Origin: Azolla caroliniana
Lineage: Eukaryota > Plantae > Polypodiophyta
Length of the DNA stretch: 64,000 bases
Assembly (NCBI GenBank): GCA_043228905.1
Contig: JBHGNT010000011.1
Coordinates: 4,836,001 to 4,900,000, forward strand
Reading direction: 5' to 3'
Under the pieces are notes generated by a model that was not told the origin of the DNA, searched no databases, and was given only the letters and a program-made list of their open reading frames with translations. Made by a program: the position numbers and the translations under genes. This document shows, piece by piece, positions 1 to 64,000 of the stretch; position 1 is the first letter of the stretch, and the number at the start of each line of letters is the position of its first letter.

Positions 1-1680
1 CTACTACGTCACCATAGCGCATCCCTAACTAATACAGTTTGCACATGTGGGTGCCAAATCTGTCGATCAAGCCCGCAAGAGGAGTGTAAATCATCTGAGC
101 ACGTTATCTCTTCCATGAGTTATTTATTAGATTCAATATTGTGTCCGAGAGAATCTGACGCTATCTTCCATATTCATAAATGTGTCATGGGTTTATGTCA
201 AGATTGTGGCCCTACTAGATTTAGGTGGTGTCCAAATGAATTGAGTAGTGAAATATTGATCTCTGTGAAGTTATTTGAGTCAGTGAACACCAATTTCGAA
301 GGAAAGGTGTGTAAAAGAAAGGATCTAGTTCGGAAGATGCTTAAACCAAGGGATTTGGTGTCTCTGTTTGTAGTATCTCTAGGAAAGTTCATTAAACACA
401 ACTTCATTTATTCATGGCAGGCCCATCAGTTTAAGACTTGCATATCTGATTTCCCAAATGATGTAGTAGTCTCAGTAGTAGATTTCGCAGAGAATTATAC
501 TTTCAAGCAGCAGAATGAAATTCAATCTATGCATTGGTGTTCAGTTCAGGTAACCATTTTTGTGCACATAACATATTTTCGAGTTTCAGGTGATGTTAAA
601 AAAGTAATTCATTTCTTTATTTCCGATGATAAGAAGCATGATACCTTGTTCGTCCAACACTGTTTTAAGTTACATTGGCAGTGGTTATTAGCTCAACGTT
701 TGGAGCTTACTCAACATTGGGTCTGGTCTGATGGAGCTGCGCCACAATTCAAGGCTCGACGTCCATTTTATTTTGTGGGGAGGTATCCTGCTATAACAGG
801 TTTGGAGATGAGATGGAATTTTTTTGGGTCTGGCCATGGTAAAGGTGAACATGATGGTGCAGGGGCTGTTATAAAGCGGGCACTTACCCATGAACAACTA
901 AAGACAGATGGTGTGCACATGAATTGTGCATCACATGTAGTTGAATTTTTAAGAACAAATATGTCGACGAGTGCCACAGGTGTTTATTCCTCGCAAGTTC
1001 GAGATATCAAACGTGAATTTTGGGAAGTGAAGATAGATGAAGTAAATAGGGAGAAGACCTGGGAGTGCCAAGGAATTCCCGAATTGCGATCTCTGCATGC
1101 TGTTCGCGGTTATTCCAGGTTGGATGGTCATTGTATTGCGGTTAGAGAATTGACTTGTTTTTGCTTCCATTGTGTGCAGGGAAATTGGAGATATTGTCTA
1201 AACAAAGCATACATTCAGAATTGGGAGTATCACACTCTGAATGATAAGGAAGCAGTTGATGGAGAAACAGGGCAGAATGCTGACTTCACATATGAGGGAC
1301 TTGGAGATACTTTGAGTGATGTCCTGAACGTTGGGGATAACTTCGCTGTAAATGCTGAAGAAGGCAATTCAGAGGGTGCTGATTTCTATATATTAAAGTG
1401 CACGGTTAGTAAACAGTGTGCAAGGCAGAATATTGTAGATGCATGGGGAAATTTTGTATCTGCCGGGACATTCTACATCGAAGGCATTTTTTATGCAAAA
1501 CTAGATGACTACGAATATGTGTACAGGCTGTTAGAAGACAAACCAGCAGCGTATATGTACTCTCATTTGGTCAGATGCATCAACGTCCCAATGTCAGAAT
1601 ACAATAGCTGCTCCGGTTTATACACTGTTGGTGCTAATGTGTATGAATGTATTTACAATAGTATGCCATGGAATTTGTAG
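1..1680 (+). CDS. Sola2-type DDD transposase, catalytic C-terminal exon (frame open from base 1)
   Basis: Motifs VVDFAENY..QNEIQSMHW...QVT, SDD..HD, WSDGA..QFK and WNFF..GHGKGEHDGAG..IKR give three candidate catalytic Asp residues. Cys-rich segments are present. No stop codon between 1 and 1677. Confidence 0.8.
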   Translation, partial: LLRHHSASLTNTVCTCGCQICRSSPQEECKSSEHVISSMSYLLDSILCPRESDAIFHIHKCVMGLCQDCGPTRFRWCPNELSSEILISVKLFESVNTNFEGKVCKRKDLVRKMLKPRDLVSLFVVSLGKFIKHNFIYSWQAHQFKTCISDFPNDVVVSVVDFAENYTFKQQNEIQSMHWCSVQVTIFVHITYFRVSGDVKKVIHFFISDDKKHDTLFVQHCFKLHWQWLLAQRLELTQHWVWSDGAAPQFKARRPFYFVGRYPAITGLEMRWNFFGSGHGKGEHDGAGAVIKRALTHEQLKTDGVHMNCASHVVEFLRTNMSTSATGVYSSQVRDIKREFWEVKIDEVNREKTWECQGIPELRSLHAVRGYSRLDGHCIAVRELTCFCFHCVQGNWRYCLNKAYIQNWEYHTLNDKEAVDGETGQNADFTYEGLGDTLSDVLNVGDNFAVNAEEGNSEGADFYILKCTVSKQCARQNIVDAWGNFVSAGTFYIEGIFYAKLDDYEYVYRLLEDKPAAYMYSHLVRCINVPMSEYNSCSGLYTVGANVYECIYNSMPWNL

Positions 1681-2200
1681 CTACAAGTAGCACTTACCAT
1701 GTTCTCTTGTAAAACAAACATGTATTTCGCGAAAACAGATCAATAAATTCGTTTGGAATCAATTTCTTGTATACAGTCTGCTTTCTGTGCTTCTTTCTCA
1801 ATAAAATCATGTATTTTTTGTTAAGTTTTAAGTTATAAGTTATAGCGAAATAGTCATCAGTAGCTAATTAGCTGTACAAATGCAGCTAATTAGCTGTACA
1901 AATGTATTTACAATAGTATGCCATGGAATTTGTAGCTACAAGTAGCACTTACCATGTTCTCTTGTAAAACAAACATGTATTTCGCGAAAACAGATCAATA
2001 AATTCGTTTGGAATCAATTTCTTGTATACAGTCTGCTTTCTGTGCTTCTTTCTCAATAAAATCATGTCTTTTTTGTTAAGTTTTAAGTTATAAGTTATAG
2101 CGAAATAGTCATCAGTAGCTAATTAGCTGTACAAATGCAGCTAATTAGCTGTACAAATGCAGCTAATTAGCTGTACAAATGTAGCTAATTAGCTGTCAAT
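1646..2200. repeat. ~255-bp tandem duplication of the transposase stop/3'UTR plus short AGCTAATTAGCTGTACAAATG repeats
   Basis: aatgtatttacaatagtatgccatggaatttgtag... occurs at ~1646 and ~1901. Confidence 0.9.
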
Positions 2201-2326
2201 AGCTAAATAGTCATCAATAGAATGAAATCAACAATCTGCAACATATTCCTCAAATTACATAGTAGATAAGTACAGTGGGAACAAGTAATTAAATTCTTCA
2301 TTGAATAATGTCATCTCTTTACATAT

Positions 2327-5300
2327 TTATAAATTACCATTGGAAATGTCTACAAATCTCCTATAAACAGCTAAGCTCTTGCTAGTCAGTGGAACGAGTC
2401 TACATATATTATCCGCATATTGAGCTCGGTATGGAGTCCACAACCATGCACCTAGTTGGCAGCTCACTGTTTGCACCAGGTACTGTTCAGGCATTTCCTC
2501 GGGTAGAATGAGACAGCATCTCCGAATATTGAAGTAGTGTCGGAAATGTTCTGTATCCAAAATCAATGTATTGTCAGCATTATATTCAGGCCAAGTAGCC
2601 CAAAAATCAGAAAGCCTCTTGAATCTTGCAGCTTCCATCTGCTCACAATTTTCTCGTGCCCATTGACCTTTAAAACGACTTCGCCATTTTGGGAAGAATC
2701 TTGCCAAACACTTCCACACATCTGATTTTGGTTTCTCACTCCAAATAAACAAATCGAAGTACTCCGCAGCCCACTCTAGAAACTGATTTGCGTCCCTCCT
2801 TGGCTGCATATATCTCACACTCATCAAGACTTTATCCAGCTCCAAGATCAAGGCTCTTCGCTCGACTTCTAGTGGTTTAGGTTTCCATTCCTGAAACTGA
2901 GCCGCTGTTACACCATTTTCTGGTAGGATACGATCAATCTCAATCAGCTCAGGTTCGGCTGACACAACTGGTGTCCTTTTCCTCTTTAAACCCCTAGTCG
3001 ACTGTGTTGGGCCTAGCTTCACATTCTGGTGCTCTTGTTTTGTCGACTTAGTTATCAATCCTTGGATTACCTCAGTGCATGTAGCTACTGTTCTGCTCGA
3101 TATCAATCCACTGGTATCACATGCTGCATCTACCTGCAACACCAAGTCATCCGTGCTACATGCTGCATCTACCTGCAACACCAAGTCATCCGTGCTACAT
3201 GCTGCATCTACCTGCAACACCAAGTCATCCGTGCTACATGCTTGATAAACTTGTGTGACCAGATCACTTGTGTCAGTTGCTACATCTACTTTCAAGATGG
3301 GGCCCTTTAAACATGCCGCAACATCAACAGTATCCACACTGCCATTGGCCTTACGAGCAATAGAATCAAACCCTTTAGACTCTGCAACATCAGAAAACAC
3401 CAACATATTCACACTCACAAAGTAACTACTAGTCTCACAAAACAATATCCTGAACATCAAAGAGTTTCAGTCATAGAACAACACTCTTCAAATTATCTTG
3501 GAAAAACATCATAGAGTTCCATTACATAATGTGGATCAAGCAACAACCAATCTGAGGTTTTACTTGTCCAACAGGATAGTAAAACTTCATAAAACCCTAG
3601 CAAAATCCCTAAGCTAACAATCATATCCAACTAAACAGTATTTCGCTCCACTACGTCTGGGCCCCTTGACCGAGTAACTGGTCTTGTTCCCGATCGTGGC
3701 CCCTTCTTCAGCCTTTTTCTGGTTGGTTCCCCATTTAGCCTTGCTTCTAGGACCCAATGCGCAAGTGTGTCCTCCTCCGACAACCTTCCCATCGCCTCAG
3801 CAGCTAATTGCACATCAGCCGTTTCTTGAACTAGCTTTTCAAGTACAGAGGGATCTGTTTGGACATTTTCAGTAGTTGGGCTCGGTGGGGTGGAATCAAG
3901 GTCTTGAGACTCGAAGAAATGTTGCATCAAGTGTTCATAAACACTGTTGTTGTGAACCTCAGTTTTACATGTTGTTTCCACTATTTCATGGCATTTCACA
4001 TCGTTGCCTAATTCAGTACACTGTTCCAAAAGAATAGGGTGCAGCTGATCTGAAGGAGATGTGATAGCAGGACTCTTACTTTCAGCCACATTGGCAGTAG
4101 TATCCTCATCTGTTGCAGCATCATCAGCACCAGACACATCATGTGCCGTCCTTAATCCACAAGATTCTACAATAACATGACAGTTATTTAGGATAGCTAA
4201 TTAGCTACTTTACTAAACTATGGTAGAAGCTAGGATAGCTAATTAGCTAGTACGATAGCTAATTAGCTAGTATGATAGCTAATTAGGTACTTTACTCAAC
4301 TATGGTAGTAGTTAGGATAGCTAATTAGGTACTTTACTCAACTATGGTAGTAGTTAGGATAGCTTATTAGCTACTAGGACAGCTAATTAGCTGCCAGTAG
4401 CTAATTAGCTACTAGGATAGCTAATTAGCTGCCAGTAGCTAATTAGCTACTAGGATAGCTTATTAGCTACTTTACACAACTATGGCAGTAGCTACTAGGA
4501 TAGCTAATTCGCTAGAAGGATAGCTAATTAGTTGCCAGCAGCTAATTAGCTACTAGGATAGCTAATTAGCTACTAGGATAGCTAATTAGTTGCCAGTAGC
4601 TAATTAGCTAGTAGGATAGCTAATTAGGTACGTTACTCAACTATGGTAGTAGCTAATTAGCTAGTAGGATAGCTAATTAGCTACTTTACTCAACTATGGT
4701 AGTAGCTAATTAGCTAGTAGGATAGCTAATTAGCTACTAGGATAGCTAATTAGCTGCTAGTAGCTAATTAGCTACTAGGATAGCTTATTAGCTACTTTAC
4801 ACAACTATGGCAGTAGCTAATTAGTTACTAGGATAGCTAATTAGTTGCCAGTGGCTAATTAGCTAGTAGGATACCTAATTAGCTTTTTTACACAACTATA
4901 GTACTAGCTAATTAGCTAGTACCATAGCTAATTACCTACTAGGATAGCTAATTAGCTAGTAGGATAGCTTATTAGCTACTTTACACAACTATAGTAGTAG
5001 CTAGGATAGCTAATTAGCTACTATGGTAGCTAATTAGCTACTTTACTCAACTATGGTAGTAGCTAGGATAGCTAATTAGCTACTTTATTAACTATGGTGG
5101 TAGCTAGGATAGCTAATTAGCTACAATGAAAGCTAATTAGCTACTTTCTCAACTATGTAGTAGCTAGGATAGCTTATTAGCTACTAGGACAGCTAATTAG
5201 CTAGTAGGATAGCTAATTAGCTACTAGGATAGCTAATTAGCTACTTTACACAACTATGTCAGTAGCTAATTAGCTACTATGATAGCTAATTAGCTAGTAG

Positions 5301-8183
5301 GATAGCTAATTAGCTAGTAGGATAGCTAATTAGTTGCCAGTAGCTAATTAGCTAGTAGGATAGCTAATTAGCTTTTTTACACAACTATGGTACTAGCTAA
5401 TTAGCTAGTACCATAGCTAACTAGCTACTAGGATAGCTTATTAGCTACTTTACACAACTATGTCAGTAGCTAATTAGCTACTATGATAGCTAATTAGCTA
5501 GTAGGATAGCTAATTAGCTAGTAGGATAGCTAATTAGTTGCCAGTAGCTAATTAGCTAGTAGGATAGCTAATTAGCTTTTTTACACAACTATGGTACTAG
5601 CTAATTAGCTAGTACCATAGCTAACTAGCTACTAGGATAGCTTATTAGCTACTTTACACAACTATGTCAGTAGCTAATTAGCTACTATGGTAGCTAATTA
5701 GCTAGTAGGATAGCTAATTAGCTAGTAGGATAGCTAATTAGTTGCCAGTAGCTAATTAGCTAGTAGGATAGCTAATTAGCTAGTAGGATAGCTAATTAGC
5801 TTTTTTACACAACTATGGTACTAGCTAATTAGCTAGTACCATAGCTAACTAGCTACTAGGATAGCTTATTAGCTACTTTACACAACTATGTCAGTAGCTA
5901 ATTAGCTACTATGGTAGCTAATTAGCTAGTAGGATAGCTAATTAGCTAGTAGGATAGCTAATTAGTTGCCAGTAGCTAATTAGCTAGTAGGATAGCTAAT
6001 TAGCTTTTTTACACAACTATGGTACTAGCTAATTAGCTAGTACCATAGCTAACTAGCTACTAGGATAGCTTATTAGCTACTTTACACAACTATGGCAGTA
6101 GCTAATTAGTTACTAGGATAGCTAATTAGTTGCCAGTGGCTAATTAGCTAGTAGGATAGCTATTTAGCTTTTTTACACAACTATGGTACTAGCTAATTAG
6201 CTAGTACCATAGCTAATTAGCTACTAGGATAGCTAATTAGCTAGTAGCTCATTAGCTGCCAGTAGCTAATTAGCTAGTAGGATAGCTAATTAGAAAAGAC
6301 TAAGCTTATTAGCTACAGTATGGTATACCTGTTTGTTTTCTCCACTCATTTGGTAGAGTTGTACTGCAATCTCCCAAACAGAATGCAGCAATTCGACAGG
6401 CATGTTGAAAACAAAGCAGATGGTATGTGTGGTTGCATGGTTGTAGGTGAACCAACAAAGACGCAGTTTTGTCCTCCACACCTAACCCGCAAGCGATGCA
6501 ACGTGCTTGAACTGTCAATAAATCATTTTCTGGTTCTACTTCATTTGGTAAGGGAGCAAGAATGTTCAGGTCCAAATCCTGTCTGGTCCTTACCATTCCC
6601 TCCACAAAATGTAGCTTCTTCTTAAGGCAGCTAACTACCTGTTCTTGATGAATGTATTGTTCCTTCAACGCAACAGAGAAATTTACCGATTAATTATTCT
6701 TGTTGTTGAAAGATACACCAACTTTGCTCAGGAATCGTTAACTTACTTGAAGCTTATCCAAATTGTAATCTGCAACAGTATTTACACCTAGAAGGTCCAG
6801 GTTCATTGAAAGAACCTGGATCTCTATTTGCAGTTCTATTTTACGCTGGGGATCCAGTGGCCCCTCTAATTCAAGCTCCTGTTGCGTAACCTATTCCAGA
6901 TAATGCTTGATTAGCACATTTTACCCGTTATTTATAACACAATCACATACCAGCAAAACAATAGTTACCTGAATCTTATTTCTAATTGTTGTAACAGCAG
7001 AAGTAATTTTGCTCTCCATTGCAGAAGCCATTGTGGCTTTCTCTAAATCAGTCTTAAAAAATGCCAATGTCTCACAGGCTTCATGGACATTTTTTAGCAT
7101 ATAGCTAACAAATGTCTCACCTGTATCATCGACATTGGCTTTCCTTGGGTGTCGGTGTGGTGTATGCCCCCGGTCTTGCTGGGAGTCGGCAGTTGCATCA
7201 ACAGCTGCCATGCTCCAAAATCTGTCTATTTTTTGTGCCAAGGTCCCCATCTTTCGGCATCTTTTTACCGATGCCTCACCATAGACTGCCCAAGCTACCC
7301 TATACATTTCAGGGTCTCTAGATTCCTTCGCTGTTTTGCAGTACTCATATGCAAATGCTCTAGCAAATGAAACTGACAACTCATTGTTGACTGGGATCTC
7401 CTGATGAACTTTCTGGTGCAGTCTCATGCAGTCATCGTACAAGTCGGCTCGTACATGCTTCAGCTTGACCTTGCCTTTGACTCTAGGCACTGTATATACT
7501 GTCATCCAGTCTATATCACTGATCAATTTATCACTTAGGACAGCAGGGTCAACACCCTCGAGTGACAGACCATAGGTGTTGTGGAAGTCCTCCTTTGTCT
7601 CGCAAAATTTTGCGAAGTTTAGCACTCTCGTATACGGAGGAACGAGCCATCTGAAATATCATTTCAGAAATCAGAAATAGTGCAAAATCAGAATATGTGA
7701 GAATCAAAAACCCCAATCAACAACAACAAAAATGGTGCAAAATCTTTAACTTAACCTAATCAAAATCTGTAATCAGAAGTTTGAAATCAGAAACCCTAAT
7801 CAAAATCTGTAATCAGAAGTTTGTAACCAGAAACCTTATTCAGAAATTCTAATCAGAAATTTATAATCAAAAACCCTAATCAGAAATTTCAATCAGAAAC
7901 CCTAATAAAAAATTTCAATCACAAACCCTAATCAGAAATCCTAAGCAGAAATTTATAAACAAAAACCCTATTCAGAAATTCTAATTTGTAATCAAAATTT
8001 GTAACCAGAAACCCTATTCAAAAATTCTAATCAGAAATTTATAATCAAAAACCCTAATCAGAAATTTCAATCACAAACCCTAATCAGAAATTTCAATCAC
8101 AAACCCTAATCACTAAAGACAGGATTAAACACAAAAAAAGTAATATAAACACACCTGTTGCTACTCCCCGATTTGCGAGACAT
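2327..8183 (-). CDS. Predicted six-exon TE accessory protein (~776 aa): N-terminal domain, coiled coil, RING finger, repeat linker, degenerate FCP1/NIF-like HAD phosphatase domain
   Basis: Exons 8183-8155, 7650-6969, 6890-6747, 6662-6329, 4166-4080 and 3381-2327 are all bounded by GT/AG with compatible phases (2331 nt in total). RING: CIAC...PCNHTYHLLC...C...C. HAD-like: LILELDKVL...FLEW...FDLFIWS...W.R..C...NTLILDT. The splice model is inferred. Confidence 0.65.
3118..3241 (-). repeat. In-frame 39-bp tandem repeat (QVDAACSTDDLVL x3)
   Basis: catgctgcatctacctgcaacaccaagtcatccgtgcta is repeated three times; copy 2 has a single unit. Confidence 0.9.
4190..6292. repeat. Intronic tandem array built on the palindrome TAGCTAATTAGCTA (~20-bp units, ~204-bp higher-order repeat)
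   Basis: Dozens of agctaattagct cores. The landmark tttacacaactatgtcag recurs at 5245, 5449, 5653 and 5877. Confidence 0.95.
7680..8112. repeat. Degenerate telo-box (AAACCCTAA) tandem repeat in an accessory-gene intron
   Basis: About nine AAACCCTA motifs embedded in aatcagaaa units; homologous array at 30700-31190. Confidence 0.85.
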
Positions 8184-8637
8184 CCTTGTATGGGACTCCA
8201 AGGACTTCGCCCTATTCGATTTTGGGGAAATATGAATCGGCACCAAAGTTCAGACAGTAGTCAAAAAGAAAAAACAAATGTTTGGGGTTTCTGTAACTGA
8301 AACATACCTGGACGATGATCGAGCGGGTTCTGTGTTGTAGCTCTCAATCTGCAATGTCGATTTTTTGCTGTTGCGGGAGCTACGTCTGCGTTCGTGCTCT
8401 GAGTACTCCATCTGCGTTCAAAATCAGACTTAGGCTAAACAGGAAATTGATGACATTGAAGTCGACCTTAGATGATGGTGATATTCCCCAAGTTCCACTA
8501 CGTCTGAAACAGAAGTTCAAATATTTGAGTTTTTTCATAAATTAGTTTTTCAAATATTTGATTTTCCCACAAGAAAGACTAGCTAAACAAATAGCTAATT
8601 AGCTATGGCCATTTTAGTAGCTAATTAGCTATAATAG

Positions 8638-8662
8638 TGTTTCCACTCGCATGCTTTTACCC
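8638..8662 (-). repeat. Right terminal inverted repeat of Sola2-like copy 1
   Basis: tgtttccactcgcatgcttttaccc is the reverse complement of gggtaaaagcatgcgagtggaaaca. Confidence 0.85.
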
Positions 8663-10480
8663 TATAACCGAAGAGCTAGTCGGCTACACCGATGCCGATT
8701 GGGCCGGCGATGCATCGGATCGCAGATCCACCTCCGGCTATATGTTTTCCCATGGTAACACAGTTGTTGCGTAGAGCAGCAAAAAGCAGCCAACAGTGGC
8801 CCTTTCGAGCACTTAGGCTGAATACCGCAACGCTATCGTTGCCACCTATGAAGCCATTTGGCTTCAGTGACTGCTGCAAGACCTGCGTGTGGATCGAGGT
8901 GCCAACCCCGATCTTGATCTACTGCGATAACATAAGGAGCATGTAGCTCACCAAGAACCCCGTATTCCATGCTTGCACGAAGCACATAGAAGTGCACTAC
9001 CACTTCGTGCGTGAGCGTGTCATGAGCGGGAAGTCGAACTTCGGTATGTTCATACGGATCGGCAAGTTTCCGACATCTTCACCAAACCGCTCGGTTCACC
9101 AAATGATGTTGCGAAGATTCGCGCGTGCGTGTGCTACTCGAGCGACCACCGGGGTCTTGGACTGGGGAGGATGTTCGCGGAATTATCGAAGAGATGACGA
9201 TCAATGTAAGATTAGACGGAATTTGTTCACTTGAGAAGAAGAAAGCTTGTACACTTGAGAAGTAGAAAATAATGAAGAAGATAAAGACAAATATAATTAT
9301 ATTGATGATAATGGTGTTGGTGATATCACATATTGAGCCCCCCTTACACAAGCCCAACTAGAGGCTTTTATAGGTCTTTCCATGCTTGTGACATGCACAA
9401 AACCATGAGCTAAAACCATGGTTTTGTGCACACGGTTTTGCTTATGTCATGCACAAACCATGGGTTTAAAACCATGATTTTGTGCACATGGTTTTCTATG
9501 GTTGTTTCGTCTATAATTTGTATATGAAAAGGAAATACATAAAATCTACACTATATGATAGTTGTCCTAGTGGTAAGGCAATTATCTTGTATCTTAGAGG
9601 TGCAAGGTTCAATCCTTGCTCGCACCCCTCTGTATGAACTCAAGTGCCACTAGGCCTTAGGAGGCTTATTTGCTAAGTGTATGTGCAATGTTGCACATCC
9701 TTGGTTTATTCGTCTCACTCGGTTTCACACCGTAGCCGAAAATCATCACGACAACGTGCAGCACTTCACCGAAATGCTTGGTGTTCAGCATCTCGACGTG
9801 CCACTCTTGAGGGGGAGAATGGGCAAAGACACCGGAATGGGCAAAGGCAAAGAAATTGTCGATTGCGTCGGTGAGGGAAGAATCGACAAAGGGAGAGACA
9901 AGAAGAAGAAGGCCAAGACCCGGACATGGTCGATTGTGGTGAAGGGCCTAGAACCGGAAGACGAATCGGGATTGATTGATTCAGAAAAGAGCTGGAACGA
10001 ATAAGAGACAACTGATTCGGTTCAACAGACGGATTCAGAAGAACCGGATCAATTCAAGGCCAAGAGGATGAGAAGGTAGAGAAAGTCGACGACAACACAA
10101 AGGACTCGGCGAATCGGCAAGCGCCGAAGTCACAAGAACGAGGGAGCTGAATTGGGCCTGTTGAGCAGACAATCCGACAGCGGAGGTCGAGGTGCGTAGA
10201 ATCAGAAGGGGCGCGGCAAACAGGACCGAACTGGACGAGGAGCGCGAGTGAGGCTGAGTGATGCCAGAAGGAGCCGGGTGGAAGAACCGACTACCATGGA
10301 GACTGACACTACGATCCGACCTCAACTTGATCTTGAGGGGGAGTGTTGAGCGGCAAGCTCAACCGGATCTGGATCGGCAAAATAAGCCTGAGCCGGATCG
10401 GTGAGCCGGTGAACCGGGGAACCTGCTAGCCGGATCCAGCAGTAACCGGAAGAGTAGTAGTAGCCTAGACTTCTAGGTAA
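8663..10480 (+). mobile_element. Ty1/copia 3' fragment (RNaseH, charged 3' extension, PPT, partial 3' LTR from 10344), interrupted at ~9092-9753
   Basis: [23 protein letters not shown] and DIFTKPLG motifs; gagggggag|TGTTGAG junction; LTR similar to 62418-62790. Confidence 0.85.
9092..9753 (-). mobile_element. Isolated LTR (9107-9753) with remnant tRNA-Trp PBS, non-chromovirus Gypsy-type
   Basis: Termini TGTTGCGAAGAT...ATCATCACGACA resemble the 59444-60463 LTR. cggttcacca lies just outside the LTR; TATA at ~9365-9373. Confidence 0.7.
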
Positions 10481-11304
10481 TTAATGAATCAACATAGGTT
10501 ATAGATGTCATTGATGGAACATGGTAAGCCCATATTCATCTGTGCGTCCGTAAGGGCTAGGGATGTAACGAGGTATGGGTGGAGAAAGACCCGAAAAGCA
10601 AGGGCCGAGCCTGCTTAGATAAGAGTACGTGACCTGACTTTTTGAATCAAATTGAGTTGAAAGGTGGTAAAGTGGCACAAACTTTAATGCGGCTCAGATT
10701 GCGGAAAGAATTGAATGCTGGAATTTCGAAATTCCGTTGGTAAAATTGGACCCTCCGGAAGCAGGGGGAGTCAATGCGGCGCCGAAAAGTAGCAAGGAAA
10801 GCCTACCGTGGAATGCTGGTACTATGGCGAGAAAGGCCACAGGGAGAGCGAGTGTTGGAAGAAACGCACCGATTCAGAGAAAATCACATCCGGCTCCGGA
10901 CAGACCAAACAAGGAAATCGGCAATGATTGCACTATGCCGAGGGCTCCGAACAAGCCGAAAATGGATCGGGCCCAACCTTCGTAATGAAGCACAAGGCCA
11001 ATTCGATGATACTGAATACCTCGAAACCAAACGAGGTGTGGTATGTTAACTGCGGAGTGTCAAATCATATGACGAGTCACGAGGAATGGTTCTCGTACTT
11101 GGAGAAACCGGAAAAGCAAGGAGTGATTGAAACTTGAGACGACACTCTGCATACCATTGAACATGTCGATGAAGTTCCCCTCAGCCACGTTAGGCAGAAA
11201 GGGAAACTCATGGACGTGCTACACGTCCCGACAATAACAAAGAACCTAGTGTCGGTCGGACAGATCGTCGACTAGGGGATGCAAGTTTGATTCACGCATC
11301 TCGG

Positions 11305-11356
11305 TGTCGAGAATTGAGAATAAGGGAGAGAAAGATAAGATGACGATAGAAGGTAT

Positions 11357-11411
<55 letters not shown>

Positions 11412-14400
11412 ACACTAGAAATGGAAAGAGAGTTTATATTATAAGAGAGAGCAAGGATTACAAAGAGTAGGCTAAAGGGCTACAAACTGGTGTTGAACCG
11501 AATGAGTTGTGATGAATGAATAGATACCTATTTATAGGTCCTTATGGAGTATTCTAGAATGTTCTAGAATGTTTTAGATATTTATGATGTTGACTATAAT
11601 CATGGAATATCCTAGAATGTTCTAGAATACTCTAAATATCTTGTAATAACTAATAATACATTTATTATAACTATACATCATATATGTTATTATAATGGTT
11701 AAAGGTGTAACATATAGACCAAGACGTCTTGGGCTCGAATCCTTATAAGGCTAGAATGTATGTCTTCATGACATTATTCCCCCCTTTTCGACGACGAGTT
11801 CCACGAGTCGGAAGAAAAGATTTCGGACTTGGCATATGGGGATATTTGTTGTGAAAAGCAGCAACTATTTCGGAGGCATTAGCAAGATTCTCGAGAGGTT
11901 CCCATGTTCGATCATTAGGTGTATATCCTAACCAGTCAACCAAATAATACAGTTTGTTGCGAACGATCTTGGAGTCGAGAATGGCAGCAACTTCATATTC
12001 GGAGCCATACGAAACTTCGATTGGAGGTGGGGGAGATGTAAGACGGCCTGGAATAGAGCTGGTTGTGTACGGCTCCAAAAGTGAAACATGGAAGACCTGG
12101 TGAAGATCAAGGCGAAATGCCACATCATTGATCTTACCAGATATCACATATGGGCCAAAACGTTGATAATCCGATTTTTAGCAAGGTCAATGGGTTGTTT
12201 TAATGCGACCTTGTAAAAGCCATACTTGATCTCCCACTTGAAACGTAGTTGATGAATCACGTCAATGACGGTCGGAAACCTTCTTTTGAGTGTTTTGAGC
12301 ATCACATAAATGGTCCAAAAGGATATCTTGAACTTCTTGGAGTCAGGGGAGCCGATCTTTAGCTGCCGGGTTTGTCAGGAGTTTGAGATGTTCAAGCATA
12401 GTCCAACGAGGATGGTACCCAATGTTTGCAAAAAATGGGGAATATCTAGTAGAAGAATGTTCTGAGTTGTTGTAAACAAATTCCGCCAAATGTAATAGAT
12501 CAACCCAATCATCTTGTTGATAGTTGACAAAACAATGAAGATATTGTTCTATTGTTTGGTTGGTGCGCTCACTCTGTCCGTTAGTTTCTGGATGGTAGCC
12601 GGAAGAGAGTTTGCAAGAAGTATGTAAGAGTTGGACCATGTGCCGCCAAAATTTTGAGATGAACTGGGGACCTCGATCATTGATAATATCATCAGGAAGA
12701 CCATGAAGCCGAAACACCTCTCGCATGAGTAACTTGGCTGTCTCTTGGCTCGTAATGGCCTTTGTGCAAGGATGAAAATGTGCCATCTTGGTAAAACGAT
12801 CTACTACTGTGAGAATAGAATCAAAACCCTTGGAAGCTGGTAGATTCATAATGAAGTTCAATGAAATAGATTTCCATGGACTCTTAGGAATAGGCATTGG
12901 ATGTAATAACCCATATCGATGATGTCGAGGTTTTTTGGATTGGCAACATGTATCACAACTACGAACATAATCCGTAACAAAATGGCGAAGTCGTGGCTAC
13001 CAATACCTTTGAGAAATTAATGCCAAAGTCTTGTGGATGCCGAAATGTCCAGCCATTGGTGTGTCATGACATTGTTGCAAGATTTGGCATTGAGAAGGAC
13101 CATTAGGCACATATAAGAGATTTTGTTGAAAAAGTAAATCATCATGCCAATTGAACTGGTTGTAGTCTTGACGAGGATTTTGAGATTGTGAACAAGAAAC
13201 AAGATCTGGGATAATATGGTTCAGAATGTCTTGGGTGAATTCATCAGTCTCAATATGCTCCGAATGGAGTCCAGAAGATTTGAATCCCCGGATGTGTTTA
13301 TAGCGTGAAATGCCATTAGTCGTAGACGGTTAGGACCGAAGAGGATTTGCTTTTGATTTTCAAGTGCGACCTCTCCTGGTTAAAGTTACATATATGAACG
13401 CCGAGATAAAGCATCTGCTTTTCCTTGTTGCGTCCTAGGGCGATATAGAATTACGAAATCAAAACGAGTTAAGAACTGCGCCCAACGAGCTTGTTGATGA
13501 CTCAAGACTCGAGCACTTTGGAAGTACGTTAGATTTTTGTGATAATTATAGACAATGATTTGTTGAGACGAACCCTCCAAAAAATGATGCCATTGTTGAA
13601 AAGAATCCACAATGGCAAAAAGTTCTTTGTCGTGAATCTCATAGTTGATTTCTGCAGCTTCGAATTTCCGTGAATGAAAAGCCACAGGGTGTAGTTGGCC
13701 ATCATTGCTAATCTGGGATAATACGCTTCCTAGTGTGAAGTCGGATGCATCAGCTTCGAGTATAAAGCGCTTCAATGGATCAACATGCATCAAAATTGGT
13801 GCAGATGTAAATGCTTGCTTTAATCCTTCAAATGCAGAGTTTGCATTTATACTCCACACAAATGGTCGATTCTTTTGTGTCAGTTGAGTGAGGGGCAATA
13901 CGATCTTTGAATAATCTTTGATGAATTTGCGATAAAAGTTTGCGAACCCCAAAAAACATTGTACATCTTGCACAGACTGTGGTGTTTGCCAATCCAAAAC
14001 TGTTTGAACCTTTGCTAGATCCATAGAGATGCCATGTGAAGAGACTATGTACCTCAAAAATTCCACTTGACGTTGGTCAAAATTGCAGTTCTCCAATTTT
14101 GCATAGAGACCATATTCACGCAACCGTTGCAAAGCTTGTCGAACGTGTATATCATGATCCTCTTGAGTTTTTGAGTAGATCAAGATATCATCTAGGTAAA
14201 CTATGACGAAAATATCAAGGAAATCTCGAAAAATGTCATTCGCCATATGTTGGAAAACTGTTGGTGCATTAGTGAGACCAAATGGCATCATTGTATACTC
14301 AAATCGCGAGTACGGAAAGCAGTTTTCCATTCATCCCCAGGATGAATTTGAACAAGATTGTAAGCACCTCGAAGATCTAACTTTATGAAATACTTAGCTC

Positions 14401-17024
14401 CACTGAGGTGTTCCAAAAGGCTCAAAATCAATGGTAGAGCATATCGGTTTTGAATAGTTACTTTATTCAATCCTCGATAATCCACGAACAAGCGCAACGA
14501 ACCATCTTTCTTTATAACGAAAAATATGGGTGCACCGGCAGGAGATCTTGAATGTTGGATAAACCCATTTGCCAAGTTCTCATCGATATATTCTCGAAGA
14601 ACCTCTAGCTCCGTGGGCGAAAGGTTATAAATTGGCCCCCATGGAGGCTCTTTTCCGGGATGCAAATCAATCAGGCAATCAAATGGTCGATGCTCTGGTA
14701 GTCTATTGGCCTTCACCTTATCAAACACATCGGAGAATTCTATATATTTCTTCGGTAGTTGGACCCCCGATTCTTGTGAGCTCGATGTGGGAGTTGCTAA
14801 AACTGCAAACACCAACATGTCTTCCTTCCGTCCTTCCTCACGTAACTAATATATAGAGATTGTCGAAATCTTTTGGAATATCATATCCTTTCTTGGAGTT
14901 TTAAGAGACTCAGACTATATTGTGAGCTCTTCAATGGTTCTTTTTCTCCAATCAATAGTTGGGTTATGTAGCTCAAACCATGGAAGATCAAGAACTAGGG
15001 AGTGCTCTGGACTACTAATGATGTTGAATGAGATGACACTAGCCAAATTGCATAGGACTACACGAATTGGTTTAGACTCTTCAACTATATCACCTGATGC
15101 TATGGGGTGTCCATCAATGACTTCGACAGAAACTGGGCTTGGGAGCTTATGCAACTGAATATTATGCATTACAGCAAACTCACGATCCATGAAACAAGAG
15201 TTGGCTCCAGAGTCTAAGAGGGTTGAAGCTGGGACTTGATGGCACCTAAATGTGTTAAGCTCAACTTGTGCAGAGAAAACTCGACTAACTTGACCGGATG
15301 AAATGGAACCACAACTAGGGATGAACGTTACATGCCTAGGGCTGTCCAACCAAATGGCTCCGATTTTTGCCAAACTTACTCATTTAACACATCATCTAAT
15401 TGGCTCAAGACATCAAATGTATTTTTATAACAGGGACTACTAGGCCTACTTGGGTTACGAGAAGGCGGGGCAGAAATTGAGATGGGATTGTCATGAGCAC
15501 TTACTTGGTTAACTTGTCGTCGTGGTTTATGTGGACAATTCACAACAATATGCCCTAGACCACCACAATAGAGGCATAGACAATTCGTTCGCCGTCGTTG
15601 CTTTTCAACATCTGGTAATGGTCCTCGACGTCGTGTTGTCTCGGTGTCCATTGGAGTAGGGCCTTCAACCACACTTGACTTTGATACTTGGGGTGGAGTT
15701 GCGACCACCGAAGCATATGTTTTTTGTTGGTCGGAACTATAACATTTGTTGGCGCTCAGAATGCCGCTCAAATAAGTGATTCTCACATCACACGGCCCGG
15801 TTTACTGCTTCAGTAAGAGATTATGGATCATCAAGAAAGGTAAGAAGTAAATCCTTCACATCATTGCGTAGAACTTCACTAAATTGGTCCAGTAATGCCG
15901 CCTCGTCCCATGGAATATCACATGCTAGAAGGCGAAAATCTGCAGCATAAGCGGAAGCAGGACGATCTCCTTGTCGTAATTGTCGAATTTTGTTTATTGC
16001 GGTCCTCATACTATCGGTGTCTCCAATGTTGTCTTAGAACTCATTAATAAACCTTTCAAAATCTTCTAATAATTGTGAGTGCTTCTCTAGGAGTGGTGCA
16101 AACCACGCTAATGTGGTACCCGTTAACAAGGTACCAACTAGTCCCACACGAGCAACATGAGTTGGGTAACGTCTAGGATGCAATTTAATCACAAGCCGTA
16201 CTTGATTTTAAAATTCACGAAATTGAGACATTGTGCAATCAAACTTGGCCGGCAGACTAATCTTGGGTTCCTTCGGCGAGGTTTGAACTTCTGACACTTA
16301 TCGTTGCAATAGAGTACTCTCCAATTGATGCACCCGTTGAGATAATTCTTCATATTGTTGTACTTTCTCAACACTTACTTGTTGTAGGTCTCCCAACAAT
16401 TTTTTATTTTCATGCTCCAGTGCCATGAATTTGGTTGTTAGCATGTCGAGCTTGGAGAGAACACGCATATATTCTTGCTTGCTGTTGAACTCCATAGTTA
16501 CGAGAGAAAACTGCTAGATTTGCTTGAATAAGGTTAAGATAAGAAGAAGTTGGGGAAGAAGAAAAGAGAGATATTCGGTTCAAACTGTCGAGACTTGAGA
16601 GTAGGAGAGAGAAAGATAAGATTACGATAGAAGGTATACATAGAGAGAGAGAGAGAGAGACAACACTAGAAATGGAAAGAGAGTTTATATTATAAGAGAG
16701 AGCAAGGATTACAAAGAGTAGGCTAAAGAGCTACAAACTGGTGTTGAACTGAATGAGTTGTGATGAATGAATAGACACCTATTTATAGGTCCTTATGGAG
16801 TATTCTAGAATGTTCTAGAATATTTTAGATATTTATGATATTTACTATAATCATGGAATATCCTAGAATATTCTAGAATACTCTAAATATCTTGTAATAA
16901 CTAATAATACATTTATTATAATTATACATCATATATGTTATTATAATGGTTAAAGGTCTAACATATAGACCAAGATGTCTTGGGCTCGAACCTTTGTAAG
17001 GCCAAAATGTATGTCTTCATGACA
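11305..17024 (-). mobile_element. Full-length degenerate Ty3/gypsy chromovirus A (Tcn1/Tf1-like, self-priming)
   Basis: LTRs 11305-11773 and 16586-17024 (TG...CA) with 5-bp TSD CTCGG. Gag CCHC, PR LLDSGA, RT YLDD, RNaseH, integrase and chromodomain (YEVAAILD...YLVDWLGY...TWEP). PPT at 11774-11788. Confidence 0.95.
11552..11569. promoter_or_regulatory. Heat-shock element in Gypsy A LTR U3
   Basis: TTCtaGAAtgTTCtaGAA, four alternating nGAAn units ~15 bp upstream of the TATA (11529-11536). A second cluster lies at ~11610-11637, and both recur in the 5' LTR. Confidence 0.65.
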
Positions 17025-20000
17025 CTCGGTTGCTACATCGAAGAAGAGGGGAAAGTCATCGAGAACACCAATGAAGTCGGAAGGATACAAGGATACAAGG
17101 TCGAGTTAGACATCGACCTATGCCACAAGAAGTTCGTCCATGTTAACTTCCCACAGCTTTGTGAAATTTAGATGAAGAACATCGTTTTCAGATTGCCGAA
17201 ATTTAGTGACGGGAACGACGAAGTCTGCAAAGCCTGCTCGGCAAGCAGCACCGACTTCCATTCCCCAATGAGCATAATTGGAGTTGAAGTCCGCTCGATC
17301 TGATCCATTCGGATGTATGGGGACCAACACAGAACGTGAGCATCGGAGGAAGCCGTTACTACGTAACCTTCATCGATGGCATCACTCGTCACACTTGGGC
17401 GTGCTTGATCGCGAAGTCTTTGCGTGTTTCCTGAAGGTGAAGAGCGTTGCGGAAAGGGAAACTGGGCTAAAGATCAAGTGCCTAAGGTTCGATGGTAGGA
17501 AGGAGTACTTCTCCGACCAGTTCCTGAGTTATCTACAGAAGGAGGGAATTCAATGCGAATTCCCGTGTAGATACACACCGCAACAAAACGGCGTGGCCAA
17601 GAGGAAGACTTGGATGATAGAGGAGTCGGCAAGGGCAATGCTTGAAGATAAATATCTGCCGAAGTTCTATTGGGCTGAAGCAATCAGAATAGCCGTCTAC
17701 CTCCAGAATCGGGCATCTGCCAATGGAGGGGTGTCGCCACATGAGTTGTACTTCAAGAAGAAGCCGAACTTGGCACACTTGAGGGTTTTTGGTGGCATCA
17801 TGTATGTGCATGTGCCGAAGGAGAAATAGAGGAAGCTGGATGCCAAAGCCGAGAAATGTATCTTGGTTGGTTACTTAGACGAACAGAAAGGTTATAAGTG
17901 TTATAATCCCCGAACCAAACAATCTCGCCTAAGTTGTGATGTTGTGTTCGATGAGTCTGCATCGTGGTACTTGCCTTTGCCTCCAACCCTTGAGGAATCC
18001 ATTCCGATCTCTAACGAAGAGGTCAAAGAGGCTAACATGCCTCAGGACAAAGGAGACATTGGAGCTCTTGATGAGAGTTTGATCTCATTCATGCTAAATG
18101 GGACGAATGAGCGATTGAGTCGGCAGGACCAGTCAAACACAGAGCCAACGAGTAGTGGAGACTCGGTCGTGCATTCCCCGCGTAAGAAGCCGAGGAGATG
18201 GTTTATGTGGAAAGAGAAGGGAAAGAAGAAGATTCCGGAGTACGACATTGATAAACACGAATCGGATCGAAGCAAATCCAACTCCGAGAAGAGCGAAAAC
18301 GAAGTCCATGTCGACCAAGAGGGCCTCAAAATCGGCTAATGAGCAATTACGCCGATCTACCAGCTAGAAGAAACCGGTGGTGCAGTTCGGATCCAACGAG
18401 TACATGGCACATCATTATGCGTACATGACACGAGTGGCGGAAGTGCGTGAGACGGAGAGCTACGCAGAAGTGGCGAAGGACGCAAATTGGCGTGCCACAA
18501 TGGAGGAAGAGATGCACACATTAGCGGAAAATGAAACCTATCACCTGGTTGACGCCTCGAAGGGTGTAAAGCCGATTGGATGCAGGTGGGTGTACAAGGT
18601 CAAGTACAACACCGAGAACTCGAGTCAACTGCTACAAGGCCCAGTTAGTGGCGAAGGGATATACACAACAAGACGACATCAACTACGATGATACCTTTGC
18701 GTCTGTCGCAAATATGACAACCGTCCATGTTCTGCTTGCGGTAGCCGCGGTAAATGGGTGGCATTTACATCAGATGGATGTAAAGAACTCGGTGGTATGC
18801 CATCTGCAAGAGTCCCTCTACGAACTAAAACAAGCCCCGTGCATGTGGAACACGAAGATCATGCAACGCCTGCGTCGGCTAGGGTTTGCGACGTCCAAAT
18901 CGGACTCTTCATTGTTCGTCCGTCAAGGCTGACATGGACCGGTTAGTATTTTACTTTATGTTGATGATTTAGTCATCGTCGGTGCGGACCTAGATGAAAT
19001 CGGTCGCGTAAAGTCCCAGCTTGCGGCATCATTCGACATGAAGGACCTAGGGACCTTCATTACTTCCTAGGGATCGAAGTGATCTGCACCCCCGAAGGCA
19101 TATTGATCAGCCAATGATATTATGTGCTGAGTATCCTCTTAAAATTTGGGATGGTAGACTGTAAGTCCTTCTCACTTCCTCTGGAGAGGAACGTCAAGCT
19201 TCACCGAGATTTGGGGAAGGCCTACGACCTGACACGGTTCTGACATATTGTTGGAAGCCTAATTTATTTGATGATCACTCCGCCAGATCTCGGTTACCTG
19301 GTCAGCCTGATCAGTCAATTTATGTTGCAGCCCAAGGCCGAACACCTTCAATGTGCGTAAAGGATATTGCACTATGTCCGCGACACTAAGGATAGGGCAC
19401 TGATATATTGGACCGGTATTGCCGCACAACTCGTCGTCTACTCGGATTCTGATTGGGCCGAAAATGCCAGCGATCGTAGATCCAAATTTGTGTTCGCTTT
19501 CTTGCTTGGGAGCGTTGCGATCGCCTACAGTAGCAAGAAGCACCCGATAGTTGCATTGTTGAGCATGGAGGTTAAGTATCAAGGAGTGGCTTTCGCGACA
19601 TGTGAAGCCATTTGGCTCAAGAGACTACTCAAGGATCTGCAGGTGGAGGTGTCCACTCCGACGACGATCTACTGCGACAACCTCAGCAGCATCCAACTTG
19701 CGAAAAACTCTATCTTCCATGCCCGAACAAGGCACATTGATGGGGTCTACCATTTTGTTCGTGAGTGTTTCCTCTCCGGTGAAGTTGAACTAGCGTATGT
19801 TCTCACGGATCGGCAGACTGCCGACATCTTCACCAAGCCCCTTGGTCTCAACAAGTTGCGGAAATTCTCGGGTGTTCTTGGTTTGCGACATCTCGATGTG
19901 CCAAACTTGAGGGGGAGAAAAAACCAGGAAAGGAGCGGAAATGACCGCAAAGCATAGTCGGATGAAGAATTTGATTTCGGGTCAGCTGAAGAAGCCGAAG

Positions 20001-20789
20001 GCGGAAACAGGGGCAACAACCGAAGGGAAGAGCCGGACCGGAGTCAACTGAACAAGGGGGAGATGAAACCAAGAAGGGCAAGAAGGACAAAACCAAGACA
20101 TGGTTTGATGTGGTTAAGGGCCTGAAGACAGAAGACGAATTGGAGACAGCCAATTCGGGCAAGAGCGGAAACGAATCGGAGACAACCGATTTGGTTCAAA
20201 TGTTCAATTCGAAGACGCCGAATCAATTGAAGGCCAACGGAGGAAAGGGTTGTGGAAGAGGTGCCAACACCGTGACAGCAAGGGAGCTGAGAAAGCCAGC
20301 ACGAGCAGACAAGCCGTTCGAAAGGGTCGAGGCACACGGAATCGGGGTTGAGGAGCGCGAGCAAGGCGTGAAGCTAGGTGAAACTGGAACAAAGATCTGG
20401 AAGAGTAGGCGGAACCTCAAGTTGAGCTCGAGGGGGAGTGTTGAGATACAAGCTCAACATTGGGTGTGTAAACCGGGAGGTCGTTGGATAGATATTCCAT
20501 GGAGGAATATATTTTTGGGAGTTAGGTAGGGGCTCATTGATGAGAATTGAAGTACGTGTCAGTACTTCTGTCAGTCTATATGGACTTGTATAAAAGTGTT
20601 CTCTAAGCACATCCTATGTACAAAGTTTTAGAGTATTATTTTGGAATAGAGTTTTCTGTGTTCTGCTCTCTTTGTCTCTCCCGTGTATATTGTGTTGATT
20701 AAGCTTTCCATTAAACCTTCCTTGTCTCTTGTCTTTTGTGTGTGGTTACCCGATTGTGTTTGTTAAGCTTCCGCACGTATTCTTTTGCA

Positions 20790-21559
20790 AGGTGCCTTTG
20801 TAGGTCATGTTCGGACTGAAAGAGCAAAACTATGTCATCTGCAGAGAGCAAGATATGAACCTGCGTACCCCGAAGGACTACTCCGTTGCCTCCCTTACGA
20901 GCAATAATATCCGTGATCTCATCAATGTAAATCCCAAAAAGAGTCAGTGATAGGGGGAAACCTTGCTTTACACCAATACTGCTAGTGAACCAATTGGATA
21001 AGACACCTGAGCATCATACACACGTGGAGACTTGCTCATATTGTGTGTGGATGGCCCAAATCATATCATCTAATATGTTCAAGATTTTAATCCTACCAAA
21101 CAACCGCTCTCTAGGGACTATGTGAAAGGCTTTGCGGAAGTCCACAAAACAATAGTATAATTTCTTCTTGTGAGCCTATCTGGTCAATTCAGCATCTAAG
21201 TGTTAAGATATGATCAATAGTAGAGAAGGCACGTCTAAAGCTAGCCTGCTCAGGTGCTCGAAGATTTAAGGTCTCCATATAATCGCTAAGCTTTGCTTCC
21301 ATTACTGCACCATATAATTTAGCGAGTGTATGGTCTATCATAATGGTCCTATATGTATTTGGGTCCATGGGGTCCCCTCCTTTATGTCTGGGGGTCACTG
21401 TGTTCATAGTCCACTGTGGTGGAAAACCCTCGGCGAGGGCTCGATTGAAGATTAGCATTAGAAAGGGAGCTAGGCACTCTTGCACATATATGATGTGTCC
21501 TGATCGCAATCCTGTGTGGTCCATGGACTTCTTATGTTGTAATTTCTTTATGACCTTCA
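20790..21559 (-). pseudogene. LINE ORF2 reverse-transcriptase fragment (continuation of 47773-49200)
   Basis: LIFN...W....TP.HKGGD...NTYRTI...QASFRR.FSTIDHI, then VDFRKAF and ADD motifs; joins across TSD CTTCA. Confidence 0.85.
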
Positions 21560-22845
21560 TGTAAAAAGAATAGCATGCGGAAGCAATAGAAAACCGAACA
21601 CAGAAACGCAGGTTTAATGGAGAGCTTGAATATACATGGTACGCGGGAGAGACAGACAGTGAGAGAGAGAATGCACACAAACTCAATTCAAAAAATTATA
21701 CTCAATCTGTACATAGGATGTGCTCAGTGAGCACTTTTATACAAGTCCATATGCTCGTAAGTGAGCTCTACACTAACTCCAAAATATATTCCTACGCGGA
21801 ATATCTTTCCAACGGCCTCGCGGTTTACGCACCGCTATGCCTTCTCGTTGCGCACCTGTTTACACACCTGGTTTAAGCACCCGATCCGGTCTAACCGATC
21901 AATCCCAACCGATCCGATTCTCGACTTGCACAGCCGATCCGGCCAATGTTGAGCTTGTATGTCAACACTCCCCCTCAAGCTCAACTTCAGGTTCCATCCG
22001 CTCTTCCAGATCTATGCTCCAGTTCCTTCTAGCTTCACGCCTTGCTCACGCTCCTCGACATATTCGATTCCGCACGCCTCGACCCTTCCGGTCGGCTTGT
22101 GTGCTCGTGCGGCCCTCCTCAGCTCTGTTGTTGTCGTGGTGTTGGCGCTTCTTCTGCTGCCTTCTCTTCCGCTTGGCCCTCAGTTGATTCGATGTATCCG
22201 AATCAAGCGTTCGAAGCAACTCGGCTTCCTCCGATCGGTTTTCGCTTTCGTCCGAGTTGGCTGTCTCCAACTCGTCTTCGGTCTTCTCGCCCTTGATGGC
22301 TTCGTCTCCCCCACGTTTGGTTGGCTTCGGCTCTTTCTTTCGATTGCTCCCCTTATATCCGCTTTCAGAATCTTCCGCAGATTTGCCCTCGGCTTCTTCA
22401 GTCAATCCGAAATCGAATTCGTCATCCGACTCGGCGTCGCGGTCTTCTGGAACTTCTCTCTGGGTGAAAGCATGAGAGTGGAAACAATTAGCTATGTCCT
22501 TGACATAGCTAATTAGGTATGCAAAAAGCTACCATTGATAAATAGTCATTTTAGCAAAAATCCATCATTAATAAATTAACTATGCAAAAAAATACCATTG
22601 AAAATACTAGAGTGTTTTAATTACATATGTAAATGAGCACCATAAATGTGCAACATAAACGTGCAACATAAATTGATATGTGCACCATAAATTATATATT
22701 GAATTCCTAGGTCCATTATGCATGATCCTTTGCCACATCACGTAGGCCATCTCTAGTTGAGTATTGTGGGTTAGTTGCTACCACTATTGCTAAACCCTAT
22801 TGAGTCCACCTGCCGCCACTCTACACTTAGGGGCCGCTACTGTGC

Positions 22846-23056
22846 GTTCCAAGCATCATCAGTAACTGTTCAATCTGACGGGGTTCTCTTCTCTGTGCCA
22901 CTTTACACTCAGGGGCCACCACTGTGAAGATCGTGTATTGTTGCCACTTTTCGACCCGACGGCGTTAACAACTCCACTGCCGCCATTCTACTCTGAGGTG
23001 CCTTCTCTGTGTGTTCCAAGCATCATCAGTAACTGTTCAATCTGACGGGGTTCTCT
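22846..23056. repeat. 44-bp direct repeat in the transposase 5' leader
   Basis: gttccaagcatcatcagtaactgttcaatctgacggggttctct at ~22846 and ~23013. Confidence 0.85.
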
Positions 23057-23389
23057 CCTCCATTGCCATCATTCTACACTCAGTTGCCGCTACTGTCCAG
23101 TCCTGGATTGCTTCCACATTTCGATTTGACGGAGTTCACTCATCCAACGACAACATTCTACACTCAATTGTCACCATTGGTCGGTCCTGGATCGCCTCCT
23201 GAACTGTTTGATCCAACGGAGTGAACTCCTCTACTGTTCGGTCTTTGATTGCAATAACTTTTCTGTCTATTGTTTATCTTGTGTATTGTTGTGTCTAATC
23301 TTGTGTATTGTGGAATATTTTTGTGTCTTGTTGTTGCCCATAGCCATCTTAAATACTTGTTTTTTTCTCTGGAAATTTAGGGTTTTAAT

Positions 23390-24123
23390 ATGTCCAGCCA
23401 AATGGAAGGGGAAGAAGGGTGTTTAGAATTACCCCTCAATGATCATAAGGATAGGGATGATGCTATCAGGACACAACAAGCCATACGAAACTATTGGGTA
23501 GAAAAAAAAAGGAAACATTGTCAATTGTTGAAGGATACGAAAGCTACACTCAGTAAAGGTAAGGATAGTTTAGCTGAGAATGTAAGTAATGCGACTACCA
23601 TCATAGAGAGAAAGGTTGTAGACTATTTCAATGTTCAAACCAAGCACATCAGCAATGAAGAAAAGAAGGTAGTACTTTATGGAATATTAAATGATCCATC
23701 GATAAAGGACTTAGTTGATTGTGATGGTCTTAATGCAAACATATCATCTATTTTAGTAAATAATCTTCGTAATAGTTTTGTATCCATGAGCAGGTCAGAA
23801 GATGATCTTGTCTTAAAAAGGTCTAGTCTAATGATGTTACTTAATAGTGATGTTGACGATATAAAAAGGTAATTGGTGTTAGTAGAAAAACAATGTACAA
23901 TACAATGAACCGTATAATTTCCTCGGGTGAAGGAACTAGTCTACTAAAGCTAACTACAAGATGTAAGCCAATGACACCCATAACATTTGAAATCAAGGAT
24001 GTAATCACAATGTTTTGGACTAATGAGAGTAGGGTTTCACCCAATAAAAAGGATTTATGCAGGAAACGTGTTGGAAGAAATCAATATGAGGAGCATCCCA
24101 TTCATCTTCTTGATGTACCTCAG
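23390..24123 (+). pseudogene. Transposase N-terminal exon of copy 2 (1-nt frameshift near 23865)
   Basis: The ATG follows an AG acceptor at ~23380. Repairing the A-run gives the HTH-like ..VIGVSRKTMY.. and then SRVSPNKKD..RKR; donor CAG|GTATTT at 24124. Confidence 0.65.
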
Positions 24124-24167
24124 GTATTTACATTTATCTCAACATTTGTTTTGACTCTACACGGAAA

Positions 24168-24862
24168 GTTAATTAGCTCAGTTAGCAGAAAAGCTAATTA
24201 GCTTATCAGTTACATTTACCTCAGTTAGCTACTAGGATAGCTACTACATAGGTAACTCGCTACTCTCAATAGCTACTACCATGATAGCTAATTAGCTATT
24301 CTCAATAGCTACTACATAGGTAACTGGCTACTCTCAATAGCTACTACCATGATAGCTAATTAGCTATTCTCAATAGCTACTACATAGGTAACTGGCTACT
24401 CTCAATAGCTACTACCATGATAGCTAATTAGCTATTCTCAATAGCTAATTTAGTTACTACCGGATAATTAGCTACCAAAATAGCTAACTAGCTACCATGA
24501 TAGCTAATTAGCTATTCTCAATAGCTAATTTAGTTATTACCAGATAATTAGCTACCAGAATAGCTAATTAGCTTTTAGGATAGCTAATTAGCTATTAGAA
24601 TAGGGTTTTAGCTACCATGATAGCTAAATAGCTACTAGAATAACTAATTAGAATAAGTAGTTAGCTAATTAGCTATTAGAATAGGTAATTAGCTACCATG
24701 ATAGCTAATTAGCTACTATGATAGTTAGTTACTCTAGTTATTACCAGCTAATTAGCTACCATGATAGCTAATTAGCTACTAGAATAGCTAACTAGCTACT
24801 AGAATAACTAATTAGCTACCATGATAGCTAATTAGCTACTAGGATAGCATATTAGCTACTAG
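24168..24862. repeat. TAGCTAATTAGCTA palindrome array in the transposase intron
   Basis: Same core palindrome with different spacers (ccatga, actaga, ttctcaa). Confidence 0.9.
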
Positions 24863-24869
24863 AGGAGTG

Positions 24870-26077
24870 TAAATCTATCGATCAAGCCCGCAAGAGTAGT
24901 GTAAATCATCTGAGTACGTTATCTCTTCCATGAGTTATTTATTTGATTCAATATTGTGTCCGAGAGAAACTGACGCTATCTTCCATAGTCATAAATGTGT
25001 CATGGGTTTATGTCAAGATTGTGGCCCTACTAGATTTAGGTGGTGTCCAAATGAATTGAGTACTGAAATATTGATCTTTGTGAAGTTATTTGAGTCAGTG
25101 AACACCAATTTCGAAGGAAAGGTGTGTAAAAGAAAGGATCTAGTTCGGAAGATGCTTAAACCAAGGGATTTGGTGTCTCTGTTATCCTGCTATAACAGGT
25201 TTGGAGATGAGATGGAATTTTTTTGGGTCTGACCATGGTAAAGGTGAACATGATGGTGCAGGGACTATTATAAAGCGGGCACTTACCCATGAACAACTAA
25301 AGACAGATGGTGTGCACATTAATTGTGCATCACATGTAGTTGAATTTTTAAGAACAAATATGTCAACAAGTGCAACATGTGTTTATTCCTCGCAAATCCA
25401 AGATATCAAACGTGAATTTTGGGAAGTGAAGATAGATGAAGTAAATAGGGAGAAGACCTGGGAGTGCCAAGGAATTCCCGAATTGCGATCTCTACATGTT
25501 GTTCGGGGTTATTTCCAGGTTGGATGGTCATTGTATTGCGGTTAGAGAATTGACTTGTTTTTGCTTCCATTGTGTGCAGGGAAATTGGAGATATTGTCTA
25601 AACAAAGCATACATTTAGAATTGGGAGTATCACACTCTGAATAATAAGGAAGCAGTTGATGGAGAAACAGGGCAGAATGCTGACTTCACATATGAGGGAC
25701 TTGGAGATACTTTGAGTGATGTCCTGAACATTGGGGATAACTTCGCTGTAAATGTTGAAGAAGGCAATTCAGAGGGTGCTGATTTCTATATATTGAAGTG
25801 CATGGTTAGTAAACAGTGTGCAAGGCCGAATATTGTAGATGCATGGGGAAATTTTGTATCTGCCGGGACATTCTACATCGAAGGCATTTTTTATGCAAAA
25901 CTAGAGTCTACGAATATGTGTACAGGCTGTTAGAAGACAAACCAACGGCGTACATGTACTCTCATTTGGTCAGGTGCATCAACGTCCCAATGTCAGAATA
26001 CTATAGCTGCTAATTTTATACATTGTTGGTGCTAATGTGTATGAATGTATTTACAATAGTATGCCATGGAATTTGTA
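24870..26077 (+). pseudogene. Disabled transposase core of copy 2
   Basis: Matches 55-1680 but has a ~416-bp deletion at ~25182 removing the DFAENY and SDGA motifs, plus frameshifts and stops. Confidence 0.9.
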
Positions 26078-28371
26078 GCTACAAGTAGCAATTACCATGT
26101 TCTCTTGTAAAACAAACATGTATTTCGCAAAAACAGTTAAACATGTTCGTTTGAGAATCAGTTTCTTGTATACAGTCTGCTTTCTGTGCTTCTTTCTCAA
26201 TAAAATCATGTCTTTTTTGTTAAGTTTTAAGTTATAAGTTATAGCGAAATAGTCATCAGTAGCTAATTAGCTGTCAATAGCTAAATAGTCATCAATAGCT
26301 AATTAGTTGTATTCAGGCTTACTCAGGTTTACCAGAATAGCTAATTAGCTACCATGATAGCTAATTAGCTACTCCAATATTGCAATCAACCAGTAGCTAA
26401 TTAGCTGTCAATAGAACCATGTACAACAGTATGCCATGAAACTTGTAGCTACAAGTAGCAATTACCATCTTTTCGTGTAAAACAAACATGTATTTCGAAA
26501 ATACAGTTAAATAAAGCACTAGCATGAAATCAACAATCTGCAACATATTCCTCAAATTACACAGTAGATAAGTACAGTGGGAACAAGTAATTAAATTCTT
26601 CATTGAATAATGTCATCTCTTTACATGTTTTTAAATTACCATTGGAAATGTCTACAAATCTCCTATAAACAGCTAAGCTCTTGCTAGTCAGTGGAACGAG
26701 TCTACATATATTATCCGCATATCGAGCTCAGTATGGAGTCCACAACCATGCACCTAGTTGGCAGCTCACTGTTTGCACCAGGTACTGTTTAGGCATTTCC
26801 TCGGGTAGAATGAGACAGCATCTCCGAATATTGAAGTAGTGCCGAAAATGTTTTGTATCCAAAATCAATGTGTTGTCGGCATTATATTCAGGCCAAGTAG
26901 CCCAAAAATCAGAAAGTCTCTTGAATCTTGCAGCTTCCATTTGCTCACAATTTTCTCGTGCCCATTGATTGACCTTTAAAATGACTTCGCCATTTTGGGA
27001 AGAATCTCACTAAACACTTCCACACATCTGATTTTGGTTTTTCACTCCAAATAAACAAATCAAAGTATTGCACAATCCACTCTAGAAACTGATTCGCGTC
27101 CCTCCTTGGCTGCATATATCTAACACTCATCAAGACTTTATCAAGCTCCAAGATCAAGGCTCTTCTTTCGACTTCTAGTGGTTTAGGTTTCCATTCCTGA
27201 AACTGAGCCGCTGTTACACCATTTTCTGGTAGGACACGATCAATCTCAATCAGCTCAGGTTCGGCCGACACAACCCCTAGTCGAGTGTGTTGGGCCTAGC
27301 TTCACATTCTAGTGCTCTTGTTTTGTCGACTTAGTTATCAATCCTTGGATTACCTCGGTGCATGTAGCTACTGATCTGCTCGATATCAGTCCACTAGTAT
27401 CACATGTTGCATCTACCTGCAACATCAAGTCATCCGTGCAACATGCTTGATCAACTTGTGTGACCAGATCACTTGTGTCAGTTGCTACATCTACTTTCAA
27501 GATGGGGCCCTTTAAACACACCGCAACATCGACAGTATCCACATTGCCATCGGCCTTACGAGCAATAGAATCAAACCCTTTAGACTCTTCAACATCAGAA
27601 AACACCAACATATTCATACTCACAAAGTAACTAGCAGTCTCACAAAACAACATCCTAAACATCAAAGAGTTTCAGTCATAGAACAACACTCTTCAAATTA
27701 TCTTGGAAAAACATCATAGAGTTCCATTACATAATGTGGATCAAGCAACAACCAATCTGAGGTTTTATTTGTCCAACATGATAGTAAAACTTCATAAAAC
27801 CTTAGCAAAATCCCTAAGCTAACAATCATATCCAACTAAACAGTATTTCGCTCCACTACGTCTAGGCCCCTTGACCGAGTGACTGGTCTTGTTCCCGATC
27901 GTGGCCCCTTCTTCAGCCTTTTTTTGGTCGGTTGCCCATTTAGCCTTGCTTCTTTCACCCAATGCGCAAGTGTGTCCTCCTCCTACAACCTTCCCATTGC
28001 CTCAGCAGCTAATTGCACATCAGTCGTTTCTTGCGCTAGCTTTTCAAGTACCGAGGGATTTGTTTGGACATTTTCAGTAGTTGGGCTCGGTGGGGTGGAA
28101 TCAAGGTCTTAAGATTCGAAGAAATGTTGCATCAAATTTTCATAAACACTATTGTTGTGAACCTCAGTTTTACATGCTGTTTCCACTATTTCATGCCATT
28201 TCACATCGTTTCCTAATTTAGTACACTACTCCAAAAGAATAGGGTGGAGCTGATCTGAAGGAGATGTGATAGCAGGACTCTTACTTTCAGCCACGTTGGC
28301 AGTAGTATCCTCATCTGTTGCAGGACACATCATGTGCCGTCCTTAATCCACAAGATTCTACAATAACATGG

Positions 28372-29341
28372 TAGCTATTTAGGATAGCTAATTAGCTACT
28401 TTACTAAACTATAGCAGTAGCTAGGATAGCTAATTAGCTACTTTACTCAACTATGGTAGTAGCTAGGATAGCTAATTAGCTACTTTACTCAACTATGGTA
28501 GTAGCTAGAATAGCTAATTAGCTACTTTACTCAACTATGGTAGTAGCTAGGATAGCTAATTAGCTACTTTACTAACTATGGTAGTAGCTAGGATAGCTAA
28601 TTAGCTACTTTACTAACTATGGTAGTAGCTAGGATAGCTAATTAGCTACTATGGTAGCTAATTAACTACTTTACTCAACTATGGTAGTAACTAGGATAGC
28701 TAATTAGCTACTTTACTAACTATGGTAGTAGCTAGGATAGCTAATTAGCTACTTTACTAACTATGGTAGTAGCTAGGATAGCTAATTAGCTACTTTACTC
28801 AACTATGGTAGTAGCTAGGATAGCTAATTAGCTACTTTACTCAACTATGGTAGTAGCTAGGATAACTAATTAGCTACTATGGTAGCTAATTAGCTACTTT
28901 ACTCAACTATGGTAGTAGCTAGGATAGCTAATTAGCTACTTTACTCAACTATGGTAGTAGCTAGGATAGCTTATTAGCTACTAGGATAGCTAATTAGCTG
29001 TCAGTAGCTAATTAGCTAGTAGGATAGCTAATTAATTGCCAGTAGTTAATTAGCTAGTAGGATAGCTAATTAGCTTTTTTACACAACTATGGTACTAGCT
29101 AATTAGCTACTAGGATAGCTAATTAACTACTTTACACAACTATGGTACTAGCTATGAGTAGCTAATTAGCTAGTAGCTAACTAGTTGTCACTTAGCTAAT
29201 TAACTACTGTAGTAAACTATGGCAGTAGCTAATTAGCTAATAGGATAGTTATTAGCTGCTTTAATCAACTATGGTAGTAGCTAATTAGCTACAACGATAG
29301 CAGCAAAATAGTTTCCATACTTTTTACGGCTTAGCTAATTA
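28372..29341. repeat. Intronic palindrome array of copy 2 (42-43-bp unit)
   Basis: ctaggatagctaattagctactttactcaactatggtagtag repeated about a dozen times. Confidence 0.95.
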
Positions 29342-30699
29342 GAAAAGACTAAGCTTATTAGCTACAATATGGTATACCTGTTAGTTTTCTCCACTCATTT
29401 GGTAGAGCTGTATTGCAATCTCCCAAACAGAATGCAGCAATTCTACATGCATGTTGAAAACAAAGCAGATGGTATGTGTGGTTGCATGGTTGTAGGTGAA
29501 CCAATAAAGACGCAGTTTTGTCCTCCACACCTAACCCGCAAGTGATGCAACGTGCTTGAATTGTCAATAAATCATTTTCTGGTTCTCCTTCATTTGGTAA
29601 GGGAGCAAGACTGTTCGGGTCCAAATCCTATCTGCTCCTTGCCATTCCCTCCACAACATGTAGCTGCTTCTTAAGGTAGCTAACTACCTGTTCTTGATGA
29701 ATGTATTGTTCCTTCAACGCAACAGAGAAATTTACCGATTAATTATTCCTGTCTGAGAAAGATACACCAACTTTGCTCAGGAATTGTTAACATACTTGAA
29801 GCTTTTCCAAATTGTAATCTGCAACAATATTTACACCTAGAAGGTCCAGGTTCATTGAAAGAACCTGGATCTCTGTTTGCAGTTGTATTTTACGCTGGGG
29901 ATCTAGTGGCCCCTCTAATTCAAGATCCTGTTGCGCAACCTATTCCAGATAATGCTTGATTAGCACATTTTACCCTTAAAGTTATTTATAACACAATCAC
30001 ATACCAGCCAAACAATAGTTACCTGAATCTTATTTCTAATCGTTGTAACAGCGGAAGTAACTTTGCTCTCCATTGCAGAAGCCATTGTGGCTTTCTCTAA
30101 ATCAGTCTTAAAAAATGCCAATGTCTCATAGGCTTCATGGACATTTTTTAGCATATAGTTAACCAATGTCTCACCTGTATCATCGACATTGGCTTTCCTT
30201 GGGTGTTGGTGTGGTGTATGCCCCCGGTTTTCTAGGAGTCAGTAGTTGCATCAACAACTGCCATGCTCCAAAATTTGTCTATTTTTTGTGCCAAGGTCCC
30301 CATCTTTCGGCATCTTTTTACCGATGCCTCACCATAGACTGCCCAAGCTACCCTATACATTTGAGGGTCTCTAGATTCCTTCGTTGTTTTGCAGTACTCA
30401 TATGCAAATGCTCTAGCAAATGAAATTGACAACTCATTGTTGACTGGGATCTCCTGATGAGCTTTTTGGTGCAGCCTCATGCAGTCATCGTACAAGTCGG
30501 CTCGTACATGCTTCAGCTTGACCTTGCCTTTGACTCAAGGCACTGTATATACTGTCATCCAGTCTACATCACTTAGGATAGTAGGGTCAACACCCTCGAG
30601 TGACAGACCATAGGTGTTGTGGAAGTCCTCCTTTGTCTCGCAAAATTTTGCGAAGTTTAGCACTCTCGGATACGAAGGAACGAACCATCTGAAATATCA

Positions 30700-31190
30700 T
30701 TTCAGAAATCAGAAATAGTGCAAAATCAGAATATGTCAAAATCAGAAACCCTAATCAACAACAACAGAAATAATGCAAAATCATTAACTTAGCAAATCAG
30801 AAACCCTAATCATAATTTGTATTCAGAAATTTGAAATCAGAAACCCTAATCAAAATCTGTAATCAGAAGTTTGAAATCAGAAACCCTAATCAAAATCTAT
30901 AATCAGAAGTTTGTAACCAGAAACCCTATTCAGAAATTCTAGTCAGAAATTTATAATCAAAAACCCTAATCAGAAATTTCAATCAGAAACCCTAATTAGA
31001 AATTTCAATCACAAACCCTAATCAGAAATTCTAATCTGTAATCAAAATTTGTAACCAGAAACCTTATTCAGATATTCTAATCAGAAATTTATAATCAAAA
31101 ACCCTAATCAGAAATTTCAATCACAAACCCTAATCAGAAATTTATAAACAAAAACCCTAATCAAAAATTTCAATCAAAAACCCCAATCAT
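30700..31190. repeat. Telo-box tandem repeat, copy 2
   Basis: aaaccctaatcagaaa units homologous to 7680-8112. Confidence 0.85.
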
Positions 31191-34100
31191 CACTAAAGAC
31201 AGGTTTAAACACAAAAAAAGTAATATAAACACACCTGTTGCTACTCCCCGATCTGCGAGACATCCTTGTATGGGACTCCAAGGACTTTGCCCTATTCCAT
31301 TTTGGGGAAATATGAATCGGCACCAAAGTTCAAACAATGGTCAAAAAGAAAAAACAAATGTTTGGGGTTTTTGTAACTGAAACATACCTGGACGATGATC
31401 GAGTAGGTTCTGTGTTGTAGCTCTGAATCTGCAATGTCGATTTTCTCCTACTGCGGGAACTACGACTTGGTGAAGATGTCGGCGGTCTGCCGATTCGTCG
31501 GAACATACTGAAGTTCAACTTCACCGGAGAGGACACGCTCATGGACGAAATGGTAGTGCACCTCAATGTGCTTAGTCCGAGTGTGGAAGACGGAGTTCTT
31601 TGCTAGCTGGATGTTGCTGAGGTTGTCGCAGTACATTGTCGTTGGATCGGATACCTCCACCTGCAGATCCTTAAGTAGCTGCTTCAACCATATGGCTTCG
31701 CATGTCGTGACAACTGCTCCTCTATACTCGGCTTCGGTGCTTGACAACACAACTGTCGGCTGCTTCTTGCTACTCCACGCAATCGCGACACTCCCAAGGG
31801 AGAATGCGAAACCAGACGTGGATCGGAGATTGGCGACGTTGCCGGTTCAATCGATATTAGTGTCGCCGACCAACGACGGGGCTGTACTGGTCTGATATAG
31901 TAGCCCCCGGTCCTTAGTGCCGCTTACGTACTGCAGTACGTGTTGCGCACATTGAAGGTGCTCCTCGGTAGGTCGAGCCATGAATTGACTAATCACCCCG
32001 ACCGGGTAGCTGAGATCTGGTCGGGTGATGATCACGTATATAAGGCTCCCAACTATCTGTCGAAACCTCGTCGAGTCACATACCTCTCCGGAATCGGGGT
32101 GAAGCTTGACGGTTCTATCTAGAGGAGTCGAGACGGACTTACAGTCGGCCATCCCGAATTTGAACAACATACTCAACACGTAATGTCGTTGGCTGATCAG
32201 TATGCCTTTAGGGGTGTGAATCACTTTGATCCAGAGGAAGTAATGAAGGTCCCCCAGATCCTTCATGTCGAACGATGCCGCAAGCTGGAGCTTGACGCGG
32301 TCAATTTCACCTAGGTCGGCGTCGGTGATGACCAAGTCATCAACATAAAGTAAAATGCTAAACGGCCCGAGTCGACCTTTCCAGATGACGAGTGAGGAGT
32401 TCGATTTTGACGTCGCAAAGCCCATCTGATGCAATCGTTGTGCGATCTTCGAGTTCCAGGCACTCGGGACTTGCTTTAGTCCGTAAAGGGACTTCTTCAA
32501 TCGGCACACCGCCAATGTGTTTGTTCCGAACTGAAATCTGGGGGGTTGTACCATGTACACCTGTTCCTCAAGCTCACCTTGCAGGAATGCATTCTTTACA
32601 TCCATATGGTGTAAGTGTCACCCCTTCGCCGTAGCTACTGCGAGCAAAACGCGGACGATCATAATTTTTGCGACCGGTGCAAATGTCTCATCGTAGTTGA
32701 TGCCGTGTTGCTACGCGTAGCCTTTCGCTACTAACCGGGCCTTGTATCGGTTGACCGAGCCATAAGTGTTGTACTTGACTTTGTACACCCACCTACATCA
32801 ATCGGCTTCACACCTTTAGGTGCATCCACCAGGTCCCACGTTTCATTTTCCGCCAATGCGAGCATCTCTTCCTCCATTGCTGCACGCCAATTCGCATCCT
32901 TCGCCACTTCTGCGTAGCTCTCCAACTCACGCACTTCCGCCACACGCGCCATGTACGCATAGTGATGCGCCATGTACTCGTTGTAACCGAACCGCACAAC
33001 AGGGTTCTTCTGGCGAGTAGATCGGCGTAATTGCTCATTCGCCGATGTTGAGGCTTCTTTGGCCGACACGGACTTCGCTCTCGAAGACCTGTCATCACTT
33101 CCCTCGAAGTCGGACTCGCGTCGATTCAACTCTTTCCTATCCGTGCCGTAATCCAACACCTTCTTCTTCCCTTTTTCCTTGCGCGTAAGACGTTTCCTCG
33201 ATTTCCTGCGCGGGGAATGCACGATCAAGTCTCCACTACTCGCCGACTCTTCTTTGGACTGGTCAAACCGACTCAGTTTTCCATTCGGTGCACTTAACCA
33301 AAACGAGATCGGACCCTCTTCGAGGGTCCCGATTTCACCTTCATCCAGAGGCACTTCCGCCTCATTGACCTCATCGTTAGAGCTCAGATTGGAGTTGAGG
33401 TACGGAGTCGTAGGCAAGTACCAGGACGCGGACTCGTCAAACACAACGTCACGGCTCACGCGAGCTTGTTTGGTTTGGGGGTTATAGCACTTATAACCCT
33501 TCTCCTTGTCCGGATAGCCGACTAAGATACACTTCTCAGCTTTTGCGCCGTAAACTCTCAAGTGTCGTAGATTCGGCTTCCTTCCGAAATACACCTCATG
33601 CGCTGACACTTTGTCTTCGATCCAATTCTAAATGTACACCGCAATTCGTATCGCCTCGGCCTAATAGAACTTGTGCAAGCTCTTTTCTTCCAGCATTGCC
33701 CGTGCCACTTCCACAATCGACCGATTCTTCCTTTCGGCCACGTCGTTCTGTTCCAGCGTATATCTGCAACTGAATTCGCACTGAATTCCCATCTATTGCA
33801 AATACCCGTTGAATTGACTGGAAAAGTACTCTTTTCCGCCATCTGACTGCAAGCACTTGATCCTTCTCCTGTTTCCCTTTCGACGAGATTCTTGAGGTCT
33901 CGGAAACAGTCGAAGATTTCACTCTTCTTCTCAATGAGGTAGATCCACGTGTGTCGTGTATAGTCTTCGATGAAGGAGACGAAATATCGACTCCCGCCAA
34001 GACTAACGTTCTGTGTCGGCCCCCATACATCCGAATGTATCAAGTCGAGCTTGTTCCGGCTCTAGTTATGCTCGTTAGGGAAAGGAAGTCGGTGTTGCTT

Positions 34101-34677
34101 CCCTAACTGGCAGGCTTCACAAATTTGTGCCTTGCTGCCACTAAATTTGGGCAATCTGAACACAACTTGTTTCGATTGCAGGTCATCAAGCCGTTGATAG
34201 TTGACGTGGCCTATCCTCTTGTGCCATAAAGTCAATATCCGACTCGACTTTTTGTACTTTCGCGAACATTGCGGTGCCACGGTCACTAGAGTTGAGGATA
34301 AACATCCTCCCGTTTCTGCGCCCTTGTGCAATAACTCGGCCTTCTTCCTCGATGAAGCACCCGAGATGCGTGAACCGGACTTGCATCCCCTGGTTGACGA
34401 TCTACCTGATCGACACCAGATTCTTAGTGATTGTCGGGACCTGTAACACGTTCATGAGTTTCCCTTTCTGCCCGACATGGGGAACTTCACCGACATTCGC
34501 GATTGGATGCGGAGTGTCGTGTCCGGTTGCAACTACTCCCGGTTGCATCGGTTTCTCAAGGTATGAGAACCACTCCTTGTGGCACGTCATGTGGTTTGAT
34601 GCGCCGGAGTCGACGTACCACACCTTGTTTGATTCAGGGTGGACTTCTTCATTGAGTTCGCTTCGTGTCTCGTTACG

Positions 34678-37600
34678 TGTCAGAAACAATACTAAGACAG
34701 AGAAGGAATTAGTACTAAGAGAGGTGAAGAACTCTCGAGAGAAGGAAAGAGTGAGTGAGAGGGAGGGAGAGAGAGATCGAGAGAGAGAGAGAGAGTGATG
34801 ATAAGAAAAGATATATATTATGTGAAGAAAATGTACAGTAGCTAGGAGGCTTAAGACTGGCGTTGAACCGATTTGGTTCGAAATAATGCCTTGTGCCTCC
34901 TTTTATAGTGTTCTAAGGAATACTCCTGAAGTTTCTAGAATGTTCTAGAGAAATATGGAATATACATCAATTTTCTATAATAAAACATAAATGAAAATAA
35001 TATTCTATGTATTACAATGTATAGTCTAATGGTCAAGAGCTCGACCCATGTAGAATAAGGTCATGGGTTCGAGTCTTGCCATATCATGACACTATCCCCC
35101 CTTTAAAACGATGAGTGTAATGAGTCGTTTTGGATTGAGGACCCAGTTTGTCTGGATATTGACGATGGAAGTCTTCAAGAAGAGCACGAGCATTGGTGAC
35201 ATTCTCTATCGGTTCCCAAGTACGCTCGTTGGGACTATATCCTAGCTAATCGACTAGATAGTAGAGCTTGTTGCAAACAAGCTTGGAATCAAGGATGGCG
35301 GCAACCTCGTACTCAGGTCCATCTTCAAGCTTGATCGGGGGTGGAGACTGTGTAATACGTCCTGGGATGGTGCTCTCTTGATAGGGTTCGAGGAGAGAAC
35401 TATGAAACACCGGATGTATCCGAAGTTGTGGAGGTAGATCAAGACGAAAAGCAACATCATTAATCTTTCCTATAATACGGAAAGGACCTAATCGCCGATA
35501 ATCCAACTTCTCGCATGGGCGAGTGGTCTTGATGTGTCGTCGGAGTAGCCATACCCGATCTCCAATGTTAAAACTAGATGGGAGTCGATGACGATCCGCA
35601 TAAACCTTGTGTGTTTGTTGAGCTTGTTGGAGGTGAGTAGATACATCCGCTTGTATCTTGCGTAACCTCTCCAAACGATCTTCTGCGCAAGGATTTGTGG
35701 ACACCTCTGGGGTTTCAAGTACACACCACCGGGGGTGACATCCCGTATAAGCATAAAATGGTGTAACTTTAGTGGATGTGTGGATAGAGTTGTTATAGGC
35801 AAATTCGGTGAAGTGGAGAATATCTGCCCAGTCATCCTGATGATAGATGAGAAAGCACCGCAGATACTGCTCCAGCGTTTGATTGGTTCGTTCGGCTTGG
35901 CCATCGGTTTGGGGGTGGTAACCGAAGGAGAGGTTACAAGTGACCTTGAGCATGTTAAAAAGGTGCTTCCAGAATTTTGACACGAACTGGGGTCCACAGT
36001 CGCTAATGATACTATCGGGAAGTCCATGATGCCGACATACTTCACGCATGACAATTTCAGCAGTGTCTTCACTGGAGATCTCCTTAGTACATGGCAAGAA
36101 ATGAGCCATCTTCGTATATCGATCGACCACCGTTAGAATCGCATTGAACCCCTTAGAGACTGGAAGATCTGTGATGAAGTCTAGAGCAATGGATTGCCAC
36201 GACTTGCTTGGAATTGGTAATGGTTCTAATAAACCATATGGATGATGCCTTGGCATTTTCGCTCTGCATCATGTATCACAAGTCTGAACAAAATCCTCGA
36301 CAAATTGTTGCATACAGGGCCACCAGAATGATCGTTGTACTAAATGTAATGTTTTAGTACTACCAAAATGCCCAGCTGTATATGTGTCATGACAGTTTTG
36401 TACTACTAGAAGGCGGCAAGAACCATTAGGAACATACAAAAGTTCTTTAAAGAAGAGTAATCCATCATGGTATTTGAATTGCCAATAGTCCGTACCTGGC
36501 GGTTGCGACTGTGAACACGACGCGCGAGAGGGATCAATTTGTGCTAGTATAGCTTGGCGAACACATCTGTCTTCAAGTCTTCGCGTATGGTATCGATAAC
36601 GCGGGAATCCATGGGCATGTCAAAGATCTGTGTTGCCTGTAGTCGTGCCGGTCCCAAGATGACTTGTTTTTGGTTATCGAAAGTTGGCTCGCCGGGACGG
36701 GGTGCTAGATACGAACGCCGTGATAATGCATTTGCCTTCCCTTGGTGCTTCCCCGGACAATATGTAATTTTGAAGTCGAAAGGCGTGAGGAAGTGGGCCC
36801 ACCGAGCTTGACGTCGAGCGTCCTAAAAGTAGGCAAGGTTTTTGTGGTCACTGAATACGGTGACTTGATGACAAGATCCCTCTAGAAAATGTCTCCATTG
36901 CGTAAAAGAATCCACTATTGCCAATAGCTTCTTATCATGAATTTCGTAGTTGATTTCGGCGGTGTCAAACTTGCGTGAGTGAAAAGCCACAGGATGTAGC
37001 TTCTCATCATTCCCCTGTTGTGACAGAATGCTCCCCAATGCAAAATCTGATGCGACAGCTTCGATAATGAATGGTTTTTCCGGATCGACATGAGCTAGAA
37101 TTGGAGCCGATGTAAATGCCTGAAAGCCATGTCCGTTTCTTCAGACCAGATGAACGGTTGTCCCTTCCTGGTAAGTTGTGTGAGAGGTAGAACGATCTTT
37201 GAGTAATCTTGTATGAACTTCCGGTAAAAATTGGCAAAGCCTAGGAAGCATTGCACATCCCGCACCGAACGCGGAGTCTGTCATTCTACCACCGTTTTGA
37301 CCTTAGCTGAGTCCATGGAGATGCCTTCTGACTAAATGATGTACCCGAGAAATTCCACTTGGTTGCACCCGAAACTACATTTTTCCAGCTTTGCATACAG
37401 ACCATGTTCTCGAAGTCGTTTTAGTACTAATAGTACATGAGAATCATGTTCTTCTTGGGTCTTTGAATAAACCAGTAGATCATCCAAATAGATGATCAAA
37501 CAATCATCCAATAGATCTCGGAATATATCATTAGCCATGTGTTGGAAGACTGTCGGCGCATTAGTGAGGCCGAACGGCATGACCGTATACTCGAAGTGCC

Positions 37601-40298
37601 CATATCTGGTGCGAAACGCGGTCTTCCATTCGTCTTCTGGTCGGATCCGTACGAGGTTATATGCTCCCTGTAAGTCGATCTTCGTGAAGAACCTGGCACC
37701 ATTGATCCGTTCTAAAAGACTTGAGATAAGGGGAAGAGCATACCTATTCCTAATTGTAACCTTATTCAGGCCACGGTAATCTACAACGAGACGAAGCGAT
37801 CCATCCTTTTTCTTGACGAAGAAAATGGGCGTGCCAGCTGGAGATTTCGAATGCCGAATGAAACCATTTTCCAAATTCTCCTCTATATAGGCCCGAAGGA
37901 CTTCCAGCTCGGTTGGTGACAAATTGTAGATCGGTTCCCATGGCGGCTCTTTTCCCGGTTGTAAATCGATGGGGCAATCGTACGGTCGATGATGAGGAAG
38001 TGTGTTGGCTTGTACTTTATCGAACACATCGACGTAATGACAATACTTCTCGGGAAGTTGAACGGTGGATTCTTCTTTAGTGGTGCTGGAGGGGTTTACT
38101 GATATTGCAAAGAGGAACATTTCTTCCTTGCGCCCTTCTTTACGCAACTGACATAGCGAAATGGTTGCCATCTTCTGAGTTGACCCTTAGGTTTGTCGAC
38201 ACCGGATTTTTCTTGTTCTCCAATCTATGTCTGGGTTATGGAACTCGAACCACGGTAATCCTAAAACTATGGGATGTTCTGGGATACTAATAATATTAAA
38301 TGATACTACACATGCTAAGTTATCTAGGACAATATTAATGGGCTCTGATTCTTCTATGATATTTCCGGAAGCAATGGGACGTCCATCAATGACTACTACA
38401 GAGGCTGGACACTGGAGTTTTCTTAGGGATATCTTATGAGCTTGAGCAAATTTCTTATCCATAAAGCAAGAGTTAGCTCCGGAATCTAGGAGTGCTAGGA
38501 CATGTACTGGAGGGGTACTTTTAGTACTAACTATTACTTGGGCTACGAACACATCACTAACTTGCTTAGAGGGAATGGAACCACTAATGGGTTGCACAGA
38601 TCTAGGGTTGTCCAACCAAACGGCTCCTATTTTGGCTGGACTTAGACGTTTAACTCTTCTTCTAACTGACTAAGGACATCAAATCTGTTCGCTAGATCTG
38701 GGCTATTAGTACTATTAGGACTATCAGATATCCCTACTGAAATAGGCTTGGGTTTAGTACAATTAGAACTAGCGACTATTTGGTTTACATGTCTTCTTGG
38801 CTTATGGGGGCAATTTATTGCAATATGTCTTGGTCCACCACAGTAAAGACATAGTCGATTTGTACGGCGTCGCTGCTTTTCTTCTTCGGATAATGGCCCT
38901 CGACGACGTGTAGTGTCAATCTCCATCGGAGTCGAAGTATTCACTAGAGGCGCGTTATATGACTCCCTTGGAAAAGGTCTTGATACCACTGAGGCGTAGG
39001 TGGGCTCTGATCTTGCCCTCGGCATTTGTAGCTTTCGTTCCAAACGTCGCTCAAAGAGGCGGTTGTCACATCTCACCGCGCGACTGATTGCTTCTGTTAA
39101 GGACTTTGGCTCTTTGGGGAAGGTCAAGAGTAAATCCTTGACGTCGTTGCGTAAACCATAATGGAATTGCTCCATCAACGCTTGATCATCCCAAGGGATA
39201 TCGACGGCGAGTAGGCGAAAATCTACAGCGTATGCAGAGGCTGGACTGTCACCTTGGCGTAATCGCCGAATTTTGTTGATTGCGGTCCTGATGCTGTCAG
39301 TATCTCCGAAACATGCTTTAAACTCACCTAGAAACTCTTCAAAATTGTTGAGTAACGGAGATTCCTTTTCTAATAGTGGAGCGAACAATGCCAACGCTGA
39401 GCCACTTAACAAAGTGCCTACTAAACCCACTCGCGATGCATCGGTGGGATATCGGGAAGGATGCATTTGAATAACTAATCATACCTGGTTAAGGAACCCT
39501 CTAAACTGTGATCGCATTCCATCGAACTTTGTGGGAAGTCCAATCTTGGGTTCTTTATGAATCCCTTGTGTTCCGGGCCCTTGTTGTTGCATCGCTACGA
39601 TGGTGGCTTCGAGTTGTTGGACGCGTAACGCAAGTTCCCCATGCTGTTGTTGCATTTGCTGCTTTTCTAAGGAGATTTGCTGAAGATCCCCCAACAACCA
39701 TTGGTTTTCTTGTTCCAAAGCATGGAACTTCTCTTTCAAACATTGAAATTCCGAAAAAACAGACTGATATTATTCAGCGCTAACAGTGGCCATGGGATGA
39801 AAGAAAAGAGGAATAAGAGATTAGTAGGAAATGAGAGAGACAGAAGGTAGGAAAATCGGTTCAAACTGTCAGAAATAGTACTAAGACAGAGAAGGAATTA
39901 GTACTAAAAGAAGTATTAGTACTAAGAGAGGTGAAGAACTCTCAAGAGAAGGAAAGAGTGAGTGAGAGGGAGGGAGAGAGAGATCGAGAGAGAGAGAGAG
40001 AGTGATGATAAGAAAAGATACATATTATGTGAAGAAAATGTACAGTAGTTAGGAGGCTTAAGACTGGCGTTGAACCGATTTGGTTCGAAATAATGCCTTG
40101 TGCCTCCTTTTATAGTGTTCTAAGAAATACTCTTGAAGTTTCTAGAATGTTCCAGAGAAATCTGGAATATACATCAATTTTCTATAATAAAACATAAATG
40201 AAAATAATATTCTACGTATTACAATGTATAGTCTAATGGTGAAGAGCTTGACCCATGTAGCATAAGGTCATGGGTTTGAGTCTTGCCATATCATGACA
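34678..40298 (-). mobile_element. Full-length degenerate Ty3/gypsy chromovirus B (Tcn1/Tf1-like, self-priming)
   Basis: LTRs 34678-35091 and 39867-40298 with TSD TTACG; gag, PR, RT (YLDD), RNaseH, integrase with GPF motif and chromodomain. Confidence 0.95.
34928..34950. promoter_or_regulatory. Heat-shock element in Gypsy B LTR U3
   Basis: GAAgtTTCtaGAAtgTTCtaGAg, ~20 bp upstream of the TATA (34901-34908). Confidence 0.65.
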
Positions 40299-40569
40299 TT
40301 ACGAGGGCTGACCCTTTTTCGGCTTTTCTGAATCCTTCGGTGTAGTGCGATCGCTGCCGATTACCCTTGTCGGTTTGTCCGAAACCTGATCCGGATCCGG
40401 TCCTCTCCAGATCGGCGCGCTTCTTCCAGCACTCGCTCTCCTTGTGGCCTTTCTTGCCACAGTACCAGCATTCTGCGGCGGATTTCCCTTGTCGGTTCTT
40501 GTCACCTTGACTCCCCCTGTTTCTGGAGGGTCCGGAATTGCTGTCAACATCACTTCGGTGCCTCCTTCC

Positions 40570-41612
40570 CCCGGGGACTCCACTATATATAAGACGGTTG
40601 TATCACGTGCGTTCATGACATCATTTATAAACCCCTTATACGTATGGTTTTTACTATTTTAGTGACCCTTTTGTAGATAAAAGATTAATAAAAATACCCC
40701 TTACTACCAATATATTTTGTCATAACCACCCATTTTAAATACCCTTACATATAAAATATACATGCACACATAGTTTCCAATCCTAGAAGGGATCAATGAC
40801 CGCCTTTACAATTGATGACTCGCAAAATTATGAATGAAAATTAAACATCATATGCAATTCCTAGAAATGCTTCATCAAGTGCCACATAGATTGAAAACAC
40901 AATGTGTAAAGTACAAAGTAATGCACACACAATTAGGAAACATTACCCAAAACACTAGAGGTATAACATATATAAGCCACATATAAGTTTTTTTTTAAGT
41001 TTATTGAGACATATGAAGAATATAGCGTGATAAAAAAAAATGTAATTTACAATAAAACAATCTTGAACTTGATATATATATCTCAAAGAGCAGACGTGGA
41101 ACAATCCAAAATGCATATCAATAATGAAATTACTAACAAATTAACCTTATGTTTAGTTTCATGGATAGACTCATATGAAGCCGTAACATTATTTTTTCTC
41201 TTCTTGTTTCCCATTCAAAATATTTGTGTACACAAAGGAAAATGGTTCATAAAATATACCGTCCTCAATTATTTCGACTCAGATCTTTGCATATGTAAGA
41301 GTTCCTCTCACACTTACAATGCCCAAAGGTTTATCTTCATCATCCCTCTCATGTTCAAACACTTCAATAATAGATTCTTCATCCATTATCTACAAATAGA
41401 ATGACCCACCTATCATTTTTCATATAACCATACATCATATATATGTGTGTATGTGTGCATTGTGAATGTGGTATTCATGTGTGATTTGTGTGTATGTATG
41501 TTCCATACATCATATATGTTTGTATGTGGTATGCATATTTGTTGTGTTTTATGTTTGTGAGTGTGTATGTATGTTCCATACATTGTATATGTTTGTATGT
41601 GGTATGCATGTG

Positions 41613-41648
<36 letters not shown>

Positions 41649-41873
41649 ATGTGTGTTTGTGTGTGTGTGTATGTGTCTATAGGTATTGTATGGATTGTAT
41701 TGCATGTGTATATAGGTATGTGTGTAATATGTATGTATATATTGTATTGTATTGCATTTAATTGCATTTATTGTATGTATAGCATGTGTGATGTGTGTTA
41801 TGTTTGTGTGTGTGTGTGTGCATGTATGTTCCATACAACATATACATATATGTGTCCATATGTGTATGTATAT

Positions 41874-41910
<37 letters not shown>

Positions 41911-42082
41911 GTGTGTGTGTGTGTACATATTGTATTGTAATTTGTATGTATGTGTTGTGTAAATGTGTATGTATGTCAGTGTATATAGGTATGTGTGTAT
42001 GTATGTACATATTGTATTGTATTGTATTAATTTCGTTTATTGTATATATTGTATGTATTGCATGTGCGTATGATTGTATACG

Positions 42083-42132
<50 letters not shown>

Positions 42133-42500
42133 ATGTATGTATGATGTACGTGAGTGTGTGTAAGTCTAAGAATTTATGTTTTGGTTTATGTATGATGTTT
42201 GTACTTATGTGTACATGTAAAATATTTGTCGAGTAGTTGTGGCAGCCCCAATAGAGAATAATGGTGAGCAAAAACGGCACAACAAGGCAAGCGGGGCGGC
42301 AACAAAACGAGAACAGAGGCGGCAAAACGAGGACAGAAGCAACAAGGGGAGAAGAGGCGACAACAGCAATGAGGAGAGACGAGGAGGTAGAGCAAAGGAG
42401 GAGGCGGCAAAAATCTAAATTTAAAAAAACATGAATGTTCAAATATTATGTTTTGTGTGTATGTATGTGCACGTAATGTAATGTATGCATGTATGAATGA

Positions 42501-42531
<31 letters not shown>

Positions 42532-43658
42532 TGCATAAAATATGTATGTTTGCATGAATAAACATGAATTAATGAATATATGAATGTACATATGTGTATA
42601 TATGTAATATAAAATATGTAATGTATGTATATTTGTATGTGTATGTGTATGTGTATGCATAATACATATATGTGTGTGTGGATGTTTGTTTGTAATATGT
42701 ATGCATGTGTACATATAATATATATATTGTTTGTAAGCATGAGACTACATTTAGTAGCGATGCATTCCCTTTTATATCTCTTTATCTCTCTTGTAGTTCA
42801 TATGTCCGGGACTACACATGTAGCCAGGATTTTGTATTTCATTTTTATTCATGTTGTATCTCCAACCCTGCACTCTATCGCATAGCACGGTGTTATATTT
42901 GTCACCGGCTTATGTACTCGCCCCTTGTAAAAATCTTTATATTCTAAGCCCTACCCCTCCCCAACTTTCTCCTATTTCCAGCCCTACCCCTCCCCTACTT
43001 TCTCCTATTTCTAGCCCTACCCCTTACCCACTTTTCCCTATTCTCATTCAAACCCCTCTCCTACATTATTTTTATTTTTTCTTTAGAATGTTTTCACTTT
43101 TATAACTTATCACTTTTATAGTTTAACTTAAACATTCATACCCCTCATATATATACATTAATTTTACATACATATTACAAACAAACATCCACACACATAT
43201 ATGCATACACATACAAATATACATACATTACATATATACACATATGTACATTCATTCATGTTTATTTTTTTATTTTTTTATTTAAGAAGATATCCTGTCA
43301 TTAGTGTAACCATTTTTACAAGATTTAAATTCTATGTGATTGGGGGGGGGGGGGGAAACAACCATTCATTCATGTTTATTCATGCAAGCATACATATTTT
43401 ATGCATGCATTACATATATATATATTCATTCATTCATACATGCATACATTACATGCACATACATACATACATACATACATACATACTAAACATAGCATTC
43501 AAACATTCATGTACAAATGTGCATATGTGTATGCATATGTCACTTAGGTAATGTATGAGTATGTATGTCCATGTACGAATGTACATATGTGTATGCATAT
43601 ATGTAATGTATATGGATGTGTGATTGTAATATGTACATAATATCTATGTATATATCTA

Positions 43659-43710
<52 letters not shown>

Positions 43711-46567
43711 CAATGTATAAATGTACATGATTCAATGTATATGGATGTGTGATTGTAATATGTACATAATATCTATGTATATATCTAATGTATGTGTGTG
43801 TATGTAGCAATGTATAAATGTACATATGTGTATGCATATGTAATATATGTATGTGTATGCATATATCCATATGTAATTTATCTGTGTATGTACGTGTATT
43901 CATATATCCATATGACGATGCACATGATTCGATGTGTATGGATGTGTGATTGTAATATGTGCATAATATTTATGTATATATCTAATGTATGTATATGTAG
44001 CAATGTATAAATGAATATAGGTATGTCTATGTACAAATGTACATATGTATATGCATATGTAATGTATGTATGTGTATGCATATATCCATATGTAATTTAT
44101 CCATGTATGTATGTGTATTCATATCTCCATATGACAATGTACATGATTCAATGTGTATGGATGTGTGATTGTAATATGTGCATAATATTTATGTATATAT
44201 CTAATGTATGTATATGCAGCAATGTATAAATGAATATAGATATGTCTATGTACAAATGTACATATGTGTATGCATATGTAATGTATGTATGTGTATGCAT
44301 ATATCCATATGTAATTTATCTATGTATGTATGTGTATTCATATATCCATATGACAATGTACATGATTCAATGTGTATGGATGTGTGATTGTAATATGTGC
44401 ATATTATTTATGTATATATCTAATGTATGTATATGTAGCAATGTATAAATGAATATAGGTATGTCTATGTACAAATGTACATATGTGTATGCATATGTAA
44501 TGAATGTATGTGTGTGTGTGTGTGTTAGGTGTATGCATATATCCATATGTCAATGTACATGACTCAATGTATATGAATGTGTGATTGTAATATATGCATA
44601 TGCAATGTATGTATGTACATGCATGAATGTACATATGTGTATTATGTATATATCTAATATGTAATGTATGTATGTTTGTATGTGTATAGTGTATGGCATA
44701 TGTATATATGCATACATGAGTGTGTGGATGTTTGTTCGTAATATTTATGTATATATGTATGTATTGTAGTTTGTGATGATATGTATGTACATATGTAACG
44801 TACGTATATATGTGTATGTAACGTATTTATGTGTATGCAAGTATGTAATGTATGTATATATGTGTATGGATGTATGCTTGTAAAACTTATAACATTGTAG
44901 GCATATGTACGTATATATATGGTGATATGTGGAATGTGTATGTATGTATGTGTATGCATATATGTATCTGTCAATATACATGATTCAATGAGTATGAATG
45001 TGTTTGTAATATGTGCATAAGATGTATGTATATATCCAATGTATGTATATGTATGTGTGTATGTGGTCATATGTATGTAAATGTATGAATGTATGTATGC
45101 GTATATATGTAATGTATTTATGTATGTATATTTTTGGGATATTTTCATGTTTAGTATGTATATGGTTCGTATATGGATGTATGTTTGTAATATGTACGTA
45201 ATATGCATGTATATATGCAATGCATGTCTAAGTATACATATACCTAATGTGTGTGTGTATGTAAGTTTTGTGGTTTGTATGGTCCAGTATAATCTATATA
45301 TATGGTGATATGTGGAATATGTATTTACATATGTAATATATCTATATATGTATGTGTAAATTTGTATATTGTGTAATAGGTATGGATTATATGCTATGTA
45401 ATATCTAATTATTTTATGTGTGTGTGCACGTGTATATATATGTAACTTGTTTTTAAGTATGAAGATTTGTATACATATAATATCTAGTCTTAGGTATTAA
45501 TATGTATGTATGTGTGTGTATATATATAATATGTAATTTATTTTTCTGTGTTTTGTATGTATATATGCATTTGTGTATGTATGAATGTCATATATAATTT
45601 TATTGTATGTATTATGTTACATGTATATATGTATGTCAATATATATGGTTGAAACTTGATTCTAATATGTATGCAGTATGTAATGCATGTATGTATGTGT
45701 ATGTACATATTTACATATGGTAATATATATTTGTACATATATTTATGTTTATACATATTCATGGATGTAATGTTTGAATGTACAGGTATATACACATGTG
45801 TGATGTGTGATATATGAATGTAGGTATATATGCATGTATGTGGTATGCATGTGTGATGTGTGTTATGTTCGTGTGTGTATGTATGTATGCATATATTGTA
45901 TTGTATTGTATGTATGGAATGTGTGTATATGTGTATGTATGTGTATATACATAATATGTACTTTATTTTTTTGTGTTTGGTTTGTATATTTGCATTTGTA
46001 TATAATAATATATGTGTGTAATATGTAATATATAAAATATGTTTGTGAGAATGTGTATGTATATATGTAATATGTAATTTTTATGTATGTATTATGTATA
46101 CTCCTATGTCAATATATATGGCCGATTCTAATATGTATATAGTATGTAATGCATGTATGTATGTGTAAGTACATATTTACATATGGTAATACATATTTCT
46201 ACATATATTTATGTTTAGTCAATATGCATGTATAAATGGGTGTAATGTATGTATATACATATTCATGGATGTAATGTTTGAATGTAGGTATATGCATGTA
46301 TATGTATGTATGTATATATATATGCTTCTCCAAATTTGAGTATTGTTTGTATAATATATTCTTTACTATCTCATTGAAATATCTAATATTTCATGGGCTT
46401 ATATAAATTTTTTTTCCAGCATAATTGATAATACCCTTATGTAAATATATTTTCAAATCTTTATTAATACCCTTATATATATATATTCTTTATCTCATTG
46501 ATTAATTTAAACCCCTTTTGATGAACTCACGTGCTATCATACAAGTTTTGACAGTGAAGCCCCCAGG
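40570..46567. mobile_element. Non-autonomous TIR DNA transposon (~6 kb) with 8-bp TSD; interior mostly TG/TA microsatellite-like
   Basis: TSD CTCCTTCC (40562-69, 46568-75) interrupts copia gag. Imperfect ~47-bp ungapped TIRs CC(C/T)GGGG.CT.CACT...CACGTG.GTTCAT. Confidence 0.8.
41430..46330. repeat. Degenerate (TG)/(TA)/(TATG) low-complexity tract with ~219-bp tandem units at ~43790-44500
   Basis: Composition seen directly; near-identical units begin at ~43792, 44011 and 44230. Confidence 0.9.
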
Positions 46568-47772
46568 CTCCTTCCTCAGTCCCGTCAGCCACTTCCATTG
46601 CACACCTACTCACCTCGTACGCCACGACCACGGAGCCTATCTCCCTCCGTGTACAACATCTTGTTGTCGGCATGCGTGCTCGTCAACGCACCCGCCTGGT
46701 TCTCCTTTATAAGGAGCATCGACTGTAGGTTGAAAAACGACAACATATTCTTACGTGTACACACAGCAATTCGGAACGCTCCAAACTTCGACACCAATCC
46801 CCCGAGATAGATCTGCACCATCTCGCCTTTCTCGACATTCACATCGATAGAGTCTAAGGAGTCGCATATCTCTTTGATCTTCGAGGTGTAATCAGCCACC
46901 GACAAGTCGCGTTGTCATAAGTTGCTCAGCTCCTGTCAGAGCTGAAGCTTCCTGGTTGTAGTGCTTGTGGTGAAAATCTTCTTCAGATTTCCCCAAGCAT
47001 CTTTCGGCATTTTCGCATCCCGAATGTAGCTTAGAAGTTGTTCGCCCACACAAGACGCGAAGTAGTAGAGGACTTTACTCGCCGACTGTTCCCACGCTAG
47101 GAAATCTTTGTGTGTCAAATCGAGTGCTGTGTCATTTGCTTCGTCGATGTAGCTCCAATAACCGTGCCCGAGTAGGTATTGGTGCATCTTGTAAGACCAA
47201 GACGCGTAGTTGTTTTTGTCGAGCTTCTCTGTTGGAAGCGAGCTAGCCATGCCTCTATCCATTTTGTTTTTCCTGTCCTTTACGAAGGTTAGGTTTTCTT
47301 CTTTGAGCTAAGGTCGGTTGCAGAGGTTCTCAACCCTCACGCTCTGATACCATGTAAAAAGAATAGCGTGCGGAAGCAATAAAAAACCGAACACAGAATC
47401 GCAGGTTTAATGGAGAGCTTGAATATACACAGTACACAGGAGAGACAGACAGTGAGAGAGAGAATGCACACAAACTCAATTCAAAAGATAATACTCAATC
47501 TGTACATAGGATGTGCTCAGTGAGCACTTTTATACAATTCCATACGGACTGACAGAAGTACTAACACGTACTTCAATGCTCATAAGTGAGCTCTACACTA
47601 ACTCCTAAAACTACGCGGAATATCTTTCCAACGGCCTCGCAGTTTACGCACCGCTATGCCTTCTCGTTGCGCACCGGTCTGCGCACCGGTGTGGCCTAAC
47701 CGATCGATCCCAACCGATCCGGTTCTCGGCTTGCACAACCGATCCGGCTAATGTTGAGCTTGTATCTCAACA

Positions 47773-50560
47773 CTTCATGACCCTAGAGGTCGTTTAGGGG
47801 TTCCCATGGTAGGTGAGGGTGTAGAAGGCATTAGAATCGGTGGCTGGTTTGGGACTTGGTAAAGTCTCTCTGTATATGTGTGCCAAGTGTTGGGATCCTT
47901 GATGGGTGTTTGTGGTCTTGGTTGTCGTAGTCTCTTCCACGTAGTGGCGCAATTGCTACTCATGAGCATATGGTAGAGATCCCAATATTGGGATGCTTCC
48001 CACGCTCGCCCCTTACGGCGTGTCATCTTGTGCATTTCTTTGCAAGCTTGTACTAAGGTGATAGTAACACTGAGATGTGATACTTTAAGTTGTCTATGTA
48101 AGTCCCTACAATCCTCATAATACCATCTATTCTGTGGCATAGACCCTAATCTACCTTGATTGGAGTGTTTTGTATATGGGAAGTAGCTAATTGTTGTGGA
48201 GTGAAGGATGTGTGTGAATTCCATAGGAAGGCTTTCTAAAGGCAAGGAGGAATGAAGAGAGGAGAGATGGGCATGAACATGTCGGGAGTATATGTCTGAG
48301 AGCTCATGTGTGAAATGTATTGTGGTGTGATGGCTTGATTGACTAGAGTTGGTGATATTGGAGATATCGCATTTTAGCTCAAAGTATAAGAAACTATAGT
48401 CTGTGCCAATAGGACATGGGGCCACCTGGAAGGAGTTAATCATGTGGATAGCTTCAGGGCATCCTATTAGATAATCAATTATGCTTTCCCCTCCTCCATG
48501 TGGGAAACATGTGATCTCTTTCGAGCCTGGCCACTTGGTTGAACCATGATATATGATCATCCGATGCCGACTGCCAAGTTCGAGCAGATGATGGCCAAAG
48601 CTTGTGGCGTCCTCACCTTGATCTTTTGATCTACCTGTGGTGCCTATGTCTAAAGGATTGACATTTACCATTTCTAGGTTTCTATTGATCTGAAATGTTG
48701 TGCATTGTCATGATTGGGTTCTCACATTGAAATCTCCTACAAGGAAGACTTCTCCTTGGGAAGAATATCGGATTATGTCATCCGATAAAGGTTGGTATGG
48801 AGAAGGCCCATGTGGCACTCCTTCATGAAATTAATCTCACCTCTCTAGCCATATTATAACGGGATCCTTTCAGGGGAAAGTAACAGATGGTGAAAAATAC
48901 TGCCTAGTCCTTGATAGTGAAGACTTTGACCCACATAAAACGAGCTTCTGGGTCTATCCTTAGTATTTATATCCTATTATGTAGCTCTCTCCCAAACAAT
49001 ATTGCAACACCTCTAGATCCTCTGGTAGTGCGTCGACGTAAGGTTTGTAAATACAGACTGCCAATGAAATCATTCGACTCAGAGTCCTCTATTTGAGCAT
49101 TGGTGTGTTTCTACTAAGAAAATCATATCTGATACCTTTAATATCTCCTCTAGGCAGCCGGGGTGTGTCCAGAGTGCACCGTTACAATTCCATAACCTCA
49201 TCCTAAGTTATTTTCTATTACATGGGTTGCACGCCGTCAATTAGTAGCGCGATAATTTATTATGACTCGGTCGTCCCGATAAAAGGCGTGATGTCGTTCT
49301 TTATGAGCTTTCATAACTCGTGGCAGAAAAATTTTGTGGTGCTCAATTTGCATCTTAATGAGTTCTTCATCTAGATAGATAGGTCCCCACCTAATACGTG
49401 AACAATTGGTCTTTTCTTAAAAAATGTGATTCGAGATTCCAATTCTTTAAAATGAAGGAATAAGGCTCTCTTCCTAGTTGTGTCACGCCCGACCCTCCAA
49501 ATTTTGGTGATTGGTATGGCCTCTGTGTACCCTAGCATTTTCCTAAGTGTTTGTGCATCTTTGTCGGGGGATGCACCTTCCTTGAGTCTAGTGACATGTG
49601 CGTTTAAGCGTCGGGCCTAACGCATTTTCTCTGGTAGTAGTGTTAACAATATTTTCATCTTTTATTTCCTTTTTAATGTTTTGTTTTACCACGTCTACCG
49701 AACCCATTTTAGCTAACTCCATGTCATTTTTTAATTCCTCTTTAACTTTTTTAATCTCTTCCTTTATATCTTCTATGGAGGATATTTCACCATCTTCCCT
49801 AGATACCTCGAGGTCATTATGTTGTTTCTTAAGATTGATGTTTTCTACTTTAAGTTTCTCTATTTTGGCCTTAAGTGCATCTTTTTCCTCTCTATCATTT
49901 TTCTTGTGGGTTTCGACTTCTTTCGCCCATTTTCTCATATCAGTCTCTATTTTAACTAAACATTTAAACATATCTAAAAGTCTTCTTTATTTATAACCTC
50001 ATCTTGTATCTCTTAATGTTCCTTAATTCATTTAGATGCCATTTTTGAGTAATATATAAAAATAAAATAAAAGAAGTGGATGGAAGACTTAGTCGAGCAT
50101 GTGTGGGTGTCTCCTTCACTTTGGTGGATTGGCGCACATAATTATGTCGCACCTACCATGCGACACACGCAAGAGAGCACTCCAAAGATGCACAACCCAC
50201 TAAAGAAAGTGCGCGTGCAAAGTACAACACACACGCGGCAAAGGAACAAACTCCACCAAGGGTGCACTTGACAACTTCAAAAACAAGAAGAGTAGAGGAA
50301 ACAAATTGCTCCTTAGTGAGGAAAGAAATGTAGAGAGGAAAGTAGCAACCACGCACACAACAAACCACGCTCGCATGCAGAGAAATGCAGCTGACCAATG
50401 CACACAACAATCACAGGTGGCAACCTATGGACAACAACGGCTATGGTATCGTTGGAAGTAATGTCACGGCAGTCGTGGTTGTAGTCACGCCAAAGGGCAG
50501 CAGTCCGTGGCGGCGATCGTAGTGGCAGTCACGAGAGAGGGCAGCAGTACGTTGCGATAG
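47773..50560 (-). mobile_element. Degenerate LINE 5' part: 5'UTR, coiled-coil ORF1, APE endonuclease region of ORF2
   Basis: Coiled-coil ORF 49588-49971; endonuclease motifs WNCNG, GDFN.RT and IIDY; continues in the RT fragment at 21559-20790. Confidence 0.8.
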
Positions 50561-50569
50561 TCATGGCAA

Positions 50570-51320
50570 TGTTAAAGAGAGAGAGAGAGTCGAGTAGACA
50601 ACAAAACTACATTCAAAATAACACTCTCTATCACATACAAATGTGCTCAGTGAGCACCTTTTATACGAGTCCTTCAAAAGGACTGACAGAATTACGGGCA
50701 AGTACTTCAATGCTCGTGAATGACCTATTGACACTATCAACCTATAATACTTCTATTTACTAAAATAGGAATATAGGATCCTAATGGCATGGTGGCTCCT
50801 AGTCGATTGGCTTATGTCCAATCCAGATCTCGTCTTCTTCAGATGATCTAGGCCTAGCCGATTGGTCTTTGTTCTATTTGGCTTTCGGTTTCTTCAGTCG
50901 ATCCAGGCCTAGCCGATTGGTCTCTGTCCGATCCGGCTTTCGGCTTCTTCAACTGATCCGTCCCATGTTTATCTTGTCACTCAACACTCCCCCTCAAGCT
51001 CAACTTGAGCTTCCCTATCAGCTTCAGTTGGTCCATTGCTCCAACTTCTCTTGGCTTCACACCTCTTTGCTCGCGCTCCACGACCTGTTCGGTCCCGCGC
51101 TCCTCGACTTGCTTGGTCAACTTGTCTCCTTCAAAGGCCCTCGATGAACTTCTCCTTGCCTCCTTCAACCTATCAGCTCATCCGTATCAGCATCGGCTTT
51201 GACTACCTCCTTATCCATTTGGCCTTCATATGATTCAGCTTGTTTGAATCATTCCCTCAGACCGAACAGGCTGTCTTCGATCCTTCTCCACCGCTGACCG
51301 AATCTTCTGTCTCTGATCCG
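50570..51320 (-). mobile_element. Copia 3' LTR (50570-50986), PPT and part of the charged 3' extension
   Basis: TG...CA followed by ctccccctcaagct; LKLSLRGSVE motif. Confidence 0.75.
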
Positions 51321-51324
51321 TCTT

Positions 51325-52540
51325 TGAAAAGAATTGTGTGCGGAAGCTTGTATATGAAACCAGCCTCACCGAATAGCAACATAGAATATACACAGGTTTA
51401 ATGGAAAGCTTAATCACATAGAGAGAGTGTATGTGGGAGAGAGACAAAGAGAGAAGAACAACTTAAACTCAATTTTATATTATACCCTGTACATACAATA
51501 TGCTCAGTGAGCACTTTTATACAAGTCCTTAAGAGGACTAACAGAAGTACTAAAATGTACTTGAATGCTCATACGAGCAACTCACACTAACTCCAAGAAA
51601 TATGCCTACATACTAGGCTAAGATCGTGGGCCTCTAATGGTCTACTAGTTTACAATCCGATCCGTGGGCGTCTAATGGCCTACCAGTTTACATACTCGGC
51701 TAAGATTGTGGGCATCTTCTCACCTTGCTCGCGCTCCTAGACTCATCCGGTTTCGCTTCCCACGACCCGTCCAGTTCCACGCCTCTCGACCTTCTCAGTT
51801 AGCTTGTCTGCTCAACAAGCCCATCTCATCTCTTTCATTGTTGCGACTTCAGTGCTTCTCGAGCCTTCAGTTCCTCTGTGTCAGTGTCGACTTCCGCTGC
51901 CTCCTCGTCCATTTTGTCTTCTATTGATACGGCTCCTCCGAATCGAACTCCTCTTCCGTATCGGCTGCCTCCGATTCATTCCAGCCCTTGTCCCAATTGG
52001 CTATCTCCAATTCTTCTTCAACCTTTAGGACCTTGACCACATCAGACCATGTCTGGGTCTTGGCCTTGTCCTTCTTGACTCTACTGCTGTCACCGCTCGT
52101 TCCGACTCTTTTGGATTTGCCCACTTCTTTCGTTGACTCGTCTTCCTTTTTCCTCTTGTCTCCCCCTATTTCGGTTGTTTCCTTCTCTTCGGTAGGATGT
52201 CCGGTGCCATTATATGTTTTCCCGGTTTTTGTTCTAGTTCTCCCCCTCAAGTGCGGCAAGTTGAGATGGTGTAACCCAAGCATCTCTAAAAATTACTGCA
52301 ACTTGTCCGATCTGAGTGGCTTGGTGAAGATGTCGGCAACCTGCCGATATGTTCGAACATATCAGAGGTCTACTTCACCGCTCATGACCCACTTGCGCAC
52401 AAAGTGATAATGCACTTTTATGTGTTTCATGTGAGCATGGAACATGGGGTTCATGGCCAACCGCATGCTACTCATGTTGTCAAAGTAGATCGGGATTGGA
52501 GTCAATACTTTGATCTAGATGTCTTGCGACAGCTATCGAA
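51325..52540 (-). mobile_element. Copia fragment: partial LTR, 3' extension and RNaseH end
   Basis: LTR similar to 21560/47353; HIKVHYHFVR, ADIFTKPL and LRGR motifs. Confidence 0.8.
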
Positions 52541-54666
52541 GCCATTATACTCGAAATGACCGTAGCGCGTTCTGAGGGAAGTTTTCCATTCATCTCCAGG
52601 TTTGATTCGTACCAAATTGTATGCTCCCCGTTGTCGTGTGGTTTTTCACACACGATATTAAAACTAGTAAAATAAGTATTTAAGATTAGCTTAATGGATT
52701 GATATGGGAAGATAGATATATTCAAGAGCTTCATAACGCATTTTTCTACATATAAAATGGACAACTACATATCAAGTTAGGTGGACCTGAAGTTTGAGAA
52801 GATAAGGAAAATACAATTTTGAAATATCCCACATAGATAAAACTAAAGGAGCCAGCTATATCAGCAGATTGAGAACCAAAATTTTTCATCTATGTGTTAA
52901 GAGCACAAAAGAAATAGTTGGGCTTGGGCCACTTTTGTCTAGAAGGACATATGTGGCTAAGTTGCTCGAACCGGTCGGTGATGGAACTCAAACCGGCCGG
53001 TGATAGTACTGAAAACTGAATGGAGCCGGCAACCGAAAACCGGACGAATCCGACAACTGGCAACCAGGCGGATTCGGCAACTGGAAACCGGACAGAGCCG
53101 GCGATCGGACGGATCTAGCAATCGATGACCAGATGGATTTGACAACCGGAGACCGGGCGGATCCAGCAACCGAAAACCGGACGGAGCCGGCGACCGACAA
53201 CCGGATGGAGCCAACAACTGGATGGAACCGACGATCGAACCGGAATCGGATGACGACAGACCGGAACCGAACTGGACGGAGCCGGTGACCGGACGGATCC
53301 GGCAACCAATGACCGGATGGATTCGGCAATCAGAGACCGGGTGGATCCGGCGACCAGAGACCGGACGAAACTGGGAACCGGATGGAACTCGCGATCGAAC
53401 CGGAACCAGACTAGACAAACCCAGACCGGATGGATCAAAGCATGCACTAAAATTTACGCATTATTGGATCATGCGGTGAATTAAAGTAAAGTAAAGAAAA
53501 CTAAAGTAAAGGCCATGTGGACAGTCGCATGCAATTAAAAGAAAAAGCCATGCAACTAAAAATGGATGCAACTAAAAGTGGGCATGCAAAAGTAACATTG
53601 GAGGCTATGATCAAGGGGGAACTCCATAATATTCCAATTTCTCTCTCCATTTTTATTTTCTTTTCCTTCTTAGCTCCCTTATCTTATCGAAGCCATAACA
53701 CTCAAAATCCCTAATTTTCCCTACGGAAGCCATATCTCTAAAAATCCCTAATTTTTCTTTTCTATTAATCTCAGTAAACCTAAAACTTCTGAATCCCAAT
53801 CTTGGGACATATTGTAATTTCTTTTCCTTTGTTAATGAAAATTATTAAATTTCTTATTTCCGTTAATTGTTAAAAATATAAAAGCACGAATGTGATATCC
53901 TCAAGTCGGAGGCCCCGGGGTCCTGCCTCAAGTTCATGTATCCTCGTCGTATTTTCACGACACTGTAGCTCAATCTTCGAGAAGATCCGCCTAGTTCAGA
54001 GTCGATCCAACAACTTTGGGATGAGAGGCAGTGGGTAGCGGTTGCGAACAATAATCTTGTTTAGACCCCGATAGTCGATCAAAGGCGTAAGGAGCCATCT
54101 TTCTTTCTCACGAACAAAATAGGAGCTCCTGCTAGTGATATTCAGGGTTGAATAAAACCCTTTTCAAGGTTCTCATCGAGATAAGTTCGGAGTGCTTGGA
54201 ATTCTGGTTCCGACAACCCATAAATTGGGCCAAAGGGAGGACTGGGACCTTCTTGCAGATCAATTGAACAGTGGCAGTGTTGATGCTCAGGCAAGTGATC
54301 AACATTCTTTTTCTCAAACACGTCCCTAAAGTGTTCATACTTGGACGATAATGAGCCAGTAGCTGTCCTCATTGGATTGCTCGACTCAGAGGCACTATGC
54401 ATAATTTTCTTTGTTGTGACTAGGATGTGAGCATCCACCCTTGAGCTAATTCCTACTTTAATGGGAGGGTGAACACCTACTATAACATGAGATACTGCTT
54501 GCACCTCCGAGTTGGTTTGGAAGAAAGTAATTGAGTGATTGCGCCAATCAAGAAGTGGATTTTGTGCCTTCAACCAAGACAAACCAAGGATGACCGGATG
54601 TCGTGGCGAAGTGATAACATAAATGTAAAAACGAAGGTCCGGAAGCGTCAGACAAACCGGCTCCAC
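52540..54666 (-). pseudogene. Tcn1-like Gypsy protease/RT fragment split by a solo LTR
   Basis: ILGLSWL, PIYGLS and RNRYPLPLI...FSKIEL|[26 protein letters not shown] read across the insertion. Confidence 0.8.
52632..53962 (+). mobile_element. Solo LTR (~1.33 kb) with TGTCGTG...CACGACA termini and 4-bp TSD
   Basis: Flanks CCGT/CTGT; the right end is the reverse-complement homologue of the 59444 LTR start; internal GC-rich ~21-bp repeats at 52965-53435. Confidence 0.75.
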
Positions 54667-54669
54667 CGG

Positions 54670-54674
54670 ATAGC

Positions 54675-54733
<59 letters not shown>

Positions 54734-55012
54734 ACATAGAGTGTATGCGGGAGAGACAGAGAATGAGCAGAACGTTAAAAATCTATTACAAAACAATAAT
54801 AGTTCTCACTGTATACAACATGCTTCAACAACACTATTTATACAAGTCCTAAGAGCACTAACAGAAGTACAGTGTACTTCAATGCTCACACGAGCGTCTG
54901 ACACTAACTACGACCATGCCTTCCATCTTGGTCCTGTCGGTTGCCTCCATTGCGCATTGACTCACCTCATCCACCACGACCACGGGGCCTATCTTCCTCC
55001 GTGTACAACATC
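54670..55012 (-). mobile_element. Copia LTR fragment with (GA)n and a short gag fragment
   Basis: Shares acaagtcct..actaacagaagtac..gtacttcaatgctca with the other copia LTRs; NKMLYTEEDRPRGRGG. Confidence 0.7.
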
Positions 55013-55880
55013 TTGTTTGGGCTCTTCGACTCATTAGTGACCCCCGCCCTCATGTATGCATCAGTGGTTTGGGCTCCGGGGCTACCATCTTTCTTGTGGA
55101 CGCAATTGGTGATGAAGTTATCATGCCAACTCCGAAGCAAATCGACAGTACCACATGACATTATTAGAGATGAGTTCACTTTACCCCCAATGTTAGTAGA
55201 AGCACTCTTTCAACTTGTAGTTTTTATTCATAGGATACATAGCCAACCACATGATAGGATATCTCATCAAGCTTTTGAGGCATCTCGATCATTATATGAA
55301 TCTAGCTATACTAGCTCATAGTATGGCATGATGGTGAGTAGGCTTCTTGTAAACGGTCTAGACATTAATAACCTACCTCCCCATAGGTACAACCACGCGA
55401 TTGATAACACTTTAATATCTCATGAGGACTGTAATAAAGTAATATCCAAACAAATATGGCATATTTAGTCGAGTTTGGTATAAATGGATCACCCCACTAG
55501 AGCCACTCCCATCTAAAATGTTGTACTATAAGGAACACTTCATGCACTTCTCTAAGTTAGGTTTTATTACATGACCAAAATATCTAGATGCATTCTTACC
55601 AAATGCACTAAGGGTTGCCATTGGACAACTTAGAATATCATTTCACTAACTTGAGATTGAGAATGACCGTACTAATGGAGTCCCTAGAGAGGAAAGGATA
55701 TGTAGATTATGTCACATAGAGATAGAGGATGAGTACCACTTTACATGCAAGTGCCCAACTTACATCAAGATAAGCGCAAAATACTGAGACATATTTGGTC
55801 CCTCTCCTACCCTCCCCAAACTATTAGATACTCTAGATATAAAGAAATTAGGCAGATATACTTAGAGCTAAAACTACAAG
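55013..55880 (+). pseudogene. LINE ORF2 C-terminus with CCHC zinc knuckle
   Basis: LFDSLVTPALMYASVVW; LRI...LEIE...R...PREERICRLC..EIEDEYHF..KCP.Y. Confidence 0.75.
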
Positions 55881-56399
55881 ATGTTGACGATAATGTCTCT
55901 AAAATTCACCAACATGTAACACATGAAGTTTTTCAGGGAGATGGGGAGACAACAAATGTGGACACACCTGCATCATTCGGCCTCTTCCTTGATCCAGTAG
56001 AAAACCAAAGAAGAACCAAACCCCCTTGGATGCCGGATTTCAAAGCAACTCGACATGGTGTAGAAGCAATTAAGAAAATAAGGGAACGTGAACTGCACCG
56101 CCTAGAAGCCATGGTTGGGGTACCTTCTATACTGGGACCATGGATCACACCCACACTGAAACCCTTTGACCTTCTACTTCTTTTCGAGAGGCTTGGATGG
56201 AAATGAAACTAGGCCTAGTACAAAGTCATTTTCTTTATCGAATATGTTACATCATAACACGTTTTGTACAATACTAGAACTCTTTTAGCTTAAGTTCTGT
56301 TTATTTTTATTTATTTATTTTTTGATGATTGGGTAAATACCATGTTTTGTTGTACATGAATTGTCTCATGGGCCAAATTTGGCCTTAGAATGCGGGATT

Positions 56400-56958
56400 T
56401 GGCATATAGGAGTTCACCGATGACTCAGATATCACACTTCTTGTTGAAATATGGGAGCATGATACTCAAAGGATTCAAGGTTTACAAAACTATAATGTAC
56501 ACTCTTTGATATGGAAGAAAAATCCAAGACAAAGAAGAGGACAGGGAGGGGTGGCATGTTTGATTAAGAAGGAAATAGAGAAATATGTGTCAATCATAAA
56601 AAATGATGAACATAAATGCTACATATGGCTCAAAATAGAAACACCTAATGATTTGCCCACTTTTGTAGTTGGATGATACATTCCTCATCAAGATTCTAAC
56701 TTTTATGCTTGTTTGGATCAAGATCAACATTTTGCCAATGTAGAAGATGATATTTCTTATTTCAAATCCAAAGGGGAAGTTATTGTCTTTGGTGACATGA
56801 ATGCTCGTACAAGAAGTTTCCAACTTGATTCACAAGAATCTTTCATGCCATATATCTCAAGGATGCAAGAGGATACGCAAATGTATAGCCGCTCTTCTAG
56901 AAAAAGATCCGGACCAATTTAGGAAGTTACTCCTACAAATGTGCAATAGTGTTGGGTA
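56400..56958 (+). pseudogene. LINE APE endonuclease fragment
   Basis: E.WE, GRGGVACLIK, YIWLKI and VIVFGDMNART motifs. Confidence 0.75.
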
Positions 56959-58551
56959 TGTGAGGAAGAGTGAGAAACACACAAGAGGCACACACAAGAA
57001 GCTCAAACAAAGAAGCACTCACACAAGGAAGACAATGGCTGGAATAGGTCTCTCTATTGATGAATAAATGATACAAAAACTAATAGGAGCTGAAATATAT
57101 ATCCCTAACTACTAAGTACCACCACATATGAGTGACTCATGTATGTGGTAACATGGGGAAAAAACCTCTAGCCAGCACTAGAGTAAAAAGTGCCCATGTA
57201 TAGGGAAAAATGGTTCACATCAAAGCTACTTGAGGAACACGTAAGTGTAACAAACCCCCCTGGAGCGAATGATGTGAACATGTACAAGGAGTGACAGATC
57301 AGCCCCCACAAGGCAATAAGCCTAAAGCTTTGCGAAAAGCTTCAAACTTTTCTCATGGAAGAGCTTTGGTGAATATGTCTGCCACATTATCTTGTGTAGG
57401 CACATATTCCAAATCAATATCTCCTGCATGAAGGCGCTCTCTCACATAGTGATAATGCACCTCAATATGTTTGGTCCGTGCATGAAATACGGGATTCCGT
57501 GCAACAGCCAATGCACTCTGACTATCTATGAAAATACGTGTAGCAACATCAATCTCCATGCAAAGATCCATCAAAAGGCGTCTTAGCCATATACACTCCA
57601 CTGTAGCTGTGAAAACTGCCCTGTACTCAGCTTCACAACTTGATGTCGCCACTGTAGGTTGCTTTTTACTCAACCAAGATATACATGAGTTTCCAAGGAA
57701 AAAGCAATTACCACTAGTGGACACGCGAGTATCATAACAACCAGCCCAATCACTATCTGTAAAAGCATGCAAGCATGGCTGAGTATCTCTACCATAAAAG
57801 AGACCCAAGCTCAAAGTGCCTCTAAGATATCTAAGCACATGTTTCACTGCTTGCCAATGCTTAGTGCCAGGGCTATGCATGAATCAACCCAACTAGGAGA
57901 TTGCATATTGTATATCCGGCCTTGTATTGCATGCATATATAAGACATCCCACAGCTTGTTGATAAAGAGAAGTATCAAATGCATCACTAGAATCCTCAAC
58001 AAAGAACCTAAATCCTGTCTCCACAGGTGTAGAAACTGGCTTGCAATCCTCAAAGTCAAAATGCTAAAGTAGTATTTCAACATAATTTCCTTGATGCATA
58101 ACCATTCCCCCCTCAACAGATACAAACTGGATGCCAAGATAGTAGCTCAAAAGACCAAGATAAGTGACTTCAAAAGTATGTTGCAAATCCGCCATAAGAA
58201 AATCAAGTTTTGCTTCACATGACCCAGTCAAGAGTATGTCATCAACATTAAGAACGAGCACTAGAAGATCAACCCCATCTTTGCGTACATAAAGTGTGCT
58301 TTCAATTGGACTACATGTGAAGCCAAGACCAATCAAGTGCTTATGGATTTTTTCATACCATGCATGTGGACCTTGCTTGAGACGATACAAGGCCTTATGC
58401 AAGCGACAAACCATATTCTCTTTCTCTTTCGTAGAAAATCCAGGAGGTTGCTTCACATAAACCTCTTTCTGCAAATCACCATTTAAGAAAGCTGTTTTTA
58501 TATCCAATTGATGCATTTTCCAACCTCTTTGGGCAGCCAATTCGACCACAG

Positions 58552-60463
58552 TGTTGTGAAGATCCGTCACCAGGCGTGGATCGTGAGGCGGAACCACCGG
58601 GGTTCTGGACCGGAAGGATTTGAAGTCGGTACAAGCTTTAGTGAGGAAGTATTTAAGATAGATTAGGAAAGAGAGAAATTGAGATTAAACGCTTGACATT
58701 AGTTTGAGAGAGATTGATTGAATTTTCTTCTTCTTAATTTCATCACTAAAAGAGCCTAACCCTTCTTCTTTTTCATCCCTTCTTTTATAGATGCTCTCAT
58801 GCATATGATGCATGTGAGGGTACAAGACATGCATAAAATTCATGTTTGCCATTTGGCGCTCATGTATTACATGTGGTGCATGATAACCATGCCACTCATT
58901 TTAGCTCTCATGTATTACATGTGGTGCATGATAACCATGCCACTCATTTTAGCTCTCATGTATGAGAATTTACATGATAGAAATATAAATTCAACTAAAT
59001 GTCATGGCTTAGTGGTAACCTTACTGACTCTTAACTAGGAGGTGCAAGGTTTGAATCCTTACTTGCCCTCCTTGTATATATATATGTGATATATATATTT
59101 ATTTATTTATTTATTAATTTGGTTGCCCGACGCTGGATGCCGCCGGTTTCCATCTGTTTCCATCGGTTGCCGCCTCGTCGGATGCCGGATCACCGGCTCC
59201 CTTCTATATGTATCAAGGAACTTCGTAACATTCCTTCCAACAAATTGACCCTCAAGCTCTATGACACAGTCGACGTCCTTCTCCACGCTCGCATCGTTGT
59301 CTCGAGATCTCATCATTAGTTCAACGATTAGGATCATCGTTTCGAGCTCTCCCGCTTGGTTGCTTGTGGATGCCATCTCCAAGTATTAATCTCAGCTTGA
59401 TCCTTCCTACCGACTCTTTCACGTCGGGTTCACCACTTTATTATGTCGTGAAGATCCGTCCCTAGGCATGGATCGTAAGGCGGAACCCCCGAGGTTCTGG
59501 ACCGGAAGGATTCGAAGTCGGTACAAGCTTTAGTGAGGAAGTATTTAAGATAGATTGGGAAAGAGAGAAATTGAGATTAAACGCTTGACTTTAGATTGAG
59601 AGAGATTGATTGAATTTCCTTCTTCTTAATTTCATCACCAAAAGAGCCTAACCCTTATTCTTTTTCATCCCTTCTTTTATAGATGTTGTCATGCATATGA
59701 TGCATGTGAGGGTACAAGACATGCATAAAATGCATGTTTGCCATTTGGAGCTCATGTATTACATGTGGTGCATGATAACCATGTCACTCATTTTAGCTCT
59801 CATGTATGAGAATTTACATGATAGAAATATAAATTCAACTAAATGTCATGGCTTATTGGTAACCTTACTGACTCTTAATTAGGAGGTGCAAGGTTCGAAT
59901 CCTCACTTTCCCTCCTTTTGTATATATATGTGATATATTTATTTATTTATTTATTTATTTGGTTGTCGGATGCCGGATGCCGTCGGTTTCCATCGGTTGC
60001 CGCCTCGTCGGATGCCAATACCGCTGGATCACCGGCTCCGTCGGATGCCGATCGCCGATTACGGTCCAATTCTGTTTTGGTTGGCCAAAACCCTTACGAG
60101 TGGGCTAGGCCATCTCCACTCTTAGTTCAATTTACCTTGAACTCTCTATGTTCCAGTCATAAACACAAAGATAATAACTTTTGCTCTACCTTATATATGA
60201 TGAGAGCCTTATTTGTCTTGTCTATGTGGGATATCTCACAATTTTCTCTTTTTCTTTCACAACTTCTTACCCACATAAGTTGACACTTAAATGTCCGTTT
60301 CTTATGTAATAAAGTGCATCTTTTTTTAAGATCTTTGTCTTTTGTCCTAAGATATTAAACTTACTTAGAATTAGTATATTCACTATTATTGATTTATATG
60401 ATTGACACTTGATTTCATATGTCTTATGTGATTTTCACACCATTGCCGAAAATCTTCACGACA
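58552..60463 (-). mobile_element. Internally deleted LTR retrotransposon with tRNA-Trp PBS and 4-bp TSD
   Basis: 5' LTR 59444-60463 and partial 3' LTR 58552-~59200. PBS TGGTGAACCCGACGTGAA (59435-59418) is complementary to the plant tRNA-Trp 3' end. Gag start at ~59380; flanks ACAG/ACGG. Confidence 0.85.
59842..59912 (+). promoter_or_regulatory. tRNA-like Pol III promoter module in LTR U3 (also 58998-59068)
   Basis: A-box TGGCTTA(G/T)TGG, stem-loop CTGA-CTCTTAA-TTAG, and B-box GGTTCGAATCC 44 nt downstream; no intact acceptor stem. Confidence 0.65.
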
Positions 60464-60760
60464 ACGGTACGAATGGTAGTCATGCGTGAAGTAGGTGCAA
60501 AAGTTTCCTCATAATCAATGCCATATTGTCGTTTCTTATGTAGTAAAGTGCATCTTTTCAAGATCTTCGTCTTTTGTACTAAGATATTAAACTTACTTAG
60601 AATTAGTATATTCACTATTATTGATTTATATGATTGACACTTGATTTCATATGTCGTATGTGATTTTCACACCATTGTCGAAAATCTTCACGACAACGGT
60701 ACGAATGGTAGTCATGCGTGAAGTAGATGCAAAAGTTTCCTCATAATCAATGTCATATTG
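60297..60760. repeat. ~230-bp tandem duplication spanning the LTR/copia junction
   Basis: gtttcttatgta...aaatcttcacgacaacggtacgaatgg...catattg occurs twice. Confidence 0.9.
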
Positions 60761-62417
60761 TTGTGCATATCCTTTGGCAACCAATCTAGCTTTGTAGCGA
60801 TCAATACTACCATCGGACTTTCGTTTAATCTTGTAAACCCAATTAGTACCAATCACATTCTTTCCTTTGGGCAATTAGTACCATTCTTATGAATGGAATC
60901 CATTTCTGATTGCGTAGCACTCATCCAATGAGAATCATCACATGCATCTTCAAAAGTAAGTGGCTCCTCATTACATGCTATTGCAACAATAGAATAATCC
61001 ACAAAATTACTTGATGCATGGCGAGAGCTTGAGCTTGTTTTACCAAGTAAAGGTGCACTCAATTTGCTATCTCACAAAGTTTGTTTCAACCACCTCGGCA
61101 TAGTTTGTGACCTCTCAATAGCCATACGTTCATTATGTAATACATCTTCAATATGTACATTATGCGTGGGCTGAATTTCAGGCTCATTTTCAGCCACATT
61201 TTGTTGCAAATGTTCAGCCATATTTGGTTGGACATTTCGTGCATTTTCAACACTTATTTGCTGGAAATTTTCATCCCTTTGAAACTCACTTGGCTGGTCT
61301 ACATGTCCATGGTCAAGCGCACCACTTTGGAACAAAGGCATGTGTGTATCAAACACATCTTGTGAGTTAACTATTGGGTGTTTTTGCATTCAAGAAAAGG
61401 GAAAGCTGAATTTTCAGCAAATACCACATTTCGACTCACAATAATTGTGTCCATCAATGGATGATATCCCTTACTTTCAGCACTATAACCAACAAATATG
61501 CATTTCTTTGCCTTGTCATCAAGTTTGTGACGTTGTTGTGATGACACAAGAGCATATGCCAAACAACCAAACACACGCATATGACTAACCATAGGTTTAT
61601 GTCCATTCCAAGCCTCATATGGCGTAATGACTCTCAACGCTTTTGTAGGGCAACGATTCAACACATAATTTGCACACATAACCGCTTCCATCCAAAACTT
61701 GTTAGGAAGATGCTTTCCTTTAACCATACATCGTGCCATCTCTAAGAGTGTTCTATTTTTGCGCTCTGCAACACCATTTTGTTGAGGTGTATATGGCACC
61801 ATACATTGATGTAAAATACCTCTTTCACAAAAAAAAGCATTAAACTCATGTGACATATATTCGCCACCACGATCCGTAGCTAAAAATGATTTGAAGCAAG
61901 AAAAAACTTCATTCTTTGCTTTCATAGGATACACCCATGTATGATGAGTAGCATCATCAATGAAGGTAACAAAATATACATGCTTTCCAAAAGATGGAGT
62001 CTTTACAAGACCACACACATCACTATGAACAAGTTGTAATTTTCTTGTAGTGTGTGTATGACTATATTTTGGAAAAGAAGCACGATGCATTTTTCCAAGA
62101 ATGCAACCTTCACATGCATGTTTTTCAATGGACTCAAGTGTAGGAAACCCAATAACCATATCCTTCTTTTGAAAGTGAAGCAAACTATTGAAGTTCAAGT
62201 GACCAAAATGAGCATGCCAAAGCTCCATTTCAACCATGGAAGAAGTATGGACAGCCAAGGCATTTAGAGAGGCCCTCTTGTATGTATCCAAGCAGTACAA
62301 GCCATTGCATAATGTAGATGACAACACCTCCATCTGTAGCCGAAGGCTCAATTTCTCCTACTCCAATGATAGCATAAGAGGCATTGTTTGCACACACCAC
62401 ATATCCACCTTTGGGTG

Positions 62418-63017
62418 TGTTGAGCGGCCAGCTCAACTGGAGCCGGATCGGCTGAATAAGCCTAAGCCGGCAAGCAACAGAGCCGCTGAGTTGGGGAGAC
62501 GGTTAGCCGGATCCAATCGGTAACCGGAAGCCTAGTATTAGTTTAGACTACTAGGCAATTATAGTCTCGTAGTAACTGTCAGAAGCTCGTGTGAGCATTG
62601 AAGTGCGCAGTACTTCTGTTAGTCCCATGAGGACTTGTATAAATAGTGCTACTAAGCACAGTTGTATATACAAAGTGATTATATTGTTTTTAATATAGCG
62701 TTTACGTTTTGCTCTCTCTGTCTCTCCCGTGTACTCTGTGTATTCTCTACTTTCTCTGTTTCCTAACGCTTCCTCAAGTAATCGTTTACATGGTATCAGA
62801 GCACGAGGGTTGAGAACCTCTTCAGCCGACAAACGCTTCAAAGCAAACCCTAACAGGTCATAAGAACAACAGACAGAGAAGTGATGGACAGAGGGATGGC
62901 TAGCTCGCTCCCTGTGGAGAAACTCGACAGATCCAACTATGCATCTTGGTCGTATAAGATGCACTAGTACCTGCTTGGGCATGGCTACTAGAGTTTCGTC
63001 GAAGGAGCCAACGAAAC
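62418..63017 (+). mobile_element. Copia 5' end: LTR 62418-62790, tRNA-iMet PBS 62791-62802, gag start
   Basis: TG...CA|TGGTATCAGAGC; MASSLPVEKLDRSNYASWSYKMH. Confidence 0.9.
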
Positions 63018-64000
63018 TGTTAAGAGTCTATTACTAATCAATAGACCAAATCAAGTAAAAAGGAAGAAAATAGATTGGATAGAAGAACCCGTTCCACCCG
63101 ACCACCCCCGAGCTATGATCTAGACATAGCCAACCTACCACCGACGTCCCATACCGCCGGATATTAGGATGACTAATACCTTGGAAAGATAAACACGATC
63201 GTCGAGACGAAAGCCTAGCCCGCACCACTGGTGTCTACGACAGCAGCCTTCCGACGTGATGATCCCTATGAGGGTAGCTAAGCCTCATATTTATACCTTT
63301 TCCTAGGCCCCTTGAATAGATGTGCCTTTCTAAAAGGCTCTCTATTCATTGGTTGTCTAAATCATGATAGTGCATGCACATATCATTCATTCTATCCAAT
63401 CATTAGTCCCCTTTTTAATAATAGTGAACATACCCTTCACTAATGTAAATATTAGTGACCTACCCTCACCAACGTTATGTGTACATAACATACTCCCCTA
63501 CTTCAAAAGATTGCACTCTTGCAATATAAAGTGAGGAAATTGTGCCTTAAGCGAATGCTCGCGTTCCCATGTGGCATCATCAATAGGTTTATCCATCCAT
63601 TTGATCTTGAATAGCCGAATCTCTTTAGAACGTAAACGTTTAGTACGAGAATCAAGAATTCGTTCAGGAACATGAGGTTTGTAAGAAAAATCCTCTAATG
63701 TTACAAGATCTTGGATTGTGATGGTGTTATCACCAGAGCCTAAAAATGGTTTTAGACGACTGATGTGAAAAACAGGATGAATACCAACGTTACGAGGTAA
63801 GGCAAGGTGATAAGCAGATGACCCAACTCGCTTAAGGATTTCAAATGGGCCACAATATCGTGGGGCTAACTTAGCGCACTTGCCCGTAGATAATGACGTA
63901 GAATCAGTCGGGACACGCAAAAAAACTTTTTGACTAATAGTAAATGCACGAGGACGTCTATCCTGATCAGCATAAAATCGAGCACGATCTTGAGCTGTCT
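63018..64000 (-). mobile_element. Gypsy chromovirus 3' end: integrase C-terminus/chromodomain, PPT, 3' LTR 63018-63490
   Basis: KLAPRYCGPF, IHPVFHIS and RILDSR...FKIKW......ATWE; ggggagta PPT abuts the LTR. Confidence 0.85.

Follow-up and report, generated by a model that had tools for sequence, protein, structure and literature searches.

Does a fern transposon carry a protein that reads its own non-coding DNA? The window, a 64,000-nucleotide stretch of Azolla caroliniana contig JBHGNT010000011.1, holds an element in which a transposase gene faces a second gene (gene 2) and a single palindrome recurs in and around both. Transposons that counter silencing in a sequence-specific way are proven among MULE and Spm elements of flowering plants. 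We asked whether this layout represents a further case, or whether the palindromes and gene 2 are better explained by transposition, by processes that involve no bound protein, or by capture of a host fragment.

A Sola2-type transposon and its copies

Joined with the neighbouring stretch (L011), the window yields a complete Sola2-type DNA transposon of 12,352 bp (copy 1), bounded by 25-bp TIRs (GGG...CCC) that are identical at 24 of 25 positions and flanked by TATA on both sides (Table 1). Sola2 termini follow a 5'-GRG rule. The window alone pairs the left TIR of copy 2 with the right TIR of copy 1. Self-comparison together with the neighbouring stretch confirmed the original prediction of two colinear copies and its pairing of the TIRs; its extents were correct in that both copies exist and needed revision in that copy 1 starts 3,690 bp earlier and no right TIR was found in copy 2 (22462-31464), which also has an internal deletion, lacks part of the transposase and contains frameshifts. 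The 4-bp TSD proposed for the family was matched in seven of the eight copies having both ends, the exception (B_C11) being flanked by TCTC and TCCT. Across 47 right flanks, 137 of the first 188 bases (four per flank; 73%) are A or T, with no strict AWWT.

The transposase, 863 aa long with a single intron of 1,436 bp, has its DDD triad at residues 465, 548 and 589 (codons at window positions 481, 730 and 853), and is thus the spliced DDD enzyme first proposed. It gave no hit in a Pfam search; Pfam domains are absent from Sola transposases according to the accessible part of PMC5751038. In a comparison by eye with part of the published Sola2 alignment (PMC3627910 Additional file 10), the motif order is the same, through the string GKKD..KRLL, LRP..VCVC.YH, CxxxxCxxC, DFAENY..Q.EIQS.HW, SDG.A.Q.K and HGK..DG.G. 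Short TIRs, a 4-bp, somewhat AT-rich TSD and an RNase H-like fold are further likenesses, and the structure model of the transposase weakly matches RNase H-like integrase cores. On the motif string, the triad and the TIR/TSD we assign the transposase to Sola2, as had been suggested. Its named relatives come from Ceratodon, Cryptomeria, Taxus, Klebsormidium and Mytilus. A well-predicted beta-rich domain lies at the C-terminal end (window 1300-1680, residues ~440-555 of the window ORF).

Searching the 523-Mb genome with a 267-aa transposase query returned at least 144 scored matches at 96-100% identity (at least 1,420 first-look candidates). The nine top-ranked copies are colinear and mostly more than 99% identical in their coding parts. 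This is a Sola2-type cut-and-paste family of 12.4 kb that has recently multiplied and, even without anti-silencing, an autonomous Sola family that was active very recently in a land plant.

Several minor features accompany these copies. Copy 1 is inserted within decayed Copia-like pol sequence (window 8663-9130; L011 5250-5310), and copy 2, at its broken right end, adjoins another Copia-like pol piece at 31465. A GC-richer 83-bp tandem repeat of variable copy number, unrelated to the palindrome, sits upstream of the transposase ATG (L011 5664-6357, element 354-1047; window 22805-23231). A short hairpin follows the left TIR directly on its inner side (window 22486-22520; counterpart at L092 1790-1845); its arms changed together between the copy-1 family and L092. 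Some young copies have 255 bp spanning the transposase 3' end and UTR duplicated in tandem (window 1640-2159). The window also holds two pairs of long, diverged repeats (11876-16273 with 35190-39556; 17089-20232 with 31466-34259), probably the bodies of LTR retrotransposons.

Unlike published Sola2 members, the copy-1 family belongs to a plant lineage, measures 12.4 kb and carries a multi-exon second gene and kilobase intronic arrays. The original prediction introduced Sola2 as a transposase-encoding element, but cargo is published as well, namely Fanzor1 in Sola2 (PMC3627910, excerpt); in the related Sola1 group, Sola1-1_Ec32 of Ectocarpus carries a ParB-methyltransferase accessory gene (PMC12477816, excerpt). 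As far as that excerpt describes it, Sola1-1_Ec32 resembles our element in its large size and in having an accessory gene, on the opposite strand, with a proposed action on the element's own DNA, but it is Sola1 rather than Sola2 and its accessory protein is unrelated to gene 2. Among 1,007 genomes surveyed, Ginger and Sola together account for 9 of the 3,203 active clusters (PMC12973397, excerpt). Judging from the available parts of these papers, Sola2 itself is not new, nor are Sola elements in plants, where they are rare (PMC12973397), or Sola accessory genes of a different kind (PMC3627910, PMC12477816). A literature search outside Repbase found no description of gene 2 or of motif arrays in Sola2, nor any paper giving Sola2 such an ORF.

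Table 1 Coordinates of transposon features in the window
Feature	Position	Strand	Remarks
Copy 1, right 8.66 kb	1..8662	+	Starts 3,690 bp before window; left TIR in L011 at 5311
Transposase exon 2	1..1680	+	Begins 161 bp before window; DDD codons inside; dN/dS 0.15 (95% CI 0.10-0.24)
Inter-gene palindromes	1861..2195	.	6 sites between convergent genes
Gene 2, predicted terminal exon	2327..3381	-	NIF/FCP1-like domain, ELDKV replacing DxDxT/V; dN/dS 0.28 (95% CI 0.16-0.53)
Gene 2, predicted exon 6	3631..4166	-	Acidic linker, basic end, stop; dN/dS 0.64 (95% CI 0.34-1.24, includes 1)
Large intronic array	4194..6315	.	90 sites, mostly 20-bp spacing, almost no CG
Gene 2, predicted exon 5	6329..6662	-	Coiled-coil end and RING-H2 pattern; dN/dS 0.27 (95% CI 0.13-0.49)
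Gene 2, exon 4	6747..6890	-	Helical; adjoining intron 6891-6968 skipped in contigs of three runs
Gene 2, exon 3	6969..7650	-	Conserved domain X (~7210-7615) and coiled-coil start; dN/dS 0.21 (95% CI 0.13-0.36)
Gene 2, exon 2	8155..8211	-	Introns on either side skipped in contigs of two runs
Gene 2, exon 1	8308..8411	-	Predicted ATG at 8411
Subterminal palindromes	8592..8631	.	Two, adjoining right TIR
Right TIR of copy 1, 25 bp	8638..8662	.	Followed by TSD TATA at 8663-8666
Copy 2	22462..31464	+	Older, broken; left TIR 22462-22486; arrays 24191-24858 and 28385-29364

A convergent second gene and the selection on it

Gene 2 is convergent with the transposase gene, and all introns of its model are GT-AG. 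Probable RNA contigs from runs X1, X2 and X4 skip three of these introns, one of 78 bp (three runs) and two of 504 and 96 bp (two runs); the contigs come from one study, are presumed to be RNA and are ~95% identical, and the long ones depart from the element at 6847. As predicted from sequence, the RING exon can be joined in frame to exon 6 (618 aa), to the NIF exon (791 aa) or, via an internal donor, to both (820 aa). Forms with and without NIF probably arise from splicing downstream of the RING exon, and exon 6 is predicted to be an alternative terminal exon or partly intronic.

Exon 5 encodes a putative RING-H2 finger, C-x2-C-x17-C-x-H-x2-H-x2-C-x10-C-x3-C, with eight Cys/His ligands in C3H2C3 order; its Pfam RING score (E 0.098) is below the cut-off, and E3 activity is a prediction from the pattern. 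The NIF domain is recognised by Pfam (E 1e-7). The catalytic DxDx(T/V) is missing from this NIF-like domain, which has ELDKV instead, and the relatives P0241, P0301, L094 and L095 have DLNG in the same place. The convergent, spliced gene with a RING/pseudophosphatase pattern was foreseen in the original prediction, which overlooked the most distinctive part, domain X. This helical domain of 135 aa matched no Pfam family and has at least 138 relatives at E<=0.001 among 1.84 billion representatives. A search of solved structures with its AlphaFold model (pLDDT 94) gave no significant match, VANC21 (9lnj) included (Foldseek E 8.2, TM 0.29). With 23 K+R and 19 D+E, domain X is mildly basic. Pfam detected no DUF1985 in the gene-2 protein or its relatives.

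By eye, the domain X consensus resembles what we take to be the PMD pattern, a lead only; domain X (~135 aa) and 19 relatives gave no hit to Pfam PMD up to E 10. The combination of X, coiled coil, RING and NIF recurs in the Adiantum proteins P0241 and P0301, one predicted chain each, and all named gene-2 relatives are from Adiantum, which by itself would point to a fern as the likely host. Many 'hypothetical proteins' of ferns that lack annotation may be explained by this family. Intron 2 of gene 2 (window 7686-8112; also 30706-31189) is a 13/40/53-bp tandem repeat rich in AAACCCTA, which we take to be a telobox. Teloboxes are described as Polycomb response elements in the accessible part of bioRxiv 2024.09.27.615353.

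The linkage of the two genes is as constant as had been supposed. Gene 2 is present in 9/9 top-ranked copies picked by their transposase (all five tested exons in eight) and in 19 of 20 low-ranked ones (all five in 15). In the reverse direction, eight of ten copies picked by NIF keep at least 78% of transposase exon 2. Measured against the majority of 5-22 older copies per exon, dN/dS is 0.21-0.28 in the domain X, RING and NIF exons (Table 1). Purifying selection acts on gene 2 in these three domains, as the original prediction of a ratio below 1 required.

Palindrome arrays in the element and its relatives

The 14-bp palindrome TAGCTAATTAGCTA occurs exactly 76 times in the window, against 0.01 expected. 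At up to two mismatches, full copy 1 has 156 sites: 57 in the transposase intron, 90 in the one that follows the RING exon, six between the two genes and further ones near both TIRs, the distribution originally described. None of the 156 falls within the 5.5 kb of predicted exons. The main spacing is 20 bp in young copies and 33 and 19 bp in old ones, and the core is kept. With one half-site as anchor, conservation of the partner half in old copies is 76-92% on the plus strand, compared with 34-60% for the flanks; on the minus strand it is 60-86%, where the excess over the flanks is less clear. The array introns measure 1.1-1.5 and mostly 1.8-2.5 kb in young copies and tend to be shorter in older ones (0.5-1.2 and 0.7-1.75 kb).

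A scan for relatives gave 78 loci in 42 transposase groups, six of them with a convergent gene-2 part. Two of the six, L094 and L095, have NIF, beside transposases 44-47% identical; L095 shares 79% identity with Adiantum P0301. Another two, L101 and L166, have RING (E 1e-5), and the remaining two, L105 and L107, an X-like ORF (HH probability 84%, E 7.5e-6) that the HMM missed. Of 23 relative loci with at least 2.3 kb downstream, five have a gene-2 domain, L095 being additional, so gene 2 is widespread, though perhaps not universal. Separately, four loci have a convergent ORF that, like exon 6, is acidic, turns basic at its end and is followed by a stop: L092 (7110-7601), L094 (4148-4729), L152 (2634-3203) and L101 (3769-4524). 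Three of the four end in a TRS-like motif.

As judged from their sequences, many distant plant Sola2 lineages have their own, different repeated non-coding motif. In the transposase intron equivalent to that of copy 1, L092 has 27 sites of TACTAATTACCA (raw count) and L091 a repeated motif of its own, differing from that of copy 1. L094 has 16 sites of TGCTAACTAGCA just upstream of transposase exon 2 (raw count), TACCAATATTGGTA repeats downstream of the stop in L098, another intron holds ATTAGTACTAAT in L119 and L146, and TGCCACATGGCA is repeated in L141, L144 and L156. In L101 the motif is non-palindromic and lies in the intron after the RING exon, a place matching copy 1.

Among low-frequency variants in 17-38 copies per region outside the arrays, C-to-T changes per 1000 site-copies number 33.5 in CG, 45.8 in CHG and 4.7 in CHH. 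The CG and CHG excess indicates that most copies have been methylated. Any protection from silencing, if real, is partial, local or transient.

What may act on the palindromes

One reading, to which we give somewhat less than an even chance, is that domain X reads the palindrome and the RING and dead NIF target proteins of chromatin or transcription there, keeping some copies expressed. The gene-2 protein would bind the palindromes through domain X, a candidate DNA reader, and the coiled coil could let it recognise a two-fold symmetric site. The RING would recruit ubiquitination, and the catalytically dead NIF might dock onto phospho-proteins, the Pol II tail perhaps among them. Chromatin action at the arrays would then keep the element's genes expressed, and arrays could grow by slippage, raising binding-site density, as described for VANDAL. 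In favour of binding by gene 2 we count the layout shared with VANDAL/VANC and Spm/TnpA, the non-coding position of 156/156 sites, the linkage and the selection, together with the half-site conservation under shifting spacing, the recurrence of the domain set in Adiantum proteins and of its parts beside distant transposases, and the differing motifs that relatives have at like positions. Against it stand the mild basicity of domain X, its lack of a fold match to VANC21, the methylation of copies and the motif adjoining the TIRs, as well as the small share (5 of 23) of relative loci having a gene-2 domain and the limits of the spliced contigs given above.

Known systems resemble this arrangement in part. 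VANC21 binds motifs amplified as tandem repeats in intronic, intergenic and terminal non-coding DNA, and the Arabidopsis VANDAL MULEs likewise combine an accessory gene with a short, family-specific amplified motif (PMC5735166, excerpt). They differ in transposase superfamily (MULE there, Sola2 motifs here); the RING and NIF domains are additions in our element, and motif binding or demethylation by gene 2 is so far inferred. The proposal of a VANDAL-like layout with unrelated parts, as a possible anti-silencing module, is supported in part; it had missed the differing motif arrays of the relatives. Spm TnpA requires dense family-specific motif clusters (bioRxiv 2026.08.24.746577, excerpt). 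It too is an element-encoded factor with the motif near the ends as well (bioRxiv 10.64898/2026.08.24.746577, excerpt), but TnpA has tandem HTH motifs derived from a transposase and binds termini, whereas here the sites are mostly intronic and the gene is unrelated. MAIN, MAIL1 and MAIL2 share a transposon-related helical domain, PMD, tied to DNA motifs, one of them palindromic (accessible part of bioRxiv 10.1101/2024.09.27.615353).

More tentatively still, Sola2 elements of seed-free plants (ferns and others) may carry an old, independent anti-silencing system in which a new-fold DNA reader, a RING ligase and a pseudophosphatase co-evolve with family-specific intronic arrays, a third invention beside VANC and TnpA. 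If true, the design arose repeatedly and now extends to a third superfamily and to seed-free plants, and the RING and pseudophosphatase would point to a mechanism unlike that of VANC. Lineage-specific motifs and domain X would offer natural protein-motif pairs for specificity swaps.

Alternatively, the palindrome could be a transposase-binding site and gene 2 a MURB-like transposition or targeting helper, or a ubiquitin ligase against a host factor. Palindromes adjoin both TIRs, positions at which a transposase would be expected to bind as well; the TIR, subterminal hairpin and array motif of L092 changed together; and arrays occur in lineages where gene 2 was not found (e.g. L119, L141). There are also precedents, in the available parts of the sources, in transposases acting as sequence-specific activators (bioRxiv 2026.08.24.746577) and in the MURA-MURB interaction shown for MuDR (PMC12973397). 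We nevertheless regard this as rather unlikely, as 147 of the 156 sites lie in two introns distant from the element ends, one of them inside gene 2, and the L101 array likewise occupies a gene-2 intron.

It is less probable again that the arrays are not protein sites at all, being slippage products, sources of RNA hairpins or small RNAs, or a means of avoiding CG methylation, with gene 2 lacking sequence specificity. Array length does range from 0.5 to 2.5 kb among copies, only 0.8% of cytosines in the gene-2 array are in CG against 17.5% expected, and RNA from ~1 kb of the array folds at z = -17.9, as expected of any palindrome array. Such processes fit poorly with a core conserved while spacers change, with isolated single sites retained at both ends, and with unrelated motifs at equivalent positions elsewhere, some non-palindromic (L101, L092).

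That gene 2 is a neutrally carried host fragment of the Pack type is highly improbable and largely refuted, although NIF is a host-type domain: dN/dS well below 1 and constant linkage speak against the one-off capture considered at the outset, as does recurrence of the architecture's parts beside transposases 37-48% identical. The other point in favour of capture is that, in the old subfamily, dS is 0.30-0.46 in the gene-2 domain exons, about double the 0.14-0.20 of the transposase, an excess that suggests modules were exchanged between subfamilies.

Follow-up and report, generated by a model that had tools for sequence, protein, structure and literature searches.

The window, a 64,000-nucleotide stretch of Azolla caroliniana DNA, opens with the right-hand part (1..8662) of an intact Sola2 DNA transposon of 12,352 bp, which is the host of the gene described here. 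The element carries 25-bp terminal inverted repeats (TIRs) and a 4-bp target site duplication (TSD): the left TIR lies 3,690 bp to the left of the window (contig position 4832311), and the right TIR occupies 8638..8662, with the TSD, TATA, adjoining it at 8663-8666. Most of exon 2 of the transposase is found at 1..1680 on the plus strand, exon 1 being left of the window. The 863-aa transposase model shows the motifs DFAENY, SDD..H, SDG and HGKGEHDG at residues 465, 512, 546 and 583, and by eye these agree with the DDD motifs (DFxENY / SDD..H / SDG / HGK..DG) of the published Sola2 alignment (PMC3627910, Additional file 10). A Pfam scan of the transposase returned no match, and the Atlas gave DUF7869 as a lead. 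Both element ends read GGG, fitting the 5'-GRG with which Sola2 TIRs start. The short TIRs and the AT-rich 4-bp TSD, the latter a described Sola2 feature (PMC3627910, PMC10741241), complete the resemblance; TIRs with a 4-bp TSD were present in all nine young copies having both ends, and a 4-bp AT-rich TSD in one of two older copies with both ends.

At least 150 copies of the element were counted at 95% amino-acid identity or above. A broken and truncated one, copy 2, lies in the same window at 22462..31467, with its left TIR at 22462 and no right TIR; its exons are 89-96% identical to those of the intact element, carry stops and frameshifts, and lack the gene start. In old copies, C-to-T changes affect 11-18% of CG/CHG sites versus 2-3% of CHH sites; this pattern indicates methylation by the host. 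The element is a recently multiplied, many-copy, cut-and-paste transposon, and the accessory gene is its conserved second gene, not a host gene: the two genes are convergent in 22 of the 25 older copies of the HAD region with room to show a transposase. A second gene is also reported for Sola2 elements of amoebozoa, where it is Fanzor1 (PMC3627910); here, in contrast, it is intron-bearing, encodes an N-terminal domain, a coiled coil, a RING-like finger and a HAD domain, and is accompanied by palindrome arrays.

The accessory gene lies on the minus strand. A preliminary description of the locus had assembled six exons (29+682+144+334+87+1055 = 2331 nt, 776 aa plus stop) with AG/GT ends, and both the ends and the in-frame translation check out, the splicing itself being predicted. 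This exon set stands but its gene start does not, an upstream exon at 8411-8308 having been missed; the revised model has seven predicted exons and 820 aa, of which the added exon contributes 44. That description also took no account of the Sola2 context, of the palindrome arrays or of the family to which the conserved N-terminal domain belongs. Exon E0 (8308..8411, ATG at 8411) is in frame, and its ATG and donor are kept in old copies (GT in 27/27); taken by itself, this short exon shows no significant selection (dN/dS 0.38 and 0.53, p 0.08 and 0.21). Exon E1 spans 8155..8211 (acceptor A in 27 and G in 26 of 27, donor G in 27 and T in 26 of 27), so that the former first exon, 8183-8155, is its 3' half and the acceptor lies at 8211. 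Exon E2 (6969..7650; donor G in 32 and T in 34 of 34) encodes a domain of about 140 aa (about 7620-7200) followed by the first coiled-coil helix, and E3 (6747..6890) a predicted coiled coil, with dN/dS 0.17-0.25 and a family profile that matches coiled coils. Exon E4 (6329..6662) contains the RING-H2-like finger (6500-6366; C-x2-C..C-x-H-x2-H-x2-C..C-x3-C) and is followed by an intron (4167..6328) with 45 exact copies of the palindrome TAGCTAATTAGCTA. Exon E6 (2327..3381) encodes a linker, 13-aa repeats (3238-3122) whose length varies among copies in 13-aa steps, the KRKR patch (2986), an IDR motif and the NIF/HAD domain with ELDKV (2842) and LDTEH (2560). As first described, the ELDKV, DT and KRKR motifs are in the sequence, and the splice dinucleotides are present in copy 2; they are also found in most old copies. 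For these counts, old copies covering less than 60% of a segment were dropped (27, 34, 31 and 25 of 45 kept), and groups of fewer than three copies were left out, except L111, L112 and L114.

Between E4 and E6 the gene has two possible forms. The short form of E5 (4080..4166) ends at a donor GT at 4079, kept in 29/30 old copies, whose phase fits E6 and would fuse the RING-like finger to the HAD domain. The long form (3631..4166) reads through this donor into a basic tail (RKRLKK...TRSR) and a stop at 3631, giving a 618-aa RING-only form; it is open in all five old groups and the stop position is kept, which favors the shorter isoform already suggested from the sequence. In a model of two donors with a common acceptor, use of the donor at 4079 and its read-through probably yield the 820-aa RING-HAD protein and the 618-aa form, respectively. 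Further on, a conserved non-coding block (3505..3575, minus strand) with a donor-like GT at 3563 (31/31) is present also in the distant locus L113, and its phase to the stop is not kept. Long E5 is in frame with the 3563 donor in the young subfamily; stop-codon read-through from long E5 to this donor was rejected, since the 55 copies split 28/20/7 over phases 1/0/2 and contain additional stops, as was a coding micro-exon within 3575-3505, which on inspection has no phase-1 donor. Of three RNA runs, X1 contained only unspliced contigs and X2 and X3 almost nothing, so that they carry no evidence either way on the junctions.

The gene is under purifying selection on its main domains. Measured against copies 13-25% diverged, dN/dS is 0.09-0.11 for the N-terminal domain (E2; p 2e-11 or less) and 0.25-0.30 for the HAD domain (p <4e-8), versus 0.95-3.0 in a shifted-frame control. 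The model of the N-terminal domain reaches pLDDT 93-98 across residues 11-150. Foldseek searches of the PDB and viral libraries gave no match at E <=0.001 with a model whose long helix filled the list, VIA-align of the model with this helix returned only coiled-coil matches at residues 172-227, and the Atlas gave no usable match. Among 138 relatives of the domain, 11 contain a RING, six a NIF domain and four both. Three Adiantum models, 20-25% alike, carry the N-terminal, RING and NIF parts in the same order in one chain, so that the RING-HAD linkage put forward earlier recurs in distant relatives, as predicted 'hypothetical' gene models.

The finger has the C3H2C3 ligand order of RING-H2 domains, and its eight zinc ligands are kept in the window copy and in old subfamilies, six of them being invariant over seven aligned relatives. 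Its Pfam RING scores fall below the cut-off; in a profile search of the PDB, 29 of 33 matches are RING proteins by name, led by Vps18 (E 7e-4) and including RNF38 (E 1e-3), RNF165 and Arkadia. These results agree with the RING assignment and, through the RING-H2 E3s among the matches, with part of the proposed coupling to ubiquitin ligation. RING E3s bind E2 enzymes through a Trp, a Pro and a linchpin Arg. Here, by contrast, the last ligand pair is spaced x3-x4, and the finger has neither a Trp in the central helix nor a Pro or Arg around the last pair, residues that RNF38 carries in its KWL and CPICR. Since the Trp and CPxCR of the aligned E3 RINGs are absent, E3 activity appears doubtful.

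The assignment of the C-terminal domain to the NIF/HAD fold was borne out by Pfam (NIF, E 9e-8, 32.4 bits, cut-off 21.8), by a model with pLDDT 86.6 and by Foldseek, in which UBLCP1 (E 2.7e-7), CTDNEP1, TIM50 and SCP1 (PF03031) match with E 3e-7 to 7e-5. Its suggested ancestry among Pol II CTD phosphatases was not: UBLCP1 matches at E 7e-9, TIM50 at 3e-3 and FCP1 at 0.16, and the nearest relatives read DLNG, so by sequence comparison the domain is closest to UBLCP1 and a plant DLNG group and not to FCP1/SCP. With UBLCP1, CTDNEP1, TIM50, SCP1 and the plant LDLNG group it shares the fold and the retained Asp+2, Ser, Arg, Lys and motif-IV Asp. Unlike the FCP/SCP-type HADs, it has Glu at the nucleophile position, comes with no UBL, BRCT or membrane segment and is joined C-terminally to a RING in a transposon gene. 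Its insert downstream of motif I has 15 residues fewer than that of the host gene L145 and 25 fewer than that of P0060. Among host NIF loci only the single-exon DLNG gene L145/L146 matches, at 25% identity, and in a tree from which 8 of 73 rows were left out the transposon-type NIFs form a clade of their own (100/99), apart from L145. No DLNG-type transposon copies were found in the genome with the query P0152, and P0106 found nothing there at E 1e-15; a weak shared-word search yielded no longer HAD relatives among 122 candidates, and the profile of close HAD relatives gave only chance matches in the PDB.

The loss of the nucleophile, also noted earlier, extends through the family, with Glu (E-L-D-K-V) in 105 of 108 loci. 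Two loci have Asp; they are not sisters, being closer to Glu copies or no closer to each other, and they do not make up an Asp-bearing subfamily. A search for literature on SCP1 D96E found none, and we rely instead on CTDNEP1, in which D67E is reported to eliminate activity (PMC11145253). By this comparison, the HAD domain is very probably inactive, forming no phospho-Asp intermediate. On the other side, the Adiantum relatives keep the nucleophile (DLNG), so that only this lineage has the apparently dead site, and human TIMM50 is reported to be active although the fungal protein is not (PMC8346121). That the domain still binds a phospho-substrate is a possibility we place a little short of even odds.

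The 14-bp palindrome forms fast-changing intronic arrays. Allowing one mismatch, the window holds 128 sites, all within the two element copies; of 73 exact sites in the intact element, 70 are intronic and more than 2 kb from the element ends, the others adjoining the left (one) and right (two) TIRs. Among 10 elements that differ elsewhere by 4.8 of 1,322 nt, the intron array varies from 1,306 to 3,776 nt and from 25 to 72 copies. The palindrome was found in 15/15 diverged loci checked and is unchanged across subfamilies. This arrangement resembles that of the Arabidopsis VANDAL MULEs, which also pair an accessory gene with dense, fast-changing intronic repeats, there the targets of VANC proteins that bear tandem peptide repeats (PMC5735166), to which the 13-aa repeats of the present protein would correspond. 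The present element, in contrast, belongs to another superfamily, adds RING and HAD modules and uses a palindrome that does not change between subfamilies; the VANC domains DUF1985 and DUF287 had no Pfam match in five exon products and were absent from the families listed for 98 aligned relatives.

We propose that the accessory product is a likely nuclear, self-addressed anti-silencing adaptor that binds the element's own arrays, a reading to which we give a probability of about 0.4. The N-terminal domain would read the palindrome arrays, for which, by analogy with VANC, we see the chances as evenly balanced. The RING-like finger and the likely dead HAD domain would act as protein-binding modules, the latter, with its Glu nucleophile, holding rather than cutting a phospho-substrate; its kinship suggests the nuclear proteasome or the Pol II CTD as candidate host partners. 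The net effect may be local, keeping the element out of host silencing. Several observations run against this scheme: the protein that binds the palindrome might be the transposase, or the arrays might be a by-product of slippage, and the N-terminal domain is nearly charge-balanced (21 K+R versus 18 D+E) and without VANC domain. A wider version, rather unlikely in our estimate, would be an old fern Sola2 system of self-addressed counter-silencing unrelated to VANC, in which a DNA reader with a fold that has no name docks on the palindrome arrays and donor choice adds or omits a UBLCP1-like phospho-trap leading to the ubiquitin-proteasome system or the Pol II phospho-cycle.

The fusion on which the longer product depends has a competitor that fits any function, namely that the gene makes two proteins, the 618-aa N-domain/RING form and a separate 359-aa HAD protein from an in-frame ATG at 3406. 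This ATG lies in a near-invariant 45-nt segment upstream of the last acceptor (3382..3426, minus strand; 0-3 differences versus 6-24 in other introns), and both the codon and its distance from the HAD frame are preserved in L111-L114, including the distant L113. The openness of long E5 points the same way, as do the Adiantum models P0151 and P0155, which call the NIF part alone, the predicted 'hypothetical' status of the fused Adiantum models, and the presence of NIF in just 6 of 35 relatives of at least 400 aa. However, the last acceptor (A in 30 and G in 27 of 31) is kept as YAG through pyrimidine swaps (C in 23, T in 7 of 31) and is in phase with the donor at 4079, no conserved acceptor lies between the donor at 3563 and the ATG, and RING and NIF stand in one chain in four Adiantum models; we regard two separate products as rather unlikely.

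Other readings concern function. TnpA of CACTA elements is a palindrome-binding cofactor that loads or bridges transposase, and a protein of this kind, without silencing effect, would account for the palindromes adjoining both TIRs and for a gene that travels with the transposase; such a role is unlikely, given that nearly all exact palindromes are intronic and far from the ends and that RING and HAD modules have no evident use in a loader. In a model developed from the preliminary description, the protein would be an active E3 that captures a phosphorylated host silencing factor with its dead phosphatase domain and has it degraded, working in trans and not binding DNA. The RING-H2 E3 matches and the nearest solved HAD, UBLCP1, a nuclear proteasome phosphatase (PMC5451543) whose dead mutant still binds its partners, suit this model; the missing Trp and CPxCR and the best match to Vps18 do not, and the best-conserved part of the protein, the N-terminal domain (dN/dS about 0.1), and the arrays are left unexplained, which makes it, too, quite unlikely. 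Passive cargo, i.e., captured host fragments without function, might be imagined because the host has a single-exon gene of its own in this broad NIF group, but it is largely refuted by the strong purifying selection, by the same architecture in another fern, Adiantum, and by the separate clade of transposon-type NIFs, and is highly improbable. The anti-silencing adaptor stays our preferred reading.

Titles and abstract openings in the literature disclosed no RING/HAD gene in Sola, and Repbase or fern-genome supplements may describe one. The N-terminal part of the gene establishes a domain family that has no name but a confident predicted fold, and the HAD part records how a phosphatase went from DLNG to ELDK while selection on it continued. 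Annotators should note that hundreds of matches in this genome labelled 'FCP1/TIM50-like' or RING belong to transposon cargo, as may the Adiantum models with similar names. Among counter-silencing proteins encoded by transposons, VANC is a sequence-specific case; the element described here would add a candidate that is unrelated to it and comes from a different superfamily and plant lineage. Because the protein, the DNA it likely targets and an intact autonomous copy are all available, the proposal is directly testable.

The gene on the minus strand at 8411 to 2327 is a real, conserved transposon accessory gene. Its last exon, used as a DNA query, returned at least 40 matches at 99–100% identity (the best 40 of 512 candidates), and the protein search gave at least 150 matches at ≥95% identity (the best 150 of 619). 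Comparison of nine young copies with the left flank of the window places the element ends common to all young copies at window positions -3689 and 8662, delimiting 12,352 bp with 25-bp terminal inverted repeats that begin GGG. The nine copies with both ends are bordered by 4-bp target-site duplications (TATA, GTTA, TTAG, TTAA, ATCA, TAAT, ATAT, TAAA and CTAG), a length described as a Sola2 feature in PMC3627910 and PMC10741241. A two-exon, 863-aa transposase on the plus strand points toward the accessory gene, and its motifs agree with the Sola2 alignment in PMC3627910 (Additional file 10). Both genes are intact in the window copy. Ten young copies chosen by their likeness to the window show 1–7 differences per 1,322 nt across exons 2–4; an 820-aa RING-HAD model is intact in seven of them, a 618-aa RING-only model in eight, and the transposase in five of the eight that are readable there. 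The HAD exon was found in 26 of 44 older stretches, and the convergent transposase adjoins it in 22 of the 25 with room beyond.

Between the convergent genes, a 255-bp tandem duplication (1640–2149, 99% identical) spans the transposase stop, and an array of ~83-bp repeats (L031:6680-7330, left of the window) lies inside the element upstream of the transposase. The rest of the window holds two broken Ty3/Gypsy elements that are 65% alike (11746–15379, with a chromodomain, and 35249–39478), Ty1/Copia remains with RVT_2, SH3_retrovirus and GAG-pre-integrase domains (17278–20500, 31850–34902 and 58067–62357), a long TG/TA-rich simple-repeat region of 219-bp units (41500–46200) and a 310-aa minus-strand open frame without a Pfam match (47778–48707). 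One of these Ty1/Copia remains, beginning near 31467, adjoins the truncated end of copy 2, the second, broken copy of the element.

The gene model, splicing included, rests on the comparison of copies. All six exons proposed in the preliminary description can be located at their stated positions; they are flanked by AG/GT and give 776 codons free of stops. ELDKV, LDTEH and KRKR are present too (2842, 2560 and 2986). In an alignment of 45 older sequences, of which those with 60% coverage were retained for each segment (27, 34, 31 and 25), every proposed splice site is conserved, C and T interchanging at acceptor position -3. Conservation also holds for an additional upstream exon (8411–8308) and an acceptor at 8211, which lengthen the predicted protein to 820 aa. 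The intron at 7651–8154, also present in copy 2, is made of repeats that include TTAGGGTTT (seven exact units), which resemble plant telo-box/telomere motifs. In the relatives P0105 and P0106, a single open frame encodes the N-domain, coiled coil and RING; therefore, they do not share the introns seen in the window.

The suggested shorter RING-only form, read through exon 5 to a stop at 3631, is likely real, because the read-through part is open in all five old groups with a dN/dS of 0.51–0.68 (significant in one of five, p 0.005) and the stop comes after RSRG(S/P) in older groups. Inside this frame, the donor GT at 4079 is kept in 29 of 30 sequences and its phase fits the last exon; a GT at 3563, behind the stop, is kept in 31 of 31, its phase not being kept. 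Two donors sharing one acceptor would be the simplest reading. A separate HAD protein in place of the RING-HAD fusion appears somewhat unlikely; in its favor, the 45 nt ahead of the last acceptor are nearly invariant and contain an in-frame ATG that is kept even in locus L113.

Selection was estimated between the window and majority sequences of old groups. The exon-2 domain gives dN/dS values of 0.09, 0.11 and 0.11 (p ≤ 2e-11), exon 3 0.17–0.25, the RING 0.27, 0.28 and 0.56 (p 0.004, 0.009 and 0.08) and the HAD domain 0.25 and 0.30 (p under 4e-8), against 1.4–3.0 and 0.95–1.26 in shifted-frame controls for the exon-2 and HAD domains, respectively. Values are weaker for the first exon, E0 (0.38 and 0.53, not significant), and for the linker behind the last acceptor (0.36–0.84, significant in one of five).

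The exon-2 domain, or N-domain, has a confidently predicted fold (pLDDT 93–98, residues 11–150), is followed by a coiled coil and matched no Pfam family of its own in scans of the exon products and aligned relatives. Its 138 relatives among 1.84 billion representatives include 11 with a RING, six with NIF and four with both; the 35 relatives of at least 400 aa account for 11 RING and six NIF domains. All those looked up by name are from Adiantum, which makes a fern the likely host, and the four carrying both are hypothetical, i.e. predicted, proteins of Adiantum nelumboides. P0060 shares only 20–26% identity with P0120 and P0126 in the longer aligned segments, but these three predicted proteins share one arrangement: N-domain, coil, RING, basic patch and NIF. 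The RING itself stands as described, with its zinc ligands kept and profile matches to Vps18 (E 7e-4), RNF38 (1e-3) and other RING-H2 proteins; unlike RNF38 and the other RING-H2 matches, it lacks their Trp and CPxCR.

The C-terminal domain had been called an FCP1/SCP-type HAD phosphatase. The NIF/HAD assignment holds, through Pfam NIF and a predicted fold (pLDDT 86.6), whereas kinship to FCP1 (E 0.16) gives way to UBLCP1, the nearest by profile (7e-9) and by structure. A tree built from 65 of 73 rows unites the ELDK group with Adiantum-type DLNG domains (support 100/99). The ELDK branch is long (1.8) and separate from the host gene L145, with the caveat that long branches meet near this clade. 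L145 (G000:C15:261700) and L146 (G000:C15:234883), two host NIF genes of the DLNG type, lack introns, are almost identical and lie 27 kb from each other. Plant-wide relatives of the window's HAD domain carry LDLNG and DDSPYK. Loss of the nucleophile is borne out by Glu at that position in 105 of 108 loci; Asp96 is the SCP1 nucleophile (PMC7281111), and the same D-to-E change is reported to have abolished CTDNEP1 activity (PMC11145253). Asp+2, Val+4, the motif-II Ser, the motif-III Lys and the first motif-IV Asp are kept. So is the Arg of RENC, presumably the equivalent of SCP1 Arg178. The domain is probably inactive.

The element contains 73 exact copies of the 14-bp palindrome TAGCTAATTAGCTA. 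Each gene has a single intron that carries them, these two introns together holding 70, and the other three lie near the ends. With up to one mismatch, the window has 128 sites, all inside the two element copies, and every one of the 15 diverged loci checked contains the motif, two metagenome contigs among them. The intron array ranges from 1,306 to 3,776 nt between near-identical copies, and a 13-aa repeat ahead of the HAD domain changes length in 13-aa steps. The same array and peptide-repeat traits are described for VANDAL elements and VANC in PMC5735166. Deamination at CG/CHG sites has left its signature in old copies, and therefore the host methylates this Sola2 family.

There are precedents for two-gene DNA transposons, for a passenger gene in Sola2 and for motif-guided anti-silencing; RING/HAD cargo in Sola2 was not found in the literature listings, Repbase and fern genome supplements lying outside that search. 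The main rivals, a cofactor for transposition and the earlier proposal that the protein traps or degrades a host silencing factor as an E3-coupled pseudophosphatase, are both rather unlikely. We tentatively propose, at a probability of about 0.4, that the accessory protein is a self-addressed anti-silencing adaptor. Its N-domain would sit on the palindrome arrays, the RING and dead HAD would serve as binding modules, the splicing choice would set whether the HAD module is attached, and the protein may thereby act on silencing of the element.

Follow-up and report, generated by a model that had tools for sequence, protein, structure and literature searches.

Antisense tRNA-type promoter boxes in the LTRs of coding chromoviruses and of a likely Trp-primed lineage in Azolla caroliniana

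Among retrotransposons whose LTRs carry tRNA-like parts, the Helenus TRIMs include one plant case, from Selaginella (Kojima 2024, PMC10886601). The same account states that tRNA-like parts occur in "not a few LTRs" of Repbase and analyzes only TRIMs, so coding cases may sit undescribed in that database; the available portion of the account does not give the orientation of the tRNA-like parts of Helenus. In yeasts, B-box sites at tDNAs and ETC loci act as barriers or insulators, more strongly when TFIIIB is bound (PMC3395662). The Tcn1 clade of chromoviruses has been reported, among plants, from mosses and club mosses, and the available portions of two accounts of this clade mention nothing tRNA-like in the LTR and no Pol III feature there (PMC6317226; PMC2864245). 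Nor did we find a published description of an antisense tRNA-type promoter module in the LTRs of coding elements.

We analyzed a 64-kb window of A. caroliniana DNA, by which we mean the whole stretch, for A- and B-box pairs in LTRs. All five of the pairs reported in an initial annotation are present on the plus strand, antisense to minus-strand LTRs, and we add two copies that had been overlooked in the partner 5′ LTRs of elements A and B. The window thus holds seven module copies, and all seven are antisense to the PBS, pol and PPT (Table 1). The distance from TATA to A box is 113 to 214 nt, a wider range than the 115 to 190 first proposed.

Table 1. Elements and modules in the 64-kb window (positions counted from its first letter)
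Feature	Position	Strand	Remarks
Element A 3′ LTR	11305..11773	-	TG...CA; TSD CCGAG on both element sides
Element A internal region	11774..16585	-	Ty3/gypsy PR-RT-RH-INT (Pfam matches), split into several ORFs
Element A 5′ LTR	16586..17024	-	followed by self-priming site complementary to start of R
Heat-shock-element-like TTCnnGAAnnTTC arrays, LTR A	11552..11630 (approximate limits)	-	between module and TATA
A module, 3′ LTR	11688-11741	+	A-to-B start spacing 44; 32 nt from LTR 5′ end
A module, 5′ LTR	16939-16992	+	second A-family copy
Element B 3′ LTR	34678..35091	-	TSD CGTAA; PPT directly upstream
Element B internal region	35092..39866	-	gag-PR-RT-INT with Tf2-type SH3
Element B 5′ LTR	39867..40298	-	followed by self-priming site complementary to start of R
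B module, 3′ LTR	35022-35075	+	spacing 44; 0 mismatches; 16 nt from LTR 5′ end
B module, 5′ LTR	40229-40282	+	second B-family copy; C56 decayed to T
Element C 5′ LTR	59444..60695	-	12-bp terminal inverted repeats; first ~230 bp tandemly duplicated, second start 60463
Element C PBS	59419..59435	-	8 nt beyond LTR
Element C second LTR copy	58552..59200	-	5′ part missing; 84% identical to 5′ LTR over 658 nt
C module, 5′ LTR	59849-59901	+	spacing 43
C module, second LTR copy	59005-59057	+	spacing 43; CTCTTAA loop; C56 decayed to T
Element D	9108..9753	-	solo LTR of C lineage; at end of Copia RNase H region
D module	9563-9615	+	spacing 43
Element E	52632..53962	+	solo LTR related to C (73% over 110 nt); no antisense module

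The window was searched with GGTTCRANNC for the B box and TRGYNNARYGG for the A box, at a spacing of 40 to 50 nt. Using an A motif that was picked after the sites were seen, we counted five sites with one mismatch or none, compared to a mean of 0.05 and a maximum of 1 in 100 local shuffles; B-positions with up to two mismatches numbered 10, compared to a mean of 1.13 and a maximum of 6. None of the three outcomes that the initial annotation named as refuting its claim (matches no commoner than in shuffled LTRs, no conservation in families, sporadic SINE insertions in single copies) was observed. A sequence profile made from 19 phage tRNAs ranked the C and D modules first in the window (59850, E 6e-6; 59003, E 8e-6; 9561, E 9e-4), followed by positions 35058 (E 0.047) and 11693 (E 0.076), and the best phage-record matches of the C module in the 5′ LTR were annotated tRNA-Lys genes (86% over 36 nt, E 0.02). 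ARAGORN at default settings called no tRNA gene in the window, and with lowered thresholds it returned dozens to hundreds of background calls; no Rfam tRNA match was found in the window, in 58900-60000, or in positions 1860-2000 of the related locus L009. Three other candidates were set aside. The Lys(CUU)-like feature at 52893-52907, inside element E, is a real hairpin at chance level, with no surrounding boxes and no profile match, and we no longer count it with the modules; a weak sense box pair in element E (52687-52737) is likewise at chance level; and a weak sense profile match at 16274-16328 (E 0.043) falls in the start of the element A gag.

Elements A and B are self-priming, Tcn1-like chromoviruses of 5.6 to 5.7 kb with gag-pol domains, TATA and a self-priming R region. 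Their priming site is complementary to R, with no tRNA PBS, and the R complement of this site co-varies in five related loci (L009, L010, L012, L014 and L042). The two LTRs of element A are identical at 418 of 439 aligned bases. The internal regions of A and B share 65% identity over 4.5 kb, and homology extends to their LTRs (68% over 219 nt, E 4e-11). The reading frame of element B ends inside the chromodomain, which is whole in close relatives (PF00385 in close homologs). In protein look-ups, named matches from angiosperms stood at about 47% or lower. In both elements the module is the outermost component of U3, lying outside heat-shock-like arrays and TATA. A further chromovirus fragment is present at 63498-63998; we looked for a relative of it and found none.

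Elements C and D probably belong to a second, Trp-primed LTR lineage; solo LTR E is related to C. The PBS of element C presumably matches tRNA-Trp. Element C is inserted in a Copia RT, probably with a 4-bp TSD (CCGT/CTGT), and looks like the internally deleted product of an element with LTRs of >1 kb. Element D has no PBS of its own and its TSD is not clean; the sequence TGGTGAACC, considered as its Trp PBS, belongs to the flanking Copia RNase H region. The LTRs of C and D have termini in common, and their modules are 59 to 62% identical between the boxes, with the C module about 560 nt and the D module 138 nt inside the LTR, neither at the LTR edge. We found no coding partner for C, D or E in viral contigs or related loci, and no coding region. 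Priming by tRNA-Trp is listed for non-chromoviruses (PMC6317226).

Because the LTRs of A and B are homologous and those of C and D share termini, there are two lineages here, rather than the four otherwise unrelated LTR families of the initial annotation. The modules are split between self-priming Tcn1-like chromoviruses (A and B) and what is likely a Trp-primed lineage (C and D); the earlier division into self-priming and Trp-primed carriers stands for A and B and, given its presumed Trp PBS, may apply to C; Trp priming is not supported for D, which has no PBS of its own. When a model of the A/B type was run on the C and D modules, scores of 7 to 13 bits were no higher than those of unrelated real tRNAs (up to 19). 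Such scores are consistent with, and no proof of, separate origins. The proposed convergent capture is compatible with this, although the window would hold at most two captures (A with B, C with D) and not four.

We examined conservation of the boxes in related chromovirus LTRs clustered at 80% identity, giving 26 ENA and 9 JGI clusters. An antisense pair with three mismatches or fewer was detected in 21 of the 26 ENA clusters, compared to means of 5.2 to 6.0 mismatches in shuffles; these counts are not independent events because the rows are related. The pair had tRNA spacing in 20 of the 21 and lay 16 to 63 nt from the LTR end. The other five ENA clusters exceeded three mismatches, a sense pair occurred in only one of 26, and no antisense pair was found in the nine JGI clusters. 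When 13 diverged representatives were anchored on the B box alone, an A box was recovered at offset 44, with a mean of 2.0 mismatches, whereas the 31 other offsets gave 3.7 to 7.1 mismatches and no fit. Across 22 representatives, B-box identity was 0.77, a value inflated by their selection on that box, and A-box identity was 0.57; the flanks gave 0.37 and 0.36, and integrase-end four-fold sites 0.39. Positions 43 to 48 are likewise conserved. Flanks and synonymous sites are close to saturation, yet the boxes persist: they are antisense, located in U3, fixed at the family level and more conserved than their flanks. The A-box G10 is retained in just 9 of 26. Among 46 modules anchored without the bases in question, CpG 56-57 reads CG in 24, CA in 20, TG in 1 and CC in 1, so that its decay runs one way only. 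Mutation of the B-box cytosine abolishes TFIIIC binding (PMC3395662).

Could the module be a neutral passenger, derived from an ancestral SINE or tRNA fragment that landed in an LTR? Helenus and Cassandra are proposed to have arisen by SINE insertion (PMC10886601), an (ATTT)n run follows the C module, and element E has no module. The modules do not behave as free or sporadic SINE insertions in single copies, as their LTR position is fixed in 21 of 26 clusters and, among the matches listed, 0 to 2% of aligned DNA contigs continue into unlike sequence; an ancestral SINE origin may nevertheless apply. Against neutrality, the boxes and their spacing persist next to flanks and four-fold sites near saturation, CpG decay is one-way, and in four sequencing runs no variant at ≥10% fell within 59882-59915 of the C module, compared to eight variable places between the boxes. 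For element B, none of the best 40 of 91 variant rows fell within 35055-35111. Box scores did not differ significantly between high- and low-coverage contigs (p 0.19). A passenger may explain the origin of the module, not its retention; for A and B this reading is largely refuted, and overall we consider it very unlikely.

The two boxes of the modules stand as far apart as in a tRNA gene, as in a Pol III type-2 promoter, and the shape of a tRNA has been lost. Cloverleaf pairing is 54.0% compared to 52.5% in shuffles, whereas real tRNAs reach 96.4% compared to 55.1%. A structural tRNA model lowered the scores of window modules to 18.2 and 16.5 bits from 22.2 and 22.6 by sequence alone, whereas it raised those of real tRNAs in locus L033 from 37 to 71 bits. 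No stem shows covariation. The anticodon loop is not fixed (T33 in 9/26, R37 in 8/26), and an anticodon base of the C module differs in most of the depth in three of four runs. Given conserved boxes, a lost cloverleaf, a variable anticodon and no fixed terminator, the module is a selected DNA element and not a tRNA, and is likely a TFIIIC/Pol III type-2 promoter.

Such a promoter might still be an active Pol III gene which, from the 3′ LTR, would produce RNA antisense to the U3 start, the PPT and the chromodomain end, and which would regulate the element or feed small-RNA pathways. This would suit an A box held at exact tRNA spacing, conservation extending to positions 43 to 48, the hairpins formed by module B (z near -5) and module D (z near -3), and the A/B-box Pol III units in U3 of foamy viruses (PMC3993851). 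However, the long hairpin that we considered as a feature common to the modules was rejected (mean z -0.93, 4/26 below -2, and 0 consensus pairs in RNAalifold), no fixed T4 terminator was found (the first T4 lies at +1 to +52 and is absent in 8 of 23), and a transcript from the 5′ LTR would enter arbitrary host DNA. We regard an active gene as unlikely.

Because the tRNA shape and the surrounding DNA have decayed while the boxes were kept, a host factor probably binds them. Landing in heterochromatin is generally ascribed to chromodomain-bearing elements. Our preferred reading, held with slightly less than even confidence, is that the backward boxes bind TFIIIC and keep the LTR enhancer and TATA open against surrounding heterochromatin. 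By analogy with known Pol III biology, TFIIIC would occupy the B box and, via the A box, place TFIIIB on the AT-rich DNA between module and enhancer; the complex could then form, at the outer U3 edge, a barrier or a nucleosome-free anchor. Each transposition would duplicate the module into both LTRs. With its backward orientation, Pol III, if recruited, would travel in the direction opposite to the Pol II promoter, and the genomic RNA would be spared a tRNA-like fold. Several observations weigh against a barrier. The cited barrier evidence comes from yeasts, not plants; the module is lacking in related elements (solo LTR E, all nine JGI clusters and the five ENA clusters of 26 that exceed three mismatches); the C and D modules are not at an LTR edge; and one subclade has a similar module inside pol, in frame in the PR-RT linker and not at a promoter edge. 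It is the B box that defines the barrier sites of PMC3395662, so the barrier model needs no A box, and A-box retention fits real transcription equally well.

Bound TFIIIC could instead act as a co-activator of the adjacent Pol II promoter, for example with heat shock factor. With a heat-shock-element motif taken from PMC3907296, we detected three three-unit matches in LTR A, compared to 0.00 in shuffles, and such arrays lie between module and TATA in 13 of 26 ENA representatives as well as in A and B (0/9 JGI); TFIIIC has also been described on SINEs near activated genes (PMC3744447). But the arrays are missing in the other 13 representatives and not seen in C and D, and the module-TATA distance is loose, which makes co-activation a distinctly improbable alternative to the barrier.

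The place of the A/B-type module, 16 to 63 nt from the integrase-bound U3 end, would also suit a landing pad or tether that guides insertion to a set distance upstream, whether of Pol III-targeting elements or of the element itself. We give this little weight, as no insertion lies upstream of the A box in any of the seven modules of the window, interrupted LTRs among related loci break at differing places (judged by eye), and there is no obvious selection on the element bearing such a pad. Proximity to the PPT and U3 end in A and B, together with conserved bases that coincide with the tRNA tertiary core, would likewise fit a sequence working at the RNA or cDNA stage, in strand transfer, PPT cleavage or integrase end recognition, with its likeness to Pol III boxes secondary. 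The stems lack covariation, the C module lies hundreds of bases from the end, and the module is missing in relatives that share the PPT and the TGTCATG start; a role at this stage is highly improbable.

Extending the barrier reading beyond the window, we propose as a possibility, and a rather doubtful one, that in seedless plants coding LTR elements acquired a tRNA promoter on three or more occasions (at the chromovirus U3 edge, in U3 of the Trp-primed lineage and in the PR-RT linker), always antisense, and retained it as a portable TFIIIC barrier for activity inside heterochromatin, seeding thousands of mobile TFIIIC sites. If so, TFIIIC barrier function, documented in yeasts, would extend to plants via a high-copy element, and LTRs would supply TFIIIC sites in large numbers. 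The B box at the U3 edge is conserved and can be mutated, which offers a direct handle on promoter escape from silencing, and the theme of Cassandra and Helenus is widened to a promoter unable to make the element RNA, in coding elements.

Among known systems, the yeast tDNA, ETC and IR B-box barriers are similar in placing TFIIIC-type sites beside Pol II promoters or at heterochromatin borders; here the boxes are known from sequence, they ride mobile elements rather than immobile host loci, and the 3′ B-box extension of ETC sites was not seen conserved (PMC3395662). The foamy-virus miRNA cassettes also place A/B-box units in U3 of an autonomous LTR element, but those cassettes have hairpins, terminators and demonstrated RNAs, whereas our modules have no conserved fold or terminator and, unlike the cassettes, the box spacing of a whole tRNA gene (PMC3993851). 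Elements A and B themselves resemble the Tcn1 clade in their Ty3/gypsy order, chromodomain in relatives, self-priming and 5-bp TSD (Neumann 2019, PMC6317226; Novikova 2010, PMC2864245). Like the Cassandra TRIM, they are plant elements with Pol III promoter sequence in the LTR that derives from a gene for a small RNA; Cassandra differs in being 5S-derived and non-autonomous, with a Pol III transcript that is the retrotransposition template (PMC10886601). They also resemble Helenus/TRIMp3, in which tRNA-derived LTR sequence is conserved around boxes A and B with no working tRNA; Helenus elements are, however, non-coding TRIMs of 311 to 1263 bp, compared to 5.6 to 5.7 kb for the coding elements A and B, and they are proposed to produce their own RNA from the Pol III promoter (PMC10886601). 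The modules described here belong to neither Helenus nor Cassandra, because they sit in coding elements and face away from the genomic RNA.

Elements A and B, two chromoviruses in what is nested LTR-retrotransposon DNA, have 5-bp TSDs, and the LTR pairs within each element are 95 to 96% identical. Downstream, their 5' LTRs adjoin sequence complementary to the beginning of R, which indicates self-priming. In Neumann 2019 (PMC6317226), self-priming distinguishes Tcn1 among plant chromoviruses, and this clade is recorded in mosses and club mosses, which makes a seedless plant the likely host. Across families (related loci L009, L010, L012, L014, and L042), the self-priming site and its R complement change together; for Tf1-type priming, this is clear-cut covariation in plants.

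The LTRs of C, D, and E form a separate lineage with terminal inverted repeats (12 bp) in common. Element C, which looks internally deleted, has a PBS that we take to be of the tRNA-Trp type; D and E are solo LTRs, and a search for a coding partner of this lineage found none. The TGGTGAACC sequence at D, a supposed Trp priming site, is flanking Copia RNase H. C (58552-60695) and E (52632-53962) are preceded by CCGT and followed by CTGT, and ACGT precedes D; probably the lineage makes a 4-bp TSD and prefers certain targets, or else the flank is conserved.

All five A/B-box pairs claimed by the initial annotation are confirmed at their stated positions; the partner LTRs of A and B add another two. 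It had assigned the pairs to four LTR families; because the A LTR is homologous to that of B, and C to D, there are two lineages, not four. A Lys-like hairpin at 52893, also pointed out there as a weaker case, lacks the boxes, and solo LTR E has no module. For the window scan, the A-box motif was what we assume to be the consensus. The B-box motif agrees with PMC3395662. At a spacing of 40 to 50 nt between box starts, five window sites matched the A/B consensus with no more than one mismatch, versus 0.05 in 100 local shuffles. As a motif-independent check, we took 19 tRNAs annotated in a single phage and made profiles from them. Its sequence profile, which somewhat favors C because the phage record was chosen by a BLAST match to its Lys-CTT tRNA, ranked C, C, and D highest (E 6e-6 to 9e-4), with the B module at E 0.047 and the A module at 0.076.

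Using the integrase end plus chromodomain as query, we found 326 relatives and kept the best 80, which correspond to 76 loci; of these, 61 come from 16 ENA assemblies and the other 15 from JGI. An LTR start carrying 130 nt or more was located in 58 of the 76; the remaining 18 were dropped, and the retained LTRs plus A and B formed 35 clusters at 80% identity. Among these loci from the best 80 of 326 relatives, an antisense pair with at most three mismatches occurred in 21 of 26 ENA-led clusters and 0 of 9 JGI clusters. Spacing was 43 or 44 in 20 ENA-led clusters, with the B box 16 to 63 nt from the LTR end; the sense-strand control gave at most three mismatches in 1 of 26, and shuffles averaged 5.2 to 6.0. 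By eye, the five ENA-led clusters without the pair appear deleted, interrupted, or decayed. A profile from 26 modules matched at the LTR in 50 of 61 ENA loci, 23 of which had supplied training rows, and in none of the 15 JGI loci. In an integrase tree of 58 of 60 rows (the midpoint root serves solely to draw it), 38 module rows belong to a 43-row branch (97/96); L052 and L066 bear the module but fall across the split, with JGI rows. Either the module predates the split and was lost in the JGI group, or it tracks the host.

We compared 22 representatives selected because their B box had no more than one mismatch; two of them are mis-anchored. Mean pairwise identity was 0.77 for the B box and 0.57 for the A box, with 0.47 between boxes, 0.37 and 0.36 for the two flanks, and 0.39 for integrase-end four-fold sites. 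In 13 hand-picked representatives of 70% clusters, the A box, which is outside the anchoring, fits at offset 44 only. Across 26 aligned modules, chosen as module-bearing, A14, R9, Y48, G53, T55, C56, R57, and A58 (tRNA positions) are invariant; G19 (25/26), G18 (24/26), and T8 (22/26) are largely kept, and G10 (9/26), T33 (9/26), and R37 (8/26) poorly. At CpG 56-57, 46 modules anchored without these bases have CG 24, CA 20, TG 1, and CC 1 (22 representatives: 10, 10, 1, and 1), a bias that may be a hint, not a p-value, as the rows are related. TG occurs in two of seven window copies, each with a CG partner LTR, as expected from decay after insertion. In contigs of four runs, the C module varies at eight places between boxes and three in the A box, with no variant places in 59882-59915. 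The module is a real, selected, clade-wide feature whose function we infer; it is probably a selected TFIIIC/Pol III promoter.

Cloverleaf pairs fill 54.0% of module cells; shuffles give 52.5%, and 101 of 500 reach the module value. For real tRNAs, the figures are 96.4% and, shuffled, 55.1%. The anticodon stem shows a slight excess in one script count (0.44 versus 0.37, 2/500) and is 38% paired in the aligned count. The tRNA closest to the C module is tRNA-Lys(CTT), yet for three of four runs most of the depth has another base at one anticodon position. With pairing near shuffle level and this base variable, we rejected the module as a tRNA. We also rejected a shared RNA fold, since RNAalifold gave zero pairs and z fell below -2 in only 4 of 26 chromovirus modules; the B and D modules fold as hairpins. 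Of 23 modules, 8 have no T4; in the others the first one falls anywhere from +1 to +52. That the module makes a functional antisense RNA seems unlikely.

The conserved bases would be those read by TFIIIC on DNA, and genomic RNA cannot come from the module. In A and B it is outermost in U3, beyond heat-shock-like arrays and the TATA box. A candidate TFIIIC site at this edge might act as a barrier or open-chromatin element, as in yeasts, where TFIIIC-type sites are barriers and insulators (PMC3395662); we put such a role at slightly below an even chance. The arrays, whose motif form follows PMC3907296, occur in 13 of 26 ENA representatives and 0 of 9 JGI. Their presence in U3 of A, B, and related LTR clusters suggests heat-inducible chromoviruses. 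Among Copia elements, ONSEN is heat inducible. A co-activator site is a still less likely reading of the module than antisense RNA, and a neutral passenger, a landing pad, or a role in reverse transcription jointly take what probability remains.

The chromovirus-module profile gives the C and D modules 7 to 13 bits (unrelated real tRNAs reach 19), and between-box identity across the two lineages is 28 to 41%, so separate captures would fit. Within the PR-RT linker, inside the open pol frame of one subclade, there is a further antisense pair, in frame, which has a spacing of 42 and comes in three variants; with at most two mismatches, it occurs in 5 of 31 rows scanned and is not present in A or B. 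For one variant, the structural tRNA model scores 21 bits versus 14 for sequence alone.

Coordinates of elements, arrays, and PR-RT-linker box pairs
Feature	Location	Strand	Description
Element A	window 11305-17024	-	Ty3/gypsy with PR, RT, RH, INT domains
Element B	window 34678-40298	-	Ty3/gypsy with PR, RT, RH, INT domains
Heat-shock-element-like arrays, A	window 11552-11630, 16800-16880		U3
Heat-shock-element-like arrays, B	window 34925-34950		U3
PR-RT-linker pair	L010 2954-3005	antisense	
PR-RT-linker pair	L012 about 999-1070, 6323-6389	antisense	
PR-RT-linker pair	L013 4947-5018	antisense	
PR-RT-linker pair	L015 506-577	antisense	
PR-RT-linker pair	L016 3220-3291	antisense	

Elsewhere, window 63020-63998 holds a piece of another chromovirus with SH3 and chromodomain; it shares just 32% identity with B, and its LTR is without the module. 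Two copies of a large unclassified repeat (56-8387 and 24871-31467; 84 to 97% identity) contain tandem arrays of TAGCTAATTAGC; their ORF at 2327-3466 gives a match to the NIF phosphatase family (E 1e-7). Low-complexity DNA rich in (TG)/(TATG), with 219-bp repeats, fills about 5 kb at window 41450-46400; its many Rfam microRNA matches score under the gathering threshold. On one short contig, locus L033 has two intact host tRNA genes (Asn-GTT, 552-627; Thr-AGT, 831-906) about 300 nt from the chromovirus integrase end.

Our literature search, largely over open-access papers, returned no account of a tRNA promoter lying antisense in the LTRs of coding plant elements. Kojima 2024 (PMC10886601) remarks that "not a few" LTRs in Repbase contain tRNA-like segments, with only TRIMs studied; the A and B modules here lie in coding elements. 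As a probable Pol III promoter, the module extends the known theme of such promoters inside LTRs.
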